The notes beneath the pieces are model-generated. The model was given only the letters and a program-made list of their open reading frames with translations. It was not told where the DNA came from and made no database searches. Below are positions 1 through 64,000 of a stretch of 64,000 nt of DNA, one piece after another. The stretch covers positions 1 to 64,000 of IMG/VR virus record IMGVR_UViG_3300038424_000251. The stretch is one strand, 5' to 3'. How positions within the stretch are numbered: the first letter of the stretch is position 1; the number at the start of each line of letters is the position of its first letter. The position numbers and the translations under genes were made by a program.

Positions 1-1
1 A

Positions 2-487
2 TATGTTTCTAAAATAATTACTCCACAAAATCAGGGACAATATGGTTATACTGCTCAATCTTCTGATGCTCGCTTTGCTCCTATCGGGGATAGTGCAAGA
101 AGTGCTTCGTGGGCATCAAGTTCATTGGGAGATGTTCCTGTTGGTTGTGTAGTGGCTTGGTTGCAAAATTTGAGTGGAACACCTGCTTTACCAAGTAATT
201 TTGTTCAATGTAATGGTCAAACAATTACCGACCCACAAAGTCCTTATAGTGGATCAACAATATCAAACTTAAATGGTTCTGGTGCTCAAACCCAAAGATT
301 TTTAAGAGGTTCAACAACTTCGGGTGGAACGGGTGGAAGTGATACCAATACACACTATCATAATATAACATTTAATCAGAATGCCGCAGGGTCAAGTCCT
401 TGCAGTGCAAACGGTTCAACAGATAATACAACCATAAGCATACTTCCATCTTATTATGAAGTTGTTTGGGTACTCCGCATAAAATAA
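2..487 (+). CDS. Tail fibre/collar-domain protein, 5'-truncated by window edge
   Basis: Frame is open from base 2 (YVSKIITPQ...SASWASSSLGDVPVG). C-terminal PVGxVVAW...VQCNGQ...NLNG...FLRG...HxH...LPSYYEVVWVLRIK resembles a phage tail-collar domain; paralog of 2013..2537. Confidence 0.7.
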   Translation, partial: YVSKIITPQNQGQYGYTAQSSDARFAPIGDSARSASWASSSLGDVPVGCVVAWLQNLSGTPALPSNFVQCNGQTITDPQSPYSGSTISNLNGSGAQTQRFLRGSTTSGGTGGSDTNTHYHNITFNQNAAGSSPCSANGSTDNTTISILPSYYEVVWVLRIK

Positions 488-490
488 GAT

Positions 491-1711
491 ATGAATGAAG
501 ATTTTATCAAAGAAGATTACTACAAAAATCGAAAAAAGTTACATTACTATCAACATGCTATTGATTTAGCCAATAGATACGGTGGTAAATCTGTCGTTGA
601 TATTGGACCTGCTAATGTGCCATTACTTGACAATCTTAAAAAATTCAAAAGAAAAGTAGCCATTGATATCAATCAATTACCTGAATTGAAAAAGAAAGCA
701 GATTGTATTAAGGATGATTTCTTGGCACATAAATTTGAAGAAAAATTTGATATGGGTATTTGCCTTCAAGTGTTAGAACATTTGGAAGACCCAAAAATTT
801 TTGTTAAAAAGATATTTGATTTATGCAATACCGTCATTATTTCAGTCCCGTATAAATGGCCGGAAGATAGCTGTGAACATCATATTCACGATGAAATTGA
901 TGAGAAAAAATTATTTGAATGGACAAGTAAAATACCGATTGAGGCGAATATAGTGGATAATAGACTTATTGTATTATATAAACAACCAAAAAAAGTTTTA
1001 ATAGTTGTAATCAGCGATACAGAAATTGGTAGTGAATGTATGGATGCTATTCTCAATCAGGATTATCCGAACTTCACGACATTGACTTCAATTGTCAAGC
1101 CTGACCCAAACAAGTTAAGGGAAGAAAACATCATTATCAATAGAAATATTGTAAGAAAAAAAGCATTAAAAACTGATGCTAATTATTTTTTCTTGGTAGA
1201 TTCAGATGTGATTTTACCAAAGAATGCTTTATCCAATCTGATGATACAACTTGAGCAGCCAATTTTGGATACAAGAAGATTTCAACACCTTGAAAAAATG
1301 TTCGGTAAGATTGAAAATAAAAAGAAACATATAATTGGTGGATGGTATAAACTCACCGAAGATACTTGGAGTCCTTCACGATGGGTTGCTGATAATACAT
1401 TAGTTTCATTAAAAGCAGTTGAACCAAGTGTAGTGGTTGTGGACAAAATAGCTTTGGGTTGTATAGTTATGTCAAAAGAAGTATTGAAGAAAATAAAATT
1501 CAGAACCGGACACGATTTAGTAATTAATGGTGACACTCACCCCTGTATGTGTGCAACTTTCGGAATTGATGCTCAAGATGCAGGATATACTTTGTATATG
1601 GATGGTTCAGTAATATGCCAACATCTAAAACAATTAAAAAATGATTATGTGGAATGCTTTCCAGATAATATTCAAAATTTAAATCCAGAAAAGATTGAAA
1701 TGTTTGTTTAA
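491..1711 (+). CDS. Class I SAM methyltransferase fused to GT2-like glycosyltransferase
   Basis: N-half has VVDIGP, DIN and FDMGICLQVLEHLEDP (Methyltransf_11/23-like). C-half has YFFLVDSDVIL (DxD), LGCIVMSKEVL and YMDGSVICQH (GT-A fold). Confidence 0.75.
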   Translation: MNEDFIKEDYYKNRKKLHYYQHAIDLANRYGGKSVVDIGPANVPLLDNLKKFKRKVAIDINQLPELKKKADCIKDDFLAHKFEEKFDMGICLQVLEHLEDPKIFVKKIFDLCNTVIISVPYKWPEDSCEHHIHDEIDEKKLFEWTSKIPIEANIVDNRLIVLYKQPKKVLIVVISDTEIGSECMDAILNQDYPNFTTLTSIVKPDPNKLREENIIINRNIVRKKALKTDANYFFLVDSDVILPKNALSNLMIQLEQPILDTRRFQHLEKMFGKIENKKKHIIGGWYKLTEDTWSPSRWVADNTLVSLKAVEPSVVVVDKIALGCIVMSKEVLKKIKFRTGHDLVINGDTHPCMCATFGIDAQDAGYTLYMDGSVICQHLKQLKNDYVECFPDNIQNLNPEKIEMFV

Positions 1712-1732
1712 TATATTTATTAATTTAAGGTT

Positions 1733-1996
1733 ATGATACGAAAGATAATAAAAAAAATAGATAATAAGAAGGTTATAATTAATATTCCTGTTATTGATAT
1801 CAATGATTATCAGGCTGTAGATAATAGTGGAGTTGGTAGTGGAATTGGCGGACTATATGGACCTACTACCACTAATTTTATAAATTTAATCGATGCTCCT
1901 AAACAAATAATATCAGAAGTTTTTATAATAACTGAAGATAATAATAATATTTTTAGAATTACAGAAGATGGACTACTATGTAGAGTATTGGAGTAA
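1733..1996 (+). CDS. Hypothetical protein, probably virion-associated
   Basis: ORF follows a TATTTAT motif; ITED repeated; lies in the fibre cluster. Confidence 0.5.
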   Translation: MIRKIIKKIDNKKVIINIPVIDINDYQAVDNSGVGSGIGGLYGPTTTNFINLIDAPKQIISEVFIITEDNNNIFRITEDGLLCRVLE

Positions 1997-2012
1997 ATGA
2001 TAAAAATTGGTT

Positions 2013-2537
2013 ATGGCACAGTCGGTTGTTAAAATTTCTCAATTACAAAGTATTTCTGGGTCTCTTGGTAATAATGATTTGGTTGAAGTTTCTCAAAATA
2101 TTGGGATAAATTTATATACAAGTTCAAAAGCTACAATGGCACAAGTAGCTGATTTCATTACAATTCCCGTTGGTGGTGTCATTGCTTGGATGTTATCGCT
2201 GGTAGGCACACCAGCATTGCCAAATAGATATGTACAGTGTAACGGACAAGTATTGACAGACCCTCAAAGTCCTTATAGTGGTTCGATAATTCCTAATCTT
2301 AACGGAACAAATAATAGAACTCAAAGATTTTTACGTGGTTCTACTACTTCAGGTGCTACAGGAGGAAGTGATACAAATATACATTCTCATAGTTCTACTT
2401 TAACTTCTGCATGTTTCTATGCAGGCAGTGGAACAATGTTTATAAATACTTGGGATTATAATGAACGTAGTGGTGATGAAACTATATCCGTTCTTCCGAG
2501 TTATTATGAGATTGTCTGGATAATGAGAATAAAATAA
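2013..2537 (+). CDS. Tail fibre/collar-domain protein (paralog of 2..487)
   Basis: N-terminal VKISQL...DLVEVSQ; C-terminal domain aligns with the first ORF (GTPALP, VQCNGQ, TDPQSPYSGS, TQRFLRGSTTSG, LPSYYE). ATG at 2013 preferred to TTG at 2007. Confidence 0.7.
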   Translation: MAQSVVKISQLQSISGSLGNNDLVEVSQNIGINLYTSSKATMAQVADFITIPVGGVIAWMLSLVGTPALPNRYVQCNGQVLTDPQSPYSGSIIPNLNGTNNRTQRFLRGSTTSGATGGSDTNIHSHSSTLTSACFYAGSGTMFINTWDYNERSGDETISVLPSYYEIVWIMRIK

Positions 2538-2540
2538 AAA

Positions 2541-3068
2541 TTATTTTCTTGGAGTAAAATTTACTGGGTCTAATAAAGGAGCTATTTCCTGTTCGCCACA
2601 GTCGGCCAAATATGATTTTACTTTTGGATTTTTTAATGCTTCACGGAATGATTGTTTCCATGTTATAGGAACGGGATTACCTGCTTCGTTGATATCTGGA
2701 TTATTATGAATTCTCTTTGCTTCTGACATCCAAGAACGAGTTACTTTATTAGTATGCTTGCGAATTCTCTCTCTATGTGATTCATTTGTATCATTAGGTT
2801 TTCGCAAACCGTTAGTTTTTATCTTAATCCAGATTTTATGTGGTTTTTCATCTTCATTGATATAAATAGAAGCACCTGAACGGTGTGTTTGCCAATCATT
2901 TCCTTCCATGTAACAGAACCAGTTTTTTCCTTCTACAATACCATCCCAATTTGGCGAACCGTCATTAAATCCTCCGGGCGTAGGGTATAGTTTAGGGTCA
3001 GGCGACCTATTAACGGCAGGAGCATGGCTAATCCATTCGATTATTTGAAGTAAAGTTTTTAGTTTCAT
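2541..3068 (-). CDS. Hypothetical protein with MKLKTLLQIIE leader
   Basis: Shared leader motif; TATTTATA 4 nt upstream of ATG on the minus strand. Confidence 0.6.
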   Translation of the reverse strand: MKLKTLLQIIEWISHAPAVNRSPDPKLYPTPGGFNDGSPNWDGIVEGKNWFCYMEGNDWQTHRSGASIYINEDEKPHKIWIKIKTNGLRKPNDTNESHRERIRKHTNKVTRSWMSEAKRIHNNPDINEAGNPVPITWKQSFREALKNPKVKSYLADCGEQEIAPLLDPVNFTPRK

Positions 3069-3087
3069 TGAATATAAATATGATGTA

Positions 3088-3981
3088 TTACTTGTAAGAT
3101 TCCCTTAATAAATTTAACTTTGAATCTCTTTGTGTGATTGTTATTCCCTGTTTCTTAAAAAAGTTTTCAACAGTATTCATATCATCTTCGGTAAGCATAC
3201 CTACATCCCAATATACCATACCTGTCTTTTTACCTTCTTCTGAAAAATGAAAACGAAAACGAACATTTGACCAATTGTGTGAAAATTCAGGTTCCCCACT
3301 ATGTTCTACACCATGATATCTTGATGATGGCAACCATTTATAGACAACTTCTCCATATTTACCTATCAAACCCAATCCCCATCGCCTTTCCTCTTTAGAT
3401 TCTTTTAAGTCATGATATTTAGCAATCCATTTTTTCCTTGTTTCAGACCTATCAGATGAGTACCGATTCATCATATCTTCTGCTTGTTTTCTACTAAATC
3501 CTAAATGACCGATGAGAAAATCTTTTAGTTCTGAGGTATAAGCTCTTATTTCTTCTGGGTCACCATAATATTTGTCACCCATCATTAGTGCATCATAAGT
3601 TATCTTATTGAATAGTTTTTTATGATAATTTATTGCATGAACTAATTCGTGATAAATAACACTGTCCACATATGCAGCATATTTACTTGAAGAATTATAG
3701 CGACCATGATAGACTCCCCCTATGGTTATAGTATCATCCTTAAAATTATATTCACCATATGGTAGAGTATCTTCTGAATAATATGTGTAACGAATTCTTA
3801 TGGATAGAATTTTATTTAGAAAGACATCAATTAAATCGTTCATAGAAAGACCAAACATTAAAAGTTGTTTAGAATCATATTCTTTTGGGAATGTTTTCTG
3901 CATATAAGTTCGCAAAGGTTCTCTAAATCTTTCCAAATCTCCAAAAAGATTTTCTAATAACAATATTTTTAATTTAATCAT
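3088..3981 (-). CDS. Leader + HExxH zincin-like domain + shared C-terminal domain
   Basis: MIKLKILLLE; YHELVHAINY with downstream YYGDPEEIRAY; the C-terminal module after DLKE resembles the ends of 5322..7064 and 27977..29086. Confidence 0.6.
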   Translation of the reverse strand: MIKLKILLLENLFGDLERFREPLRTYMQKTFPKEYDSKQLLMFGLSMNDLIDVFLNKILSIRIRYTYYSEDTLPYGEYNFKDDTITIGGVYHGRYNSSSKYAAYVDSVIYHELVHAINYHKKLFNKITYDALMMGDKYYGDPEEIRAYTSELKDFLIGHLGFSRKQAEDMMNRYSSDRSETRKKWIAKYHDLKESKEERRWGLGLIGKYGEVVYKWLPSSRYHGVEHSGEPEFSHNWSNVRFRFHFSEEGKKTGMVYWDVGMLTEDDMNTVENFFKKQGITITQRDSKLNLLRESYK

Positions 3982-4441
3982 TTATTTTAGGCTTCTGTGC
4001 ATTACAACAACCATACTCATTCACTTTTTCTTCAAGTTGAAATAGGTCTGGATTGGATTTATTCAGAGATTGAAATAACATACAAATTGATGTTTTTTGG
4101 TCAAAAGAACGACAATTTTCACATCTAACTTGACGATTTACCAACCCTGCTTCTTTTGGTGTATATGAGGCAACTTCCTTTCCTTTTAAATTTGGTGACG
4201 GTTTACCATAGACATAGAAATTACAACTCATTTCACAAGTTACTTTAATTTTTCCAAGAATGGAACATGTCAATCCATCTTCACCTGTCCACATTCTACA
4301 TGTAGCGCATTGAGCAAACTTTTCCTTTGGACCTTTTGGTTCTAAATATATAAAAACTTCTCTTGTAAGTTTGTTTTTTTGTTGTTTTACTTCGGAAAAT
4401 ACTTCCAATATCAACTTTTTTATATCATTTTTATTCATCAT
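3974..4441 (-). CDS. Cys-rich protein with two HiPIP-like CxxC...C...C units
   Basis: QCATCRMW..CSILG..SCNFY and RCENCRSF..CMLF..YGCCNA; leader IKKLILEVFSE. Confidence 0.45.
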   Translation of the reverse strand: MMNKNDIKKLILEVFSEVKQQKNKLTREVFIYLEPKGPKEKFAQCATCRMWTGEDGLTCSILGKIKVTCEMSCNFYVYGKPSPNLKGKEVASYTPKEAGLVNRQVRCENCRSFDQKTSICMLFQSLNKSNPDLFQLEEKVNEYGCCNAQKPKIND

Positions 4442-5310
4442 AATTGTACAAAGAAATAGTGAACATCTTCATCTAAATCATAGGCCCAAACTATAAAGTG
4501 TCTAGTATAAGGAGATATATTTCTAGCAAATTCAAATTGATGCCTATCTATTTTTTTTCTTAAAAAATCTGGAACATCGCATCTTGATAAAAATAAATGT
4601 TTATTAACTATTTGTTTTTGACTATTAGGAATATCTTTTGGATCACCAACAAGATGTTCCATTTCTGTGGCATCCGATGCTATATAGTTTCTAAATGATG
4701 GGTCATTAAGACCTGTTTTACAATTTCCTACATAACCATACCTTTTCCCACCTTCTGTTAATACAGTTTCATTATTTTCTAATCTAAAATAAGATTTACC
4801 GCCTTGTATTGGAGAGTAACAAATTTCTCTGATTGAAACTTTTAATTTCAATCCTTCTTTTATATGAGAAAATTTTCCTTTTTGGACATAAGCTAATGTT
4901 AAATGTGGGTTATATTCCGGGTAATCATTTTCATTCAGATAAATTCCTGAAAGTTCGTTTAATTTTTTTAAAACTGGACTGTTTACTTTAAACATTGCTA
5001 CATCATATTGGGGCGATGAAACAAATTTATCTAATCCTGTAAGTTCAACAACAAAAGGTTTTTGTCCTTTAAGAAGTTGACGAACTTCCAATTCATTTAA
5101 ATCCTTCAAAAATCCATAACGAATAGTGACATGACTTTCCGTTTCTCTGCCATATTCCCCGTTTTCTACATATAAATCATTGTTATTGATTAGTTGTTTA
5201 CTAAATTTTAAAATAGAATCAGATGATTCTTTTGGAATCATAGCCATCAAACAACCTTTTTTAGCCGTTGCGTCTCTATTTTCATTTACCATTTCTTTTA
5301 GATTTATCAT
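4438..5310 (-). CDS. 2H phosphoesterase (T4 gp57B/Acb1-like) plus C-terminal module
   Basis: Two HxT motifs, SHVTIRYG and YNPHLTLAYV; leader MINLKEMVNE; second module begins after VLTE. Confidence 0.75.
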   Translation of the reverse strand: MINLKEMVNENRDATAKKGCLMAMIPKESSDSILKFSKQLINNNDLYVENGEYGRETESHVTIRYGFLKDLNELEVRQLLKGQKPFVVELTGLDKFVSSPQYDVAMFKVNSPVLKKLNELSGIYLNENDYPEYNPHLTLAYVQKGKFSHIKEGLKLKVSIREICYSPIQGGKSYFRLENNETVLTEGGKRYGYVGNCKTGLNDPSFRNYIASDATEMEHLVGDPKDIPNSQKQIVNKHLFLSRCDVPDFLRKKIDRHQFEFARNISPYTRHFIVWAYDLDEDVHYFFVQL

Positions 5311-5321
5311 AATTTTTATTA

Positions 5322-7064
5322 TTATATATGTCTAACATACGTTTTATAATCATTAAGACCTATATGTTGAGGTTTATATATTCCTTTTTTTACTAACCAA
5401 TCTTCTGCTTTATGTCTATCTTCGTCAGTTGGTGGAAATTCATTCCACAAAATTGTATTTTTTGGGGTTTCTACAAAATATCTCCATCTTGTTCCTAATG
5501 ATGTGGAACCTATTCTCCCATGTGGTAATTCAGAATGATCTACTGCCATAACATCAGGAACCATTTCATCATAAGCTTCTATATTTCCATGATAAACTAC
5601 TCCTATGTAACCACGCCTTTTATTTATATCTTTTGCTTGTTCGTATGGACTCATTATTTCACTCATAGGCTTCTTAATATTACCAAAAATCAATTTATAT
5701 AATTCTTTAACATACTGAATAAATTTTGGTTTATCCAATTCGTAAATTCTTTTAAGTTTTTTTCGAGTATCGGAATGTGCCCAATATAACATAGCTACAC
5801 TATGAGGATGAATTGATTGATGGCCAGCAATATCATCTATCAAAGCTCTGAATCCTTCTTTTTTATTTGTAGGCCAAAATTTGCTAATTATAATTTCAAT
5901 ATTATTTTTATAATCATAAAGATTGGTTTTGAATTCTATATCTCTTAATTCATGTTCTATTCTATTAAATTTGTCTCCCGGTTCTTTAACAGTTCCAAAA
6001 ACATCTACACCTCTAATAGATGGATTTCTAAACCATCTTAATGATTTTTTGGATAATCCATATTTTTTAGGAAATTTTTTACGAAATTTTTTAAGAGTAT
6101 GTCCTAAAATATCTTGCAATAAATGTCTAACTTCATGTTTAACGTCGCGTAGTTTTCTTTCCATTGATGTGTTAAATTGTTCAATTAATTCTTCTACACA
6201 AAATGTTATATAAATAGCATTTTTTCCTGAGTCATAATAATCAGTACCTCCTAATGTTTTAGGGAGGGAATTATATTCTTCGTATGTTTCTACTGCTTTA
6301 AAATAAATCCAAAATGTTTTAAAATAACCTTCTCCTTCAATACTTGGTGTTCTGTAAAAGAACATATTTTGTTTAATTTTTATTGGAAATGCCATAATAA
6401 CCATCTCACCATTAGGAGATTTAAAAGGTTTAAGAGTTTCTCCTGATTTTATTTCTTGATATTTATTACCCACAATTTTATATGGATGGGCTAATGTTCC
6501 AAAAGACCTTGCCACATACGATTGAAGCATATCAGGAGATTTAGTTTGATACTTCTTTGATTTAAGGAAGGCTTCTATAATATAACCAGCAGCAGATTTG
6601 GTGATATCTATTACTTGTTTTTCAATTTCTAATGGAATCTCAAATGCTTCATTTAATTTTTTTATTTCAGGTCTTCTAAACATCGTAGGTCCAAAAAAAC
6701 TTGAAAGACTATAATCTTTTTTTCTTCCTCTATTATGTATGAATCCTAACGATTTATAAAATTTATCTAATTTCTTTTTGTACCGTTTTTCTGCTTCAGG
6801 AGAAAGAGTAATAATTAATCCGTGTTTATCAGCAAATGATTTAATGGCTTCTATAACTTTTCTTCCTATTCCTTGTTTACGAAACTCTTTCTTTATTTTT
6901 ATATCACGTAGATGAAATATATCTTGCCTGTAGCTTATATTAAAAAATAAACTTTCTAATTGAGGATACTGATGGATTAAGGACTGACGAAAATCTTCTG
7001 TCTCTTTATCAAGGTCAGTCTTATCTCCAAATCCTTCTATTATTAATGGTTTGAGTTTTATCAT
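5322..7064 (-). CDS. Multidomain: leader + GNAT + HExxH zincin-like + shared C-terminal domain
   Basis: MIKLKPLIIE; FRKQGIG...KFYKSLGF (GNAT motifs); KHEVRHLLQD; C-terminal VDHS..RWRY..NTILW. Confidence 0.65.
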   Translation of the reverse strand: MIKLKPLIIEGFGDKTDLDKETEDFRQSLIHQYPQLESLFFNISYRQDIFHLRDIKIKKEFRKQGIGRKVIEAIKSFADKHGLIITLSPEAEKRYKKKLDKFYKSLGFIHNRGRKKDYSLSSFFGPTMFRRPEIKKLNEAFEIPLEIEKQVIDITKSAAGYIIEAFLKSKKYQTKSPDMLQSYVARSFGTLAHPYKIVGNKYQEIKSGETLKPFKSPNGEMVIMAFPIKIKQNMFFYRTPSIEGEGYFKTFWIYFKAVETYEEYNSLPKTLGGTDYYDSGKNAIYITFCVEELIEQFNTSMERKLRDVKHEVRHLLQDILGHTLKKFRKKFPKKYGLSKKSLRWFRNPSIRGVDVFGTVKEPGDKFNRIEHELRDIEFKTNLYDYKNNIEIIISKFWPTNKKEGFRALIDDIAGHQSIHPHSVAMLYWAHSDTRKKLKRIYELDKPKFIQYVKELYKLIFGNIKKPMSEIMSPYEQAKDINKRRGYIGVVYHGNIEAYDEMVPDVMAVDHSELPHGRIGSTSLGTRWRYFVETPKNTILWNEFPPTDEDRHKAEDWLVKKGIYKPQHIGLNDYKTYVRHI

Positions 7065-7065
7065 A

Positions 7066-7668
7066 TTATTTTTGTTTCATTCTTTCAAACCAATCATCTC
7101 CATAAATCTTTGCTAGTTTATCATATATTTTTTTGGTAAGATGAATTCCTGCATCGGTCATCTGACCTAATTTGTCTTTTCCTTGCAAAATGCGTTGCCT
7201 TTGTTTTATATGAAAAACTCCTAAATCTGAACCTATTCCCAGTCTTTGATATGGTTTTTCTACCCATACACCCACTGCTCCAAATTCATTTGCAGCAAAC
7301 CCTACAGGTTTGTCTTCTATAAATGCTACTACCGTTTGATTCATAACAGGCAAATTTTCTTGTCTCATCTCATTATCCGACATATAAACAGGTTCATTAT
7401 TTTTATCACGTAATATGTCACCATTTTTATCAAATTTTACATATTTCACCTTTTCATTTCTTTGTCTATATTCTACAGTATAAGGACCATGTTGTTGACT
7501 AGCTATTAATTTAGGATATTCACTTTTATTGCCAAGCCAAGACAAACCACCTTCTGATTCATATCGGGTATATGCGTTAGAAGGAATGTGTCCTGTATAA
7601 TGATACTTAAGAAAATCTTCTTTATCAGACTCTATGATATTCTCAATAATGTCTCTTAATTTAATCAT
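7066..7668 (-). CDS. Leader + GNAT-like acetyltransferase
   Basis: MIKLRDIIENIIE; VWVEKPYQRLGIG and MTDAG. Confidence 0.6.
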   Translation of the reverse strand: MIKLRDIIENIIESDKEDFLKYHYTGHIPSNAYTRYESEGGLSWLGNKSEYPKLIASQQHGPYTVEYRQRNEKVKYVKFDKNGDILRDKNNEPVYMSDNEMRQENLPVMNQTVVAFIEDKPVGFAANEFGAVGVWVEKPYQRLGIGSDLGVFHIKQRQRILQGKDKLGQMTDAGIHLTKKIYDKLAKIYGDDWFERMKQK

Positions 7669-7994
7669 GGTTGTCGTAATGTTTTAATAAATGCTGCACC
7701 TTCTGGTGTAGTAATTCCCCATACAATTTTCCATCGAGGGTGTTCTCTATGTAAATCCCTAATCATTGCGGTTGCTATACCTTTTCTTCTTTCTGATTCA
7801 ACCGTTTCCATTCCGTCAATGTAAATTACATTTTCATATGTGGAATAATCAATTTTTCCAACTTTAATTCCCCTTTTGTCGTATGCAATAAGAGTGCAAT
7901 AATTCTGACCTTTATAATTATCTCTACAATCGTGTGTAAATTCTAAAGGCTCTCCTTTTACATATTCTGGTATAAGGTGTTTTAATTTTATCAT
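7665..7994 (-). CDS. Leader + GNAT acetyltransferase
   Basis: MIKLKHLIPE; ERRKGIATAMI and TPEGAAF. Confidence 0.7.
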   Translation of the reverse strand: MIKLKHLIPEYVKGEPLEFTHDCRDNYKGQNYCTLIAYDKRGIKVGKIDYSTYENVIYIDGMETVESERRKGIATAMIRDLHREHPRWKIVWGITTPEGAAFIKTLRQP

Positions 7995-9442
7995 ATTCCA
8001 GCCACTTTCTTAGCAATTGCTAATGCTTCATCTTTGGTCAATCCGGGATTACTATACCATGCATCAGCTACAGCATTTATAATTTCTTTGAATAATGGAC
8101 CCGGTTTCAAACCAAGGTCTTGTAAATCATATCCTGTTATAGGCATTTTTGGTTTAAGAGGGACGGTTTTTAATTTTTCCAATCTTTGTCTGATATTAGT
8201 AATTTGATTAGGCATTGACGATGCTTCAGAATGAGAAATATTATCTGCATGAATTAAATTTAATATATTTTCTAACTGTTCTCCTATTTCATTACGAAAT
8301 TTCAGTAGAGTTTTATCTTTGAATTTAACTCCAGCATCACCAGCTTGTTTTAATCTCATATGATTACGAACACCCAATTTAACTGCATCAATCAATTCTC
8401 TTGGATATTTTAATCTGTTCATTACATCTTCAACAATTTTTTCACCAGCTTCCTCATGTCCATAAAAATGAACACCTTTAGTCTCGGGGTCAACTGTTTT
8501 TGTGACAGTTTTTCCTATATCATGAAATAATGCCATTAACCGTTGAACTAGTATTGGTTCGGTTTTGCTTAATACATCAAGAGTATGTTGGAATACATCA
8601 TGTTTATGATGAATATTTTGAGCCATCTTTATTGCTGGTACTAATTCAGGAATTACAAATGGTAATAGTTCTGTAATTTTTAATAATTTAATTCCTTTGG
8701 ATGGAGAGCCAGTGATAAGAATTTTATTCAATTCGTCACGAATTCTTTCTTGGGAAATATTTTTAAGTTGAGAAGCATTTTTCTTTAAGCCTCTTATCAT
8801 AAATAAAGGAAGTGTCCAATCATATTTAACCGCAAAACGAACTGCTCTTAGCATACGGAGTGGGTCATCAGTAAAGATTTTATCGGGATTTAAAGGTGTT
8901 CTTATGATACCAGCTTTAATATCATCTTTGCCTTTACCTGTTAAATCAAGAATTTCTCCTGTGGATAAATCTTTTAATAAACTATTTACAGTAAAATCTC
9001 TTCTTTCAACATCATCTTTGAGTTCGCCGCCGGTAACTATTGGTTTTCTTGAACCCGGAATATATTTTTCTTTTCTTGGCATTACAGCTTCGATATCTAT
9101 ATCACTCAAATCTATACCATCATGAACAACACCACGAAGATTAAATTTAGCTGTTCCAAATCTTGGAAAAATTACAGGGTTTGAACTTGGGTCTTCTTCA
9201 GTTTCTCCACCTTTATAAGCTCCAACTTTTTTAGTAATCCATTTAGCAAATTCAATTCCACCATTTGGAGAATTAACAAGTAAATCCAAATCTTTCGGGT
9301 CTTTACCCATAAATTCATCGCGGACATATCCACCTGCTATGAATACTTTACCTTCCCATTCTGTTTCTTGGATGGTCTTTTTAATAAAGTCTTCTACAGC
9401 TTTTTCTTTTACACCTTCTAAAATAAGTTGTTTTATGCTCAT
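7991..9442 (-). CDS. cca: CCA-adding tRNA nucleotidyltransferase / poly(A) polymerase family with HD domain
   Basis: GGYVRD, DLD, RRDFTVN, DDPLRMLRAVRF, ERIRDEL, HDIGK. The start at 9442 gives the leader MSIKQLILE; the ORF track starts at 9478. Confidence 0.85.
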   Translation of the reverse strand: MSIKQLILEGVKEKAVEDFIKKTIQETEWEGKVFIAGGYVRDEFMGKDPKDLDLLVNSPNGGIEFAKWITKKVGAYKGGETEEDPSSNPVIFPRFGTAKFNLRGVVHDGIDLSDIDIEAVMPRKEKYIPGSRKPIVTGGELKDDVERRDFTVNSLLKDLSTGEILDLTGKGKDDIKAGIIRTPLNPDKIFTDDPLRMLRAVRFAVKYDWTLPLFMIRGLKKNASQLKNISQERIRDELNKILITGSPSKGIKLLKITELLPFVIPELVPAIKMAQNIHHKHDVFQHTLDVLSKTEPILVQRLMALFHDIGKTVTKTVDPETKGVHFYGHEEAGEKIVEDVMNRLKYPRELIDAVKLGVRNHMRLKQAGDAGVKFKDKTLLKFRNEIGEQLENILNLIHADNISHSEASSMPNQITNIRQRLEKLKTVPLKPKMPITGYDLQDLGLKPGPLFKEIINAVADAWYSNPGLTKDEALAIAKKVAGI

Positions 9443-9481
9443 TAAAATATAATTTTTTATTATACCATTATTTTTCATATT

Positions 9482-10033
9482 TTACAATAAAAATCTATTA
9501 AAGAACGCTTCATTTCTACCAGTCAATTTTTTTCCAGCAGAACTTCTAATATACTCTTTTTTTGCTGTATTCCAATTATTTCTCAATACTGCATCCGTAA
9601 ATTTTGGAAATTTTTCAAGACCGCCTAAACTGAAAGAAAAATCCATCAACATTTCCTCTTGTTTTTTGGATAACATAATATTTACATTATATGTTTTTTT
9701 GATATAATTGCGCATTCTTTGTTTTGCTATTTGTAAATCTTGAATAAGAATTTTTTCAGCAGTTTTTTGGTCTATACCATTTTTGAAATTGATAATTTCG
9801 TCATCTTCCAATTTATGACCATAAGCTATGTTCCATCCGGCTATATCTTTGTAAGGAAACCACAATTTTTTTTGCTTATCAAATCCAGCATATATTGAAT
9901 TTTCAACGGTTTTAATATATTTTATGAAATCGGGAGAAAATTCCTGATGCTGAATATGAATAGCAGGTGGTTGTGTTGCTGGTGACAAAGCTTCAATCAT
10001 AAATTCTTCAATAATTTCCCTTAGTTTAATCAT
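9482..10033 (-). CDS. Leader + phage lysozyme-like muramidase
   Basis: MIKLREIIEE; IKTVE...YKDIAGWNIAYGHKL...AEKILIQDL...LMDFSFSLG..L.KFPKF (GH24-like). Confidence 0.7.
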   Translation of the reverse strand: MIKLREIIEEFMIEALSPATQPPAIHIQHQEFSPDFIKYIKTVENSIYAGFDKQKKLWFPYKDIAGWNIAYGHKLEDDEIINFKNGIDQKTAEKILIQDLQIAKQRMRNYIKKTYNVNIMLSKKQEEMLMDFSFSLGGLEKFPKFTDAVLRNNWNTAKKEYIRSSAGKKLTGRNEAFFNRFLL

Positions 10034-10083
10034 ATCTATAAATAGGTGTGACTTTAGATGAAATATTCATATTTATAAGAGAT

Positions 10084-11295
10084 ATGAACGATGTACTACA
10101 ACCTTTAACGAATCCAACAACATTAGTTGACCAAGACCGAGTAAGATGGCCGGGAAGTGGCTCATCGGTTGTTGGAAGAACTCCATTTGGTTTTTACGAC
10201 AGTGATACTTCATTTCAAGTTGATGCACCATCAGCTGCTGTATGGGCAGCTTACCGTCTTGGTTATCCCATCGTTGATATTGAAATGCTTGATGTAAATT
10301 TTTATGCGGCTTTTGAAGAAGCTGTTAACGAATATTCTGCTCAGGTAAATCAATGGAATATACGCAACTATATGCAGGTATTTCAAGGACAAAAAGTTAC
10401 TGATTTGGGTAATCTTACAGGAAGAGCAGTTACAGGAACACCGTTACCTTACATAATTGAGCTTTCTAAAGAATATGGAAGAGAAGTTGGTGTTGGTGGT
10501 TATGCTGATTGGAAGAAGGGGTTTATTGTTACAAAACCTATGAAGCAGGTTTATGATTTACAAGAATTGTGGGGAGATAAAGTTGAAGATTGTAATAGAA
10601 TTGAAGTTATGAGAGTTTTTCATGATTTTCCACCGGCTTTTGCTCGTATTTATGACCCATTCTCTATGACGGGAATGAGTTATTCTAATGTATTAAATGA
10701 ATTGGGGTTTGGTGCATACTCTCCAGCAGTTCAGTTCTTGATGACTCCAATTTTTGAAGATTTACTTCGTGGTCAGGCTATTCAGTTTAATGATATGGTT
10801 CGTAAATCTGCTTTTTCTTTCGAGTTAACAAATAATAAACTGAGATTGTTTCCTATTCCAACATATGGATTTAAAGTATATTTTCATTATATGGTTCGCA
10901 ATGATAGATTAAAGGGAGAATTTGCTAACGCTCCAAATTATACAGGTAGTTATGTTGCAGATTATGCTAACATTCCTTATAATAATATAACATATAATAC
11001 AATTAATTCTGTTGGGAGACAGTGGGTTCGTAAGTATTTTCTGGCTCTTTGCAAGGAGCTACTTGGATGTATTCGTCAAAAATATCAAACACTTCCTATT
11101 CCGGGTGGTGATGTTACTTTGGATGGTGCAGAGTTGCGTAATGAAGCTCAACAAGAGAAAACAGACTTGATAACACAACTAAGAGAGTCTCTTGATGCAG
11201 CAAGTCAAAAATCACAAACTGAAAATCAAGCTTTGCAAGCTGAACAAATGCAAGAAACTCTAAAACGAGTTCCATTATTCATTTACATTGGATAA
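10084..11295 (+). CDS. Neck protein (T4 gp13-like)
   Basis: RLGYPIVDIE, EEAVNEYS, WVRKYFLALCKELLG..R.KY..PGGDVTLDG; true ATG placed after TATTTATA. Confidence 0.7.
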   Translation: MNDVLQPLTNPTTLVDQDRVRWPGSGSSVVGRTPFGFYDSDTSFQVDAPSAAVWAAYRLGYPIVDIEMLDVNFYAAFEEAVNEYSAQVNQWNIRNYMQVFQGQKVTDLGNLTGRAVTGTPLPYIIELSKEYGREVGVGGYADWKKGFIVTKPMKQVYDLQELWGDKVEDCNRIEVMRVFHDFPPAFARIYDPFSMTGMSYSNVLNELGFGAYSPAVQFLMTPIFEDLLRGQAIQFNDMVRKSAFSFELTNNKLRLFPIPTYGFKVYFHYMVRNDRLKGEFANAPNYTGSYVADYANIPYNNITYNTINSVGRQWVRKYFLALCKELLGCIRQKYQTLPIPGGDVTLDGAELRNEAQQEKTDLITQLRESLDAASQKSQTENQALQAEQMQETLKRVPLFIYIG

Positions 11296-11296
11296 T

Positions 11297-11734
11297 ATGA
11301 AAAAAGAACAATTAAAAATATTGGTAAGAGAAGTCTTGAAGGAAATGGTTTATAGTAGAAGAAGCAGCTCTTCGGACACTTACGAAGGATATGACATTGA
11401 ATTTGAATCGTTGATTATACCCGGCATTTCTACAGAAAATGATACAGTATCGGTATTGGTGAGTATTGAATATGATTTTGACCCCGGATATGAGCCAAAA
11501 GGTATGTTCGGTCCTCCAGAATGTTCAGACCCCGGAGAAGGAGCTTCTATAAATGTAACGGATTATTGGCCTACAAGCTTGAGAGTATCCAATGAAGCTG
11601 GCAAAGAAACCGAATATGAACCAGATAAATTAACTGTTGACCAGCAAGAAATTCTTAAAAAGGCTATAGAAGACCACATGTATCAAAATGAAAATAAAAT
11701 TGATGATATGATTTTAAATACTTTAGGATTTTAG
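11297..11734 (+). CDS. Acidic hypothetical protein with LKILVREVLKE leader
   Basis: Leader motif followed by an acidic domain. Confidence 0.55.
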   Translation: MKKEQLKILVREVLKEMVYSRRSSSSDTYEGYDIEFESLIIPGISTENDTVSVLVSIEYDFDPGYEPKGMFGPPECSDPGEGASINVTDYWPTSLRVSNEAGKETEYEPDKLTVDQQEILKKAIEDHMYQNENKIDDMILNTLGF

Positions 11735-11762
11735 TTATAAATCTGATTAATGAGTAAATAAT

Positions 11763-11984
11763 ATGAAAACAAGACTATTTGAGAATGTAAACGGCAATCA
11801 ATTCAAGCTGTCGGAAGACGGACACGGTGAAACTGATATGTCTAATCCAGCAGAAAAAAGAGAAGTTCAAATTGGTAAAGAAATATTTAAACTAACCAAA
11901 TTTCTTCAATATGAAAGTGATGCTCATATTGTACGAGAAATACAAAAATTAGCATTAGAACTTATGCAAATGCATGAAGGATAA
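11763..11984 (+). CDS. Small hypothetical protein
   Basis: ORF in operon; MKTRLFE start. Confidence 0.5.
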   Translation: MKTRLFENVNGNQFKLSEDGHGETDMSNPAEKREVQIGKEIFKLTKFLQYESDAHIVREIQKLALELMQMHEG

Positions 11985-11986
11985 TT

Positions 11987-12460
11987 ATGGGATTATTAGG
12001 AAGATTTTTTTCAGCTAGAGACTTGAAATTTATCAATTCGGTCAACGCACAGTTGCTCGGGGATATAATTCAAACTGAAGTCTTTATTTATAAAGTATGT
12101 GCCGACCAAACTACAACCAATATATACGGTGAATCGGACCCCCAATCTGGTAAAATGTTTTATCCGGGTGTTGAATGTACTTGTTTTATTGACCGTGCAG
12201 ATATTGATACAACCTATGACCAATTTGGTCCAGATAGAAATCAAGATGTCGTATTTAAATTTAGAGAAGATAATCTTAAGATTGTCAATTTATATCCAGA
12301 AATTGGTGATATAATTGAATTTAATAACCGTTATCATGAAATTGATAATGTAGTTCAGGAACAGTTTCTTGGTGGTGTACCAGATAAAAGTTTTAGTATA
12401 ATTGTCAATACTCATTATTCTCGCCTCAGTAAGTTGTCATTGGTTAAAAGACAGGTATAA
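11987..12460 (+). CDS. Head completion/neck protein (T4 gp14-like)
   Basis: TNIYGES, FKFREDNL, YPEIGDIIEFNNRYHEI; located next to the neck gene. Confidence 0.6.
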   Translation: MGLLGRFFSARDLKFINSVNAQLLGDIIQTEVFIYKVCADQTTTNIYGESDPQSGKMFYPGVECTCFIDRADIDTTYDQFGPDRNQDVVFKFREDNLKIVNLYPEIGDIIEFNNRYHEIDNVVQEQFLGGVPDKSFSIIVNTHYSRLSKLSLVKRQV

Positions 12461-12465
12461 ACAAA

Positions 12466-12804
12466 ATGATTAAGTTAAAACAATTAGTAAAAGAGATAAT
12501 AGACCGACTTGTATGGAAAATTCCAGAAAATGCGCCTGTGCCAGTAGTAGATGTATTACATAAACTTGTAAAAGTATCCTTTTCCAGACATAAATCTCAC
12601 ATTGAAAAGTATATTAGGTTAGACAACCCAAAAGGTGGTTCTGAATGGATTATTACTAATCCAAACAATCCAAAAGTCACTTTAGCTTATGATACAGATA
12701 CTAATAAGTGGTGGGCTATGGCTGACCATCCTTCTTTTGGACCAAGTATAGGAATAATAAAAGATATTCAACATTTATTTCAAATAATAGATAACTGGGT
12801 GTAA
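12466..12804 (+). CDS. Hypothetical protein with MIKLKQLVKE leader
   Basis: Shared leader motif. Confidence 0.6.
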   Translation: MIKLKQLVKEIIDRLVWKIPENAPVPVVDVLHKLVKVSFSRHKSHIEKYIRLDNPKGGSEWIITNPNNPKVTLAYDTDTNKWWAMADHPSFGPSIGIIKDIQHLFQIIDNWV

Positions 12805-12806
12805 TA

Positions 12807-13199
12807 ATGATTAAATTGAAACAACTACTTTATGAAGCAATTGATGAAAATGATCTTATTGTGGTTTCAACCCCAACTAATGTTTCTATATCATATCGTA
12901 TTAGTCTTATGAAAGGTGCTACAGCTAGTATAGATAGAATAGATAATAATGAATGGTGGGTATCAAGAGTATTGGTTAGTGATGAATCTTCAAGAAGACA
13001 AGGAATTGGTTCAATTCTATTGACAAGAGCTGTTCAGGAAGTGTTAAAGCATGAACCTAATGCTAAAATAATTGTTGCACCGGGTGGATATGAAAGTAAA
13101 ACAAGACAACAAACTAGATTTTATAAGAAAAATGGGTTTATTCCAGTAAAAGGGCAACTCGGAGTTTTAATGTATAACAATCCAAATATAAGTAAATAA
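12807..13199 (+). CDS. Leader + GNAT acetyltransferase
   Basis: MIKLKQLLYE; VSRVLV...RRQGIGSILL...RFYKKNGF. Confidence 0.75.
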   Translation: MIKLKQLLYEAIDENDLIVVSTPTNVSISYRISLMKGATASIDRIDNNEWWVSRVLVSDESSRRQGIGSILLTRAVQEVLKHEPNAKIIVAPGGYESKTRQQTRFYKKNGFIPVKGQLGVLMYNNPNISK

Positions 13200-13200
13200 T

Positions 13201-14364
13201 ATGGCATGGCAAGGTGATAAATCAAATCCTGTTCCGAATATTGGAAATGTAAAATCTGATATAAGCCAGAAAATTGCCCAAGACTCAGATGTATTGAGTG
13301 AAAAACTTCACGATGTTAATCGCGCTAAACAAGTTCGTCGTGACACCGATAAACAGAAAGATAATACAGTTAAACTGATTGATATTGACAATGCTATAAT
13401 GAGACAACTTGATAAATTCCAACTTACCGTTGCAGGTACAGGAAGACAAATTAAAGTTCCTGTTTATTATGCAACTCCAGAAAAATGGAAATCAATACAA
13501 TATGATGGTATAATTCGTGATTATAATGGAAAAATAATCTTGCCTGCTTTAGTATTTCAAAGAGTTACCTCTGCGAAAGATGATGCAATGATGATGTTTA
13601 ATCGTTATTTAAATTATCCGGTAATGAGAATATATTCTGAAAAAAATCGTTATACTCGATTTGCAGCCCTTGCTGGTCAAAATGTCCCTGTTCACGAAGT
13701 TTATGATATTATAATGCCTGACCATATGGTGTTTACTTATCATTTTATTATTTGGACGGAATATGTTGAACAAATGAATACCATTGTGGAGCGACTTAAT
13801 TTTGAAACCGAAGATTATTGGGGAGATTTAAGAGGATTGAGATTCAGAACAAGAATAGATTCTTTTTCTCATGCATTGGAACTTCAAGTTGACCAAGATA
13901 GAATGATAAAGACAGAATTTGATTTATTGGTAAATGGATATTTATTGCCTGATATTATTGATAGATTTCAAGGTGAAAGAGATACAACACAAAAATGGTT
14001 TACTCCAAAGAAAGTAATCATAACAGCAGAAGTTGTTGATACAGGATTTAAAATACATTCTATGAATAAAAATAAAGAAAAATGGAGAAATCAAAATTAT
14101 CCAAACTTGCCTGCAGATGTTGTTATAAATAAACCACCTATGGAGTGGAGTGGCGATATATCTATTGAGTTATTAAGCCATCTTAAGGCAGTTGTAAATG
14201 TTTCGGGTGGAACAACACCATCGGAAGCGAATGAAATTTATTGGCAAACACCACCTCCTTTCCAAAATAGTCCGGGAGTAGAAGGAAACATTGCTCGTGA
14301 CAAGAATTATCTTTATGTTTACACAAATGGAATTTGGAAGAGAATGCCCTTAGATTTATTTTAA
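13201..14364 (+). CDS. Tail terminator / sheath stabiliser (T4 gp15-like)
   Basis: IKVPVYYATPEKW, ILPALVFQR, WTEYVEQMNTIVE, LLVNGYLLP; position in the neck-tail block. Confidence 0.55.
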   Translation: MAWQGDKSNPVPNIGNVKSDISQKIAQDSDVLSEKLHDVNRAKQVRRDTDKQKDNTVKLIDIDNAIMRQLDKFQLTVAGTGRQIKVPVYYATPEKWKSIQYDGIIRDYNGKIILPALVFQRVTSAKDDAMMMFNRYLNYPVMRIYSEKNRYTRFAALAGQNVPVHEVYDIIMPDHMVFTYHFIIWTEYVEQMNTIVERLNFETEDYWGDLRGLRFRTRIDSFSHALELQVDQDRMIKTEFDLLVNGYLLPDIIDRFQGERDTTQKWFTPKKVIITAEVVDTGFKIHSMNKNKEKWRNQNYPNLPADVVINKPPMEWSGDISIELLSHLKAVVNVSGGTTPSEANEIYWQTPPPFQNSPGVEGNIARDKNYLYVYTNGIWKRMPLDLF

Positions 14365-14385
14365 TAATATTTAGAAAATCACAAT

Positions 14386-16989
14386 ATGCCTACAATTTAT
14401 CATCCTAATGATGTTTTAATTACACAGATGAATTCAGATAGTTCATCTTTTCAGGAGGAAGTTTTAACATCTTCGCCAAATTCGGTGGTATTATTTGATT
14501 CTACATCACATTTAATAGCTATTCCGACTCAGAGTTTTATCCCGTCTCAAGTTATTAGTTCATCATACTCCTTATCATCTTCGTATGCTGTTAGTGCTTC
14601 ATGGGCACCGGGTGGTGGTATATCTGTAAGTGCATCATGGGCATCTTCATCAATTAGTTCAAGTTATGCTATAAGTTCAAGTTGGGCACCCCTTCCTATT
14701 TCTGCTTCGTGGGCTTCATCATCAGTAAGTGCGTCTTGGGCAAATTTTTCTATTTCTGCTAGTTATTCTACAAGTGCATCTTGGGCACCTGACAATCCAA
14801 ATGCAGTATCCGCTAGTTGGGCAAGTTCGTCAATTTCAGCTAGTTATTCTATCAGCTCATCATGGGCACCTATGCCTACTGTAAGTAATTCATCTTCATG
14901 GGCAAGTTCAAGTATATCTTCGAGCTATGCACTAAGTTCATCTTATTCATTGAGTGGAAGTTATTCTTTAAGCTCAAGTTGGGCAAATACTGCAAGTTAT
15001 TCCATTACGAATTTTGTAACACAAAGTACCAATATTGTTTCTTCTTCATTTGCATCACAATCGTTAAGCTCCTCAACTACTACTTTTACACCAAATTTAC
15101 CTGTTGTGACCGTTTCTCCAAAAGGCATCAAAAATCATCTTTCAACCATTATAAATGACGGTAAAGATTTTGGACCGGATACAATAGGAACCTTAACTTG
15201 CGGATTACAGGAAGCTTTTAATTATTTTCCACAAAACAATTCAAGAACAGGTTCTTATGGCGGAACTGTTCAACTTGCACCGGGAGTTTATTATTGTTCA
15301 AGTTCTATTCAGGTTGTTTCTCAAGAAATCATGGAAATGAAAGTTATTGGTAATGGTTTAACTAATACTGCTATTGTTTTTTCATGTTCGCTTAATTCAC
15401 CTAGTCAAAGTTATTTAAGTTTTTATTCCAATAACTCTAGACAGGGAGATTATTGTTCTCTTATAACAAATGATGTGTCTTTGTTTTTACAAGATTTTAC
15501 TGTAGCAGCTTATTATGATACCACAAATTACTTAATAATGTGGGCTGCAGGATCAAGAGGTTATCTAAAAAATATTGGTTTTACATATTGGCCATCAGCA
15601 TTGAATAATAATGGATGGGGTCTTGTCACTGGTACAACAGGCCCCTCTGCTTCACCAACCGGTTTAAGTGGTTTGAATTTAGCTCCACAATACACAGATT
15701 TAGTTGTGTTAGAAAATTGCATGTTCTGGTATCTTTGTAATGGAATAAGTATTTGGCAAGACCACGTTTCAATGATGAATTGCAATTTTAATTTTATTGG
15801 AATGAGTGGTAACAGTTGGCCAACTTCACCTTGCCGACCAACTAACACCAATTGGCCTGAAATTTCTGCTGCTTCATCTTTGGGAGCATGTATTTTACAT
15901 CTTGGCGGTTTAGGTAATTTGTCAATATGGAATCCAATTTTTTACAAATGTAATCTCTGTATTGCATCATTGATTGGTTTTGGTGGTGGTCATTGTGTTA
16001 TTAAAGATGGAAGAATAGAATCTTGTAATGCTTGGTTTACGAATATGTCCCCAAATACTTTAACCGGCGGTTCAACTGTAAATGCAACTGAATGGTATGA
16101 ACCTTTTTCTCCTAGTAATATAGGTTTTATTGGTGTAAATTATGATTATGGTTCTGATACTTTATCAACAACAGGATTTACATCAAAACCTGATTATTTG
16201 CATTTTGTTGGCCATATGGGAAGTGATACTTTTCAAGTTGGTAAATTTTCATCAGATATTGGAAGGATAGTTACCGATGGAAGTGGTAGTTTATTAATAT
16301 CAAATGGTAACTTATTTATGACGGGTAGTTTGTCAATAGACAGTAATTACTTAACAATAAACGGTCCTATAAATTCTGCTAATATAACTGATTTAGGTAT
16401 AACAAGAATAACTGGCAGTGGTGATTTTAATGATATTAATGGTAATTCATTTGCTTTTTATGCATATGGTTATAAAACCATGTATGGTAAAACATACTAT
16501 TCACCACAATCAAATGTAGCAGGATATAATGAAGCAGGACCTAGTGATCAATACTATTTGCAAATGTCTTGGTCAGCAATTCCAAATGTTGATGGTTATA
16601 AAATCCAAATTTGGGAAGATGATTATAATCAGTATTTTAATGGAAATTGGTATTTGATTTCTTCTGTTCCTTCTTTAGAATATGGTAAAGGATTAGAACA
16701 TTCAGCTAGTTATCAAGACCCGTTAGTGGTAGGTCCTAATATTACCGTTACTAATCTTTATTTTGAATCTTCAAGTGGAGATATGGTATTAAATAGTAAT
16801 ATCACTTCATCTAATTTTTATGGAACAGCAAGTCAGGCTATTACTACAAATAAAATACTTTATTCCAGTTCACTTGTTTCCTTGATGCCGTTGGCACAAA
16901 CAGGTAGCGCTTATTTTCAGATTTCATCTTCAACAATGTTATTATTTGGTTATGATGGAACTAAATGGCGAAGTTGTTCACTTGCTTAA
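14386..16989 (+). CDS. Large virion fibre/spike protein with Ser-rich SASWA repeats
   Basis: Repeated SASWASSSISxSY; LQEAFN...GGTVQLAPGVY resembles the start of a pectate-lyase-like beta-helix. Confidence 0.55.
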   Translation: MPTIYHPNDVLITQMNSDSSSFQEEVLTSSPNSVVLFDSTSHLIAIPTQSFIPSQVISSSYSLSSSYAVSASWAPGGGISVSASWASSSISSSYAISSSWAPLPISASWASSSVSASWANFSISASYSTSASWAPDNPNAVSASWASSSISASYSISSSWAPMPTVSNSSSWASSSISSSYALSSSYSLSGSYSLSSSWANTASYSITNFVTQSTNIVSSSFASQSLSSSTTTFTPNLPVVTVSPKGIKNHLSTIINDGKDFGPDTIGTLTCGLQEAFNYFPQNNSRTGSYGGTVQLAPGVYYCSSSIQVVSQEIMEMKVIGNGLTNTAIVFSCSLNSPSQSYLSFYSNNSRQGDYCSLITNDVSLFLQDFTVAAYYDTTNYLIMWAAGSRGYLKNIGFTYWPSALNNNGWGLVTGTTGPSASPTGLSGLNLAPQYTDLVVLENCMFWYLCNGISIWQDHVSMMNCNFNFIGMSGNSWPTSPCRPTNTNWPEISAASSLGACILHLGGLGNLSIWNPIFYKCNLCIASLIGFGGGHCVIKDGRIESCNAWFTNMSPNTLTGGSTVNATEWYEPFSPSNIGFIGVNYDYGSDTLSTTGFTSKPDYLHFVGHMGSDTFQVGKFSSDIGRIVTDGSGSLLISNGNLFMTGSLSIDSNYLTINGPINSANITDLGITRITGSGDFNDINGNSFAFYAYGYKTMYGKTYYSPQSNVAGYNEAGPSDQYYLQMSWSAIPNVDGYKIQIWEDDYNQYFNGNWYLISSVPSLEYGKGLEHSASYQDPLVVGPNITVTNLYFESSSGDMVLNSNITSSNFYGTASQAITTNKILYSSSLVSLMPLAQTGSAYFQISSSTMLLFGYDGTKWRSCSLA

Positions 16990-17052
16990 TAAATTAAATC
17001 CGTCAGTCTCCGTAATCTAATTTAAATTTTCACATATTTATAAGGTAAACCG

Positions 17053-19287
17053 ATGCCTATAAGTAATACAAATCCACAACCAAATGATGTTGTTATTTTA
17101 CAACGTAATGCTGCTAACACGTATTATGGTGAAACACATATTTCTGGTTCCAGTTTAATTTTATATATTGACTCAACAGGTTCTCTTAATGCTGACAAGT
17201 CTGCATCGTTTTATTCAATTTTTATACCAACTTTTGCTTATAGCTCAAGCTATGTAAGTGGAAGTCATGGAGTAATAACTAATTTACTTACAAGCACTAT
17301 CAGTGGTAGTGATGTTATAATTTCATCCAGTATCGGAAAGACAGATTTAAACAGCAGTACGGTAAATATTTTTGGTAATGGACAAAATTTAGATTTTATT
17401 GAGACCAGTATTTATGGTAGTCTTACCACTCATTCAATAAATTTCTACACTTTCGGAACAAATATAGATTCTCAATGGCCATATACTAATCAAATGCCGT
17501 GTGGTACAATGAGATTTTTTGATAATGGCAATGCTACGGGTTTATATATGTTTAATGTGGGCCCCGGAGGTAATACTCTTTTTTCAACACAACAAGTAGG
17601 AGTTATGTCTGTTGGTTGTGTAAATGGAATAATCCCATGGCAACCCGGATTTAAACCAAATAAAGGGGTTGTAATTGGTATAGATTACACAACGGGTAGT
17701 TTTACCATACCTAACAATGGTTTAATAGTTCAAGGTAAAGTTGGTATAGGATTAATAAATACAACAAATTCTCTTGATGTTTCAGGTAATATTTCCTGTT
17801 CTGTCATAACCGCTTCATTATTTGGAACATCAAGTTATACAGTAAGTGCATCCTATTCATCTTACGCTAATTCCTCTTTAAGTGCTTCGTGGGCATCTTC
17901 ATCTCTTGTTTTGACCGCATCAGTTGCTTTGCAAGCAATTAGTTCAAGTTATGCTTTAAGTGCTTCTTGGGCTTCAAATGGAGGTGGTTCGTCTGTGAGT
18001 GCATCATGGGCATCTTCATCAATTAGTTCAAGTTATGCTATAACTGCTTCTTATTCTCTTTCATCTTCTATTGTAAATATTTCATTTATTAGTTCATCAT
18101 TATCTTCATCTTGGGCTAGTCAATCGTTGAGTGCATCTTGGGCGCCTGCTTTACCACCTGTATTCAATTATCAAACCGGGTCATACACATTACAAAATAA
18201 TGATATGAGTTATGAAATTGTAGTTAATTCACCAGTTTTTTCCATATTAACAATACCATCAGGATTATCTTCTTCATTTTATTGTAGTATTTATCAAAGC
18301 GGGTCAGGAAGAGTATTTTTTACAGGTTCATTGGGAGTAAATATTAGAAGTATAAATAATATATATTCATCCGCCGGGCAAGGTTCTCTTGTTAATATTT
18401 CTACGGGTCAAAGTGGAGAATATATCTTATCAGGAGAATTGGACTATTTTGATGCTCAATTGGTTGGTTGGGAAGATTTTTCAACATTTCCTGTTGGATA
18501 TTATGCAAATACAACATCCAGTGCAACATTATGGGCAAGTCCTCCTACAATTAGTGGGTCATTTTATATTGGTTCTATATTTCCAATTCGTTTTTCACAA
18601 TCTGCAAATTATTTACGGATGACGGCATCCAATTTTTACATGGGTAAAATGTATAATGGAAATAATTACAATGTTGTTAGAGTTGGTATGTTATGTTCTT
18701 TAACACCGAATGGGACAGGTAATATAGCTGGAGCTTTATACTGTGGAGTACAAACGGGTTCAATAAAAGGAGACTCGACAACAGGACAACTTCAAAATTC
18801 TTTCTATACATATATGTCAAATGCTGCACCCGATTTTGCATATGTTAATGCACCTGATGCATATTATACCGACGCACCCGGTGGTGGACACAATTATTCC
18901 ACGGGTAGTTATATAGCTGCAAGTAACAACATTGGTATGGGTTGGGGAACTTCCTTATCAGGTATACCTGCGTTTTTGTCATTTCCTTATCGTAGAGGAT
19001 TTCTTGGGATACAGTTTAATAAATCAGGAAGTTCGGTTTGGGCTTTATATGCTTATCAAGGATGTGGTGATATTGATTATACTTATAGTGATTTAAGAAA
19101 TTGGTTGGAAACAGGCAAAATGGGGAAACAATTTTCACGGTCAACTTCACCGCTTTATTGGACTACTACCATCACAGAATCTTATGGAGCTTTGGACAGC
19201 GCTATGTTCTTTTGGGATAGAACTAATTCAGCACCAGCTTCGCCATTTATTGTATATGCTGTTGGTGCTAGTAATTACATATATTAA
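17053..19287 (+). CDS. Virion fibre protein with SASWA repeats
   Basis: N-terminus resembles 14386 (PNDVxI); GKVGIG...SLDVSGNI fibre motif; SASWASSS repeats. Confidence 0.55.
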   Translation: MPISNTNPQPNDVVILQRNAANTYYGETHISGSSLILYIDSTGSLNADKSASFYSIFIPTFAYSSSYVSGSHGVITNLLTSTISGSDVIISSSIGKTDLNSSTVNIFGNGQNLDFIETSIYGSLTTHSINFYTFGTNIDSQWPYTNQMPCGTMRFFDNGNATGLYMFNVGPGGNTLFSTQQVGVMSVGCVNGIIPWQPGFKPNKGVVIGIDYTTGSFTIPNNGLIVQGKVGIGLINTTNSLDVSGNISCSVITASLFGTSSYTVSASYSSYANSSLSASWASSSLVLTASVALQAISSSYALSASWASNGGGSSVSASWASSSISSSYAITASYSLSSSIVNISFISSSLSSSWASQSLSASWAPALPPVFNYQTGSYTLQNNDMSYEIVVNSPVFSILTIPSGLSSSFYCSIYQSGSGRVFFTGSLGVNIRSINNIYSSAGQGSLVNISTGQSGEYILSGELDYFDAQLVGWEDFSTFPVGYYANTTSSATLWASPPTISGSFYIGSIFPIRFSQSANYLRMTASNFYMGKMYNGNNYNVVRVGMLCSLTPNGTGNIAGALYCGVQTGSIKGDSTTGQLQNSFYTYMSNAAPDFAYVNAPDAYYTDAPGGGHNYSTGSYIAASNNIGMGWGTSLSGIPAFLSFPYRRGFLGIQFNKSGSSVWALYAYQGCGDIDYTYSDLRNWLETGKMGKQFSRSTSPLYWTTTITESYGALDSAMFFWDRTNSAPASPFIVYAVGASNYIY

Positions 19288-19358
19288 AAATAAATACATA
19301 TTGCATATGTCATATATGTATTGTATTGAGAATAAAAATCTTTAACAGTAAAAAAGTT

Positions 19359-19652
19359 ATGAATGAAAAAATAAAAATGAGTGATAATGAACTTGCAGAA
19401 GTAAAAATGTTACAAGAAAAATTTCATCAAAAAGTTTTTCAATTAGGACAATGGTGTTTGCAAAAATGGGATACAGAAAATAGAACTAAATCTATCAGTG
19501 AGCAAGAAATAAAGTTGAAGGATGAATGGAATAGTTTACAAAAAATGGAAAACGAATTGATAGAAAAATTGTTAAATAAATATGGTGAAGGTTCATTAGA
19601 TTTGAGGGCAGGCACATTCACCACTGAAAAAGAACCTACACCAAAACCTTAA
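19359..19652 (+). CDS. Small coiled-coil protein (possible fibre chaperone)
   Basis: Helical sequence ending L..KYGEGSLDL..GTF; follows the fibre genes. Confidence 0.45.
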   Translation: MNEKIKMSDNELAEVKMLQEKFHQKVFQLGQWCLQKWDTENRTKSISEQEIKLKDEWNSLQKMENELIEKLLNKYGEGSLDLRAGTFTTEKEPTPKP

Positions 19653-19764
19653 AAAGACTTGTGTTTTCAAAAACACAAATAATATACGTTTCAAAAAATT
19701 GACAATATTTATATTTAGGTCATTTAAGATGACTATAACCTATAAAAAATAAGAGGAAATAGAT

Positions 19765-22700
19765 ATGCCAATTACAGAAGGTGGAACATTTAGTCCGGAC
19801 CGAAATATTGTGTCACCCGGAGTTTTCACAAGAGAAAATGACGTGTCAGGTGTAGCAGCAGGAGTTGCTAATATTGGTGGTGCCATTGTAGCCCCGTTTG
19901 CAAAAGGTCCAGCCTATTCGCCTGTAATTTTAACGGATGCAAATACGTTAGCTAATGAATTTGGAAACCCTGATGGAATTTATTATGGTCCATATACTGC
20001 TGCTCAATATTTACAAGAGCAAGGAATTGTAACCATTTGTAGAGTTGGTGGATTGACAGGATATCAGCAAAATTATCCATTTGCTATATGGGCTGTCAAA
20101 GGTCAATATACAAGAAGTAGTTCATTTGGTGCATTAAATAGTGGTAGTTCTTATGTTTATTTTTATGGTAGTGCATCAAATCAATACAGTGAAAGTATTA
20201 GTTGGGCATCACCTACAAGTAAATCCATGACAATTAATACTGCTAGTGTTACCATCACTTTTGTTGGTGGTGCTGCAGATGATATTACTCTTAGCCCAAC
20301 TGCAAATAGTGGTAGTTTGCTATATTATGGACAAACTATTACTTTGGGAACGGCCACTTTAATTAATGCTACGGCTAGTGTTTCACAATCACAATTTTCA
20401 TCGTCAATTGCTGCTGGAACATTTTCAGCATCAATCGTTGGTCCTGTTCCAATCAGTTTTCCAAATGCAAGTTATCAATTTCAAAGTTTAGCTTTGATTA
20501 GTGCTTCATTGAGTGTTAATTTGGGTACTTGTGGATTCCCATTAATTTTACTTAGTGGTGTGATTACTGGTGCTTTTGGTCAATATGTTGGTTTTACTTC
20601 TGCTGGTTCAGCATCGTTTAATCCATGTATCCTACCAAACGGTGCATGGACAAGTCAATCAAATGCTGATATGAGATTACTTGCTGTATTAGCAGATACG
20701 CAAGCAGGTGGTATTCAAAATCTTGTAGCGCCGGGATTCTTGGGTTCCTCATTAAGTTCGACTAACCCAATTACTCCAAGTAATCCTTCAACAACTATAC
20801 CATTGGATTTCAATCTTACTCTCATGAATAGTAACAGTACAACGCCTTACGGAGTGTACCAATTTTCATTGAATAGCGAAGACCCAAGTTATATTATTAA
20901 CGTTTTTGGTAATGACCCAACTGCTGGTAATCCGGTCAAGCAAGTTGCTGGTCAGAAAATTGAAGCGGCTTATTTGTATTCAATTTATGAGGATGTTATT
21001 GCCGATGTGGTAGCTTCAAGTAGTTATTGGGCTATATATGGTTCGGCTCTTCCATCAGGTTCACAAACGGGTCAATCACTTAATTTTACAGACCAATATT
21101 CTCGTAATTTGAATGAAGGTGATAGTGTATTTTCAATTCAAGAAGCAATCACTCCTTGGGTTCTTTCTCAAGCTATTGCTCCTTATCAGAGTGGCTCTGC
21201 TCCACATCGTTATGAATTGTTTAGAATTCATACTATAGCTGATGGAACTTATACCAATACTCAATTCAAAGTTCAAATAAGTAATATTAAGTTAGCAGGC
21301 ACCGTTGCTGGTAGTAATTGGGGTTCATTCACTCTTACACTTCGCAAATATAGTGATACTGATAAGCGTCCTATTATTGTTGAACAATACAACAATTTGA
21401 ATCTTAATCCTGATGATGCTAACTTTATTGCTCGTGTAATTGGTGACATGTATAGTTATATCAATTTTAACGGTAAAGTAATAGAATTTGGAACTTACTC
21501 AAATAATAGTAATAATATTAGGGTAGAAATGTCAACTAACAATTATCCAGTAAGTGCTATTCCTTATGGATTTGAAGCATATATTACACCAACAAATGGA
21601 GAAATGGGTTTCTGGACTCCTAGAATGAAATATACAAAAGCTTCTGTTTATGGATTAAGTCCGGGCAAATATCCATCAGGAATTACTTTCAATGATGCTC
21701 CTACAGGTGCGGATGCTGAATTATTCAATCTATATCCACAGCTTTCGTCAGGCGTCGGCGCTGCTGATGATAATTTACAATATTTTGCTCCGATTCCATC
21801 ATTTGCCTCAAGCGGTGGAAGTTATAGTAGTATTGGAAGAAATACTATATTTGCTTTAGACCTTGATTATGAGTTGTATGGAGTTAGTACAGGTTTTTTC
21901 CTTAGTGGAAGTAATATTGTTCCTACAGTTTATGACCCTGTAAATGAACCAACTTATATTAAAATGAGAAACTTTGTATTTGGGTTCCAAGGTGGATTTG
22001 ATGGTCAAAGCCCATCAATTCCAATTAACGTAGGTGGAGATATTATCGCAGGAAATACTCAAGGGTTGGACTGCACGAATGTAAATTCTGCTGGTTCAAT
22101 TGGCTATGCTCAAGCAATTGCAGCTCTTGGTAATGCTGACCAATATGATATTAATCTTATTGTGACACCGGGTATAGTATATGAAGAACACCCATACGTC
22201 ACTAATTTGGTTGTTGATATGTGTGAAGCTCGTGGTGATTGCTTCTATATTATGGACACGTATGTTGACAGTGGTAATCCATCAACAGGTCAAATTACTC
22301 AGGTTGTATCTTATGCTTCCGAATTTGATACAAACTATGCTGCTACTTATTATCCTTGGATTAAAATCCTTGACACGTATAATAATCTTATAGTCACCGT
22401 TCCACCATCTGTTATATTACCATCAGTTTATGCAGCCAGCGACAAAGTAGCCGCAGAATGGTTTGCACCTGCTGGATTAAATCGTGGTGGTATTTCAATC
22501 GCTACACAAGTAACGGATAGAACTACACACGAAGAACGTGATACCCTATATGAAGGTAAAGTCAATCCGATTGCATCATTTCCGGGTTCAGGTATTGTTG
22601 TATGGGGTCAAAAGACTTTGCAAAACGCGAATACAGCATTGAATAGAATTAATGTTCGCAGGTTATTAATTAATATCAAGAAATTCTTTGCTTCAACAGC

Positions 22701-22962
22701 TAAATATTTGGTATTTGAACAAAATGTAGCTTCTACACGCAACAAATTTTTGAGTATTGTTAATCCATATTTGGAATCAGTTCAACAAAGGTCAGGTCTA
22801 TATGCTTTCTTTGTGAAAATGGATGACGCTAATAATACACCTGATATTATTGATCGAAATATCCTTTATGGGCAAATTTATCTACAACCAACCAAGACGG
22901 CAGAATTTATTGTTCTTGATTTCAATATTTTGCCGACAGGTGCAAGTTTTCCTAACGCTTAA
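19765..22962 (+). CDS. Contractile tail sheath protein
   Basis: VSPGVFTREND, YYPWIKI, WFAPAGLNRG, RDTLYEGKVNPI, WGQKTLQ, RINVRRLL, QPTKTAEFIVLDF. Confidence 0.95.
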   Translation: MPITEGGTFSPDRNIVSPGVFTRENDVSGVAAGVANIGGAIVAPFAKGPAYSPVILTDANTLANEFGNPDGIYYGPYTAAQYLQEQGIVTICRVGGLTGYQQNYPFAIWAVKGQYTRSSSFGALNSGSSYVYFYGSASNQYSESISWASPTSKSMTINTASVTITFVGGAADDITLSPTANSGSLLYYGQTITLGTATLINATASVSQSQFSSSIAAGTFSASIVGPVPISFPNASYQFQSLALISASLSVNLGTCGFPLILLSGVITGAFGQYVGFTSAGSASFNPCILPNGAWTSQSNADMRLLAVLADTQAGGIQNLVAPGFLGSSLSSTNPITPSNPSTTIPLDFNLTLMNSNSTTPYGVYQFSLNSEDPSYIINVFGNDPTAGNPVKQVAGQKIEAAYLYSIYEDVIADVVASSSYWAIYGSALPSGSQTGQSLNFTDQYSRNLNEGDSVFSIQEAITPWVLSQAIAPYQSGSAPHRYELFRIHTIADGTYTNTQFKVQISNIKLAGTVAGSNWGSFTLTLRKYSDTDKRPIIVEQYNNLNLNPDDANFIARVIGDMYSYINFNGKVIEFGTYSNNSNNIRVEMSTNNYPVSAIPYGFEAYITPTNGEMGFWTPRMKYTKASVYGLSPGKYPSGITFNDAPTGADAELFNLYPQLSSGVGAADDNLQYFAPIPSFASSGGSYSSIGRNTIFALDLDYELYGVSTGFFLSGSNIVPTVYDPVNEPTYIKMRNFVFGFQGGFDGQSPSIPINVGGDIIAGNTQGLDCTNVNSAGSIGYAQAIAALGNADQYDINLIVTPGIVYEEHPYVTNLVVDMCEARGDCFYIMDTYVDSGNPSTGQITQVVSYASEFDTNYAATYYPWIKILDTYNNLIVTVPPSVILPSVYAASDKVAAEWFAPAGLNRGGISIATQVTDRTTHEERDTLYEGKVNPIASFPGSGIVVWGQKTLQNANTALNRINVRRLLINIKKFFASTAKYLVFEQNVASTRNKFLSIVNPYLESVQQRSGLYAFFVKMDDANNTPDIIDRNILYGQIYLQPTKTAEFIVLDFNILPTGASFPNA

Positions 22963-22989
22963 AACTAACATACACTGATTAATATACAG

Positions 22990-23022
22990 AAAGCCTCAAT
23001 CCGTAAGGTTTGGGGCTTTTTT
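22990..23022 (+). terminator. Rho-independent terminator after sheath gene
   Basis: AAAGCCTCAATCC-GTAA-GGTTTGGGGCTTT followed by T run. Confidence 0.75.
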
Positions 23023-23050
23023 ACTAAGTAAATGTCTATTTATTATTAAT

Positions 23051-23635
23051 ATGAATCCTGAAACAAATTTACCTAGTTCTAATATTCCAAAAGGGGTGGG
23101 AGGTTTAGATGTTAGAGGCCAAATTATTAGAATGAACGTGAGAGCTGCATCAGCTCTGGTAATGGCTAAAGATACAGGTCGATTATTGCTTGCTTTTCGT
23201 TCCACTTCTGCCCTTGGACATATTAAAGAACAAAAATGGAATCTATGGGGTGGAAAAGTAGATTTAGAGGAAAGTCCAGAAATGAGTGCGGTTAAATGGA
23301 CAAAAAGACAAACGAGTTATACTGGACATTTTACCGATTCAATACCATTATATACATTTTTTAGTACTACTACAAATTTTAGATATTATATTTTTTTATT
23401 AGTGGTAGAAAAAGAATTTACACCAACTATAGAAGAAGGCGGTTCAATATTGAATTATAAATGGGTAGAATATGGTGAATGGCCTGAACTTTTGCATCCT
23501 ATAGTTAAAGAATTATTTATTAAAGTAAGTTCTAAGTTAAAAGGAATAATAGAAAAAATCATTATCAAAGAAAGTTTAGCAAAAGAATATATTACAATTA
23601 AGCTTAAAGAATTAATAAAAGAATTGTGGCAATAG
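23051..23635 (+). CDS. Nudix-fold protein with degenerate Nudix box
   Basis: GRLLLAFRS...WNLWGGKVDLEESPEMSA, but KWTKRQ replaces REUxEE; the leader-like motif IKLKELIKE is at the C-terminus. Confidence 0.65.
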   Translation: MNPETNLPSSNIPKGVGGLDVRGQIIRMNVRAASALVMAKDTGRLLLAFRSTSALGHIKEQKWNLWGGKVDLEESPEMSAVKWTKRQTSYTGHFTDSIPLYTFFSTTTNFRYYIFLLVVEKEFTPTIEEGGSILNYKWVEYGEWPELLHPIVKELFIKVSSKLKGIIEKIIIKESLAKEYITIKLKELIKELWQ

Positions 23636-23639
23636 TGGT

Positions 23640-23972
23640 ATGATTAAGTTAAAAGACATGATACCTAAAAAGTATTTTTATCATATTACACCAAGGAAAA
23701 ATATTCCAAATATGAAAATACATGGTATAGTTCCCAAACCAGATAATCCTGCTCCTTTTTGTGATAAAGTAGTTTGTTTATTTGATAATAGGACATCAAT
23801 AGAAACTGCATTTACGAGTTGGTTGTTAGGTAAATTTAATAAAAATGAGCCAATGGTTCTTTTAACTATAGACCCTACGGGGTTAGACATACATTCATCT
23901 GAAATAGCATATGAATTTAGAGTTTTTAAACCCATACCTTGGAAAAATGTTGTAAAAGTTGAAAATATATGA
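23640..23972 (+). CDS. Leader + ADP-ribosyltransferase-like fold
   Basis: MIKLKDMIP; FYHITPRKNI.NM..HGI.P, VCLF, LLTID, YEFRV..PIP pattern of small ART/Tpt1-like domains. Confidence 0.55.
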   Translation: MIKLKDMIPKKYFYHITPRKNIPNMKIHGIVPKPDNPAPFCDKVVCLFDNRTSIETAFTSWLLGKFNKNEPMVLLTIDPTGLDIHSSEIAYEFRVFKPIPWKNVVKVENI

Positions 23973-24880
23973 TTAAACTAAAAAACATTTTAACTGAAGT
24001 AGCTGCAGATAGGTCATGGAATTCTCAATTATGGAACTCTGATTTATGGCAATCAAATTTATGGAACTCTGATATATGGAAATCTCATATATGGAACACA
24101 GATTTGTGGAAATCTGATTTATGGAAGTCTGATATATGGAATCCTAGTTCAACTACTACTGCTGCTACATCAAAAGAACTGACTGAAATTGAACAACATA
24201 AACCTAATGAAGTAGAAGCTTTGCCGGGTATTTTTGTGGACCCTTCAATTATAAAACATATTCAAATATTAAATAAACTTGGATTTCACACAGTTTTTTC
24301 TTGTTCTGGAATTTCATATGACCATCCCAATTTGAAGGCTGGTTCTCGTAGTGGTTATGTAATGTTTAGACATGGTTTAACTCCTAATCAAATAACGAGA
24401 ATATACAAAGCTACACTTGGTATAAAGGGGGTAAATTATGATCCGATTCATCTTAGGTCAGTTCCTTATGTTAGTTTTAGGGGTAGTGATTCTGAAAGAT
24501 TGAATGGTTGGAACCAATTTGTGAAGAATTTAATGAAGCGTAGAGTATATTATAAAAAATTAGGTAAAATCAAGGAATCAGAAGAAAAACATTCACGTAA
24601 AGGGAAATGTTATGAGCTTACCGGTAGATATGTTTCTACTCACCCCGATTCCATTCTTGTTCATGGTAAATTAGTAAATCCGTTTGTGAAAGGATTACCA
24701 GAAATAGAGCATGCATGGGTGGAAATTGGTGATAAAATTTTTGACCCCATAATGGATATAACTTGGCCAAAACAAGCATATGAGTCTTTATTTCATGCTA
24801 AACCATATAAAAAATATACTCAGGAGGAAGTTCTTAAAATTACTCTTAGAACAGAGCATTGGGGGCCTTGGGATGTATGA
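23969..24880 (+). CDS. Multidomain: leader + W-pentapeptide repeat + SCSG domain + Cys-His-Asp (transglutaminase-like) domain
   Basis: MIKLKNILTE; (LWxSD) repeats; VDPSI..IQILNKLGFHTVFSCSG; GKCYE...HAWVE...IFDP. Confidence 0.55.
   Translation: MIKLKNILTEVAADRSWNSQLWNSDLWQSNLWNSDIWKSHIWNTDLWKSDLWKSDIWNPSSTTTAATSKELTEIEQHKPNEVEALPGIFVDPSIIKHIQILNKLGFHTVFSCSGISYDHPNLKAGSRSGYVMFRHGLTPNQITRIYKATLGIKGVNYDPIHLRSVPYVSFRGSDSERLNGWNQFVKNLMKRRVYYKKLGKIKESEEKHSRKGKCYELTGRYVSTHPDSILVHGKLVNPFVKGLPEIEHAWVEIGDKIFDPIMDITWPKQAYESLFHAKPYKKYTQEEVLKITLRTEHWGPWDV
24014..24142 (+). repeat. In-frame 15-bp tandem repeat (~9 units, consensus ttatggaa(c/a)tctgat)
   Basis: Directly visible; encodes SWNSQ-LWNSD-LWQSN-LWNSD-IWKSH-IWNTD-LWKSD-LWKSD-IWN. 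Confidence 0.9.
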
Positions 24881-25497
24881 GAAAATTTGTAAAAGAAGTC
24901 ACAAATGTATCAGGTCAAACGCTTATAAATGTTGATATTCAACCAGAATATAAATCATCATTTTCTTTTTCTCTTGAAAAATGGATTGATTTTTTAAATA
25001 AAAATTATGATAATGTAAATAATATAGTTTTTCTTTATAATGGAAAAGAAACGTTAGGAATGATTGGTGAGACGGATTACAAAATGTGGTTATTTGAAAA
25101 CGGATTAAATGATGATGTTTTAGATGGTTCTACATTTTATGATAAAGGATATGCTTTTTTTAGATACTGCATGGATAACTATATTGATGAAGATGATATT
25201 GTTGATTTTGTTAAATTCATGGTTAGAAATAACATTAATGATAGTCGTGATATGACAAAAGAATTGTGGAAGGAATATGCAAAAGGACAACATCATCCGT
25301 GGACGAAAGAAGAATTAATCGCTTTATTGAATGGAGCAGATGATATGATTAATATTCCTGATTTAATGGATTTTCTGAAACATTATAATGGAATTGTTCT
25401 TACCGGTGGAAGTATCAATGAGTGTTTAAAAGAAGTAGAAATTTCCCTAAAAGCATTGGAAAAAAATTATACTGTATTGTCTGAATTTACTTATTAA
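24877..25497 (+). CDS. Isochorismatase/cysteine-hydrolase-like protein
   Basis: TLINVDIQPEY, IVLTGG..NECL; ATGA overlap with upstream stop; MRKFVKE start. Confidence 0.5.
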   Translation: MRKFVKEVTNVSGQTLINVDIQPEYKSSFSFSLEKWIDFLNKNYDNVNNIVFLYNGKETLGMIGETDYKMWLFENGLNDDVLDGSTFYDKGYAFFRYCMDNYIDEDDIVDFVKFMVRNNINDSRDMTKELWKEYAKGQHHPWTKEELIALLNGADDMINIPDLMDFLKHYNGIVLTGGSINECLKEVEISLKALEKNYTVLSEFTY

Positions 25498-25626
25498 GTC
25501 TCCTTATAAATTTATTTCAAAACATCCTTTTCAAAGTATTATTATTGCCTAATTTTTGGATCTCTTGTACACTATTATAGTTATTTATAGTACATTTTTA
25601 AATTGTACTTTAATAAAAGCAGTACA

Positions 25627-25655
25627 AGTATGTGCTTAATATAATGACTTGTCAA
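25627..25655 (-). promoter_or_regulatory. Sigma70-type promoter pointing antisense
   Basis: Minus strand TTGACA (25655-25650), 17 nt, CATACT (25632-25627). Confidence 0.45.
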
Positions 25656-25682
25656 GTTATTTTAATTTATATTTATATTAAT

Positions 25683-26189
25683 ATGGAAGATACGAATTAT
25701 AGAAGAACTGTATATTGTGATATGGATGGAGTATTATCTGACTTTGGGGGTGGTTTTTACAAGCTCACGAATATTCGCCCAGAAAATGTTTCAGACCCAG
25801 AAATGTGGGCCAGAATAGATGCTTATGGAAAAGCTAGATTCTTTTCAGAGTTGGAATGGATGGCTGGTGGTAAAGAGTTATGGAACTTCATCACAAATAA
25901 TTTTCTTAAAGCAAAAATTCTAAGTGCATTAGGAAAATCAGATAAAATAGATAAACAAACTACACAAGGAAAATTGATGTGGATTCGCCACAATATTCCA
26001 TCATTACAATTGGATGATATAATTTTGGTTGATAATAAGCATAAAAAACGCCACTATTCCAAATCGGGCGACATAATTATAGATGATACATTAATAGTGA
26101 TACAGGAATGGATTAAGAAAGATGGTATTGGCATTCTTCATAAAACCGCTTCTGATACTATTTCTCAATTAAAACAATATTTATTATGA
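25683..26189 (+). CDS. HAD-family 5'(3')-deoxyribonucleotidase-like protein
   Basis: YCDMDGVLSDF, KILSA, K..W, IIIDD motifs. Confidence 0.8.
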   Translation: MEDTNYRRTVYCDMDGVLSDFGGGFYKLTNIRPENVSDPEMWARIDAYGKARFFSELEWMAGGKELWNFITNNFLKAKILSALGKSDKIDKQTTQGKLMWIRHNIPSLQLDDIILVDNKHKKRHYSKSGDIIIDDTLIVIQEWIKKDGIGILHKTASDTISQLKQYLL

Positions 26190-26833
26190 GCATGAAATTA
26201 GAACAGCAAAGAGAACCACTAGAGAAAAGGTGGAGAAACTACTTTGTTAATGTAGAAAAAGAAAAACAGTCTAGGCAGCCCAGTCAATCTAGACAAGTTG
26301 GAACTAAAATTGTTCAACCATCTCCCGAAATAGCAAAAAAGATTATTAAACAAATATGGCAAGCTATATTCCAAAAAAGTAGAGAACGTGGTGGTGAGGA
26401 AGACCCAGACCAATTAAAATTGCCTTTGACAATGCTTGAACCAAAGCGTGGTGAGTTAAAGAAAATACAGCCATATGTATCGGGATTGACATCTAAACAG
26501 CGACGTAAAAAATATCTTGCAGATTTTGGAAGAAAACCGTTTTACATAGATATAAGAAAATGGTTAGATGATAATTTTACAGGAGATGTTTATACTGGTC
26601 CTGATTTAGTTAAATGGGGGTTTTGCTTAGCAGACCAAAGTAATCTTCCTATCCAAAGAATAAAACCTTGGGAACGAGTCAAATATCCTTGGATATTTCA
26701 AGATACTTTGGAGAGCACTATGAGGTCATGGAATTATTCTATGGCAAGAAAACTTGGTCTGGTAGACCCTACAATGACAAATAAAGAGATAGCAAAAGCT
26801 GAAAAAGAGCGGCAGCAAAGACCCGTATATTAA
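26186..26833 (+). CDS. Hypothetical protein
   Basis: ORF overlapping the upstream stop; no family recognised. Confidence 0.55.
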   Translation: MSMKLEQQREPLEKRWRNYFVNVEKEKQSRQPSQSRQVGTKIVQPSPEIAKKIIKQIWQAIFQKSRERGGEEDPDQLKLPLTMLEPKRGELKKIQPYVSGLTSKQRRKKYLADFGRKPFYIDIRKWLDDNFTGDVYTGPDLVKWGFCLADQSNLPIQRIKPWERVKYPWIFQDTLESTMRSWNYSMARKLGLVDPTMTNKEIAKAEKERQQRPVY

Positions 26834-26857
26834 ACCCATCATTAGCTAGCATAATTT

Positions 26858-27976
26858 ATGAAAATATCCAAAATTAAAGAAATAATTGATGAAGTTATAT
26901 CTGAAGAAATGGGGGAGGGATTTGGTTATGTCTATGCGAAAGACAGAGCTAAAGACCCAAAATCCATTCCCGGAGAACACTGGCGAATTAAATTTCAAAG
27001 CGCTCACGATTTAAAGAAACATGGTAATACGGAAAAATCAAAAGTGTCAGAAATTATCTATGAAATTCCTCGAAAGATTGGAATAAATGCAATGGGTGAC
27101 GAAATAGGTAGAACTTCCACTGACGAAGGAGAACTCAGGAATATGATTGGTAATATGAAACCCGGCCAATCTATTCTTTTTCATGGTAAAGAAGGTATAA
27201 AAGGACCTTTAATTTATATTGTTAAACGTGAGGGTATTGGATATGAAGTTGAGAATCATAGAAAACAAAAGCAAGAAATCACCAATGCTGACCAACTCGA
27301 TTTAATTATCAGTGGTATTGCAAAACAAGCAAACATTTTATTTAGATTTTGGAAACAAAATAAACCATCCACATATTCAGCTCCGAAATTACCAGTTGTA
27401 TCTAAAGAACAAATTAGGGAAATAATTAAAGAATTGATTGATGAAATGTGGATTGCATGGGAAGAAGATAAAAATGACAACAAAGATATAACAGAAAGTA
27501 AATATATGAATAATAAAAAAGAATTCTTAAGAGATATAATTCGTGAAGCTATTCAAGAAGTAGAATTTGAAGATGCTCCTGATGAAAAATATCAAGAAGA
27601 ACAAGAAATACTGTCTATGAAGAGAATACAATCATATGCTCATTGGATAAAAGAAAATCTTAAAGATGCTGCTAGTGAAATTGGTGGAGTAATTCAGAAA
27701 ATAGTAACCGAAATTGATGGTCTTGTTTCGGCTCATGAAAAAGGGAAGGAAATTTCACCAGTCAATGTTCACGAAGTAGCTCCTCCGGGGTGGGAAGGAA
27801 CAGTAAAAGCTATGAAGAAACATTCTGTTGGTGGGGCTAAAAGGTGGGCTCCAAAAAAGAAAAAAGAAGAAACCGTGGATGTGGAAGAAGCCAAAAAGAA
27901 GAAAAAGATTACTAATCCATATAAATTAGCATGGTGGATGAAAGGTAAAGGTTATAAATCACATAAACAAGATTAA
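26858..27976 (+). CDS. Modular protein with three KEIIxE-type motifs (putative internal head polyprotein)
   Basis: MKISKIKEIIDEVISE, IREIIKELIDE, LRDIIREAIQE; C-terminal VAPPGWEGTVKAMKKH...NPYKLAWWMK. Confidence 0.55.
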   Translation: MKISKIKEIIDEVISEEMGEGFGYVYAKDRAKDPKSIPGEHWRIKFQSAHDLKKHGNTEKSKVSEIIYEIPRKIGINAMGDEIGRTSTDEGELRNMIGNMKPGQSILFHGKEGIKGPLIYIVKREGIGYEVENHRKQKQEITNADQLDLIISGIAKQANILFRFWKQNKPSTYSAPKLPVVSKEQIREIIKELIDEMWIAWEEDKNDNKDITESKYMNNKKEFLRDIIREAIQEVEFEDAPDEKYQEEQEILSMKRIQSYAHWIKENLKDAASEIGGVIQKIVTEIDGLVSAHEKGKEISPVNVHEVAPPGWEGTVKAMKKHSVGGAKRWAPKKKKEETVDVEEAKKKKKITNPYKLAWWMKGKGYKSHKQD

Positions 27977-29086
27977 GTGAAATTTCGTGTTTACAATAAA
28001 ATATTGGACCCGAACTTATGGAAAGGCAAAAAGCTTAAACCTGAAGTTAGAGAATCACTGTTGAAAGTTGCCGAAGATTTTTATAACTCCACAGATTTAA
28101 AAGGTGAAATTCATAACATATTGTTATTAGGTTCATCAGCTAATTATAATTGGACCCCCGTAAGTGATATAGATGTGCACGTTGTCATAGATATTGCTGA
28201 AGAAAAAATCAACGAAGAATATGCTCGGAAATTCATGGATGGATTAGCATTCAAGTGGAATACCGAACATGATATTGAAGTAAAAGGTCATCCTGTTGAA
28301 ATGTATATTCAGGACATAAGAGAACCAAACAGTTCTCCACAACAAGCAAGACCGGGAGCTTCAATTTATTCATTATATGATGGTAAATGGTTGTTAGAGC
28401 CAAATCCACAAAATATCAAATTGGATTCTGATAAAATTCGTAAGAAATTTCAACTTATAAATAAGAAAATTGAAACTCTAATTCAAACTGAAAATATTGA
28501 ACAATTAAAATCGTTGATGAAATCTATAAGAAATTATCGTAATGCTGGATTAGCAAAAAGTGGAGAATTCAGTGTTGAAAATATTGTATTTAAAGCTCTA
28601 CGACATAGTGGCGACCTTAAAAAAATGAAGGATACCATCAATACTATATATGATAGAAAAACAAGTTTACCTGAAATGGGCAATATTATCCCCAACAAGA
28701 AAACACCATCAAACAATTTAAACGAACAAAAAATAGATAAACCATTTATTGTTGTTGGTGTAGCTTTTGGGGATTTAAGTGTGAAAAGTGATATAAGTTA
28801 TGAGGTTGGGTCTGTATCTCACCCTGATATAGATGATGAACGGGGTGATATCAAATGGAGATATAAATCAAATACTAACACAATATATTGGTCAACTTAT
28901 AGATTAGAACCGACAAGGGACCAAAGAGCAGAAGTTATAGCTCATCTTCGTAATAAATACAATGTGATTAATCCAAAGGAAACAATTGACCCCGACAAGT
29001 ATTTTTTTGATGCTCATACTATAGATGAATGGATTGATTCTTTTTCGTTTGATTCTTTTCTGTTAAAAAAGTGTGAAAAATCATAA
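27977..29086 (+). CDS. Pol-beta-superfamily nucleotidyltransferase + shared C-terminal domain
   Basis: LLGSSANYNWTPVSDIDVHVV, VEMYIQD, GEFSVENIVFKALR; appended module after NLNE. Confidence 0.7.
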   Translation: MKFRVYNKILDPNLWKGKKLKPEVRESLLKVAEDFYNSTDLKGEIHNILLLGSSANYNWTPVSDIDVHVVIDIAEEKINEEYARKFMDGLAFKWNTEHDIEVKGHPVEMYIQDIREPNSSPQQARPGASIYSLYDGKWLLEPNPQNIKLDSDKIRKKFQLINKKIETLIQTENIEQLKSLMKSIRNYRNAGLAKSGEFSVENIVFKALRHSGDLKKMKDTINTIYDRKTSLPEMGNIIPNKKTPSNNLNEQKIDKPFIVVGVAFGDLSVKSDISYEVGSVSHPDIDDERGDIKWRYKSNTNTIYWSTYRLEPTRDQRAEVIAHLRNKYNVINPKETIDPDKYFFDAHTIDEWIDSFSFDSFLLKKCEKS

Positions 29087-29132
29087 TTTGATACTATTTA
29101 TATTCAACATCACAACATAAGGATGATTTTTT

Positions 29133-29624
29133 ATGGCAGACTTACTAAATTCAAATGAGATTTTTTGGACAGCTTATGAACCAAAAACTCAGAATCGTTT
29201 TATTTTGTATATTGATGGTATTCCATCTTTTTTACTAAGAAAGACAGATAGACCACACATCGTACAAGAACGCAAAGCATTAGACCACATCAACCTTCAG
29301 AGATATTACAAGGGTAAATCTATTTGGCAGGAAGTTACGATGGAATTGTATGATGCAATCGTTCCTTCTGGTGCACAAGCAGTTATGGAATGGATTCGTT
29401 TGTCTCACGAATCTGTAACAGGTCGTGATGGTTATCAAGATTTCTATAAGAAAAATATTACCGTAAACGTCCTTGGTCCTGTAGGTGACAAGGTGGAAGA
29501 ATGGACGATGGTTGGTGCTTGGGTTTCTGATGGCAATTTTCAAGCAGTTGATTGGACTAATACGGGTGACCCATTATCAATTACTATTACAGTTAGTTAC
29601 GATTACGCTATTTTACAGTATTAA
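29133..29624 (+). CDS. Tail tube protein (T4 gp19-like)
   Basis: EPKTQNRF, W.EVTMELYD, AQAVMEW, YKKNI, GPVGDKVEEW...GAW, YDYA. Confidence 0.85.
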   Translation: MADLLNSNEIFWTAYEPKTQNRFILYIDGIPSFLLRKTDRPHIVQERKALDHINLQRYYKGKSIWQEVTMELYDAIVPSGAQAVMEWIRLSHESVTGRDGYQDFYKKNITVNVLGPVGDKVEEWTMVGAWVSDGNFQAVDWTNTGDPLSITITVSYDYAILQY

Positions 29625-29666
29625 TTATACTTACCGAATTAAAACAAATTACTTTCATTTAATTTT

Positions 29667-29695
29667 AAACCCCAGTCATGAGGCTGGGGTTTTTT
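29667..29695 (+). terminator. Rho-independent terminator after tail tube gene
   Basis: AAACCCCAGTC-ATGA-GGCTGGGGTTT followed by T run. Confidence 0.8.
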
Positions 29696-29729
29696 GTTTG
29701 TTATAAAGAATTTATCAATATTTATGTTT

Positions 29730-30191
29730 ATGAGAACATCACAATTAAAAGGACTTATAAAAGAGATTATAAGAGAATATTTTAATGAAGGACGATATGG
29801 GAAGTATGAAAAAATAAAGGGTATCGGAGGAGTAAGAGGAGTTCGTTCAGCTCAGAGAGGATTATTAAAGCATGTACCTCTTAATATTGACCCAAGTTCT
29901 CCAAAAATGGGAACTCGTATTAAAGTCCCCTCTACTATGATTAAAAGAAAGTATTATTCAGATAAAGTAATCAGAATAAAAATTCCTGCTGGTACTGAAG
30001 GATTTGTGAAAGAACTTGTTGTAGGATTTAATGTTGGTGCTATAAGTCCAAAGAATTTTAGAATTGTTGGTCCAACGGGTAAAAAAAATGTACCTCAACC
30101 ATTAACATCTCATCAATTAAGATATATCGTAAATCTTGGTAAATACGGTTATGTGTCTTTAACAAGAGATGAATTTGAAGTAATTAAGTAA
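29730..30191 (+). CDS. Basic hypothetical protein with LKGLIKEIIRE leader
   Basis: Start refined to ATG 29730 after TATTTATG. Confidence 0.55.
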   Translation: MRTSQLKGLIKEIIREYFNEGRYGKYEKIKGIGGVRGVRSAQRGLLKHVPLNIDPSSPKMGTRIKVPSTMIKRKYYSDKVIRIKIPAGTEGFVKELVVGFNVGAISPKNFRIVGPTGKKNVPQPLTSHQLRYIVNLGKYGYVSLTRDEFEVIK

Positions 30192-30952
30192 TGATGAAAA
30201 AATCAATTCTAAAACGTCTTATTAAAGAAATAATAACTACATCTAGGTGGGATACTCCTAAAGGAACTCCTGATACAGTTATCAATGTAATGCATATTAT
30301 AATTGCATCATTGCAAAAAAGAAATATAGAAAACCCTACTGATTATGTTAAAATTGGAAAACTTAAAATGTCTAAACCTTCAGATTTAGGATGGAGTATA
30401 TTTTCGTCAAAAGGAAATGAACGTAATTATATTTATTATGTTAATACAAATAATACGTGGTATATAAGTACTGTATCAAAAAATAAAATAGGTTTTAAAA
30501 TAAGAAATGCTAAAAATTTGGGAGATGTTTTTTTACATTCAATAATGGAAGATTGGGTAAATTTTACAGAAAGGGGAATTGATAATTTAATTAGTGAAGA
30601 TTTCACATTAGGATATAGTCATGGTATTGTTATTGATGACCCGACATTTTTAGTTCGTGACCCATTAAATGACCCTGAATTGACAGGTAAAATGAATGAA
30701 CAATATAGATTTCATGATTTTGATTGGTTGTCAGATATGAGTGGTTTTGGTAAACCTACAGATGTTTATTATGGTTCTATACTGTTGGGTGTAATTGAAT
30801 CAAAGCCTGATGGATATATAATAAGAATAGTAATGGGACCAAAACGAGCTGAACTTATCAGGTCCTCACCAAAAAATAAATTTAAAACTAAGGAAGTAGC
30901 AGCCAAAGTTCTTCATGCAACATGGAAACAATTTAGAAATATAAATATATGA
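30191..30952 (+). CDS. Hypothetical protein with LKRLIKEII leader
   Basis: Leader motif; internal LISE and KMNE junctions. Confidence 0.55.
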   Translation: MMKKSILKRLIKEIITTSRWDTPKGTPDTVINVMHIIIASLQKRNIENPTDYVKIGKLKMSKPSDLGWSIFSSKGNERNYIYYVNTNNTWYISTVSKNKIGFKIRNAKNLGDVFLHSIMEDWVNFTERGIDNLISEDFTLGYSHGIVIDDPTFLVRDPLNDPELTGKMNEQYRFHDFDWLSDMSGFGKPTDVYYGSILLGVIESKPDGYIIRIVMGPKRAELIRSSPKNKFKTKEVAAKVLHATWKQFRNINI

Positions 30953-32235
30953 AAAAAATAGGTATTTATCCGGGAAATTTTCAACCAGCTACTAGAGCTC
31001 ACTTGGAAGTTTATAAAAGATTAAAATCGTTGGTAGGGCCTGATAGTTTTATAGCTACTACAGATAGAGAGCCTACGCCTGATGCGCCATTGAATTTTGG
31101 AGATAAACAGCAGATTTGGGTAAGACATGGAGTTTCGGCAGGTCAAGTAGTTAAGATTTCTATGTTACCATCTGATAATATAGAAAGAGCTATGGAGTGG
31201 AGGCCAGTAGAAATTTTCAATAATTTTTCAGCAGAACATATAGCAGCTATCTGTGTTTTTAATGAGAAAGAAGTTGCATTGTTTTCCAAGAGGAAGGGAA
31301 AAATAGGTCCAAGTGTTGATGGTATGGTTGCTGGAACAACAGGAAAAATTCAAAGGGTGGTGGAAGCTTTATTAAAAAAGAAAAAAAAGGCAAAAAAGGA
31401 ACGTTCTCCGATGATTTATAAACCGACAGGTTTTAATGTAATAAGTAAAAGTACTGTTGATATTAAAAAACAAACAGAACCACGAGAAACAGAAAGTAGA
31501 GAAACATGGTTAAAACCAGATGGTTCTCTTCAATATTTTCAACCATATAAAGGAAATGAAAATATTTTGAAACCATTTAGAGAACACGCCTATATTATAG
31601 TGTTAGATGATTCAAGAATTCAAGGAAATCCTGTATCTACGGCTAATATTCGTAGTGTTTTGGGTTCTACGAAATATACTGATGACCAGAAGAAAAAATT
31701 CTTTAGATGGATATTTGGCTGGTTTGATATAGGGTTATATCAATTAATAACATTAAAATTTAAAATGGCACATCAAGTTATGTCACCAGAAGAGGAACCA
31801 TCACAACCAGCTATGACGGATGTAGGCGCAGAAACTCAAATATATCCATCAAAATCTTTTTCTTCTTCTGAAATTTATAATTCAAGAAGAAAACTAAAAG
31901 AGATGGTTTATGAAATTCTTGAAGAAATAATGGATGAAGATTATTCTACTACTATCAATGAGCCTGATTCTTCTACTACTGATAAGGGAACGTCTGGTAC
32001 TTCGAATGGGGAAAAAAGTTCATCACAACAAAGAGCAGATGCAACTAAACAGAAGCAGGATTTGGTTGCACAAAAACGACAGGCTGAAAGAAGTTTAAAG
32101 GGCATGACAGCAGATTTGGCATGGAAAAAGGCAGATGTTGATAGAAAAAGAAAAGACGAGCTTCCGGGTAAAAGAAAAGAAATAGATGATTTGAATAGAC
32201 AAATTGCTGCATCTTCGGGTGCTATTAATGTATAA
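30949..32235 (+). CDS. Cytidylyltransferase-like (HIGH-superfamily) protein with extensions
   Basis: IGIYPGNFQPATRAH, PLNFGDKQQIW, VSTANIRS; internal LKEMVYEILEE motif followed by coiled coil. Confidence 0.55.
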   Translation: MKKIGIYPGNFQPATRAHLEVYKRLKSLVGPDSFIATTDREPTPDAPLNFGDKQQIWVRHGVSAGQVVKISMLPSDNIERAMEWRPVEIFNNFSAEHIAAICVFNEKEVALFSKRKGKIGPSVDGMVAGTTGKIQRVVEALLKKKKKAKKERSPMIYKPTGFNVISKSTVDIKKQTEPRETESRETWLKPDGSLQYFQPYKGNENILKPFREHAYIIVLDDSRIQGNPVSTANIRSVLGSTKYTDDQKKKFFRWIFGWFDIGLYQLITLKFKMAHQVMSPEEEPSQPAMTDVGAETQIYPSKSFSSSEIYNSRRKLKEMVYEILEEIMDEDYSTTINEPDSSTTDKGTSGTSNGEKSSSQQRADATKQKQDLVAQKRQAERSLKGMTADLAWKKADVDRKRKDELPGKRKEIDDLNRQIAASSGAINV

Positions 32236-32546
32236 TGATACTATTTCTTTTAATTATAGCTGGTATTTTATTGGAATTAATAGTTCTTGCAGCTATTGTA
32301 TATCTTATTCTAAAATACTTTTTCAAATCAAAACGTTTATCATTTTCCAGTAAAAATACAATGCCAGAAATAATGGTAATACATAATAATATAAAAGAAA
32401 AACTACATGAGAAGAATATAGAATCTCCAAGTTGTGTGTATAGTACGTTACAACAGGATGAACTTGTCAAATCTGATGGTGATTTAATTCCTTATAACCT
32501 TACAGAAAAAGAAAAGGATACATTAAAAATGTTTTACAATAGATAA
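32235..32546 (+). CDS. Small membrane protein
   Basis: N-terminal hydrophobic stretch of about 26 aa. Confidence 0.55.
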   Translation: MILFLLIIAGILLELIVLAAIVYLILKYFFKSKRLSFSSKNTMPEIMVIHNNIKEKLHEKNIESPSCVYSTLQQDELVKSDGDLIPYNLTEKEKDTLKMFYNR

Positions 32547-32607
32547 TAATAAAATTCTAAAAATTTAGTTGTTTGTCTATATATCTTTATGAAAGGCAAA
32601 GATAGTT

Positions 32608-33468
32608 ATGGCAGATAATAATCAAACAATTCCAATTAGGCGTCAAGTAATTAATGTTCCAGACTTTGTTACTAAAGCAGTTACCGATATTCCACAATCA
32701 AGGGATATAATAAAATATCCAACTGAAATAATTCCACTTCCAACAAAAGGGTGGTTTTATCCAGAAGGTCATATATTGTCGTCAGGTGAAATAGAAATTA
32801 AACAAATGACAGCAAAAGAAGAAGATCTTCTTGCTAATCAAGAACTCATCAGAAAAGGTAAAGTACTGGATAAATTGTTGGAATCTGTTATAGTAAATAA
32901 AGCAATTAAGCTTGATGAAATCTTGATTCCTGACACAAATGCTATTTTTATTGCTATGCGAAGACTTGCATACGGAGATGAATATGACGTTTTAATTGAA
33001 TGCCCTAGATGCTCAGCACAAAATAAAGTAAAAATAGACCTTTCAAAACTTTCATACAAACCTTTTAATTTTGACGAATATCCGAAGGGCCAAAATAATT
33101 TTACGTTTAAATTACCGAGTTCGGGTGTCACTATAACATATAAACTAATGAGTAAAATTGATGAACAATCAATAGATGCTGAATTAGCTCAAATTAAAAA
33201 AATTTCTAAAGAGAATACTGGAGAACTTACAACTCGATTGAAATATTTATTTACTTCTATAGACGGTAACATGGATAGAGTTGGTATTAGAAGGTTTATA
33301 GAGGAAAAAATGGTTGCTAAAGACAGTTTAGCACTTAGAAAGCACATGAGGGAATATAATCCAGATGTAGATATGACATTTGATTTTAAATGTTCTGAAT
33401 GTGATCTTGAAAGGAGATTGGATATGCCTTTAGGCTCATCCTTTCTATTCCCTGACGCTAACTCCTGA
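32608..33468 (+). CDS. Baseplate hub assembly / tail assembly chaperone
   Basis: IPLPTKGWFYP, MTAKEEDLL, RRLAYGDEY, CPRC and CSEC pairs; directly upstream of tape measure. Confidence 0.7.
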   Translation: MADNNQTIPIRRQVINVPDFVTKAVTDIPQSRDIIKYPTEIIPLPTKGWFYPEGHILSSGEIEIKQMTAKEEDLLANQELIRKGKVLDKLLESVIVNKAIKLDEILIPDTNAIFIAMRRLAYGDEYDVLIECPRCSAQNKVKIDLSKLSYKPFNFDEYPKGQNNFTFKLPSSGVTITYKLMSKIDEQSIDAELAQIKKISKENTGELTTRLKYLFTSIDGNMDRVGIRRFIEEKMVAKDSLALRKHMREYNPDVDMTFDFKCSECDLERRLDMPLGSSFLFPDANS

Positions 33469-33694
33469 AGATAAAGTAAGGATTCATCAAGAAATTTTTT
33501 ATTTGATTTATCACAGTAATGGTGGCTTTACACACGATGAAGTTTATACTATGCCTGTGTTTCTTAGATATTTTTATTTAAGAATGCTATTTGACCAAAA
33601 AGAAAAAGAATCTAATGAAATGAAAAATCAAGATTCTGATATGACTCCAAAATCTAAATTTGTTTCCCATCCCAATATAAGGAAACCTGCATAA
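33434..33694 (+). CDS. Chaperone C-terminal extension in the +1 frame (probable frameshift product)
   Basis: +1 frame is open from 33434, overlapping the end of the upstream ORF; only a weak TTG start at 33503; LIYHSNGGFTHDEVYTMPVFLRYFY. Confidence 0.55.
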   Translation, partial: AHPFYSLTLTPEDKVRIHQEIFYLIYHSNGGFTHDEVYTMPVFLRYFYLRMLFDQKEKESNEMKNQDSDMTPKSKFVSHPNIRKPA

Positions 33695-33745
33695 TTCTTT
33701 TGGTTTTTCACTATTTATAGTTTATAACACCAGAAGTGTATCCAT

Positions 33746-36232
33746 ATGGCAGAACAACCAAAAAGGTCAAAACAAGAATTAAAAGAAGAAGCTCAGCTTG
33801 TTGAAAGTATTAATGAGAAACTTAGATATCTTTTGGAACTTAAAAAAGAGGGTATAAGGTTAGAAAAACATCTTCTAAAACTAGAAGAGGACCGGTTACA
33901 AGAAAGTCTGGATAGAGGGGAAATAAGTGAGAAGGAATACGAGACTAAGACAAATCTTGTTAAGGCTGAAGAAAAAATATTGTATTCTATAGGAAGAGGA
34001 AGAGTTCCAAATGCTGAAAAAATTAAAGGATTAATATCTGCTAATAAAGAATTAAATACACAAACAAAACTTCAAGAAAAAGCTGTAACATTAGAAAAAG
34101 TATTGGATAAACTAGGATTTAGTTCGTCAGCTAGGATGATAGAAATGATGAAAGGAATGACAACTAAAACAGCATTAGGTTATGTTACGCTTATATCTAT
34201 GGGAATTTATGCAATAAAATTGTTTAAAGATTTTCAACAAATAGATAAAGCTGCTGCAGAATTCAGAAAAACTATGGGATTGGTAAGAATGGATTCTGAA
34301 AGGTTAGAAAAAGTAGCAAGAATTATAACATATGATTATGCTCATATCGGTATAATGGCTGAAGATGTTTATAAATCAATGTTAGCTATAACTGCCACTA
34401 TAGGAACTTCTCAAATTATTACAAGGGAGATGGTCGAAGATATGACTTTCCTATCAGTTCAACTTGGTGTTGCAGAAACAACATCTGCTGAATTTTTAAG
34501 AGTTATGGGGCAGGTATCACAAGCTACTATGAACTCTCAAACGAGTATAGCCTTGTTTACTGCCAAATTGTCTGCTGCCGCAGGTACAAATTTGAATGAA
34601 GTAATGGGTGATGTTGCAACAGCTACAAAATCGAGTTACCAATTTTTAACGAGAGATTCATTAGCCCTTGCTAAAGCAGCAGTGGAAGCAAGAAGAATGG
34701 GTACAAGTTTAGACTCAGCAGTTAGAACTTCAAGTTTTTTGTTGGATTTCACAAGAAGCGTAAATGCTGAAATGAATATGAGTGTTTTGGTTGGAAAAGC
34801 TATAAATCTTCAGAAAGCTCGTGAATTAGCATATCATAGGGATATTGCTGGATTAAACAAAGAAATCTTAAATATATTAAGACAAACTAATTTTGAAAAT
34901 CTTGACCCATTCCAGCAGAATGCTGTAGCAGAAGCGTTGGGTAAATCTGCTGACGAGTTGGCAAAAATGGCACAATCAGATAGGGAAATGAGGTTACTTA
35001 GGGGTGATGACACACTTAGAAAGCAAGTAGCAGAGTATGATAAATTAAGAGCAGCTAATAAAGCAATGGCAGATGATGCAGCAAAAAGTTATAAAACAAA
35101 ATTGGAAGAATTATCAAATGCAGAATCATTAAAAACTATAACATTAGCTATACATGCTGTTGTGCAAAAAATGCTTTATTTTCTTCTACCGCCTATAGTT
35201 TGGATTTTAACAGGTGCAGCATGGGTTTTAAATCAAATAAATATGGGTATGGCTAGATGGGCATTTATATTAGGATTGGTTATTGATTATCTTGATGATG
35301 TTGCTTTATGGTTTTTTGGTATTAAAAAACCAAGTATTATAATGAATTTAGCAAAAGGATTATATACAGCAATCACTTATCCTTTTAAATATGCTAGGGA
35401 TTTATTTTTAAAAACTAATACGGTATTACAAATGATAGGTAAAAGCGTTGAAACTTTGGGGTTGAGATTTAAATATATCAATGTTTTTTTCCGTTCTTTC
35501 GGTTCTTTTTTTAAAACAATTGGAAAGGTATTTGGTGAAATTCTTCTTCCGTTAATGTTTATTTATCATTTAAGTGTAAATTTATGGAAACTTTGGCACG
35601 ATCCCAAAGCAGCAACAGGTTGGATGTCGGTTGCTCGCGCTTTTGGATTGGTTTTTAAATCACTATTACAAGCACTTAATGATTTAACTTTTGGATTAGC
35701 AGGAAAAATCCTTAGTTTTCTGGATTGGCTTGCTACTAAAATATTTGGGTCATTACTTGACCCCTTTAAAAGGGCTTGGCATATAATTAAAAAGTTTTGG
35801 GTTGGGGAATCTCCATCCCAATTGGGACTATTAATTCTTGAAGGAATAGTTGCAGTTGAAGGTTTGATACTTAGAGCTTTGATTTCACCATTTAAAAAAG
35901 CTTGGGAATTTATTAAAAAGCTTCCTATTATATCAAAACTAATGGGAAGCACCAGCATAGGTGGTAACATTTCCCCTGAGGCTAAAACCGCAATGACTGT
36001 AGAAAGAGGTAAGCCATCTGTGGATATTAAAAAATCATCGGATGCTTTAACTACCACAGTTGGTGGTATGAGTGATGAACTTGTGAAGAGATTATCATCA
36101 ATTGTAGATGCTATTAACGATTTAAGAACTGATTTTAAAAATGGTAGTTTAACCGCCAATGTTTACATCGATTCCCAGAAGCTAGATGCTTTGATGGGAA
36201 GAAGATTAGCTTATACAGGTCAATTGGTGTAA
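33746..36232 (+). CDS. Tape measure protein
   Basis: Long Ala/Leu-rich helical protein with hydrophobic W/F-spaced segment; located after the chaperone and before the baseplate genes. Confidence 0.75.
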   Translation: MAEQPKRSKQELKEEAQLVESINEKLRYLLELKKEGIRLEKHLLKLEEDRLQESLDRGEISEKEYETKTNLVKAEEKILYSIGRGRVPNAEKIKGLISANKELNTQTKLQEKAVTLEKVLDKLGFSSSARMIEMMKGMTTKTALGYVTLISMGIYAIKLFKDFQQIDKAAAEFRKTMGLVRMDSERLEKVARIITYDYAHIGIMAEDVYKSMLAITATIGTSQIITREMVEDMTFLSVQLGVAETTSAEFLRVMGQVSQATMNSQTSIALFTAKLSAAAGTNLNEVMGDVATATKSSYQFLTRDSLALAKAAVEARRMGTSLDSAVRTSSFLLDFTRSVNAEMNMSVLVGKAINLQKARELAYHRDIAGLNKEILNILRQTNFENLDPFQQNAVAEALGKSADELAKMAQSDREMRLLRGDDTLRKQVAEYDKLRAANKAMADDAAKSYKTKLEELSNAESLKTITLAIHAVVQKMLYFLLPPIVWILTGAAWVLNQINMGMARWAFILGLVIDYLDDVALWFFGIKKPSIIMNLAKGLYTAITYPFKYARDLFLKTNTVLQMIGKSVETLGLRFKYINVFFRSFGSFFKTIGKVFGEILLPLMFIYHLSVNLWKLWHDPKAATGWMSVARAFGLVFKSLLQALNDLTFGLAGKILSFLDWLATKIFGSLLDPFKRAWHIIKKFWVGESPSQLGLLILEGIVAVEGLILRALISPFKKAWEFIKKLPIISKLMGSTSIGGNISPEAKTAMTVERGKPSVDIKKSSDALTTTVGGMSDELVKRLSSIVDAINDLRTDFKNGSLTANVYIDSQKLDALMGRRLAYTGQLV

Positions 36233-36247
36233 TATACTTATTAATAT

Positions 36248-38608
36248 ATGCCTAACAGAACAACAACAGTAATTAAGCTTTCAGATTTTCCACCAACACT
36301 TCCTGTAGTTCCGCCGAATTATCCTTCTGGTCCAGCACCCGGCAAAATACAGCTTTTGTTGGATTATAATAGTAGCTATCTTTATCATAAATTTAGTCCT
36401 TATACTAATTATCATGATAGTGTTTTGGCTAGTGTTCTTTCTAATAGACAACCATTTATTTACACATTTATAGATGATGCTCAAAATTCTGTTTTTGCTA
36501 AATTACCACAATCCGTTCAATCATTAACTGATTTGGTAAATATCAATCAAGATTCTATAAATGATGTAGTTAGAGTTTCCAATTTTCTTATATCATCATG
36601 GGGAGTTCAATTTCTAGTTTCTCAAACTGCTATTCAAAGGTTGGCATCATTTGATGAAACTAGAGTTTACAATCCTTTATCACCTATTCTCTCCACTATT
36701 GCTCCTTTGACTTTGGGAATAGGAAATATGCCAACAAGACATATTGAAGGTGGTTTGCTTGGTCTTGCTAATTCAGTAACATCGGTGGTAGGTATAAATT
36801 TGGAAAGTGGATTTCAAACACCCAAAAGCACAGTGGGTAATGATGCTTTACCAACAGGCAATACAGGTCAGGGAAAAGGATTGATTCGTGGTTCTGATGC
36901 AGCAAAAGGAATATCATCATTTCAATCTAAATGGGCACCATCTACTACACAAAATAGTTCTCTGTTAGGTTCAGCATTGAATAATTTTGCAACATCTATT
37001 AAAAATTCATTTACTGCATTTTTTGGTGGTGCTCCTCAATCACCGGGTATTTTTAGAGCAGATGAAGAAGGCTATAAAGTTATGGCTTTAGGTTCTATGA
37101 ATTTGTCTCAACCGTGGTTTGCTTCTGCTATAGGTCAAATTAGTCAACCTGTTACTCAAAATAAATCTGTATTCGGAATTATAGGTTCTGCTGCAGTAAC
37201 AGGTAATGCTCAGACAGTTTTCATAAAACAAAAGCTTATATCACTTCCTGACAGATTTACATATGTCACAACAACCAATGGATTGACGGGGTATAATATA
37301 AATGAGTCTGATGGAGTTAAATCGACGGGTTATTCTGCAGGAAATAAATATACTGATGTAATAGGTCAGCAACCTTTATCTAGTGATACTGATAGAACTA
37401 ATTCTGATATGCTGATTCAATATAGTTATTACACTCAGGAAGCTAATAATTATCCATCCAAATTTTCTGATAATTCTTCAACTGGAGTAGCTGAAATTGA
37501 GAAAGAATTGCAAAAAGTTATTGATAATATAAATATAAGAGCAAAAGCTACCTATAATATTTTTAAAAATAATGCATCATATTTGTTACCTTATGGTTCT
37601 GATGTTAATTATATTGAATATGATAGTTGGTCTAAAAAGAAGGGAAAAGTTGCTTTTAGAGCTGGTGCTGCTGGAGAGTATATTAGTGGACCTTCTAGTA
37701 ATACAGACACAACTCAACCAAGAACAATTGATGCTTCGGTTTCACTAGGTCATAGTTTAAGAATGGCTACAACTTTTCTATCTGATGGTATAAATATGTT
37801 GGGTGTTCTTCCAAATGATAGAAGTATCACGGGTAATTCCGTTTATACTGGTTGGACTGTATGGGAACCATATGATGATGATTTAATTGCGTTCTTTTTT
37901 TATGACGTGGTAAATGACAAATATATTCCATTTCGTGCTACGGTAAAAGCTATATCAGAAGGTAATACAGCATTTTGGGATGAACTTCGTTTTATAGGAA
38001 GAGCAGACCAATTGTATTCATATAATGGATTTAGTAGAACTCTTTCATTCACATTTAATGTTGTAATTAATAGTGTTAATGAATTATTACCATCGTGGAA
38101 GAAAATCAATTATATTGCAAGTGCAGTAAAACCATCAAATTATACGACAGGTCAAGTTATAAATAATGTTTATAATCGATTTATTGTTCCCCCTATGATG
38201 ATGTTAACAATTGGTGATTTGTATAAATTTCAACCTATAGTTATTACATCATTAAATGTTAATATTCCTGATGATGCTTCTTGGGAAACATTAAATGAAA
38301 ATAATTCAAAATTAGGTTGGAGTTATTTAAATGGTTTAATCACCGCTCCAAATTTAGGTAAAAATTATGGACAACTTCCTAGAGAAGCTGAAATAGCCGT
38401 TACTTGTAATATACTTGAAAAAGAAAGAGCTATTATGGGCGGCTCTCATTTTGGTCATGAACCAAGAATTGATAATTGGGAAAACAAAGTTATTGCTGAA
38501 AGATTTTTGACTGGAAGTGTTCCATATTTGCCTGTTCCTACTGTTTTACATCAGAACTTTGTAGAATGGAATGACCCCGGACAACCTGACCCACATCAAA
38601 CAGCTTAA
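36248..38608 (+). CDS. Baseplate / tail-tube initiator-like protein
   Basis: C-terminal IPFRATV, W...FIGRADQLYSYNGFSRTLSFTF, PPMMMLTIGDLY. Confidence 0.55.
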   Translation: MPNRTTTVIKLSDFPPTLPVVPPNYPSGPAPGKIQLLLDYNSSYLYHKFSPYTNYHDSVLASVLSNRQPFIYTFIDDAQNSVFAKLPQSVQSLTDLVNINQDSINDVVRVSNFLISSWGVQFLVSQTAIQRLASFDETRVYNPLSPILSTIAPLTLGIGNMPTRHIEGGLLGLANSVTSVVGINLESGFQTPKSTVGNDALPTGNTGQGKGLIRGSDAAKGISSFQSKWAPSTTQNSSLLGSALNNFATSIKNSFTAFFGGAPQSPGIFRADEEGYKVMALGSMNLSQPWFASAIGQISQPVTQNKSVFGIIGSAAVTGNAQTVFIKQKLISLPDRFTYVTTTNGLTGYNINESDGVKSTGYSAGNKYTDVIGQQPLSSDTDRTNSDMLIQYSYYTQEANNYPSKFSDNSSTGVAEIEKELQKVIDNINIRAKATYNIFKNNASYLLPYGSDVNYIEYDSWSKKKGKVAFRAGAAGEYISGPSSNTDTTQPRTIDASVSLGHSLRMATTFLSDGINMLGVLPNDRSITGNSVYTGWTVWEPYDDDLIAFFFYDVVNDKYIPFRATVKAISEGNTAFWDELRFIGRADQLYSYNGFSRTLSFTFNVVINSVNELLPSWKKINYIASAVKPSNYTTGQVINNVYNRFIVPPMMMLTIGDLYKFQPIVITSLNVNIPDDASWETLNENNSKLGWSYLNGLITAPNLGKNYGQLPREAEIAVTCNILEKERAIMGGSHFGHEPRIDNWENKVIAERFLTGSVPYLPVPTVLHQNFVEWNDPGQPDPHQTA

Positions 38609-38615
38609 TATATTT

Positions 38616-38921
38616 ATGAAAAGATATGATTCAACATCAATGATGCAAAGGTGGGATGGTAAAAGGGTTTATGTTACAACTCAATACCCAATTATACAAC
38701 CTCAAGATAGTGATGCTATTGTTATATCTAATGAAGCAGATTATTTAGATAACCTTGCTTACAAGTATTATAATGACCCCACATTATGGTGGATTATAGC
38801 ATTGGTCAATAATATTGGTAAAGGGAGAATGAGTGTTCCACCGGGTATGCAACTTAGAATACCAACTAATATTAATGATATTCTAGTACAATTTAATACG
38901 TTAAATTATAATTCACAATAA
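38616..38921 (+). CDS. LysM-like baseplate wedge protein (gp53/tail X-like)
   Basis: DYLDNLAYKYYNDPTLWWIIALVNN...PGMQLRIP. Confidence 0.8.
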   Translation: MKRYDSTSMMQRWDGKRVYVTTQYPIIQPQDSDAIVISNEADYLDNLAYKYYNDPTLWWIIALVNNIGKGRMSVPPGMQLRIPTNINDILVQFNTLNYNSQ

Positions 38922-38924
38922 GTT

Positions 38925-41630
38925 ATGCCAGCACCAATTATTCCATGGCAGCCAAGCAATATACCCGGCGAAATTCAAGCAGAATTGAATCGAAGGAAGA
39001 TTAATCGAAGTTTCAGATATATCCAAAATGCGCAAGCAAATTGGAATAGTAATGATGGAGATTGGAATACTTACAGAGGACCAATGGTTTCTTGGATTCG
39101 TATGTGTTCCAATAGTGCTGGCCATCCTCTTGTAACCGGGTCTTATGGAACCAATAAAGAGAGATTTGTATTATATAGTGGCAAAGGATTTTATCAAAGT
39201 TATGGATTTCAGCTACCATCAGCACCCGGTTCAAATTATCAAATTATTGGATATACTCCCGGAGATTATGAAAATGCCAATTTTGGTGAACCGCACATTA
39301 TTGAAAATTCTTTAATACAACCGTCTGATGAACCTATAAATTATCCGATTCATGTTCCACCACCTGAAATTTCAAGAGCAGAGATTACTGTTCAAAAGGA
39401 ACTTTATAGACGTATTCAAATTGAATGGGTTTGTTTTTCTTGGAAACAATTGGTATATATGACACCATATTTTCTTGTTCCGGGTATAACTTGTATGGTG
39501 GAATGGGGATGGAATCATTACAATATCCAATCATTAGTGAATCTTGGTGACAAGTTCCAAATGAGACGATTATGGGATAACGCTTATCCTCTTTATATTA
39601 ACAATATTCTTTTATCTCATGGCAACTATGATGTGGTATATGGTATTATTACAAATTTTAATTGGAGTATTGAAGGTAATAAGATAATTTGCATGACAGA
39701 AATAACTTCTAAAGATAGACTATATTCAGGTATAGCTAAAGATTATGGATTGTCAGTTGATAGTAAAACAGATGAAACCAAGAATGGTTTATTCCAATCT
39801 CTCAAAAGTTTTATAGACAATAAAGATACAATAAAGAATTTAAGAGCTCTTGTAACATTGTCACCTGTCGTGAATACAGGTCTTTTATCAAGAAATAATC
39901 AAGACCCAAATAATGGAATGTGGTATGATATTCTGAATCCTTTACTAACAGAAGGAACACCTGAACAGCAGGCTATGAGGTCGCCATGGATATTTGGTGT
40001 TTTTTCAGGAAGACAATCTGACTCTTATACCAATAATGAAGCATTTGGAACTCCTAAACAGGGGGACTTTGATTTTGGTGTCAAAGATACTGATAGTGCT
40101 GATAAATTTTGGATAAATATGGGATTGGTTGTTTCAATTTTAAATTATTTTTCTGCCTTAGATAGTGGCGCTAAAAACGGTGAAAATATGTTTGAAGTTG
40201 ATATTCAAAATTCTGTAATAGGTGGTCATGTGAATTTAATTTCTTGTGACCCAAGAGTATTAATACCAAATTATAAAGCACCAAAATTTTTATATGGTTT
40301 AGTTGGTAAACAAGCTAATGTTGAAGGAGATACACCCAATCCTAAATATCCATATTCATATCAAGTAGTGAATCCAAAACCATATGCGAATTCTATCCAA
40401 GATAAGAGATTAAACCAAATATGCCTTCAACCCGGTAAAGACTGTTATCGTGATAATTTGGACCCTATCATAAATTATAATAGATATAGATGGGCTAAAA
40501 TAGCTAATAACATATTCCAAAAATCACCTTTAGTTTCTTATAGTTTTCCATCACACGGGCTTGATAATGTGGTTCTACCTGTAAGTCCAAGGGGGCTTGC
40601 AGGCAACCAACTGGAGACGGATGTTTCTGGATTGCTTTCAAATATTTACATTTCTTTTAGTTTATTAAAAGAAGCTGTAGATGATGAAGCCAATGTTTCT
40701 TACACAGATATATACAAGCATATTCTGCAAGTTTTAATGAGTGCTTCTGATGGATTTTGGGATTTAGTTTTGGTTGATGTCGATGGAATTATTACTATAA
40801 CAGACAAAAAATTTATAGGAAAATATGCTCTAAATAATACTATAGATTCACGGGGTAATATGCAAGGACCTGAAACTGTATATTCATTTGATTATTATGA
40901 TACAGACAGTATTATTAAAGCTATAAAATTCAGACCTGTTTTATCAGATGCACAAGCTACAAGAACTATATATGGGGAAGTTAATAATGCAAATTCAAAG
41001 TATAAATACTTGGATAAAAATGACGTTCTTGATTACAGGTTTAAGGATGCGGTAATAGGAATAGAACAAGACAAAATACAAGGAGATGCACAAGGGGATT
41101 TGAATAGACGCCAAACGGCTAGGGGACAACTTATGGATTTATTGAGTAATGTTCAAGTTATTAATTCTCAAAATGATAACGGTACACTGCAAATGTCATT
41201 AAATCCATTCAGACATACAGCCAGTCCGCCAACTCCACCAGCAAATATATCACCGGGCACAGATAGGGTTGAAGTTGTTAAATTAGCATGTCTTGACCCA
41301 CAGATTCTTAGATTGTTATTGAATGATGGAGATTTTGATAATAATCCAAGATATTGTGCTGTTCAGCCGGGAATAATTCTTGAATTGACATTACAAGGTA
41401 TAGGTGGTCTAAGAACTTTTCAATATTTTACAATAAAAAATCTTCCTGAACCGTATAGTGATAGAAATATTATTTTCCGCACAACGGATGTTATTCAAAC
41501 TCTTGAAGCTGGAAATTGGGAAACTACTATTCGTGCACAACCATTGCCTCTCCGTGCATATATTAAAACCAGACTTAGAGGCCCATATACTAATACTACT
41601 ACCGGATGGCTTCCTGACCCACCAATGTAA
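38925..41630 (+). CDS. Large baseplate hub-like protein
   Basis: YFLVPGITCMVEWGW, GIITNFNWS, LTLQGIGG, WETTIRA; follows the LysM gene. Confidence 0.5.
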   Translation: MPAPIIPWQPSNIPGEIQAELNRRKINRSFRYIQNAQANWNSNDGDWNTYRGPMVSWIRMCSNSAGHPLVTGSYGTNKERFVLYSGKGFYQSYGFQLPSAPGSNYQIIGYTPGDYENANFGEPHIIENSLIQPSDEPINYPIHVPPPEISRAEITVQKELYRRIQIEWVCFSWKQLVYMTPYFLVPGITCMVEWGWNHYNIQSLVNLGDKFQMRRLWDNAYPLYINNILLSHGNYDVVYGIITNFNWSIEGNKIICMTEITSKDRLYSGIAKDYGLSVDSKTDETKNGLFQSLKSFIDNKDTIKNLRALVTLSPVVNTGLLSRNNQDPNNGMWYDILNPLLTEGTPEQQAMRSPWIFGVFSGRQSDSYTNNEAFGTPKQGDFDFGVKDTDSADKFWINMGLVVSILNYFSALDSGAKNGENMFEVDIQNSVIGGHVNLISCDPRVLIPNYKAPKFLYGLVGKQANVEGDTPNPKYPYSYQVVNPKPYANSIQDKRLNQICLQPGKDCYRDNLDPIINYNRYRWAKIANNIFQKSPLVSYSFPSHGLDNVVLPVSPRGLAGNQLETDVSGLLSNIYISFSLLKEAVDDEANVSYTDIYKHILQVLMSASDGFWDLVLVDVDGIITITDKKFIGKYALNNTIDSRGNMQGPETVYSFDYYDTDSIIKAIKFRPVLSDAQATRTIYGEVNNANSKYKYLDKNDVLDYRFKDAVIGIEQDKIQGDAQGDLNRRQTARGQLMDLLSNVQVINSQNDNGTLQMSLNPFRHTASPPTPPANISPGTDRVEVVKLACLDPQILRLLLNDGDFDNNPRYCAVQPGIILELTLQGIGGLRTFQYFTIKNLPEPYSDRNIIFRTTDVIQTLEAGNWETTIRAQPLPLRAYIKTRLRGPYTNTTTGWLPDPPM

Positions 41631-41642
41631 AAATTAAGCGGA

Positions 41643-41671
41643 TTGACATTTTGGCATAAAACTCTTATTAT
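41643..41671 (+). promoter_or_regulatory. Sigma70-type promoter for polA-like gene (leaderless spacing)
   Basis: TTGACA-17-TATTAT; ATG 7 nt after the -10 box. Confidence 0.65.
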
Positions 41672-41678
41672 GTTTAAG

Positions 41679-43025
41679 ATGCTAACAATTGAAGGTTATA
41701 AAAAATTGATAAATCATTTAAAGTCTTCACCTATTATTTTATGGGCGATTCCTTCTGATGAATTTCTTCATCCATGCGCTACTGATATTTCCATTGTGTT
41801 TATAAAAGATATAAATGATAAAAACATATATTGTTTATCATTTAATCATTCTGATGCATCTTTAACTATAGACAAAAAAACATTTGTTGATGACTTAAAT
41901 AATTTGGATGGAATAAAATGGGTGTTTGATAAAAAGTCATTTATTCAACTTCTACCTTTTACTAAGGATTTGTTGGATATTAATTTATTTAATCATCTTC
42001 AAAAAGGGAAATTGATTGATAAACAATATTTTGAAACTCAAGCACATAAATTTATTTATCAAACTAAAAAGAATTGTGGAGATTTGAATAAAGTAGTTCC
42101 TTTGTTAAAGCATAAGGAAATGTTTGAGAAAATGTGTGATAAGTCCATTTTACTGGATATAAATTTGATTGATGAAGGTTATAGAAAGGAGAATGAAATT
42201 GTAATTGAAACGTTATCTGAATTGGAATCAAATGGTATTTATGTGAACGCTAATTGTTTTGGAAAACATTTTAATGCAAAAATACAACCTAACGGATTGG
42301 TATATAGTCAATATAACGTTTATACGAGCACGGGCAGACCTAGTAATCATTTTGATGGAGTCAATTATGCAGCATTAAGTAAAGATAGTGGTGTAAGAAA
42401 ATGTTTTATATCCCGTTACGGAAATGATGGAATGATGATACTAATTGATTATTCTGCTTTTCATCCAAGAATTATTTGTAACATAGTTAATTTTCCTATG
42501 GGAGCTAATGAAGATATTTACAAATATTTAGGAGAAATATATTTTAATAGAAAAATTACAGAGTATGATTTGGAAGAAATCAAACGAATAACAATGCGGC
42601 AATTATATGGTGGTGTGGAAGAAAAATATGAACATATTAAATATTTTAGAAGCTTGAAGGAATTTATTGATGATAATTGGAAATGTTTTAGAGAAAATGG
42701 ATATGTGACAACTCCTATATTTAGGCGAATGATTACCACTGACCATTTGAAAGATGCAAATCCTGCTAAGCTATTCAATTATATTCTTCAAGCTACGGAA
42801 ACTGAAATTGCTTTGACAGCAATAAATTGTGTGAACAAATATCTTAGAGATAAGAAAACAAAGGCAATATTATATACATATGATTCGTTGTTATTTGATT
42901 TTTATAAAGCTGATGGCACGGTTGTTCTAAATGATATTATAAATATCATGATGATGTGTAATCGATTTCCAATTAAAGTGTACAAGGGTGAATCTTATGA
43001 TTCGGTTATTCAAATCTATCCTTGA
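41679..43025 (+). CDS. polA: Short family A DNA polymerase
   Basis: STGRPSN, motif A DYSAFHPRI, motif B KRITMRQLYGG, NYILQATE, motif C YTYDSLLFD. Confidence 0.8.
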   Translation: MLTIEGYKKLINHLKSSPIILWAIPSDEFLHPCATDISIVFIKDINDKNIYCLSFNHSDASLTIDKKTFVDDLNNLDGIKWVFDKKSFIQLLPFTKDLLDINLFNHLQKGKLIDKQYFETQAHKFIYQTKKNCGDLNKVVPLLKHKEMFEKMCDKSILLDINLIDEGYRKENEIVIETLSELESNGIYVNANCFGKHFNAKIQPNGLVYSQYNVYTSTGRPSNHFDGVNYAALSKDSGVRKCFISRYGNDGMMILIDYSAFHPRIICNIVNFPMGANEDIYKYLGEIYFNRKITEYDLEEIKRITMRQLYGGVEEKYEHIKYFRSLKEFIDDNWKCFRENGYVTTPIFRRMITTDHLKDANPAKLFNYILQATETEIALTAINCVNKYLRDKKTKAILYTYDSLLFDFYKADGTVVLNDIINIMMMCNRFPIKVYKGESYDSVIQIYP

Positions 43026-43066
43026 TTTTCAGAATTTATAGGAATATTTATACTTACGGTGATTAT

Positions 43067-43756
43067 ATGAATAAAAAATTGCTTGAAAAAATTCTAAATG
43101 AAGTTTCGTTGGATAAAAGGGTAAAGGATGGTATGTTTAATATTGAGGAAAACGACCATATGGGAGCTTTGCGTGATTATCTTATGAAAAAAGGTATCGA
43201 CGAAGAATCTGTTAACTCATTCTCCAACAAAGTATTGGAAGGAAAATATCCTGAACGACAAGCTTATAATACCAAAGGTATTTTAGTTACATTCCCTACA
43301 CCTGAATATAAACAAGCAGCCATTAAACGTGGAACTCATTTTGAGAAAGACCCCACAAAGAAAGCTGCGAATATTTTTGGAACACAACCACCAACTGCAC
43401 CAGCAGAAAAGCCCACTGCAGAACCAGAAAAATCAAAAACCGAGCCAAAGACCAATCTCCCTGTTTCTCAAGCTGCACCACCCACATCAGATGATACTAC
43501 TGAAACTGAACCCGTTCAAGCTAAGACTACTGCAGCTCCACAACAAACACCTGTTTCTACACCAACGGCTGAACCAACAAAAGAACCAACCGATTTACCT
43601 TTACCACCACCAAAAACCCCAGCGGAAAAGGAAGCTGATAAAGCAGCCATTAAAACTATGTTGAAAGGTGACGATTATATGTTGGATGAAGTTATTCAAT
43701 ATATAATGTTCAATGCACCACATATAATGAATGAAATCAAGAAGAAATTATTATGA
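43067..43756 (+). CDS. Hypothetical protein with LLEKILNE leader and Pro/Thr-rich linker
   Basis: TATTTATA upstream; LVTFPTPEYKQAAIKRGTH. Confidence 0.55.
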   Translation: MNKKLLEKILNEVSLDKRVKDGMFNIEENDHMGALRDYLMKKGIDEESVNSFSNKVLEGKYPERQAYNTKGILVTFPTPEYKQAAIKRGTHFEKDPTKKAANIFGTQPPTAPAEKPTAEPEKSKTEPKTNLPVSQAAPPTSDDTTETEPVQAKTTAAPQQTPVSTPTAEPTKEPTDLPLPPPKTPAEKEADKAAIKTMLKGDDYMLDEVIQYIMFNAPHIMNEIKKKLL

Positions 43757-44163
43757 ACGACAAGAGACAATTATTGTGTACGTTCTCTTCGGTAATATCT
43801 TTCAAAACAACAATAGAAGAAATAAAAAAATTTTATACTGTTTATAACAATCGTTTTTTTGTTTTCTCTAACGTTAATGTTCCTAAAGAAGTGTTCGTCA
43901 CTTATAATATATTAAGTGAGGGAAAAGAATTTCCAAAATTTCCTAACACAATTTCCATTCATAGAAAAAAGCAAACAAATACTCTTTATACATTGAATGC
44001 TATGAATCAAATTATTAAAGATGAAAACGGTGGTGTTTTTGATAGGGATTTTTCCGTAGATTGGAGTCTTTATACTAATTCTTTAATTATTGTTGATACA
44101 TCTTTAGCTGATACAACTTCTATTAAAATAATTCCAATTAAACTTCTGGAAATAGTAAATTAA
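43753..44163 (+). CDS. Hypothetical phage protein
   Basis: QLLCTF, TISIHRKKQTNTLYTLNAMN; no function assignable. Confidence 0.55.
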   Translation: MNDKRQLLCTFSSVISFKTTIEEIKKFYTVYNNRFFVFSNVNVPKEVFVTYNILSEGKEFPKFPNTISIHRKKQTNTLYTLNAMNQIIKDENGGVFDRDFSVDWSLYTNSLIIVDTSLADTTSIKIIPIKLLEIVN

Positions 44164-44320
44164 AATTCACTAAAATAAAATAATTTTTTCGCTTTTTATA
44201 GGTTGATTTTTGAACGATTTCAGTGTATCTTTCATATTTATTAGTAACAAGACAAGACTTAACAAATTGTAGTTAACGATTGACTTATAAACTAATTAAA
44301 CTAATTAAAAAAATAATTAT

Positions 44321-45313
44321 ATGTTAAACATGGATAAAGTCCGCAATAAACTAGCGTCGTTCGACAAGACGAAAAAAGGCGGCAGAAAACTTACCGAAGA
44401 ACAACAAGCAAAAGTCGAAAAAATCAAAAAATACATTTGGAAGCCCGAACCAGGCAAACAAGTAGTTAGAATTGTTCCTTATCAATATCAACCCGATTTT
44501 CCATTCATTGAATTGAAATGGCATTATGACTTTAATGGAGATAAGGTGAGTTATTTAAGCCCATCAAGTGTTAATCAACCAGACCCTATTGTGGAATTGG
44601 CAAATAGACTTGAAAAGGTAAAAGAAACTTGGGGTAAGGGTAGAAAAATGCAACCAAAACTAAGAACCTACGTTCCTATCATAGTTCGTGGTAAGGAAGA
44701 AGAAGGTGTAAAGTTTTGGGGATTTGGCGCACGTGTCTGTGAGCAATTGATGTCAGCTATCAATGAACCAGATTACGGCGACATTACAGATTTGAATAAC
44801 GGATATGATATCACGGTTGACTTCAAGACTGCTGAAGAATTGAAAGCAGATTTCCCTGATACCAAGATTCTTATCAAACCAAAACCACGTCCAGTAATTG
44901 ACCCTGACCATCCAAAGGCCAAGGAAATTATGGAACTTATTACTAAGAAACAAATAAATATCTATGATATTTATAAGACTTCTTCTTATGAGGAATTAGT
45001 GACGGCGCTTGAAATTAAGTTGGAAAGTGAACGTAGAGGAATAGTCTCTGCTTCAGCTCTACGTGGAGCAGAAAGAACTGCAAAAACTCCAGTTGTTACT
45101 TCCACTCCTGAACCAGTAGAACCTGAAGATGATACTGTTGAAATTCCAACCGAAGAGGAAATTGCTGCAGCTACAGGTCCTGCTACAATAGCGGAAGTGA
45201 TTGCTGTTCCAGCAACTCCTGCCGTTTCTCCTTCTGCTCAAAAATCAAAGAAGATAAGTGTGCAGGATTTTGATGCAGCATTCAAAAATATCTTCCCTGA
45301 CAATAAGAAGTAA
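44321..45313 (+). CDS. Single-stranded DNA-binding protein (T4 gp32-like)
   Basis: WKPEPGKQVVRIVP, PFIELKWHY, GVKFWGFG, YGDITD...GYDI; acidic tail. Confidence 0.75.
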   Translation: MLNMDKVRNKLASFDKTKKGGRKLTEEQQAKVEKIKKYIWKPEPGKQVVRIVPYQYQPDFPFIELKWHYDFNGDKVSYLSPSSVNQPDPIVELANRLEKVKETWGKGRKMQPKLRTYVPIIVRGKEEEGVKFWGFGARVCEQLMSAINEPDYGDITDLNNGYDITVDFKTAEELKADFPDTKILIKPKPRPVIDPDHPKAKEIMELITKKQINIYDIYKTSSYEELVTALEIKLESERRGIVSASALRGAERTAKTPVVTSTPEPVEPEDDTVEIPTEEEIAAATGPATIAEVIAVPATPAVSPSAQKSKKISVQDFDAAFKNIFPDNKK

Positions 45314-45337
45314 TTTTGAAATTAAAAATAAAATAAC

Positions 45338-45371
45338 TTGGAATGCTGCATCGAAAGGTGTAGCATTTCAA
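45338..45371 (+). promoter_or_regulatory. 15-bp stem-loop with GAAA tetraloop after SSB gene
   Basis: TTGGAATGCTGCATC-GAAA-GGTGTAGCATTTCAA (with G-U pairs), ending 2 nt before the next ATG. Confidence 0.6.
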
Positions 45372-45373
45372 TT

Positions 45374-45604
45374 ATGAATATATTCAAAAACTGGTGGTTT
45401 TCGGAAGAAAAAGAAGTTGATAAAAGATTAATGGTATATTCCCCTAAAGAAGATATCACATCATATGAAGTTGCAAAATGTTTAGAAATATCTATATTTT
45501 GTCATCAATGCCGTTATTTTTTAACATTTGATAGTTTAAAATCGAAAATAGAATCTTATCCATCGAATGTTCGAAGACATTTTAAAATAGAAAAAATAAA
45601 ATAA
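45374..45604 (+). CDS. Small hypothetical protein
   Basis: ATG 45374; YSPKEDITSYEVA. Confidence 0.5.
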   Translation: MNIFKNWWFSEEKEVDKRLMVYSPKEDITSYEVAKCLEISIFCHQCRYFLTFDSLKSKIESYPSNVRRHFKIEKIK

Positions 45605-45608
45605 ATTT

Positions 45609-46760
45609 ATGTCAAAAGGAAAGTCTGTTCACGTAGAAGGTGAAGTTGACAAAGTTCAAAAAGTTGAAAGAAGTGAACTTGCCGAACTTATTGTAAAAAC
45701 AATGAATAAGTCACAAACGGATGGTAGTAAAGTGGCTTATTTTTTGGATGAACAGGAAGACCCATCAATGGTGTCTGATTGGATTTCTACAGGTTCAACT
45801 CTTCTTGACTTGGCTATTTCGAACAGAAAAAATGGTGGTTTACCTGTTGGAAGAATTGTTGAATTACATGGATTAGAAAGTACAGGTAAATCTCTTATCT
45901 GTGCGCATATCGTTGCTAATACTCAGAAAAAAGGTGGTAAAGCTGTGTTTATTGACACTGAAAACGCTGCTGCCCCTGAATTTTGGAAAGCAGTTGGTGT
46001 AGATATAAAGGAAATGGGTTATGCTACTTTGTTTACTGTGGAAGAAATTTTTTCCAAAATCGAAGAAATTGTTGGTGTGGTTAGAAAAACAAATGGTGAT
46101 GTGTTATTAACTATTGTGGTTGACTCCTTATCTCAAGCTTCATGTGAAACTGAAATGGAATCTGCGCATGGTAAAGATGGTTATAATACTTCAAAAGCTA
46201 TCATCATAAGCAAAGCCTGTCGAAAAATCATAGGTCTTATTGGAAGACAGAGGGTTCTTATTGTATTCACCAACCAACTTCGTATGAACTTAAATGCTGT
46301 AAAATTTGGAGATAAATGGGTGGTTCCGGGTGGTAAAGCAATGGGATTTGCAGCGTCCGTTCGTGTTCGATTGGGTAATACGGGCGCCTTAAAGAAAGGT
46401 AATAAAATTATTGGTAATAACTGTAAAGCGGTTGTAACCAAAAATCGCATTGGACCACCGAAACGAAGTGCTTTGTTTGAAATTCATTTTGATTCAGGTA
46501 TTCAAGATTTGAAAAGTTGGTTGGATTTTTTGAAAGAAAATGGGTTTGCTAAAAAAGTTGATGACAAATATAACATAAAACTTTCATTAGATACAGTAAA
46601 ATTAACTGTGCCTGAATTTGTTGAAAAAATAAATACCGACCAGAAATTCAAGGATGAAGTTTATGATGTTATTGCCAGTGAATATGTTATGAAATACAGA
46701 GATCCTAATAGTGTAATTTCAGAAGATATTGAAGTTGATGAAAATGCAGAAGAGGATTAA
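45609..46760 (+). CDS. recA: RecA/UvsX recombinase
   Basis: ISTGS..LD, GGLPVGRIVELHGLESTGKS, FIDTENA, IVVDSL, TNQLR, PGGKAM.F.ASVR, KNRIGPP. Confidence 0.95.
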   Translation: MSKGKSVHVEGEVDKVQKVERSELAELIVKTMNKSQTDGSKVAYFLDEQEDPSMVSDWISTGSTLLDLAISNRKNGGLPVGRIVELHGLESTGKSLICAHIVANTQKKGGKAVFIDTENAAAPEFWKAVGVDIKEMGYATLFTVEEIFSKIEEIVGVVRKTNGDVLLTIVVDSLSQASCETEMESAHGKDGYNTSKAIIISKACRKIIGLIGRQRVLIVFTNQLRMNLNAVKFGDKWVVPGGKAMGFAASVRVRLGNTGALKKGNKIIGNNCKAVVTKNRIGPPKRSALFEIHFDSGIQDLKSWLDFLKENGFAKKVDDKYNIKLSLDTVKLTVPEFVEKINTDQKFKDEVYDVIASEYVMKYRDPNSVISEDIEVDENAEED

Positions 46761-46762
46761 TT

Positions 46763-46972
46763 ATGAAAAATAAATATTTGAATAATCATAAAGTAGAAAT
46801 TTGTAGTAATATTGATACTGATGCTATCAGATACGCACTACAAAATGATTTGAATACAAAAGAATTGGTAAATTTTTCTCTAAGTTTAGCAAATAATTTA
46901 ACCGAAGAAGATGTTTTTTGGAAATTGCTTTTTAAGGAAGTTGAGTCACTTAAAAAGTATTTTAAAGATTAA
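46763..46972 (+). CDS. Small hypothetical protein
   Basis: ORF in operon. Confidence 0.45.
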   Translation: MKNKYLNNHKVEICSNIDTDAIRYALQNDLNTKELVNFSLSLANNLTEEDVFWKLLFKEVESLKKYFKD

Positions 46973-46979
46973 TTATGTT

Positions 46980-48038
46980 ATGACAAATAAACCTGATATT
47001 TTTTCAATTTGGGAAAATATAAAAGAGGAAAAGAAAAAAGCCCAAGAACTAGGACTGTCGAGTATTACTAAAAGAGAAGTTTTAATAGTAGATGGATATA
47101 ATACTTTCTGCCGAGCCTTTATGGCTATCCCGACTCTTAATGAAGACGGACTACATACAGGTGGAATGACTGGCTTTCTAAAAAGTGTTGGTTATGTTCT
47201 TAAACAATTTCAACCAGATAGGTGTGTTATTGTTTTTGATGGTGTCGGCGGCTCAATGAAACGCAGAGCCATATACTCTGAATATAAGGAACATAGAAAG
47301 ACCAAAGTTCGCTTGAACAGAATTTATGAAAATACTTCTCTTAACGATGAAGAAATTTCTATGAAAAAACAACTCCAAAGATTGGTTATTTATTTAGGTA
47401 GTCTTCCTGTAAATGTAATTTCTTTGGATAATGTTGAAGCCGATGATACAATAGCTTATTTGGCCTTGGATTCTTTCAAAGATTGGAATTCAATTATTAT
47501 GTCATCAGACAAAGATTTCTTACAGATTGTAAATGACCATATTAGAGTCTGGAGTCCAACAAAAAAAAGGCTATATGGGCCTCAAGATGTATTGAATGAA
47601 TATGGGATTAGTTCACAGAATTTTGTTTATTTCCGAGCATTGTGTGGGGATGACTCCGATAACATCCCCGGTGTGCGTGGGTGCGGCCTAAAGACAGTTG
47701 TAAAGGCGTTTCCTATGTTGAGTGGGGCCAGTATGGATGTTGGTGATTTATACGTTACTTCGGTAGCAAATAGTGGTAAATTGAAGGTCTATGATACAAT
47801 TGTCCAAAATTGGCAGGATGTAGAAAGAAATTATGCTCTTATGCAGTTAACGGATACTGCGTTAACAACTATGGCCCAATTACATGTAAAGGAAATCCTT
47901 GATAATCCCATTCCAAAACTTAATAGATTTGAGTTAGCCAAGTTGATTGGTGAGGATAAAGTTACGAATAATATACCTAATTTCCCAAATTGGGTCAATG
48001 AGTGCTTCAGCAAATTGAATAACTTTATAAAAGATTAA
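46980..48038 (+). CDS. 5'-3' exonuclease / flap endonuclease (T4 RNase H-like)
   Basis: LIVDGYN, VFDG, YKEHR, EADDTIA, SSDKDFLQ, GDDSDNIPGVRGCGLKT. Confidence 0.9.
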   Translation: MTNKPDIFSIWENIKEEKKKAQELGLSSITKREVLIVDGYNTFCRAFMAIPTLNEDGLHTGGMTGFLKSVGYVLKQFQPDRCVIVFDGVGGSMKRRAIYSEYKEHRKTKVRLNRIYENTSLNDEEISMKKQLQRLVIYLGSLPVNVISLDNVEADDTIAYLALDSFKDWNSIIMSSDKDFLQIVNDHIRVWSPTKKRLYGPQDVLNEYGISSQNFVYFRALCGDDSDNIPGVRGCGLKTVVKAFPMLSGASMDVGDLYVTSVANSGKLKVYDTIVQNWQDVERNYALMQLTDTALTTMAQLHVKEILDNPIPKLNRFELAKLIGEDKVTNNIPNFPNWVNECFSKLNNFIKD

Positions 48039-48039
48039 A

Positions 48040-48771
48040 ATGGAAAATATTTTTTGTGGTGATTGTTTTGATTATATGGTAAAATTAGATGCTAATTCTA
48101 TCGATATGATTTTGTGTGACCTTCCATTTTCCATTACCGATTGTAAGTGGGACCAAGAAATTGACTTAAATAGATTGTGGGTAGAATACAAAAGAATTCT
48201 AAAACTTCGTGGAGTAGTAGCATTACATTCTGTTCAACCTTTTACTACTGATTTAATTAACAGTAATAGAAAGTGGTTTAAATATAGTTATATTTGGATA
48301 AAATCTCAAGCAGCAAATTTTCAGTTGGCAAAGAAAATGCCTCTTAAAAAACATGAAGATGTTTGTATTTTTTATGAAGGTCGGCCTACTTACAACCCCC
48401 AAATGTGGAAAGGAAAATTGAAAGGAAAGAGAATAGGTAAAACAGTATATCAAAATAGAAAATCTGATATGTATTTATCTTCCAAACCTGCCAATTTATC
48501 TATTGTTAAAAATGACATTTACTATCCTACAACTATATTGAACTATCCTAATGTGTCCAGAAATAAATCAATCCATCCTACTCAAAAACCTGTTGAGTTA
48601 GAAGAATTTTTAATAAAGACATATACAAACGAAGGTGATACGGTTTTAGATAATTGTGCAGGAAGTGGAACTACAGGTATAGCAGCTAGAAATTGTAATA
48701 GAAAATTTATCTTAATTGAGAAGGAAGAAAAGTACTACGATAAAATAATAGGAAGATTAAATCAAAAATAA
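48040..48771 (+). CDS. N4-cytosine/N6-adenine DNA methyltransferase (beta class)
   Basis: DMILCDLPF, HPTQKPV, VLDNCAGSGTTG. Confidence 0.9.
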   Translation: MENIFCGDCFDYMVKLDANSIDMILCDLPFSITDCKWDQEIDLNRLWVEYKRILKLRGVVALHSVQPFTTDLINSNRKWFKYSYIWIKSQAANFQLAKKMPLKKHEDVCIFYEGRPTYNPQMWKGKLKGKRIGKTVYQNRKSDMYLSSKPANLSIVKNDIYYPTTILNYPNVSRNKSIHPTQKPVELEEFLIKTYTNEGDTVLDNCAGSGTTGIAARNCNRKFILIEKEEKYYDKIIGRLNQK

Positions 48772-48800
48772 AAGCGCTAGATTTTGCTCTAGCGCTTTTT
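48770..48800. terminator. Bidirectional terminator between convergent genes
   Basis: AAAAGCGCTAGA-TTTTGC-TCTAGCGCTTTT. Confidence 0.8.
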
Positions 48801-48816
48801 GTAATAAATTTTCTAT

Positions 48817-49743
48817 TTAACCATTCCAATTTTTAGGTGGTTGGGCATATCCACCGGGGAAACTTTGTGGTAAATTCACAGATAATCCTTTATTAAGAGG
48901 AATACCCATATTGAGTAAAGCTTCTCTAGAAGCATAATAGATGTCAAATGCTTGAGCTAAATATCCTCTTTCAAATGAAACACTATGAACTTTACTATAT
49001 TCTTTTCTCCCCCATTCGGTTCCCATATCGAATTTCTGTTTTGGTTGTTCTACTTCAATGTTTCCATGATAAGCAAATAAATCTTGTTCATTACCTGCTG
49101 AACAACAATAATTAGCAGAAACATTGGATAACGATGGTATATTACCGGCTAATAATCCTGTTCCACTACCATTATTACAAGTGTAAGTGGCGTTATTCAA
49201 AGCAGCACCCGTAACGGAATAGTTTGTATTAATATTACCTGCTGATAATCCTGTTCCACTATATCCTTGATACCACCAAGTAGGCCATGTATAATATGGC
49301 CACCACGGATAGACAGCTACAGGCGGATAGGTATTAATGGTATAAGTTATAGATGGTTCTAGTTCCTTTTCATAAAAAAGTTTTATACCAATTATACCAC
49401 AATTCTTCTCAGAACCATCTTCCTTGGATTGAGCATAAGTGTTTCCGTAAAATTTGTAACCAAATTTAAATATTGCCCACTCACTATCTGAAAACCTAAA
49501 TCCCTTGATTTTTTCAGAAGAGTAAGGCCCAATAATATAACCTGTATCTGTCTCTGATGCAGTTTTGCCTGTTAAAACATTTAATCCGTCCACAGAACAT
49601 ACTGCAAGAACTCTCTTGTAATGATTATTTTTAATTTCTATGACATATTCACTGCCATTTTTGGCTTCAATGTATGTTTTTCCTTCATGTTGATGTTGTT
49701 TACAGCGGTTGCCGTTAACTAAAATATTGAGGTCGAAACTCAT
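48817..49743 (-). CDS. Hypothetical protein
   Basis: EYVIEIKNN..KRVLAVCSVDGLNVLTG, IKGFR, GIIG..LFYE, MGTEWG; low-complexity middle. Confidence 0.6.
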   Translation of the reverse strand: MSFDLNILVNGNRCKQHQHEGKTYIEAKNGSEYVIEIKNNHYKRVLAVCSVDGLNVLTGKTASETDTGYIIGPYSSEKIKGFRFSDSEWAIFKFGYKFYGNTYAQSKEDGSEKNCGIIGIKLFYEKELEPSITYTINTYPPVAVYPWWPYYTWPTWWYQGYSGTGLSAGNINTNYSVTGAALNNATYTCNNGSGTGLLAGNIPSLSNVSANYCCSAGNEQDLFAYHGNIEVEQPKQKFDMGTEWGRKEYSKVHSVSFERGYLAQAFDIYYASREALLNMGIPLNKGLSVNLPQSFPGGYAQPPKNWNG

Positions 49744-49848
49744 ATTATATCCTTATCTTTTAATTGTTGTAGTTTTACTTAAAAGCGCCTCATACAGGCG
49801 ATTTCATATAATACATATTATGATTACCAAAAAAAATAATATTTTATT

Positions 49849-51195
49849 TTAGAATCCATGAAGAGCTTCTTTTTCACGTTTCTGTTCAATTTTTCTTTCA
49901 ACTTCTATTTCAATTTCTTTCGTTAATTTTGCTAAATCAGCTAATGCCTTTAGTCTATATGTTAAACTACCACCATGTCTTTCTATATTACCCAATCTAC
50001 GTCTTTGACGTTCTCTAGAAGCAATGGCATGTTTTAAGCAGTATTCTCTGATGGTAGCAGGTTGTCCACAATCTATACAACGCTTTGCTTTTTTCATTCT
50101 TAATCGCCATTTATGTTGATTTGAAATGGGTAAATCAGAAAATTCGTCTTTAATTGGAGGACGACCTATTTCATTAATTATTTCAATTACATAATCATTA
50201 AAAGAAGGTTGTTGCTGTTGTTTTTTACGCTCTTTTTGGATTGCATCGTCAACTGCTTTATCAAATGCTAATTGCAATTTATATGTTTTGCTACCAAATC
50301 TTCTTGTTTTATAACCTAATGCACGTCTTTGAGCTTCTCTATAAATAATAGCATGTTTTAAGCAATATCTTGCTACAACAGCAGGTTCTCCACATATTAT
50401 ACATTTATTTTCTTTTTCTCTTCTTAGTTGATATTTTCTTTGTCTTGAGATAGGTAAATCAGAAAATTCATCATGGTATGGTTTTCCAGTTACTTCATCA
50501 ATTACTTCTTTAATAAGTTGTTTGAAATCATTTTTTGTGATAAATGTTTGTTCTTCTAACTCATAACCAATTTTTGCGCCTCTCATCATATCTCGCCTAT
50601 ATTTTTCTCTAGCTCTCATTGCGGGTTTAAGAATATTTTTGAATCTATCGGTTTCTCTTCGCAGTTCTTCTTTGTCTTTTTTAAGTTTTGCACAATCTCT
50701 GCAAACCTGCATTTGATTTCCTTTGTCGTCTTTTTCTGCTTTTTTCTTAAAACACTTAATACAAATACCTTGTTTCAATGCTTGAAGTCGTCTAGCTTTA
50801 AGTTCATCTTCACATTTTTGACAAAGTTTTTTACCCGGCAGGGGTGGATTTGGACATCTCGCACAAGAACCACGTTTCTTTATTAATTTTTCTCTAGCTG
50901 CTCTAAATTGTTTAAGACAATCTTCACAATATATTCCTCTTTTTCCATTTGGTTTTATAATTGCTGGATTTTTACCACATTGAATACACAATCCTTTATT
51001 TCTTCTGGCTTGTTTAAGTTTCATTGAGGCAAATTTTTGTCTTTGTTTTGTAGTCATGCCTTTCAAGGCAAATTGTTCTTCCGGTGTTAATTCATACTCG
51101 GTGCTTGTACGAAAATCAGGACCATATTGCCTGTTATAAATTCTAACCTCTTTTATAACTTCCCAAATTAATTTATGGAATTCCATTGGTGTCAT
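49849..51195 (-). CDS. Basic multi-zinc-finger protein with repeated modules and KLIxEVIxE motifs
   Basis: Three CxxC...CxxC units, then two copies of DEFSDLPIS..(Q/H)K..LR...CxxCGxPA...YCLKHAI..RE.QRR.LG. Confidence 0.65.
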   Translation of the reverse strand: MTPMEFHKLIWEVIKEVRIYNRQYGPDFRTSTEYELTPEEQFALKGMTTKQRQKFASMKLKQARRNKGLCIQCGKNPAIIKPNGKRGIYCEDCLKQFRAAREKLIKKRGSCARCPNPPLPGKKLCQKCEDELKARRLQALKQGICIKCFKKKAEKDDKGNQMQVCRDCAKLKKDKEELRRETDRFKNILKPAMRAREKYRRDMMRGAKIGYELEEQTFITKNDFKQLIKEVIDEVTGKPYHDEFSDLPISRQRKYQLRREKENKCIICGEPAVVARYCLKHAIIYREAQRRALGYKTRRFGSKTYKLQLAFDKAVDDAIQKERKKQQQQPSFNDYVIEIINEIGRPPIKDEFSDLPISNQHKWRLRMKKAKRCIDCGQPATIREYCLKHAIASRERQRRRLGNIERHGGSLTYRLKALADLAKLTKEIEIEVERKIEQKREKEALHGF

Positions 51196-51306
51196 ATTTT
51201 ATAAATATAATCAGTATTTTAGTAGATGAATTAAAAAAGGATTGAAATGGTATAAAAAGTTTACTATTTAGGTTTATGGTGTAAAGTACACTAACAAATA
51301 AAATAT

Positions 51307-52701
51307 ATGGAAAATATAGACAATCTTAAAAAATATGGAAGTGAATTTCAATCAAAGTGTATAGCATCATTAGTAACAGACAAATTATTTATAGAACGGA
51401 TTCTTGATATTCTTACTCCTGATTACTTCGAGTCAGATGCAAATAAATGGATAGTTCAACAAATAATGGATTATTTTCTAAAATATAAATCATGCCCAAC
51501 TCTTCAAGTATTTGGAATTGAGTCAGAAAAAATTAGAAGTGATGTGTTAAAAGCTGCTGTAGTTGAACAACTAAAGAACGTTTATACTCACCATATAGAT
51601 TCACCAGATTTAAAATTTATTATGGAACAATTTTTGGAGTTCTGTAAAAATCAAAAAATGAAAAACGCTATTGTATCATCCACAGATTTTCTAAAATTAG
51701 GTCAATATGACCAGATTAGACGGGTGGTTGATGAAGCTCTAAAAGCCGGTATGGAAAGAAATCTTGGTCATGAATATCTTGTGGATATTGAAAAACGTAT
51801 GTCAGAACTGTGTCGTGATACTGTTAAGACCAATTGGGAAGAAATTGATAAGCTATTGGATGGTGGTTTAGCAAAAGGCGAACTGGGATTTGTTGTAGCT
51901 CCAGCAGGTTCCGGTAAATCTTGGTTATTGACTAGATTGGGTTCAGAAGCTATGAAAGATGGAAAAAATGTTGTTCATATTACTTTGGAATTAAACGAAA
52001 ATTATGTTGGTTTAAGATATGATAGTTGTTTTACGGGCATTAATTTTCAGGACATTAGAAAAAATGTTGATATAGTTAAGAATAAAATTGATTCAATTAA
52101 AGGTAAATTATTTATCAAATATTTTCCAATCAAGACCATTGCTTCGCATACGATTAAAACACATGTGGAACGTATTCAAATGTTAACGGGGAATAAAATC
52201 GATTTAATTATAGTAGATTATGCTGACCTTTTAAGGCCTGCCACGGCAGATAAAAATGCAAATTCTTATAGTGAAGCTGGTTCGGTTTATGAAGAATTAA
52301 GGTCAGTTGCGGGTGAACTTCAAATTCCCATTTGGTCTGCTTCACAAGCCCACAGAGGAGCGCATGAAGAAGAAGTTATTCAGGCTCAGAATGTTGCAGA
52401 CTCTTATAGAAAAATTATGACTGGAGATTTTGTTATTAGTCTTTCAAGAAAAATGGAAGATAAAGCATTAGGCACAGCCAGAATACACGTTATTAAAAAT
52501 CGTTTTGGAGCTGACGGTATGACTTTTCCAGCATATTTTGATGCAAGTAATGGAAATGTCAAAGTTCTTGACCCAAATACTGCTGCGGGAAGAGAATGTA
52601 TGGAAAAGATGAAAGACAATGAAGATAAACTCCAAAATTTAGTTAGAGATAATTGGAATCAAATTAAGAAAAACCGACAACAAATTACAGATGATGATTA
52701 A
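51307..52701 (+). CDS. Replicative DNA helicase (DnaB / T4 gp41-like)
   Basis: GGLAKGELG, APAGSGKS, HITLEL, IIVDYADLL, WSASQ, IKNRFGADG. Confidence 0.9.
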   Translation: MENIDNLKKYGSEFQSKCIASLVTDKLFIERILDILTPDYFESDANKWIVQQIMDYFLKYKSCPTLQVFGIESEKIRSDVLKAAVVEQLKNVYTHHIDSPDLKFIMEQFLEFCKNQKMKNAIVSSTDFLKLGQYDQIRRVVDEALKAGMERNLGHEYLVDIEKRMSELCRDTVKTNWEEIDKLLDGGLAKGELGFVVAPAGSGKSWLLTRLGSEAMKDGKNVVHITLELNENYVGLRYDSCFTGINFQDIRKNVDIVKNKIDSIKGKLFIKYFPIKTIASHTIKTHVERIQMLTGNKIDLIIVDYADLLRPATADKNANSYSEAGSVYEELRSVAGELQIPIWSASQAHRGAHEEEVIQAQNVADSYRKIMTGDFVISLSRKMEDKALGTARIHVIKNRFGADGMTFPAYFDASNGNVKVLDPNTAAGRECMEKMKDNEDKLQNLVRDNWNQIKKNRQQITDDD

Positions 52702-52833
52702 TTAGATAGCGCTATTTTCTCGTACCTGAAAAAAATCCAAACGCGAAAAAACATCAAAAAATAATTTCGTTCTAATCTCTGTTTTGGAAAAAGGAAATGC
52801 TAATTATTCTTCACGTAAAGACTTTTAGGATAT

Positions 52834-53295
52834 ATGAATAATGGTTTATTAAAAGTGGTTGAAATTCAATCGCACAATTCTGATTTTGTATTTGACACAA
52901 TAAAACGAAGATGGGAAGTTTCCGAAGAAGAGTCATTAAGTTTCGTAGAAAGATATCTCACAAAAAGAAATAACGCAAATTGCTTTGTCTCAATTTATGA
53001 TGATGTGCCTATGGGTATGGAAGCATTTAACATAAATAATGACATAGGAGTAGATTTACATCCTTGGTGCGTAGGATTGTGGGTTCATCCAAAATACAGA
53101 GGTCGTGGAGTTGGAAATAAACTTACATTACATATATTCAATTGGGCTAAAAAGCTAGGTTATGAAAAAATTTACTTGGACACTGTTGGTGCTGAATTAT
53201 ATCATTTGAAATTTGGATGGAAAAAAACAGGAATAATTGGCATGTACAGAAATGAGCCAACTGTGGTGATGGAGCACGATTTGATGAATATATGA
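52834..53295 (+). CDS. GNAT acetyltransferase
   Basis: PWCVGLWVHPKYRGRGVG...LYHLKFGW. Confidence 0.85.
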   Translation: MNNGLLKVVEIQSHNSDFVFDTIKRRWEVSEEESLSFVERYLTKRNNANCFVSIYDDVPMGMEAFNINNDIGVDLHPWCVGLWVHPKYRGRGVGNKLTLHIFNWAKKLGYEKIYLDTVGAELYHLKFGWKKTGIIGMYRNEPTVVMEHDLMNI

Positions 53296-55952
53296 AAATA
53301 GAAGAAAAAGAACAGAAGGATTTTCTGACAACAATTACAACTAAATATCAAGATGTTAAAAAATTGACTACTGAAGAGTATTTCAATAATAATCAGTTTT
53401 CCATAGATGCTTTCAGAAAAAAATATGCTATAGATGATACTGAATCATATGTGGATGCTTTAAAACGAGTTTGTGATTATGTTGCATCGGTAGAAAAAAC
53501 AGAAGAACTTAAAAAGTTTTGGAGCGAGCGATGGTTTGATGAAATTTACAATGATTGGTGGCATCCAGCAGGCTCCATTATGCAGGGTGCTGGAACAGGA
53601 AGAAAAATTTCTCTTGCTAATTGCACAACTATTTCTCTTGGTGCTCTTCGTGATGATGAAGAATGGGATAGTCTTGAATCGATTATGAAAAATGCTGCTT
53701 ATACTGTTGCAAAATGTGCAGCATATCGTCAAGGGCTAGGTGTAGATTTTAGCCGACTTCGCCCTAATGGGTCAAAACTTCTAAATAGTGCTAATAAATC
53801 TACTGGCGCTGTTCATTGGATGAAACATATAGATACAATTGGTTATTCAGTTGGCCAAAAAGGTCGTATTCCTGCTATGTTATTTTCTTTAAATATTAGT
53901 CATCCTGATATAGAAGAGTTTATTACGGTCAAAAGCGATTACACAAAAATTCAGAATGCAAATATTTCAGTCCAACTTACGGAAAAATTTTATAAAGCTG
54001 TAGAAGATGATAAAGATTGGGAATTATCATTTGAAGTTCCTTCTGTTAAGAAAGGTGATAAAGTTTATATTGATGTTCATAGTGCGGATATGGATACAAA
54101 TCAGGAAAAAGATGGAAGATTTTATAAGATTGCTACTCACGATAAGAAAAAGGAAATTATTTCCAAAGTAGTTAAAGCCCGTAAATTAATGGAATTGATT
54201 GCAAAAAACATGTATCAAAATGCTGAACCGGGCATCCAAAATATTGATATTGCTAGAAAATATTCCAATTCAGATTACATGTATGACCCAAAAGATGAAT
54301 ATGACAGTCGTATCATTGGAACAAATGCTTGTTCTGAACAATATCTTAGTCGGGAATCTCTTTGCGTTTTAGCTTCACTCAACGTTGGTAAATTTTCAAC
54401 TCTCCCAGAAGTTTATGTTAGACAACTTGAAAGAATTGGGATATCGATAAATCGATTTTTAGATAATGTTAATGAATGTGAATTAGTATATGAAACTTAT
54501 GCAACACCGCACCAAAGATTGGCTATTCAAAAACTTAGAAGAACAGGTGCTGGAGTAACTAATATAGTAGGTTGGTTATTCAAAAAAAATCTTGTTTATG
54601 CTACCAAAGAAGCTAATGATGCATTTGAAGAATTCATGAAACTGTTTAATTATTGGTTATATTACAGTTCTGAAATAAATGGGAAAGAAAAAGGTGATTT
54701 TGGTTTGTTTGATAAAGAAAAATGGAAATCTTCCCTTTTTGTAAAAAGAGTTCTTGAAGAATCAATAAAACTTAATGAAAAATATAATGTTCCAACCCTT
54801 AATGGAAATTATGCTAGAAATGTAACCAACAGTTCTATTGCTCCAACTGGTACGTTAAGTTTGATGTTTAGAGATTTGGTTATGAGTTATGGTATTGAAT
54901 CTGCCTTCTTTCTTTATTTTTGGAAACGAACAAGAATGGAAGGTTCATATAGATATTATTTCAATGTTCCAAAAGTTGTTAGAGATACGTTTGAAGAAGC
55001 TGGATTTCCAATTTCAATGAAATCGGATACTATTCGCGATGAATGGGATGGACGTAATGGAAAATCTATAGCTGAATTTATAGAAAAAAATCTTAATAAA
55101 GTGGGTATTAAATTTAAATCTTCAACAGAAATTGACCCAATGGAAAAACTTGAATTTATGTCACAAGTTATGAAATGGGTAGATTCTTCTATTTCAACCA
55201 CTTATCTTCTTCCAATAGAATCGGACTGGAAATCTGTTTATAAGTTTATTTTAGCTTCACATGATAAAGAAGTGAAATCTATAGCAGCTTTCCCAGATAA
55301 AAAAATGTATGGCATTGTATCCAATATTGCTTTCAAAGATTTAGCATTTAAATTAAAATCAGAAAATATAGAAATGCACCATCAGAATTTTTCTGATGAT
55401 GAACTAAAAGAACTTAATTTGTCCCGTCAGAAAATTAACACAGATTGTATAGATGCTCCTAAAAGACTACCGACATTAGATGCTGATATTTATGTTGTTA
55501 ATGTAAAAGGAGAAAAATTTTGTATTGCTGTTGGCCTTCAAAATGGACAACCGTATGAAATTTTTGGTGGTCAATTAAACGGTCTTGGTTTGAAATCTAA
55601 CTTCAAGAAAGGTAAAATATCCAAGGTAAAACATCGCCAGTATGCTTTGGAAATTGATGATATTCTGATTGAAGATTTTAGTAAACAATTTACTCCAACG
55701 GAACAAATAATGTTCAGGCTTGCATCCACAAGTTTGCGTCATGGCGTTCCTATTCAGTTTATTGTTGACCAACTTCAAAAAGCGACAGAAGATATTACTT
55801 CAATGGGTGCAGCTGCAGCTAGAGTATTGAAAAAATATATCAAGAATGGTGAAGTAGCGAAGGGTCAAGTATGTCCAGAGTGTGGTAATGGATTGGTTTA
55901 TCTTGAAGGATGTGTATCATGCACAACGTGTGGATGGTCTAAATGTTCTTAA
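53292..55952 (+). CDS. nrdJ: Ribonucleotide reductase, class II (B12-dependent) likely
   Basis: SLANC, NANISV, AEPG, TNACSEQ, CVLASLN, SIAPTGTLS; C-terminal CPECG...EGCVSCTTCGWSKC; no beta-subunit gene adjacent. Confidence 0.85.
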   Translation: MKIEEKEQKDFLTTITTKYQDVKKLTTEEYFNNNQFSIDAFRKKYAIDDTESYVDALKRVCDYVASVEKTEELKKFWSERWFDEIYNDWWHPAGSIMQGAGTGRKISLANCTTISLGALRDDEEWDSLESIMKNAAYTVAKCAAYRQGLGVDFSRLRPNGSKLLNSANKSTGAVHWMKHIDTIGYSVGQKGRIPAMLFSLNISHPDIEEFITVKSDYTKIQNANISVQLTEKFYKAVEDDKDWELSFEVPSVKKGDKVYIDVHSADMDTNQEKDGRFYKIATHDKKKEIISKVVKARKLMELIAKNMYQNAEPGIQNIDIARKYSNSDYMYDPKDEYDSRIIGTNACSEQYLSRESLCVLASLNVGKFSTLPEVYVRQLERIGISINRFLDNVNECELVYETYATPHQRLAIQKLRRTGAGVTNIVGWLFKKNLVYATKEANDAFEEFMKLFNYWLYYSSEINGKEKGDFGLFDKEKWKSSLFVKRVLEESIKLNEKYNVPTLNGNYARNVTNSSIAPTGTLSLMFRDLVMSYGIESAFFLYFWKRTRMEGSYRYYFNVPKVVRDTFEEAGFPISMKSDTIRDEWDGRNGKSIAEFIEKNLNKVGIKFKSSTEIDPMEKLEFMSQVMKWVDSSISTTYLLPIESDWKSVYKFILASHDKEVKSIAAFPDKKMYGIVSNIAFKDLAFKLKSENIEMHHQNFSDDELKELNLSRQKINTDCIDAPKRLPTLDADIYVVNVKGEKFCIAVGLQNGQPYEIFGGQLNGLGLKSNFKKGKISKVKHRQYALEIDDILIEDFSKQFTPTEQIMFRLASTSLRHGVPIQFIVDQLQKATEDITSMGAAAARVLKKYIKNGEVAKGQVCPECGNGLVYLEGCVSCTTCGWSKCS

Positions 55953-56060
55953 TTTTTGTTTTAGGTAAATATTTTTATATTTATAAATGAGATATTATTA
56001 TAGAAACAAGTAAATTTAAATAAATTTGCTTTTTAGATTGGAGTTATACATAATAGAAAT

Positions 56061-56378
56061 ATGAAGAATATTAAATGGGCTCATTTAGGAATTGCAGCCG
56101 GCGTTATTGCCGTGTTACCAATTTGTTGGCAAGTCATAACAACTGCGGTTGCCATCCAGCAAACACCACAAACAATAATTGCACTTCATCAAGATATGAC
56201 CAATAGCTTTTCTGAACTTTCAACCCAAATTAAAAATGTAGATGATGCATCTATTCGAAGAGATAATCAAATTGTAAATGAATTCCACAAAGAAATTGCA
56301 GATAATCGAAATGTCGCCAAAACTAATTTTGATAAAATTCTGAAACGCATCGATGGTGATATTAAAATTGACCCCTAA
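56061..56378 (+). CDS. Single-TM coiled-coil protein (possible lysis accessory)
   Basis: N-terminal hydrophobic helix, then coiled coil; late motif at 55978. Confidence 0.4.
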   Translation: MKNIKWAHLGIAAGVIAVLPICWQVITTAVAIQQTPQTIIALHQDMTNSFSELSTQIKNVDDASIRRDNQIVNEFHKEIADNRNVAKTNFDKILKRIDGDIKIDP

Positions 56379-56385
56379 ATTAAAG

Positions 56386-56414
56386 TTGACACAAATATTA
56401 TATTAGGTTATAAT
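56386..56414 (+). promoter_or_regulatory. Perfect consensus sigma70 promoter
   Basis: TTGACA (56386-91), 17 nt, TATAAT (56409-14); ATG 8 nt later. Confidence 0.85.
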
Positions 56415-56422
56415 CTATCCAT

Positions 56423-57199
56423 ATGCTGGAAGAAAAATATTTTGATGCTAAAAGAGTTATCATCAAGAAAATAGATAAGGCTGTAGCTGAAGAAATAATT
56501 ATAAAATATCATTATTCACATAAATGGTCTTTATGTCAGATTGCGTATGGAATTTTTTATATTACCGACAAGCAATGTCAATTTTTTAATGCTGTAGAGG
56601 AAACTCTTATTGGTTGTATTGTATATGGTCAGCCCGTTGGTCGTTCTGCTGCCGAATCTATTTCAAAGTTAGTTGGTGTTTACGAAGTATTTGAACTTAC
56701 TAGATTATTCATTCATGATGGATACGGTAAAAATATAGAAAGTTATTCAATATCAAAATCTCTAGAACTTGTTAAAAGAGATTTCCCACATATTAAAGCA
56801 ATAATTTCTTATGCAGATGGTGAGCAGGGACATAAAGGAACTATTTATCAGGCTTGTAATTTTCATTATCAAGGTAATTCTTCTTTAGCTTTGATGCCCA
56901 ATTACTCTGTTTCTTTAGTTGGACCTCCTTATAAATGGATTCACTCAAGAACTATTTCATCAACATATGGTTCGCATAACGTTGAATATTTGAAAAAAAA
57001 GATAGGTCATACATTCTGGAGAAAAAAAGAATCTTCAAAACACAGATATGTTTACTTACTTGGAAATAAAAAAGAAAAAAGAAAAATACTGTTAAATCTT
57101 AAACATCCATTTCAATCTTACCCAAAGAGTACAAATCATACCGATGAAATTGAACAAATCATAGTAAATCCTCTTACAGAAAATCAATTCTTTGGATGA
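56423..57199 (+). CDS. Mom-like DNA modification protein (GNAT fold)
   Basis: IIKYHYSH, GCIVYG, ELTRL, ESYSISKSL, IISYAD..QGHKGTIYQACNF.YQG, KHRYVY. Confidence 0.75.
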   Translation: MLEEKYFDAKRVIIKKIDKAVAEEIIIKYHYSHKWSLCQIAYGIFYITDKQCQFFNAVEETLIGCIVYGQPVGRSAAESISKLVGVYEVFELTRLFIHDGYGKNIESYSISKSLELVKRDFPHIKAIISYADGEQGHKGTIYQACNFHYQGNSSLALMPNYSVSLVGPPYKWIHSRTISSTYGSHNVEYLKKKIGHTFWRKKESSKHRYVYLLGNKKEKRKILLNLKHPFQSYPKSTNHTDEIEQIIVNPLTENQFFG

Positions 57200-57221
57200 A
57201 ATATTGATATTTATAAGAGAT

Positions 57222-58817
57222 ATGATAATGTCTTTTATTACAGATATGGGTGAGAAACTCAAATTGGTTGACCAAAAAACTGGTAATATTATTGAATTGC
57301 CTCAACATGCTTATTGGGATGATTTAGGTAAAGGTAAACCAGAAGTTAAGGAAACAGGTGACAATTTAGAACATCTTAAAAAAAAATATAATGTACCGGA
57401 CAATCGCATAATTAGAGCAAAGGAACTTACACAAAGTATGAAAGAAGCTGTATCTAGTGAAAATATCAATATTATTGTTGACAGAGAATCGGAACTTGGT
57501 TATAGAGTTGTAAATGCTGTTTATATTAGAGGCGGATTTGAAAAAGGAATTGAAAAAATAAAGAAATTATCCAGTTATAAAGGAGTAGTTCAGTTTGTAA
57601 ATCCAGAAACAGGAGAAACGGTAAAAGGGCCTAAATATGATACAGCAACACAAATTATGAAGGGAAGAAAAATTAGTGATGTATTACCCCGTGGAATAAA
57701 ACAACAACCACCAACTGAACCAACACAATATGAACCAAGAGATAGAGTTGATGAATTAGAATGGGGAAAAAAACCACAACAATATAAAAGTCAAATTATA
57801 GTTAGCAAAAAATGGTTAGGAAAATATAAAGTTACTGCTTATGATGAAAATGGTAATATAGCAGGAAATGGAACAGAACAATATGAATTTGCGTCACCTG
57901 ACCATGTTGTAGTAACAGTCAGATATTTACAGAAAAAACATCCTGAATGGTCCGTTATAGATTTAACTAAAGAAATATTTATGAATGAAATCACTAAATT
58001 TAGAAACATAATCAGAGAGTGTATCTCTGAAATAAAAAAAGAGAACGACCCAAGAACACTTCTTAAAGAGTCACTTCGTAATGTAGTTAAAGAAGTTTTA
58101 AAAGAAATAGCGACTGTTTCTAAACCAGAACCAACCGAAGAGGAAAAAACAGACACTTCCAAGGGATATTTCAAAAAATTGAATCAACGTGTGGATAAAA
58201 CTAATGATAAATTACAGGCTGAACTTGAAACGATTGTTCATGGTATTGACCCTACTTGGGAAGTCTATTGGGATGACCACAATCAGTTGATTGTTCGTGC
58301 TCATAATCTTTTATATGTTAGAATTGTGCCAAAATTTGAAAATAATTATGATATTGATGCTATGGTGAAATTGGTTGATAGAGTCCGTGCTATAGCTCAA
58401 ACATGGGACCAAGTTAAGGCATTTGTCAAAGCTAACTTTAATGATTTGAAAAATCAGACTATTCCTGATAAATTACATAAAAAATCTGTTGATAACTATG
58501 AAGATAGAGAAGTAATTAAAAAGGATGCTGGCCCGGAGAAAGCTAAAGTTAATTTTAGATATCAAGACCCAAAACATAGTAGTGTTAAAGATACTAAGAA
58601 AGATGATAAAAATTATAATGAACCTCAAACCAAGAGGGCAGAAGATATGCCTGACCAACCAATGAAGCAGGTGACAGAGCCCGGTAAAGACCCGGAATCT
58701 AAAAATAAAAACATTACAAAAACTCCTCAGGTTAAACCACCAAAACACAAACTTGACAAAAAATTGAGAGTGAAAGACAAGAAAACTTCCAAATTTACTT
58801 TTAAGAAGACAACCTAA
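57222..58817 (+). CDS. Modular protein with internal IIRECISE / VVKEVLKE motifs
   Basis: Late motif upstream; several x-x-E junctions; Lys/Pro-rich tail. Confidence 0.55.
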   Translation: MIMSFITDMGEKLKLVDQKTGNIIELPQHAYWDDLGKGKPEVKETGDNLEHLKKKYNVPDNRIIRAKELTQSMKEAVSSENINIIVDRESELGYRVVNAVYIRGGFEKGIEKIKKLSSYKGVVQFVNPETGETVKGPKYDTATQIMKGRKISDVLPRGIKQQPPTEPTQYEPRDRVDELEWGKKPQQYKSQIIVSKKWLGKYKVTAYDENGNIAGNGTEQYEFASPDHVVVTVRYLQKKHPEWSVIDLTKEIFMNEITKFRNIIRECISEIKKENDPRTLLKESLRNVVKEVLKEIATVSKPEPTEEEKTDTSKGYFKKLNQRVDKTNDKLQAELETIVHGIDPTWEVYWDDHNQLIVRAHNLLYVRIVPKFENNYDIDAMVKLVDRVRAIAQTWDQVKAFVKANFNDLKNQTIPDKLHKKSVDNYEDREVIKKDAGPEKAKVNFRYQDPKHSSVKDTKKDDKNYNEPQTKRAEDMPDQPMKQVTEPGKDPESKNKNITKTPQVKPPKHKLDKKLRVKDKKTSKFTFKKTT

Positions 58818-58840
58818 TAAAACTGCTTAATTATCGCTAT

Positions 58841-58872
58841 AATAAAAACCGTGTAAAAGCACGGTTTTTATT
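58841..58872 (+). terminator. Rho-independent terminator
   Basis: AATAAAAACCGTG-TAAAAG-CACGGTTTTTATT. Confidence 0.8.
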
Positions 58873-58877
58873 TGCGC

Positions 58878-58906
58878 TTGACTTTTTATATGGTTGATGG
58901 TAAACT
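58878..58906 (+). promoter_or_regulatory. Sigma70-type promoter with extended -10
   Basis: TTGACT-17-TAAACT with TG preceding the -10 box. Confidence 0.6.
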
Positions 58907-58917
58907 GTTGTATATAA

Positions 58918-59889
58918 ATGGAAAATATATTTTCTATGACAAACGATGAAGTAACCAATTACCTGTTGGAATGTGTAAACTTAAAACCTAATGATTTGAT
59001 TATTGATGACATTCAATGGAAATACTTGGTTTGGGCAGTCATACGGGGGAAAAATATTCTTTTTGTCGGACCAACAAGGTCTGGTAAAACCAAAGCTGCA
59101 AAATCGGTTGCAAAAATTTATGCAGATACCAGACAATTTTTTTACTTTAATCTTGGTTCAACTCAAGATGCAAGAGCTACTCTTATTGGTAATACAACAT
59201 TTAAGAAAGATGAAGGAACAATTTTCTACCCTTCAGAATTTGTCAAAGCAATTAGCACTCCCAATGCAATAATTCTTTTGGATGAATTATCAAGAGGTCA
59301 TCATGATGCATGGAATATTTTAATGCCTGTTTTGGATAGTACTCAAAAATATCTCAGATTGGATGAAACCGAAAATTCTGCCATAGTGCCTGTTGCGGAG
59401 GGCGTATCATTCATTGCAACAGCAAATATAGGCAATGAATATACAGCAACAAGAGTTATGGATAAAGCTCTGACTTCACGTTTCCCTGTCATTGTTGAAA
59501 TGAAAATTCTTAATGCAAAACAGGAAGAACATCTTTTGGAAGTTCTTTTCCCCACAACTACAGAAAAACAAAAAGAAAATTTTCATTTAATCACAAAAAT
59601 ATCAGAAGAAACAAAATTAGCCTGTAAAACAGAAAATCCAAAAATCAATACTTTTATTACAACGGATTCAGTAATTGAAATGGCAAATTTGGTATTGGAT
59701 GGATTTTCATTAAATGAAATTGCTGAAATGACAATTTATCCTCTTTATAGTGAAGATGGTGGTCAAGATTGTGAACGATTATTTGTAAAACAACTTACTC
59801 AAAAATACATTGATGTAAGTGCTTCAAAAACAACTACGCCAATAAATGACCCAAGACGAGGGGGTAAAATAAGAATTCCTTTTAAATGA
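58918..59889 (+). CDS. MoxR/CbbQ/CobS-like AAA+ ATPase
   Basis: GPTRSGKT, ILLDELSR, NILMPVLD, FIATANIG..Y, MDKALTSRF. Confidence 0.85.
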   Translation: MENIFSMTNDEVTNYLLECVNLKPNDLIIDDIQWKYLVWAVIRGKNILFVGPTRSGKTKAAKSVAKIYADTRQFFYFNLGSTQDARATLIGNTTFKKDEGTIFYPSEFVKAISTPNAIILLDELSRGHHDAWNILMPVLDSTQKYLRLDETENSAIVPVAEGVSFIATANIGNEYTATRVMDKALTSRFPVIVEMKILNAKQEEHLLEVLFPTTTEKQKENFHLITKISEETKLACKTENPKINTFITTDSVIEMANLVLDGFSLNEIAEMTIYPLYSEDGGQDCERLFVKQLTQKYIDVSASKTTTPINDPRRGGKIRIPFK

Positions 59890-62153
59890 GTGAAAATATC
59901 ATAAAATCGCAAGAAAAATCATATTCCGATTTCTGGTTAAATAAGGAATTATTGTATCAGTATATTCCAAATGGGGGTGATAAATTCTCAATGGATTTGA
60001 TACAACTTGCAGCTTATCGTAGAATTGTGTCTAATTTTGTATTTATTTTAACTCACTTGGATATTCCTGTTCAATTTTGTTCTAAAGAAAAATCTACACT
60101 TAATTTTACAGATGGGAATGTAGTATATTTATCAGCATCTATCCGAAGAAAATCGGATTTTGATTGGTCTGTTGGTGTTGCTTTGCATGAAGCATCACAT
60201 ATTTTATTGACAGATTTCGATGTCGCTAAATCTATATTTGCTAGAATTCCTATTCCCATCTCCCTTTCTTTAAAGAAAAAAGCTAAAGACAAAAACTTAT
60301 CAGAAGAATATATAGCAAATTTATGTAAATGGGTATGGAATTATGTGGAAGATAGATACATAGATAGTTATATTTTTAAAGAAGCACCGGGATATAGAGG
60401 ATATTATAAAGCAATGTATGAAAAATTTTGGAACAACGAACCAAATTCAAAGGCTCTAAAATCAGAAGCATTCAGAATTCCAAATCTTTTATCCTATGAA
60501 TTTCGTGTAATAAATTTAACTAATTTTGATACTGATTTGGATGCATTGCCGGGTTTAAGAGAAATTGCTGAATTAATTGATATTCAGAATATTTTTAGAT
60601 TAAAAACAACCGTTCAAAGAATTGACCTAAGTTATAAAATAGTTGAAATTATAATTGATAATTTGGAAAAACAAAAAGATGAAGCTAATCCTCATTCTGA
60701 TAATGCTACTGTTCAAAAAATTCACGACAAACTTTCAACAAAAAATGGTAATAATAGTCATAAAAAATGTAATGAAGAAAAAATCGAACAGTCAAAGAAT
60801 GAATTAAATACTGTAGAGAAAAACGAAACTTCTGAACAAAATAATAAAAACATTAAAAAAGATTTTAGTGAAAAAGAATTGGAAGGTTATATTAAACGAA
60901 TTAAAAATGGAGACATACAAATAGAATATTCTCCAGAAGATGCCGGTAATGTAAAAGATTTTTCTCAGGAAGAATTAGAAGAATTTAACAAAAATTTTAA
61001 TCAACAACGTGATATTCTTAATCACAATTATGATGGTATTAAGGAAAAAGTAACCAGACAACAAGAAGCTATTTTGGATGCTATTGAGAAAGCTGGTATT
61101 ATTTTAGTACCTGTTGGATTTGGTTTGAATGGTGATTATACTCAAGCTGCGGTGGATTGTATCGTTGTTAAAAAGTTAACAAAACAATTGATTGATTCAG
61201 GTCCATCTACTTTTCCATTAGCAGCAAAAGATAGTTCTGCGGCTGGGAGTACAAATGCTCCCCCCAAACTTTATGATAATGCGGTTGCTAAGGGATTTGT
61301 GTTAGGAAAACTTCTTGGGAAGAAACTTCAAATAAGGAATGAAGAAATTTTGACAAAATATATTAGAAAACGTTCTGGTAAAATTGAAAGAAGACTACTT
61401 TCAGATATAGGTGTTGGTTTTGAAAACATTTTTAACAAGATACAAAATGAAAAGTATAATAAAGCTAAACTTCATATTTCTGTTGATTCCAGTGGTTCAA
61501 TGCAATCTGAAAGTAAATGGTGCCCAACCATCACATGTGTTGTTGCTATTTGTGTTGCTACCTCAATGGTTGAAAATTTGGAAGTATCTGTGTCATTTAG
61601 AAGTACCATGAACACTTCAAATAATGTAGAAGTACCTTACGTTGTTTTGGCTTATGATTCAAAAACTGATAAAATTTCTAAAATAAGACGATTATTTCCA
61701 TACCTTTATGCTAGAGGTTCGACACCAGAAGGATTAGCTTTTGAATCAATTGCGGAAGAATTTATAATCGGTAAAAAAACAACTGAGAAAGACCATTATT
61801 TTCTTAATATTTCTGATGGTGAACCGTGTTATATGATTAGTCCACGAACTAACAAATATGGTGTGGGATTTAATTATACAGGCGAAACCGGTGCTCTTCA
61901 TACTAAGGCGCAAGTAGATAAACTTCGTTCTCATGGTGTAAAAATTCTTAGTTATTTTATTCAGGAAGATAATATACCAACGATTTTAACAGGACTAAAT
62001 TTCAACACCATTACAACCGATAAGAAAAGACAGTTGACGTTAAGAGAACTATTTTATATAATGTATGGAAAAGATGCACAATTTATTGATGTTGAGAATG
62101 TTATGGAGATTGCTAGAACCATCAATAAACTTTTTTTATTGAGAGAAGTATAA
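59886..62153 (+). CDS. VWA-domain partner (CobT-like) with N-terminal HExxH
   Basis: FTDG, ALHEASH, NYVEDRYID, SGKIERR, ISVDSSGSM (MIDAS), STPEG, ISDGEP. Confidence 0.8.
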   Translation: MSENIIKSQEKSYSDFWLNKELLYQYIPNGGDKFSMDLIQLAAYRRIVSNFVFILTHLDIPVQFCSKEKSTLNFTDGNVVYLSASIRRKSDFDWSVGVALHEASHILLTDFDVAKSIFARIPIPISLSLKKKAKDKNLSEEYIANLCKWVWNYVEDRYIDSYIFKEAPGYRGYYKAMYEKFWNNEPNSKALKSEAFRIPNLLSYEFRVINLTNFDTDLDALPGLREIAELIDIQNIFRLKTTVQRIDLSYKIVEIIIDNLEKQKDEANPHSDNATVQKIHDKLSTKNGNNSHKKCNEEKIEQSKNELNTVEKNETSEQNNKNIKKDFSEKELEGYIKRIKNGDIQIEYSPEDAGNVKDFSQEELEEFNKNFNQQRDILNHNYDGIKEKVTRQQEAILDAIEKAGIILVPVGFGLNGDYTQAAVDCIVVKKLTKQLIDSGPSTFPLAAKDSSAAGSTNAPPKLYDNAVAKGFVLGKLLGKKLQIRNEEILTKYIRKRSGKIERRLLSDIGVGFENIFNKIQNEKYNKAKLHISVDSSGSMQSESKWCPTITCVVAICVATSMVENLEVSVSFRSTMNTSNNVEVPYVVLAYDSKTDKISKIRRLFPYLYARGSTPEGLAFESIAEEFIIGKKTTEKDHYFLNISDGEPCYMISPRTNKYGVGFNYTGETGALHTKAQVDKLRSHGVKILSYFIQEDNIPTILTGLNFNTITTDKKRQLTLRELFYIMYGKDAQFIDVENVMEIARTINKLFLLREV

Positions 62154-62160
62154 ATAGATG

Positions 62161-62189
62161 TTGACAAAACAAAGAATTTATGATATAGT
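62161..62189 (+). promoter_or_regulatory. Sigma70-type promoter with extended -10
   Basis: TTGACA-17-TATAGT with TG at 62181-82. Confidence 0.7.
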
Positions 62190-62240
62190 GATTATAATAT
62201 AAGTTCTATATTTAATAGAGCACAACAAGAAGGTATAGTT

Positions 62241-62642
62241 ATGAGTATTAGAAAAACACAACGTAAAAATAAAACAAAGCAAGTTATTTCTTGGCCACCA
62301 CACGATTCATATTTTACTATTGATAGTTTGGTAGAAATAAATCCTCATATGCTTACATCATCAGGTTCAGATATCACTCTGAGAGTTCGATTGAACAAAG
62401 CAACAGATGAAGAAGGATTGGTAGCAGTAATAGGCCAAAAAAATTGTGGTAAAGGAAGACCGCAAAAAGTTTGGGCTATGCGACCTGTTAAACAATCTGC
62501 TATTGACAAAGCAAAAGCTGATGGCATTTCTTTAGATATACCAAAAATTATGACCGTTATGGAAATTTCCACACAAACAGCTACTCCTGCCGTAACACCC
62601 GTTACAAATATAGCGTCAACCGCCAAGACAGTAAATGCTTAA
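62241..62642 (+). CDS. Putative winged-helix DNA-binding protein
   Basis: FTIDSL...ITLRVRLNK...GKGRPQKVW (wing-like GRP motif). Confidence 0.45.
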   Translation: MSIRKTQRKNKTKQVISWPPHDSYFTIDSLVEINPHMLTSSGSDITLRVRLNKATDEEGLVAVIGQKNCGKGRPQKVWAMRPVKQSAIDKAKADGISLDIPKIMTVMEISTQTATPAVTPVTNIASTAKTVNA

Positions 62643-62665
62643 TCATATTAAAAAATATCATACAT

Positions 62666-62860
62666 ATGAAAAGAAAAAAGATTGCGAAAAAGAAATCGCA
62701 TTTGATTGACTTACATATGTATGGTATTTTTGATGTCAAGAGAAATACAATAATCAAAATTAGCCTTGACCCAACAGAAATACAAATGGAAATAGCCCTT
62801 TCAGGTGGGTTAAATGAAAATCTTACAGAATGTGAATTTAACGTTAAACTAGCTATTTAA
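62666..62860 (+). CDS. Small hypothetical protein
   Basis: ORF with ATG start. Confidence 0.45.
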   Translation: MKRKKIAKKKSHLIDLHMYGIFDVKRNTIIKISLDPTEIQMEIALSGGLNENLTECEFNVKLAI

Positions 62861-63369
62861 CTTTTTCCTTTGTAAGTCATAAAAAGTTTGAAGGAATTTT
62901 TAACTGCAATGTCTTCTTTATAGTAAAAAATAGTTGATGTTTTACTAATTTTATTTATTACTGCTTGAATTCTTTGATTAGACCCATAGGCCAAAGGCAT
63001 ACCAAATTCATCGTCAAATATCACCGATAAAACAGGACTGATTTTGAAATGATGATAGAAGAATTTATTAGGGTCCAGATAATGATATCTTAATGGTGGT
63101 TTTTGATGTAAGCCTTCTCCTTTGATTTCTATATATTTATTTGGTCCTTTTTCAAAAAACATTTGAGAATTCAATTCATAGTAAAACACAAAAGAATTTG
63201 GAGGAAGTTTGGTAGATTTTATAATAGCTATTGAACCTATCACAATAGGCATATCCATTTTAGCATCAAACAAAGCATCATTAGTCTCACTAAGTTTAAA
63301 ACAATGATAATATTTTGGTTTCGGTTGTTTTTTTATAACTTCTTTATCATTGACTTTATTTGTTGGCAT
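62857..63369 (-). CDS. Hypothetical protein with internal duplication
   Basis: YHCFKLS...FDAKMDMPIVIGS...VFYYE versus YHHFKIS...FDDEFGMPLAYGS...IFYYKE. Confidence 0.55.
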   Translation of the reverse strand: MPTNKVNDKEVIKKQPKPKYYHCFKLSETNDALFDAKMDMPIVIGSIAIIKSTKLPPNSFVFYYELNSQMFFEKGPNKYIEIKGEGLHQKPPLRYHYLDPNKFFYHHFKISPVLSVIFDDEFGMPLAYGSNQRIQAVINKISKTSTIFYYKEDIAVKNSFKLFMTYKGKS

Positions 63370-63383
63370 AATACAATATAAGT

Positions 63384-64000
63384 ATGAGTGAAGAATCTTT
63401 TTTCAATTTTGAACCACGGTCTGATGATATCAAGAAGAAAATATCAGAAGAAAGAAAAAAGATGAATGAGCCATTGGGGAAATATGCAAACAATGACATC
63501 GTTAAATCTACAACGGGAGAAGATATTTTTAATTTTGAAAAAAATAAGCAGAAACTTATAGATGATTTGAATTGGTTAAAATCTCTCAAAGTTGAAGAAT
63601 TTACATTTCGTAAAAAATTTGAAGAAATTCAATTGGTAAATGATTTTATTAAAAAATATGATACTAGAGCAAAAGCTAGAATATGGGAACCGACAAATAT
63701 CAATGATGAAGAACTTACCATTAAGGAAATCAACATTCTTCAACCGAAAGTAATTGTTGTTGTTGATGAATTTCAAGAACGGCTTTGGACTACTTTGAGA
63801 ATTTATTGCAGCACAGCAGAATATAACCAAGCACCCGGACGATTCATAAAATTCCTAATGATAGATAATATATCAAATCAAGTGTTGGGTATAGCTTCTA
63901 TTGCTAGTGATGTTATTTCTATATCTGCCAGAGATAAATTTATTGGTTGGACATCAGAAGATAAATTACAACACAAAATGTTGAAATATTCTGCTATAGG
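63384..64000 (+). CDS. DUF4338 / Druantia DruA-like protein, 3'-truncated (absent from ORF track)
   Basis: Hand translation is open to the window end: MSEESFFNFE...NQAPGRFIKFLMID...LGIASIASDVISISARDKFIGW. Confidence 0.6.
   Translation, partial: MSEESFFNFEPRSDDIKKKISEERKKMNEPLGKYANNDIVKSTTGEDIFNFEKNKQKLIDDLNWLKSLKVEEFTFRKKFEEIQLVNDFIKKYDTRAKARIWEPTNINDEELTIKEINILQPKVIVVVDEFQERLWTTLRIYCSTAEYNQAPGRFIKFLMIDNISNQVLGIASIASDVISISARDKFIGWTSEDKLQHKMLKYSAI

Follow-up and report, generated by a model that had tools for sequence, protein, structure and literature searches.

A stretch of 64 kb (64,000 nucleotides, here called the window), which forms the initial part of the 365-kb metagenome-derived genome of a T4-related jumbo myovirus, carries cargo genes in which unrelated domains follow one another behind a short N-terminal leader. 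It raises the question of whether such genes encode polyproteins: the initial annotation had proposed that their domain boundaries fall at [ILVM]-x-E sites and that the head protease releases several effectors from one tagged precursor. The leader has ten residues with the consensus M-I-K-L-K-x-h-h-x-E (h, hydrophobic), in which positions 4, 7, and 8 are conserved as hydrophobic and position 10 as Glu, a description of conservation and not of function. It starts about 19 of the 59 window ORFs (about a third), 10 with M-I-K-L-[KR]-x-h-h-x-E and 9 more with looser or longer variants, and the proteins behind it are unrelated (GNAT, 2H, lysozyme, zincin-like, CCA-enzyme, and proteins of unknown function). 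T4-type virion genes in the window include gp13, gp19, gp26-like, and sheath genes; the cargo genes form blocks (2541-10033 and 23051-32235) that are surrounded by neck, sheath, tube, and hub genes and thus lie among virion/late genes (Table 1).

Table 1. Features of the window discussed in the text
Feature	Position (nt)	Strand	Basis or remarks
ORF with leader variant M-K-L-K-T-L-L-Q-I-I-E	2541..3068	-	
ORF 3088, 297 aa	3088..3981	-	Leader, HExxH module, divergent SH domain
ORF 4438, 290 aa	4438..5310	-	2H by Pfam; Foldseek: LigT, Acb1
Joint VLTE of ORF 4438, predicted cut after E186	4753..4764	-	9 homologues, variable-length linker
ORF 5322, 580 aa	5322..7064	-	GNAT by Pfam; joints from homologues
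C-terminal SH domain of ORF 5322, residues 470-580	5325..5657	-	Profile
Joint PMSE 466-469 of ORF 5322, predicted cut after E469	5658..5669	-	Fused SH joints
Joint KLNE 136-139 of ORF 5322, predicted cut after E139	6648..6659	-	Homologue joints
Leader of ORF 5322, M-I-K-L-K-P-L-I-I-E (residues 1-10)	7035..7064	-	
GNAT-like protein, 200 aa, leader-tagged	7066..7668	-	No h-x-E past residue 13
GNAT, 109 aa, leader-tagged	7665..7994	-	No h-x-E past leader
CCA-adding/polyA polymerase + HD domain	7991..9478	-	Pfam
Lysozyme, 183 aa, leader-tagged	9482..10033	-	Pfam; no h-x-E past residue 14
T4 gp13-like neck protein	10084..11295	+	PF26809; homologous to Mel-JY01 neck gene; T4-type virion context
Two leader-tagged ORFs among neck genes (112 aa, unknown function; 130-aa GNAT)	12466..13199	+	
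Tail sheath	19765..22962	+	Context
Leader-tagged ORF with Lys instead of Glu at position 10	23640..23972	+	
ORF 23969, 303 aa	23969..24880	+	Leader, Trp-rich repeat 11-69, SCSG module, Cys-His-Asp module
ORF 26858, 372 aa	26858..27976	+	Long N-terminal leader, two internal copies
ORF 27977, 369 aa	27977..29086	+	NTase 1-231 (weak Pfam match), divergent SH by profile
T4 gp19-like tail tube	29133..29624	+	Context
ORF 30949, 428 aa	30949..32235	+	Cytidylyltransferase-like N terminus, no N-terminal leader
ORF 49849, 448 aa	49849..51195	-	Three units, each a leader-like helix + zinc finger
ORF 57222	57222..58817	+	Real start after conserved 30-nt motif

In ORF 5322, the leader (residues 1 to 10) is followed by a GNAT domain (11 to 135), a zincin-like module (140 to 465, with HEVRH at 310 to 314), and the SH domain (470 to 580). 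The module labels of the initial annotation held to different degrees: GNAT and 2H are Pfam families, the NTase is a weak Pfam match, and an HExxH..Q motif conserved across homologues is the sole basis for the name zincin, as the module had no Pfam match (the polyvalent-protein metallopeptidase type included) and no PDB match. The search gave no known fold or family for the SH domain. A profile of ORF 5322 homologues run against the window proteome recovered it in ORF 27977 (E = 7e-8) and ORF 3088 (E = 8e-7), as expected for a domain common to the three, and did not match the C terminus of ORF 4438. Among the 1,514 homologues of ORF 5322, architectures are shuffled, which bears out the suggested mixing and matching of domains. 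Modules of ORFs 5322, 4438, 23969, and 49849 occur as standalone genes in relatives, and most of these bear a leader: the GNAT, zincin-like, SH, 2H, SCSG, and zinc-finger unit modules have their own, while the Cys-His-Asp module stands alone without one in two relatives. In standalone zincin-like homologues, the final Glu of the leader is followed by x-F-E-[IL]-P, and in standalone SH proteins by I-x-S-P-Y.

Homologues fix the boundaries to the exact residue, and only then does the coincidence with the motif become significant. At the joints of fused homologues, P1 is Glu before the SH (11/11), zincin-like (4/4), ORF 4438 C-terminal (9/9), and Cys-His-Asp (7/7) modules, together 31 of 31 listed fused proteins against a background motif rate of 0.025 per position, although these counts are not independent events because homologous joints share ancestry. 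As in the leaders, the residue at P3 is one of I, L, V, M, and F, and it is hydrophobic throughout, with one exception before the ORF 4438 C-terminal module (8/9). The four GNAT-zincin fusions all have L/M-x-E at the joint, and the seven homologues of ORF 23969 all have [ILVF]-x-E 7 to 10 residues ahead of the C-terminal module. In T4, the protease gp21 cuts after L/I-X-E; within the leader, residues 4 and 7 act in targeting, whereas 8 and 10 act in processing (PMC9026906). Leader positions 8 and 10 alone persist at the internal joints; the targeting positions are gone, with a hydrophobic P4 at 1 and a hydrophobic P7 at 2 of the 11 SH joints versus 5/5 and 5/5 in N-terminal leaders. The joint motif recurs before five unrelated modules, in linkers of variable length; it also directly abuts conserved module N termini, which could explain some of its conservation on structural grounds. 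Internal GNAT copies retain full or partial leaders, apart from joints without the motif in P0036, P0004, and P0032, and P0172 and P0177 have a complete internal leader between their zincin-like and 2H modules.

A second architecture is found in ORF 4438 (73 homologues), where a leader variant, M-I-N-L-K-E-M-V-N-E, precedes a 2H/Acb1-like phosphoesterase (11 to 178), VLTE (183 to 186), and a module at 187 to 290. Its AlphaFold model has a pLDDT of 87, and disorder is confined to residues 1 to 15 and to the linker with E186 (180 to 187). In the model of ORF 5322, pLDDT falls below 50 at 1 to 12, 136 to 143, and 458 to 465, so that KLNE lies in a disordered segment; residues 466 to 468 (P-M-S) are in a coil (461 to 468), and E469 begins a two-residue strand. 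In these two proteins, the predicted cut sites E139, E469, and E186 thus lie between folded modules. Each protein has 10 h-x-E motifs, several of them within folded domains, so a protease would need to be limited by accessibility. Elsewhere, the motif is avoided: its observed/expected ratio is 0.95 in 121 leader-tagged proteins versus 1.26 in 812 other ORFs (P = 4e-7), and the avoidance disappears when E is replaced with D, K, or Q (ratios of 0.96 to 1.11). In the window, the ratios are 0.76 in cargo versus 1.17, and six cargo proteins with a single domain (844 aa) contain just 2 h-x-E beyond residue 16. This Glu-specific avoidance implies exposure of the tagged proteins to a Glu-specific protease.

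It is clear that fusion or fission of tagged genes gave rise to the modules, and the h-x-E at the joints might be merely inherited from old leaders, with the fused proteins packaged and acting uncut. Nearly whole leaders at some joints (P0020, P0033, and P0172), which suggest recent fusion, and loss of the motif at a few others agree with this. The decay is selective, however: P1 and P3 are retained at 11/11 SH joints, and P4 and P7, equally conserved in leaders, at only 1 or 2. As the pattern also repeats before unrelated modules across linkers of variable length, and tagged proteins avoid the motif elsewhere, we consider such relics an unlikely explanation.

It is also quite unlikely, in our view, that the embedded zincin-like peptidase rather than the head protease frees the modules, whether in cis or in trans and whether before packaging or following injection. 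The module with its conserved HExxH..Q is indeed present in ORFs 5322 and 3088 and in relatives, P0172 among them, and there is a precedent in the polyvalent proteins of Iyer, Burroughs, Anand, de Souza, and Aravind (2017), which are predicted to be packaged, delivered with DNA, and proteolytically processed, embedded metallopeptidases releasing the domains; those authors themselves draw the analogy to viral polyproteins (PMC5512222). The likeness extends to the combination of unrelated effector domains (GNAT, Pol-beta NTase, peptidase) in one polypeptide, recombined across relatives and encoded among virion/late genes. The polyvalent proteins, however, have neither a named junction motif nor a targeting leader, whereas the proteins here are small (290 to 580 aa), with a T4-type leader and a joint motif fitting head-protease specificity. 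Against release by the zincin-like module, the same motif joins the zincin-free fusions of ORFs 4438, 23969, and 49849 and GNAT-SH proteins, it is the leader's own end and fits gp21 specificity, and Pfam detected no metallopeptidase family in the module.

We investigated the distribution of the leader in IMG/VR with a degenerate DNA scan and found it at no fewer than 120 loci (at least 120), heading more than 100 different, unrelated proteins; the related viral contigs that carry it likewise number over 100. Among the matches listed, 143 of 146 complete leaders begin real ORFs (60 aa or longer), often arrayed in tandem, and 28 of the 120 loci contain a homologue of the gp21-family (Peptidase_S77) protease, often directly flanked by leader ORFs. 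Pfam found no such protease gene within the window; the head module lies outside it. In relatives that have leader, neck, and tail genes in common with this phage, the head genes comprise a PF03420 protease and a PF07068 (Gp23) capsid protein, and PF03420 adjoins leader ORFs. A search with the protease alone gave 77 loci, 10 of them with strict leader ORFs, all 0.6 to 3.7 kb downstream of the protease, and many more with variant leaders. In one relative, an ADP-ribosyltransferase, recalling T4 Alt, is the product of an M-I-R-L-K ORF that lies immediately downstream of the protease gene.

We read the leader as the putative counterpart, in this lineage, of the T4 capsid targeting sequence; its ten residues are within the 10 to 19 aa of T4-type propeptides. 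As on T4 IPI, IPII, IPIII, and Alt, processed by gp21, it is a 10-residue N-terminal leader on unrelated non-essential enzymes, with hydrophobic residues at 4, 7, and 8, Glu at 10, and an L/I-x-E cut motif. It differs in its start, M-I-K-L-K as opposed to M-K-T-Y-Q (T4 ipII and ipIII begin M-K-T-Y-Q-E-F-I-A-E), and in how many more genes are tagged, about 19 within 64 kb. Many of these are multi-module with internal cut determinants kept, whereas T4 internal proteins are single modules cut N-terminally, Alt being cut C-terminally too. The start region of the leader ORFs is very AT-rich, and a Shine-Dalgarno sequence is not visible. That composition would suit another kind of N-terminal signal (translation-start context, export, or degradation tag), with joints unrelated to head maturation. 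Synonymous codons vary between leader copies, however, so selection acts on the leader as protein, and the positions conserved in it (4, 7, 8, and 10) agree with the T4 sequence. Leader ORFs border the S77 protease at the place that head-core genes occupy in T4, internal copies cannot serve translation start, and both the shortness and the charge of the leader speak against export. Another signal is therefore very improbable.

The motif itself is frequent, with 335 [ILMV]-x-E in the 59 window proteins (about 5.7 per protein) versus 285 ± 15 in shuffled sequences, and this is why boundary coincidences seen within the window, on which the initial annotation relied, do not exceed chance. That frequent h-x-E simply falls near any boundary, as the 10 copies each in ORFs 5322 and 4438 might suggest, is nevertheless hardly credible in view of the residue-exact P1 Glu in all listed fusions of four modules. 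The extended pattern [ILMF][KR]-x-h-h-x-E is rare by chance, with 25 copies in the window versus 2.1 ± 1.4 in shuffles; about 17 are N-terminal and the rest internal.

We consider it probable that leader-tagged multi-module precursors enter the prohead, are cut at their joints by a gp21-type protease, and are ejected as free modules; packaging, cleavage, the identity of the cutting protease, and ejection are what we infer from sequence. Entry of a protein into the prohead core would depend on residues 4 and 7 of its leader, and there the protease would recognize residues 8 (P3) and 10 (P1) and cleave behind Glu10. When formerly separate tagged genes fused, the joints would have kept the P3/P1 determinants and lost the targeting part, so that a single N-terminal tag could take a whole precursor, such as GNAT + zincin-like + SH (ORF 5322) or Acb1-like 2H + a module of unknown function (ORF 4438), into the prohead. 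The protease would then separate the modules at exposed linkers, and the freed proteins would be ejected along with the DNA. Since the joints retain precisely the pair of leader residues that a T4-type head protease requires for cutting, a single tag probably suffices to deliver several injected effectors from one precursor. Proteases related to gp21 in phiKZ, 201phi2-1, and SPN3US likewise cleave behind Glu in many proteins of the head and of ejection, at several sites per propeptide. Those sites are A/S/G-x-E with a small P3, unlike the hydrophobic P3 here, and the propeptides are long (111 to 254 aa) and discarded; several functional modules from one precursor are not described there. A viral polyprotein in the strict sense is defined by demonstrated cleavage by a virus protease, whereas the present case is known from sequences and models.

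Shuffling, joints, linkers, and motif avoidance thus favor release from tagged precursors as the initial annotation had it, while ORF 27977 and one site of ORF 23969 do not fit and three helix-repeat ORFs may not. All the tetrapeptides it quoted are present in ORFs 5322, 3088, 4438, 23969, 27977, and 49849. ORF 27977 has NLNE at 247 to 250 (nt 28715-28726), and a standalone 226-aa NTase is encoded at locus L042, but the ORF has no N-terminal leader and is preceded by an ordinary TAA stop, so that it does not qualify as a tagged precursor. ORF 3088 has LLLE at 7 to 10, HELVH at 111 to 115, DLKE at 191 to 194 (nt 3400-3411), and just three motifs beyond the leader; its homologue search returned identical copies only. 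In ORF 23969, with ILTE at 7 to 10, ELTE at 70 to 73 (nt 24176-24187), and KIKE at 200 to 203 (nt 24566-24577), the proposed boundary at ELTE was not upheld by the closest homologue, P0225, which lacks the site. In P0226 and P0227, the SCSG module directly follows an N-terminal leader. ORF 49849 has VIKE at 13 to 16, VIDE at 231 to 234, and IINE at 339 to 342, with helices at nt 51148-51183, 50494-50529, and 50170-50205; one such unit alone, with its helix at the N terminus, makes up P0231 (128 aa), which is 73% identical to unit 3.

The internal copies of the full helix noted in ORFs 26858, 30949, and 57222 are real and nonrandom relative to shuffles, as are those in ORF 49849. They lie at nt 27404-27445 and 27518-27559 in ORF 26858, for which the family search (Pfam included) gave none, at nt 31885-31938 in ORF 30949 (position matrix score of 17.6), and at nt 57984-58034 and 58053-58100 in ORF 57222. 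No effector domain is recognizable after the helix in any of the three, and they may be at least as similar to multiply cut head-core proteins as to effector polyproteins. T4 gp22, gp67, and gp68, which they may resemble, likewise have several L/I-x-E sites per precursor cut in the prohead; most of the resulting T4 fragments are scaffold peptides that are discarded, in contrast to the folded enzyme domains, also found as separate genes, in the fusions described here.

Two further leader-tagged ORFs have relatives with additional joints. The CCA-adding/polyA polymerase ORF has a leader-like start at Met13 (M-S-I-K-Q-L-I-L-E), and a 483-aa product is called in other assemblies; its homologue at locus L053 has S-L-L-T-E at the equivalent joint, following a 180-aa N-terminal module. 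In P0183, the module of the ORF at 2541..3068 is fused behind a 2H domain and a coiled coil, after V-N-E.

The initial annotation had proposed that cargo genes of this phage encode polyproteins joined at [ILVM]-x-E sites, from which the head protease would release several effectors out of one tagged precursor. The tag is an N-terminal leader, M-I-K-L-[KR]-x-h-h-x-E (h, hydrophobic; residue 8 is P3 and Glu10 is P1 of the predicted cut), which opens 10 ORFs in the window, with looser or longer variants on 9 more. Synonymous codon variation among the copies points to selection on the peptide, and a longer leader-like motif occurs 25 times in the window, against 2.1 ± 1.4 in shuffles. Using a degenerate DNA pattern, we found the leader in at least 120 loci of IMG/VR. 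Of the 146 complete matches in the loci listed, 143 open genuine ORFs of 60 aa or more, and upstream of them there is next to no open frame. These ORFs frequently form tandem arrays, and very different proteins follow the leader. Many of the loci belong to relatives of the window phage, with neck, sheath, tube, hub, polymerase, SSB, and UvsX genes in common. No relevant mention of the leader string was found in a literature search, and a PHROGs search with ten leader-bearing ORFs gave no match.

In T4, gp21 cleaves after L/I-X-E, and the first 10 residues of the leader are enough for packaging; targeting has been mapped to residues 4 and 7 and processing to residues 8 and 10 (PMC9026906). The conserved positions of the window-phage leader are exactly these four. 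Compared with the T4 capsid targeting sequence (M-K-T-Y-Q-E-F-I-A-E at the N termini of ipII and ipIII), it is by its features of the same class and would work alike; only the peptide differs. Phages phiKZ and SPN3US also cut after Glu but have a small P3 residue and remove long propeptides.

Other leader variants were seen. Eight tandem ORFs of a 634-kb uncultured phage from another huge-phage lineage open with M-K-[HY]-L-K-K-F-N-E, and GNAT homologues of further lineages open with M-x-F-K-L-W-L-E or M-K-T-F-E-Q-F-L-T-E, so lineage-specific leaders seem to be widespread. One window ORF, 23640, has an M-I-K-L-K leader with Lys instead of Glu at position 10, and h-x-E is absent from the whole ORF. 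In T4, a change of residue 10 stops processing and leaves targeting unaffected; by analogy, this product may be packaged uncut. The NUDIX ORF 23051 ends in a full leader-like peptide, I-K-L-K-E-L-I-K-E, with the stop 3 residues on, and a leader-tagged gene begins in another frame 4 bases after the ORF. The homologue in another locus (L053) extends further, into a cell-wall hydrolase and a part resembling GNAT. The peptide may be a propeptide at the C terminus, which is where T4 Alt and gp21 are also cut, or what remains of a lost fusion.

The tetrapeptides on which the polyprotein reading was built all lie where they had been placed, and the module labels (see the table) were partly borne out: Pfam recognizes GNAT in ORF 5322 and 2H/Acb1-like in ORF 4438 but matches the nucleotidyltransferase of ORF 27977 weakly. 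The zincin label has its basis in an HExxH..Q motif kept across homologues; the module had no Pfam match, nor did a PDB sequence search with the whole of ORF 3088 and the zincin-like part of 5322, both with HExxH, return one. The proposed sharing of a C-terminal domain (here SH) by ORFs 5322, 27977, and 3088 proved correct. Only a homologue-based profile was decisive (E values of 7e-8 and 8e-7); BLAST within the window missed the domain, and pairwise BLASTP was weak (E about 0.002 to 0.003). The C terminus of 4438 did not match the profile, and SH matched none of the known families and folds searched.

Table. Features of the window and of related loci (L-numbers)
Feature	Location	Strand	Basis or detail
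GNAT	ORFs 5322, 7066, 7665, 12807		Pfam
2H/Acb1-like	ORF 4438		Pfam
CCA/polyA polymerase + HD	ORF 7991		Pfam
Lysozyme	ORF 9482		Pfam
NUDIX	ORF 23051		Pfam
NTase	ORF 27977		Pfam, weak match
Tagged 2H domain	4777-5280	-	PF23474; Foldseek 7t26, TM 0.73 by target
C-terminal leader-like peptide	23594-23635	+	Position matrix score 23.3
Leader ORF with Lys at position 10	23640-23972	+	
ORFs 26858 and 27977	26858-29086	+	
Left end of assemblies	1-490; L137-L142		
Paralogous ORFs	125-487; 2007-2537	+	60% identity across 124 aa
Ser-rich repeat ORFs	14386-16989; 17053-19287	+	
N6/N4 DNA methylase	48040-48771	+	
Mom-family protein	56423-57199	+	PF25680, E 1e-43
30-nt motif	10057-10086; 57195-57224	+	29/30 positions identical
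Leader-tagged ADP-ribosyltransferase	L126 11564-12703; also L019, L026, L111, L148, L149, L152		PF03496
Ribosomal protein S21	L124 (Mel-JY01) 10201-10428		
Eight tandem leader ORFs	L146 (LR745206.1) 2738-9417		

ORF 5322 had 1514 matches in an exhaustive search, and among the 150 listed its three parts are found alone, N-terminal, internal, and C-terminal. Standalone SH proteins have the leader Glu followed by I-x-S-P-Y, where the window has P-M-S-E followed by I-M-S-P-Y; likewise, standalone zincin-like proteins have the leader Glu followed by x-F-E-[IL]-P, where the window has K-L-N-E followed by A-F-E-I-P. For the most part, the 2H module of 4438 forms a protein of its own, 177 to 180 aa long with a variant leader, M-I-N-L-K; in other proteins, three or more kinds of C-terminal module follow it. 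In two proteins, a complete internal leader links a zincin-like module to a 2H module. A standalone protein of 128 aa, its helix N-terminal, is related to the third of the helix and zinc-finger units of ORF 49849, and the SCSG module of ORF 23969 directly follows an N-terminal leader in two relatives. The expectation that modules occur alone behind their own leader thus held for SH, zincin-like, 2H, SCSG, and the 49849 unit, but the Cys-His-Asp module of 23969 is a counterexample, with leaderless standalone copies in two loci. The N-terminal domain of 4438 matches LigT and Acb1 structurally; as a tagged 2H domain it resembles the anti-CBASS nuclease Acb1, and an Acb1-like enzyme delivered by the capsid would act ahead of all phage gene expression.

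Coincidence of the motif with module boundaries is weak evidence when judged alone, with 335 [ILMV]-x-E in 59 window proteins against 285 ± 15 in shuffles, but the joints are conserved across homologues. We counted joint positions backwards from anchors independent of the motif, which has a background of 0.025 per position. Before SH, P1 is Glu and P3 is hydrophobic in 11/11 joints, while P4 is hydrophobic in 1/11 and P7 in 2/11, compared with 5/5 at both positions in N-terminal leaders of the same family. GNAT-zincin joints have L/M-x-E in 4/4, a count that leaves out two further anchor matches in unrelated proteins. Before the C-terminal module of 4438, Glu is found in 9/9 and a hydrophobic P3 in 8/9, in a linker otherwise variable in length and sequence, and the joint before the Cys-His-Asp module is kept in 7/7. 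These counts are not independent trials, because the sequences share ancestry. Most internal GNAT copies still have a leader, full or partial; a few do not. At the level of sequence, the loss of targeting positions and retention of processing positions before five unrelated folds is what T4 genetics would predict for a site that is only cut. Two MAFFT alignments (A2 and A4) were excluded since leaders attract one another and misplaced module fragments at the wrong end.

The sites had been expected to fall in disordered linkers. AlphaFold modeled 4438 with a mean pLDDT of 87 and exactly two segments below 50, residues 1-15 and 180-187, the latter containing VLTE (183-186). The mean pLDDT for 5322 was 64, owing to the shallow alignment (A5) of the zincin-like part, which was itself poorly modeled; GNAT (13-112) and SH (470-580) were confident. 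Values below 50 were found at 1-12, 136-143, and 458-465, and KLNE occupies 136-139. PMSE (466-469) has its first three residues, 466-468, within a coil (461-468), and E469 opens a two-residue strand.

An independent sign that tagged proteins may encounter a Glu-specific protease is avoidance of the motif. Past residue 14, 121 distinct leader-tagged proteins from the IMG/VR loci have an observed/expected ratio of 0.95 for [ILMV]-x-E, and the other ORFs there (n = 812) one of 1.26; the tagged proteins have 269 motifs, against 359 expected at the ratio of the other ORFs (P = 4e-7). Controls in which D, K, or Q replaces the final Glu gave ratios of 0.96 to 1.11. In the window, the ratio is 0.76 for the tagged set and 1.17 for the remainder. 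Six single-domain cargo proteins totaling 844 aa have only two motifs beyond residue 16, and two of the three internal motifs in ORF 23969 are the claimed joints.

Some sites fit poorly. ELTE, the first claimed joint of 23969, is absent in the closest homologue. ORF 27977 does contain SH, with NLNE as a candidate joint, but it has no leader and is preceded by a normal TAA stop, and in relatives the nucleotidyltransferase is an independent untagged gene. Read-through from 26858 into 27977, which share a frame with a single TAA and then GTG between them, was rejected because TAA is the commonest stop (44/59) and the relatives have the independent gene; we judge the arrangement to be ordinary gene packing. 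ORF 3088, in which DLKE is a candidate joint, matched only identical copies of itself in IMG/VR. The internal leader helices reported for ORFs 26858, 30949, and 57222 are real, and occur also in 49849 and at the C terminus of 23051. ORFs 26858, 30949, and 57222 carry charged, low-complexity, or coiled-coil tails behind their repeated helices; they had no family match, and no effector module was recognized after the helices. By analogy with T4 gp22 and gp67, which are cut into pieces, they may be head-core proteins rather than effector polyproteins.

The leader is also associated with a head protease. A homologue of the protease of Microcystis phage Mel-JY01, a Peptidase_S77 (gp21 family) adjoined by a Gp23 capsid protein, is present in 28 of the 120 leader loci listed, which had been found by the leader alone. 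Leader ORFs frequently adjoin it, at the position of T4 core genes 67, 68, and 22. Conversely, 10 of 77 loci found via the protease alone carry strict leader ORFs, all 0.6 to 3.7 kb downstream of it, and variant leaders of both kinds occur in many more of the 77. One ORF that opens with M-I-R-L-K, a short way downstream of the protease, encodes an ADP-ribosyltransferase; Mel-JY01-like contigs carry such a leader-tagged enzyme (330 to 413 aa) between the protease and capsid genes, a counterpart of T4 Alt. In Mel-JY01 itself, the nearest cultured relative, a ribosomal protein S21 gene adjoins the protease within the head module. When we searched for the window phage's own protease, a single-protein scan returned Mel-JY01-like contigs only, the phage's contig was absent from the best 80 of more than 600 profile matches, and a walk upstream of ORF 491 met tail-fibre-like genes instead.

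Taken together, comparative, structural, and compositional evidence lends good support to the core of the polyprotein reading for 5322, 4438, 49849, and the second joint of 23969, for which we infer packaging and cleavage; the reading fits ELTE and the untagged 27977 poorly and is tentative for DLKE. In the proposed mechanism, the leader would carry a multienzyme precursor into the prohead, the head protease would cut at joints retaining only the P3 and P1 determinants, and one tagged product would become several injected effectors. That T4-related phages have such a two-part capsid-loading grammar in general, with the prohead as a processing compartment yielding several effectors per gene, we hold to be an even bet. 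As multimodule proteins, the proposed precursors most resemble the polyvalent proteins described by Iyer and colleagues, packaged multidomain effectors with proposed release by embedded metallopeptidases and an analogy to polyproteins (PMC5512222). New relative to that model are the defined targeting leader, a joint motif matching head-protease specificity, and evidence of selection on the motif, and the concept would gain a concrete protease and motif. If the grammar holds, packaged and ejected proteomes and mature termini of uncultured phages could be read from sequence, and jumbo phages could accrete anti-defence enzymes cheaply by simple in-frame fusion to an already tagged gene. Proteins coinjected with DNA act before phage gene expression, which makes them prime counterdefence tools; candidates here are the Acb1-like cyclic-nucleotide phosphoesterase, protein acetyltransferases, nucleotidyltransferase, and lysozyme. 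A leader with retained cut sites would also serve as a design principle: with a single tag, several proteins could be loaded into T4-type capsids.

The window has a GC content of about 32% and carries T4-type virion genes for a gp13-like neck protein (PF26809), tail sheath, gp19-like tube, gp26-like hub, and tape-measure-like protein. It makes up the opening 64 kb of the 365,299-bp IMG/VR contig, where ORF 5322 has the same coordinates. Near-identical contigs, 364 kb and 255 kb long, come from other assemblies. Sheath comparison places the phage closest, among annotated phages, to Mel-JY01 (45% identity), an uncultured phage of 484 kb, and Flavobacterium phage immuto, with the wider T4 superfamily next; a 20-kb stretch compared by megablast with annotated phages gave no match. 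Several independent assemblies (the IMG/VR contig and two more) end no more than about 500 nt before ORF 491. Upstream genes differ among the assemblies that extend further: some encode a protein of 1496 aa, and another encodes proteins of 923, 634, and 374 aa. The region looks strain variable and probably encodes tail fibres. Two large ORFs with Ser-rich repeats (S-A-S-W-A-S-S-S-I-S-S-S-Y) and related N termini had no match in a family search and are probably tail fibres as well. Two smaller ORFs near the left end are paralogous. Given a Mom-family protein and an N6/N4 methylase, the phage probably modifies its DNA. Finally, a 30-nt motif for which chance expectation is none occurs twice, its last bases being the ATG start codon of the gp13-like gene (10084) in one copy and that of ORF 57222 in the other. 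It probably acts as a promoter or as an element of the start region, and by its position the ORF starts listed at 10048 and 57192 lie too far upstream.

What the first reader, a model, noticed from the sequence alone, without database searches (positions are those of the whole stretch)
4438..5310. Acb1-like 2H phosphoesterase carrying the leader tag
The two HxT motifs and their spacing fit the 2H family, to which T4 gp57B/Acb1 belongs; Acb1 degrades CBASS cyclic oligonucleotides. The leader suggests pre-made delivery from the virion rather than early expression. It also has an extra C-terminal module of unknown function.
Basis: partly seen in the sequence, partly recalled or inferred. Interest (0 to 1): 0.65.

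Follow-up and report, generated by a model that had tools for sequence, protein, structure and literature searches.

The report
Leader-tagged Acb1-like phage phosphodiesterase
A 365-kb T4-related jumbo phage encodes an enzyme related to the anti-CBASS nuclease Acb1 that carries a short N-terminal tag looking like T4's capsid-targeting signal, so the phage may pack this counter-defence enzyme into its head and inject it with its DNA.

Summary
ORF 4438-5310 (minus strand, 290 aa) has three parts. Residues 1-10 are a leader. Residues 17-179 are a 2H phosphoesterase core with HVT at 60-62 and HLT at 136-138. Residues 188-290 are an extra domain.

Predicted structure shows a 2H fold but cannot separate Acb1 from LigT/ThpR (Z 13.0 against 13.3-14.4). 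Sequence profiles can. The family profile hits only Acb1-type chains in the PDB. It aligns to T4-type Acb1 at 94.5% probability (E 8e-8) and to E. coli ThpR at 3%. Two Acb1 stacking residues are kept. The Tyr12 equivalent is Leu.

The leader fits T4's capsid-targeting sequence: hydrophobic residues at 4 and 7, an aliphatic residue at 8, Glu at 10. It heads at least nine unrelated ORFs clustered by the head genes. It is conserved as peptide, not as DNA. The genome encodes a gp21-type prohead protease.

The C-terminal module belongs to an uncharacterised phage domain family with no solved fold match. It is fused to 2H cores in several arrangements.

Best reading: a head-packaged, injected Acb1-like phosphodiesterase. 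Substrate and packaging are inferred, not shown. I class it as a new variant of a known kind.

The parts
4438..5310 (-). Whole ORF, 290 aa plus stop: leader, 2H phosphoesterase core and C-terminal domain
   Evidence: 73 homologues
5281..5310 (-). Leader, residues 1-10 (MINLKEMVNE). It resembles the T4 capsid-targeting sequence: Leu4, Met7, Val8, Glu10. The predicted prohead-protease cut is after Glu10.
   Evidence: Disordered in the model (pLDDT 33). Family consensus MINLKxMLxE, with Glu10 kept in at least 90%. Shared with unrelated ORFs. Synonymous codons vary.
4774..5262 (-). 2H phosphoesterase core, residues 17-179
   Evidence: pLDDT above 90. 2H fold at Z 13-14. Profile alignment to T4-type Acb1 at 94.5% probability over 128 columns.
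5125..5133 (-). First catalytic motif, His60-Val-Thr62, equivalent to T4 Acb1 H44/T46
4897..4905 (-). Second catalytic motif, His136-Leu-Thr138, inside the Acb1-like signature DYPEYNPHLTLAY; equivalent to T4 Acb1 H113/T115
4780..4815 (-). Conserved tail of the core, residues 166-177 (SPIQGGKSYFRL). Possible counterpart of Acb1's C-terminal lid, with Tyr174 at the distance of Acb1 Trp147. This is inference.
   Evidence: K172 is invariant; S166, P167, I168, G170 and S173 are nearly invariant. Short family members end just after it.
4750..4773 (-). Low-confidence linker, residues 180-187
   Evidence: pLDDT below 50
4441..4749 (-). C-terminal domain, residues 188-290. Member of an uncharacterised phage domain family with signature GxCxxGLxD ... 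DATE ... W.YD ... D.HYFF. Cys197, Asp282 and Phe286 are invariant.
   Evidence: Folds alone at pLDDT 89. No PDB match (best Z 3.8). Atlas TM at most 0.51. 35 remote relatives. Alignment A5.
2541..10033 (-). Context: a tightly packed minus-strand run of leader-tagged ORFs (lysozyme, CCA-adding enzyme, three GNAT proteins, the 2H enzyme and three unknowns) that runs divergently from the gp13-like neck gene

Best explanation
The gene encodes a three-part protein.

(1) Residues 1-10 form a propeptide. It works like the T4 capsid-targeting sequence: it brings the protein into the scaffolding core of the prohead, and the phage's gp21-family prohead protease removes it after Glu10.

(2) Residues 17-179 are a metal-independent 2H phosphodiesterase of a Bacteroidota-phage subfamily. 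Its nearest characterised relatives are Acb1 and PDE-9. His60/Thr62 and His136/Thr138 would cleave 3'-5' bonds of cyclic oligonucleotide immune signals through a 2',3'-cyclic phosphate intermediate. That would silence CBASS-type (possibly also type III CRISPR-type) signalling.

(3) Residues 188-290 are an accessory domain of unknown activity, tethered right after the lid-like tail of the core. It recurs with 2H cores, so it probably modulates substrate access or binds a ligand or partner.

The mature protein would ride in the head and enter the next cell with the DNA, so the enzyme is present from time zero. It would also be present in the producing cell late in infection, when the prohead protease itself can trigger CBASS.

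Shown here: the ORF, the motifs, the fold, the kinship to Acb1, the shared leader, and the presence of the protease and T4-type head genes. Inferred: cleavage, packaging, ejection, substrate, and the role of the C-domain.
For: Enzyme. The fold is 2H with both HxT motifs conserved. The family profile searched against all PDB sequences hits only Acb1-type chains: 9q2g at 7.5e-5, 9q2y at 4.9e-4 and 7t26 at 1.9e-3. No LigT, ThpR, CPDase, AKAP18 or Usb1 chain appears. hhalign of the family against T4 Acb1 gives 73.6% probability (E 2.9e-5). Against a 5-member T4-type Acb1 alignment it gives 94.5% (E 7.9e-8, 128 columns). Against E. coli ThpR it gives 3.1%. The shared signature is DYP.Y.PH.TL.Y, ending in Tyr where ThpR has Arg. 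Acb1 W74 and F107 map to conserved F96 and Y130. PDE-9 and T4 Acb1 degrade CBASS signals (bioRxiv 10.1101/2025.08.21.671373; PMC9117128).

Leader. It stands on 9 of 474 ORFs against about 0.7 expected, all beside the head module. Conservation is at the peptide level: synonymous codons vary and the upstream DNA is unrelated. It matches the T4 IPIII capsid-targeting logic, where residues 4 and 7 target and residues 8 and 10 are processed (PMC9026906; PMC9958956). The genome has a gp21-type protease (E 1.7e-27), a gp20 portal, a gp23 capsid protein and a gp17 terminase. The capsid protein has QLIEE|ATATG at residue 61, where T4 gp23 is cut after 65 residues. Other cargo with the tag includes a lysozyme. 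Leaders persist inside fusion proteins, as a cleavage site would. Homologues in other phages lack the leader, so it is a modular add-on.

Genome. This is the only 2H gene, and the three Rnl2-type RNA ligase genes lie 120-210 kb away.
Against: No biochemical or proteomic data exist for this uncultured phage or any close relative. Structure ranks LigT/ThpR-type chains level with or slightly above Acb1. The Acb1 Pfam score is at or just under the threshold, and the generic 2_5_RNA_ligase2 model scores as well. Acb1 Tyr12 is Leu21 here, and Glu141 and the lid Trp147 have no secure equivalent. Some viral 2H groups cleaved none of 18 tested messengers (bioRxiv 10.1101/2025.08.21.671373). A CCA-adding/HD enzyme sits in the same operon in three related phage lineages, which also fits an RNA-end role. 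Val at P3 of the leader is less canonical than Leu or Ile. The host and its defence systems are unknown.
Confidence: 0.45

Rival explanations
1. It is an RNA-end healing enzyme of the ThpR/LigT kind. It would open 2',3'-cyclic phosphate ends on damaged tRNA or other RNA, working with the co-operonic CCA-adding/HD enzyme. Both would be delivered from the capsid to counter host tRNA-cleaving defences.
For: The best structural matches are ThpR/LigT-type chains: 1iuh Z 14.4, 5h7e Z 14.2, E. coli LigT Z 13.3. A CCA-adding enzyme with an HD domain lies three genes upstream and keeps this linkage in L003 and in the P0018 contigs. Databases name the relatives '2'-5' RNA ligase'.
Against: Sequence profiles do not see ThpR/LigT. 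No such chain appears in the PDB profile search. hhalign gives 3.1%. TIGR02258 scores 18.9 bits against a cut-off of 65.7. The residue after the second motif is the Acb1-type Tyr, not the ThpR-type Arg. The phage's RNA ligase genes are far away and untagged. The Z differences are within the tie range of 1. The linkage to the CCA enzyme may only reflect a shared cargo cassette.
Confidence: 0.2
2. It is a signal-degrading 2H phosphodiesterase, but its substrate is not a canonical Acb1 substrate. Candidates are c-di-GMP used by STING-type CBASS of Bacteroidota, 2'-5' linked oligonucleotides, or a messenger not yet described.
For: The adenine-reading Glu141 and the stacking Tyr12 of Acb1 are not conserved. 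Viral 2H groups differ sharply in substrate, and two groups had no substrate in an 18-compound panel (bioRxiv 10.1101/2025.08.21.671373). The nearest viral structures are unlabelled proteins of Maribacter and Tenacibaculum phages, not labelled Acb1 entries. The capsid protein is closest to Flavobacterium phages.
Against: The nearest characterised relatives (Acb1, PDE-9) are broad CBASS-signal degraders. The host is not known. The point about STING-type CBASS in Bacteroidota rests on my own knowledge and was not tested here.
Confidence: 0.15
3. The leader is not a packaging signal. It could be a shared amphipathic N-terminal helix with another role, such as assembly into a cytoplasmic complex, membrane or compartment targeting, control of stability, or, in this family, a lid over the active site like the N-terminal lid of PDE-9. 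The enzyme would then act only in the cell where it is made.
For: No proteomic evidence exists. The fold test of leader against protease gave no answer. PDE-9 uses its first 15 residues as a lid (bioRxiv 10.1101/2025.08.21.671373), and the structural alignment places residues 1-13 of this protein at that position. The 2H family has its own leader variant, MINL with [DN]R after Glu10.
Against: The same leader heads a lysozyme, GNATs, a CCA enzyme and unknown proteins, so it cannot be a 2H-specific lid. Its length and its positions 4, 7, 8 and 10 match the mapped T4 capsid-targeting sequence (PMC9026906). The tagged genes cluster by the head module of a phage with a gp21 protease. Leaders are retained at domain junctions in fusions.
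Confidence: 0.2

Closest known systems
T4 Acb1 (gp57B) and Erwinia phage FBB1 Acb1 (PDB 7T26/7T27)
   Same: 2H fold with an HxT/HxT tetrad. Profile homology at 94.5% probability over 128 columns. Shared DYP.Y.PH.TL.Y signature. Aromatic residues are kept at the W74 and F107 positions. The tail after the last aligned column is the same length (18 residues), with an aromatic residue at the Trp147 distance. In T4, acb1 also lies directly beside an internal-protein gene, ipI.
   Different: About 17% identity. The core is roughly 25 residues longer. Tyr12 is Leu. Glu141 and the lid cannot be aligned. It has an N-terminal leader and a 100-aa C-terminal domain. The Pfam score is borderline. The nearest viral structures are a separate Bacteroidota-phage group.
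2H PDE-9 of Burkholderia phage BCSR5 (PDB 9Q2G/9Q2Y)
   Same: It is the best sequence hit among solved structures (E 7.5e-5, 21% identity, Z 11.6). It has a functional N-terminal extension before strand 1.
   Different: The PDE-9 N-terminus is a catalytic lid. Here the N-terminus is a tag shared with unrelated proteins and probably removed. PDE-9 has no extra C-terminal domain.
ThpR/LigT RNA 2',3'-cyclic phosphodiesterases (E. coli 5LDI, T. thermophilus 1IUH)
   Same: Same fold at Z 13.3-14.4, and a similar core length.
   Different: No detectable profile similarity. Tyr stands in place of the Arg after the second HxT.
T4 internal proteins IPI-III and Alt, with their capsid-targeting sequence
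   Same: A propeptide of about 10 residues with hydrophobic residues at 4 and 7, an aliphatic residue at 8 and Glu at 10. A gp21-type protease. A variable set of non-essential enzymes and anti-defence cargo. IPI blocks GmrSD and Alt modifies RNA polymerase (PMC9958956, PMC9026906).
   Different: The leader sequence differs (MIKLK.LI.E against MKTYQEFIAE). The cargo set is far larger and more enzymatic. No 2H enzyme is known as T4 head cargo.
ICP3 Gp15, an ejectosome protein that inhibits the CBASS effector CapV (bioRxiv 10.1101/2025.07.23.666291)
   Same: A virion-delivered protein acting against CBASS.
   Different: It is a structural ejection protein that blocks the effector stoichiometrically. 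It is not a signal-degrading enzyme with a targeting tag.

Membership tests
2H phosphoesterase superfamily | Two H-x-T/S motifs | tested here: met
   H60-V-T62 and H136-L-T138. All four residues are at least 90% conserved in 70 relatives.
2H phosphoesterase superfamily | 2H fold | tested here: met
   AlphaFold core pLDDT above 90. 83 chains at Z of 8 or more, and every entry listed at that level is a 2H-superfamily protein.
Acb1 (Pfam PF23474, T4 gp57B type) | Score above the Pfam gathering threshold | tested here: inconclusive
   25.3 bits against 27 on the protein and 27.1 in the six-frame scan. 64 of 70 relatives match at E below 0.01, but 67 also match the generic PF13563.
Acb1 (Pfam PF23474, T4 gp57B type) | Profile-level homology to bona fide Acb1, better than to other 2H families | tested here: met
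   hhalign gives 94.5% (E 7.9e-8) against a T4-type Acb1 alignment and 3.1% against ThpR. The PDB profile search returns only Acb1-type chains.
Acb1 (Pfam PF23474, T4 gp57B type) | Base-stacking aromatics Y12, W74, F107 (PMC9117128) | tested here: inconclusive
   W74 maps to F96 and F107 to Y130, both conserved. Y12 maps to Leu21, which is nearly invariant, so that feature is not met.
Acb1 (Pfam PF23474, T4 gp57B type) | C-terminal lid with W147 and adenine-reading E141 | tested here: inconclusive
   The profile alignment stops at residue 161. The remaining 18 residues equal Acb1's in number and put Tyr174 opposite Trp147, but this is an ungapped guess. There is no Glu at the E141 position. 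Here the tail is followed by an extra domain.
Acb1 (Pfam PF23474, T4 gp57B type) | Cleaves CBASS cyclic oligonucleotides and rescues phage from CBASS | not testable with these tools
   Needs enzyme assays and infection assays.
ThpR/LigT RNA 2',3'-cyclic phosphodiesterase | Match to the family models (TIGR02258, PF02834) | tested here: not met
   TIGR02258 scores 18.9 bits against a cut-off of 65.7. PF02834 scores 18.6 against 23.3. No ThpR/LigT chain appears in the PDB profile search.
ThpR/LigT RNA 2',3'-cyclic phosphodiesterase | H-x-T-L-x-R second motif (Arg five residues after His in E. coli ThpR) | tested here: not met
   This protein has HLTLAY, with Tyr141 invariant. T4 Acb1 has HITLSY. 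ThpR has HITLLR.
T4-type capsid-targeting sequence / gp21 propeptide | N-terminal tag of about 10 residues: targeting residues 4 and 7, processing residues 8 and 10, with Glu at 10 (PMC9026906) | tested here: met
   Leu4, Met7, Val8, Glu10. The family consensus is L4, M7, L8, E10.
T4-type capsid-targeting sequence / gp21 propeptide | The phage has a gp21-family prohead protease and T4-type head genes | tested here: met
   PF03420 E 1.7e-27 at contig 342792-343421. Gp20 portal, Gp23 capsid protein and gp17-type terminase are present.
T4-type capsid-targeting sequence / gp21 propeptide | The tag is shared by several unrelated, dispensable cargo proteins | tested here: met
   9 exact and about 10 looser cases, including a lysozyme, GNATs and a CCA enzyme. 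The same holds in the related locus L003.
T4-type capsid-targeting sequence / gp21 propeptide | Cleavage after the tag, and presence of the mature protein in virions | not testable with these tools
   The phage is uncultured. The fold test of protease plus leader gave no answer.

The most novel reading that the evidence does not exclude
The MIKLK-type leader is a general capsid-loading address in a clade of uncultured far-T4 jumbo phages. With it the phage pre-loads its head with a whole kit of enzymes: an Acb1-like phosphodiesterase, a CCA-adding tRNA repair enzyme, several acetyltransferases, a lysozyme and unknown modules. Domains are shuffled and fused at leader boundaries and released by the prohead protease. 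Within this kit, the 2H core and its recurrent DATE/HYFF partner domain form a two-part eraser of nucleotide immune signals that is already in place when the DNA arrives.
Probability: 0.3. Interest if true: 0.8.

Novelty: new variant of a known kind. Interest (0 to 1): 0.6.

Why it matters
Known Acb1-type enzymes are made after infection starts. A version carrying a capsid address would be the first case of a signal-degrading anti-CBASS enzyme delivered ready-made. It would extend the T4 idea of injected internal proteins to a large, modular enzyme arsenal in jumbo phages of environmental bacteria. It also gives a simple sequence rule (a ten-residue tag plus a gp21 protease) for predicting virion cargo in metagenomic phages. 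It flags an uncharacterised partner domain that travels with 2H phosphodiesterases. Finally, because the prohead protease itself can switch on CBASS late in infection, an enzyme made together with the head genes is well timed in the producing cell too.

Tried and rejected
1. Structure as a discriminator. Foldseek and VIA-align against the PDB give a tie between LigT/ThpR-type chains and Acb1.

2. Pfam as a discriminator. Acb1 and the generic 2_5_RNA_ligase2 model score alike, both on the protein and across 70 relatives.

3. Complex prediction of the prohead protease with residues 1-40. The result was no answer (score 0.00, controls not run). This is not evidence either way.

4. C-terminal domain. 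Nothing was found in Pfam or PHROGs, among PDB representatives (best Z 3.8), in the ESM Atlas by shape (TM at most 0.51) or in BFVD (no E below 0.001). There is no paralogue in the genome. The Atlas feature search for residues 180-290 returned 2H/Acb1 clusters at about 0.91, with few shared features. I discounted this as a weak result, possibly carried over from the rest of the protein.

5. DNA-level explanation of the leader (a conserved start region, promoter or recombination box). Rejected, because synonymous codons vary and the upstream DNA is not conserved.

6. The promoter and terminator scan of the cassette found no more than the shuffles did.

7. A nucleotide search of the region 26858-29086 against known phages found nothing.

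8. The Doherty et al. supplements hold no entry for the Maribacter relatives, so the structural group could not be assigned.

9. The sequencing-read tools were not used.
Full report
**What is there.** The window is the first 64 kb of a single 365,299-bp IMG/VR virus contig with 33% G+C. The contig is a myovirus with T4-type core genes: tail sheath, gp13-like neck protein, gp17-type terminase, gp20 portal, gp21 prohead protease and gp23 capsid protein. The capsid protein is nearest to an uncultured 484-kb phage and to Flavobacterium, Microcystis and Rhodothermus phages. It is therefore a distant T4 relative, probably of a Bacteroidota-like host. The host is not known.

The reported ORF is exactly as described: 4438-5310 on the minus strand, 290 aa. 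It has His60-Val-Thr62 and His136-Leu-Thr138. It sits in a tightly packed minus-strand run of ORFs from 10033 down to 2541, with 4-base overlaps and no terminator on that strand.

**The enzyme core.**
- Family scans give 2_5_RNA_ligase2 at 26.6 bits, Acb1 at 25.3 bits (both cut-offs 27) and phrog_755 at E 3.9e-10. The six-frame scan gives Acb1 27.1 bits.
- 73 homologues were found, all metagenomic. In a 70-sequence alignment H60, T62, H136 and T138 are conserved in at least 90% of sequences, and Y141 and K172 are invariant.
- AlphaFold with this alignment gives pLDDT above 90 for residues 17-179, a disordered leader (pLDDT 33) and a separate C-terminal domain.
- Against the PDB the core is a clear 2H fold, but the ranking does not discriminate. 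ThpR/LigT-type chains give Z 13.3-14.4. Acb1 of phage FBB1 gives Z 13.0 with 135 of 137 residues aligned at 3.0 A. PDE-9 gives Z 11.6 with the highest identity, 21%.

**Sequence profiles do discriminate.**
- A profile of the family searched against every PDB sequence returns only Acb1-type proteins: 9q2g at 7.5e-5, 9q2y at 4.9e-4 and 7t26 at 1.9e-3. None of the LigT, ThpR, CPDase, AKAP18, Usb1, CNPase or eukaryotic viral PDE chains appear.
- I took T4 gene 57B (acb1) and E. coli thpR from annotated records.
- hhalign of the family gives 73.6% probability (E 2.9e-5) against T4 Acb1.
- It gives 3.1% against ThpR.
- It gives 94.5% (E 7.9e-8, 128 columns, residues 17-161 against Acb1 8-134) against an alignment of five diverse T4-type Acb1 proteins.
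- TIGR02258 (ThpR) scores 18.9 bits against a cut-off of 65.7.

The shared signature is DYP.Y.PH.TL.Y. The final Tyr is invariant in both families, where ThpR has Arg.

The ligand-contact residues described for Acb1 (PMC9117128) map as follows:
- W74 maps to the conserved Phe96.
- F107 maps to the conserved Tyr130.
- Y12 maps to a nearly invariant Leu21.
- E141 and the lid Trp147 fall beyond the aligned region.

The 18 residues left after the aligned block equal Acb1's in number, and an ungapped match puts Tyr174 opposite Trp147. The segment SPIQGGKSYF is very conserved, and short family members end just after it. I take that as a possible lid, by inference only.

In BFVD the nearest viral models are unlabelled '2'-5' RNA ligase' proteins of Maribacter and Tenacibaculum phages. 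Entries labelled Acb1 come lower.

My reading is that this is a separate subfamily whose nearest characterised relatives are Acb1 and PDE-9. That group degrades CBASS signals broadly (bioRxiv 10.1101/2025.08.21.671373). The same study found viral 2H groups with no activity on 18 messengers, so the substrate stays an inference.

**The leader.** Many ORFs near the start of the window begin with MIKLK.LI.E or a close variant.
- With exact spacing (Met1, hydrophobic 4 and 7, Leu/Ile/Val 8, Glu10), 9 of 474 ORFs carry it at their true N-terminus. The internal rate is 0.16%, so about 0.7 are expected. All nine lie between 359 kb and 25 kb, flanking the head module at 334-356 kb across the contig end.
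- Looser variants add about ten more, including proteins inside the head module.
- Synonymous codons vary freely and the upstream DNA is unrelated, so the conservation is in the peptide.
- The pattern is the one mapped for the T4 IPIII capsid-targeting sequence. There the first ten residues suffice, residues 4 and 7 target, and residues 8 and 10 are needed for processing by gp21 (PMC9026906; PMC9958956).
- The target has Leu4, Met7, Val8 and Glu10. Its orthologues have the consensus MINLKxMLxE, with Glu10 kept in at least 90%.
- The capsid protein has QLIEE|ATATG at residue 61, close to where T4 gp23 loses its 65-residue propeptide. The scaffold-like protein begins MINSELLKE.

Tagged proteins include:
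- a lysozyme;
- a CCA-adding enzyme with an HD domain, tagged at Met13;
- four GNAT-type proteins;
- a treble-clef-like protein, a protein with an HExxH-like motif, and several unknown proteins.

A related contig, L003, shows the same tags on its lysozyme, on its 2H enzyme and on other proteins.

Leaders survive inside fusion proteins: before the 2H core in P0023 and P0028, and before the CCA domain in L003. This is what a protease site at a domain junction would look like.

The 2H homologues of a 484-kb uncultured phage and of Maribacter phage Molly lack the leader. In the former, neighbouring genes have a similar one. The tag is therefore a modular addition.

A fold test of protease plus leader gave no answer. 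Packaging and cleavage remain inferences.

**The C-terminal module.** Residues 188-290 fold alone with pLDDT 89 and pTM 0.82. They have no match in Pfam, PHROGs, the PDB (best Z 3.8), the ESM Atlas or BFVD. There is no paralogue in the genome.

The word-based searches found the module only on close orthologues. The exhaustive search found 35 remote representatives:
- Many are stand-alone proteins of 85-120 aa.
- Several start with a leader of this type (for example MKLIDLLKE) or with another recurrent start, MNWYK.
- Some are fused to other domains.
- One, P0095, is an independent fusion of a 2H core and this module at 33% identity.

Within the family, P0053 and P0062 carry the module after a coiled-coil linker. 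Cys197, Asp282 and Phe286 are invariant, and the signature is GxCxxGLxD, DATE, W.YD, D.HYFF. The repeated pairing with 2H cores suggests a functional link. The activity is unknown.

**Rivals.**
- RNA-end repair. The main rival is an RNA-end repair role together with the CCA-adding enzyme. That enzyme stays in the same operon in three lineages. Against it stand the profile results, the Tyr-for-Arg difference, and the fact that the three Rnl2-type ligase genes lie far away and untagged.
- Non-canonical messenger. The loss of Tyr12 and of a Glu141 equivalent leaves base preference open. c-di-GMP of STING-type CBASS in Bacteroidota is one candidate, from my own knowledge and untested.
- Leader with another role. 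The leader could serve another purpose or act as an N-terminal lid as in PDE-9. Its presence on unrelated proteins argues against a lid.

**Timing.** Hobbs and Kranzusch report that prohead proteases activate CBASS late in infection (PMC12991175). An Acb1-like enzyme made with the head genes would then be useful twice: in the producing cell, and after ejection into the next cell.

**Known or new.** T4 packs and injects anti-defence and takeover proteins by such a tag (IPI, Alt). A structural ejection protein that blocks a CBASS effector has been described (bioRxiv 10.1101/2025.07.23.666291). I found no report of a tagged or packaged Acb1-type enzyme, nor of the leader strings. In phage G the Acb1 homologue was not in the proteome. 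I class the finding as a new variant of a known kind.

**Confidence.**

| Claim | Confidence |
|---|---|
| 2H phosphoesterase | about 0.97 |
| Kinship to the Acb1 group | about 0.8 |
| Leader is a head-targeting propeptide | about 0.7 |
| Substrate is a cyclic oligonucleotide signal | about 0.5 |
| Whole story | 0.45 |

Noticed in passing
window 2541-10033 (-), 12466-13199 (+), 23640-24880 (+): A cassette of leader-tagged ORFs: lysozyme 9482-10033; CCA-adding/HD enzyme 7991-9478 (tag at Met13); GNAT proteins 7665-7994, 7066-7668, 5322-7064 and 12807-13199; treble-clef-like 3974-4441; a protein with a HELVH motif at 3088-3981; unknowns 2541-3068, 12466-12804 and 23640-23972.
   Followed up: partly
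window 23969-24880 (+): A leader-tagged 303-aa protein whose N-terminal part is a run of Trp-containing short repeats (SWNSQLWNSDLW...). It has no family match.
   Followed up: no
L003:3520-5538 and proteins P0023, P0028: Leaders are retained inside fusion proteins. MNEIKQLIVE stands at residue 129, just before the CCA-adding domain. MINLRDTLME and VINLSNLLTE stand just before the 2H core, after an HExxH-type module. This suggests polyprotein-like cargo released by the prohead protease.
   Followed up: partly
protein P0034 versus window 2541-3068 (-): In another phage the 2H core is fused, through a coiled-coil linker, to a module homologous to the neighbouring ORF 2541-3068. Cargo modules are shuffled among tagged genes.
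   Followed up: no
proteins P0093, P0095, P0102-P0104, P0107, P0110: A second recurrent N-terminal start (MNWYK, MSWYK or MNWLK, often followed by A-x-E) heads many proteins that carry the DATE/HYFF domain. It may be the equivalent address tag of another phage lineage. A-x-E would fit phiKZ-type protease sites, a point from my own knowledge.
   Followed up: no
L004 (T4 NC_000866) 7592-8411: In T4, acb1 (57B) lies directly next to ipI. Its first residues (MMEFKDFST) resemble the start of the IPI propeptide (MKTFKEFTST), though without a following cleavage motif. This could be chance or a relic.
   Followed up: no
L013 (LR756508) 2178-11224: The 484-kb uncultured phage has a paralogous family of proteins of about 250-285 aa. 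Each starts with a similar leader (MKLKRVLQSLLSE, MRLKKILKE, MKLKNLLSE). They lie beside a leaderless 2H homologue and the DNA polymerase gene.
   Followed up: no
BFVD hits: 2H domains also occur inside very large actinophage proteins named 'capsid morphogenesis protein' (Microbacterium phage OneinaGillian, 1050 aa) and 'putative structural protein' (Gordonia phage GMA2, 883 aa). This hints at a second, independent route for carrying 2H enzymes in virions.
   Followed up: no
contig 354066-355913 and 352431-354023 (outside the window; L011, L010): The gp23-like capsid protein has QLIEE|ATATG at residue 61, a likely maturation site. The acidic scaffold-like protein starts MINSELLKE, which resembles the leader.
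   Followed up: partly
contig 126528-127007, 189025-189528, 212753-213343 (outside the window; L007-L009): Three Rnl2-type RNA ligase genes (PF09414) lie elsewhere in the genome. None is near the 2H gene.
   Followed up: no
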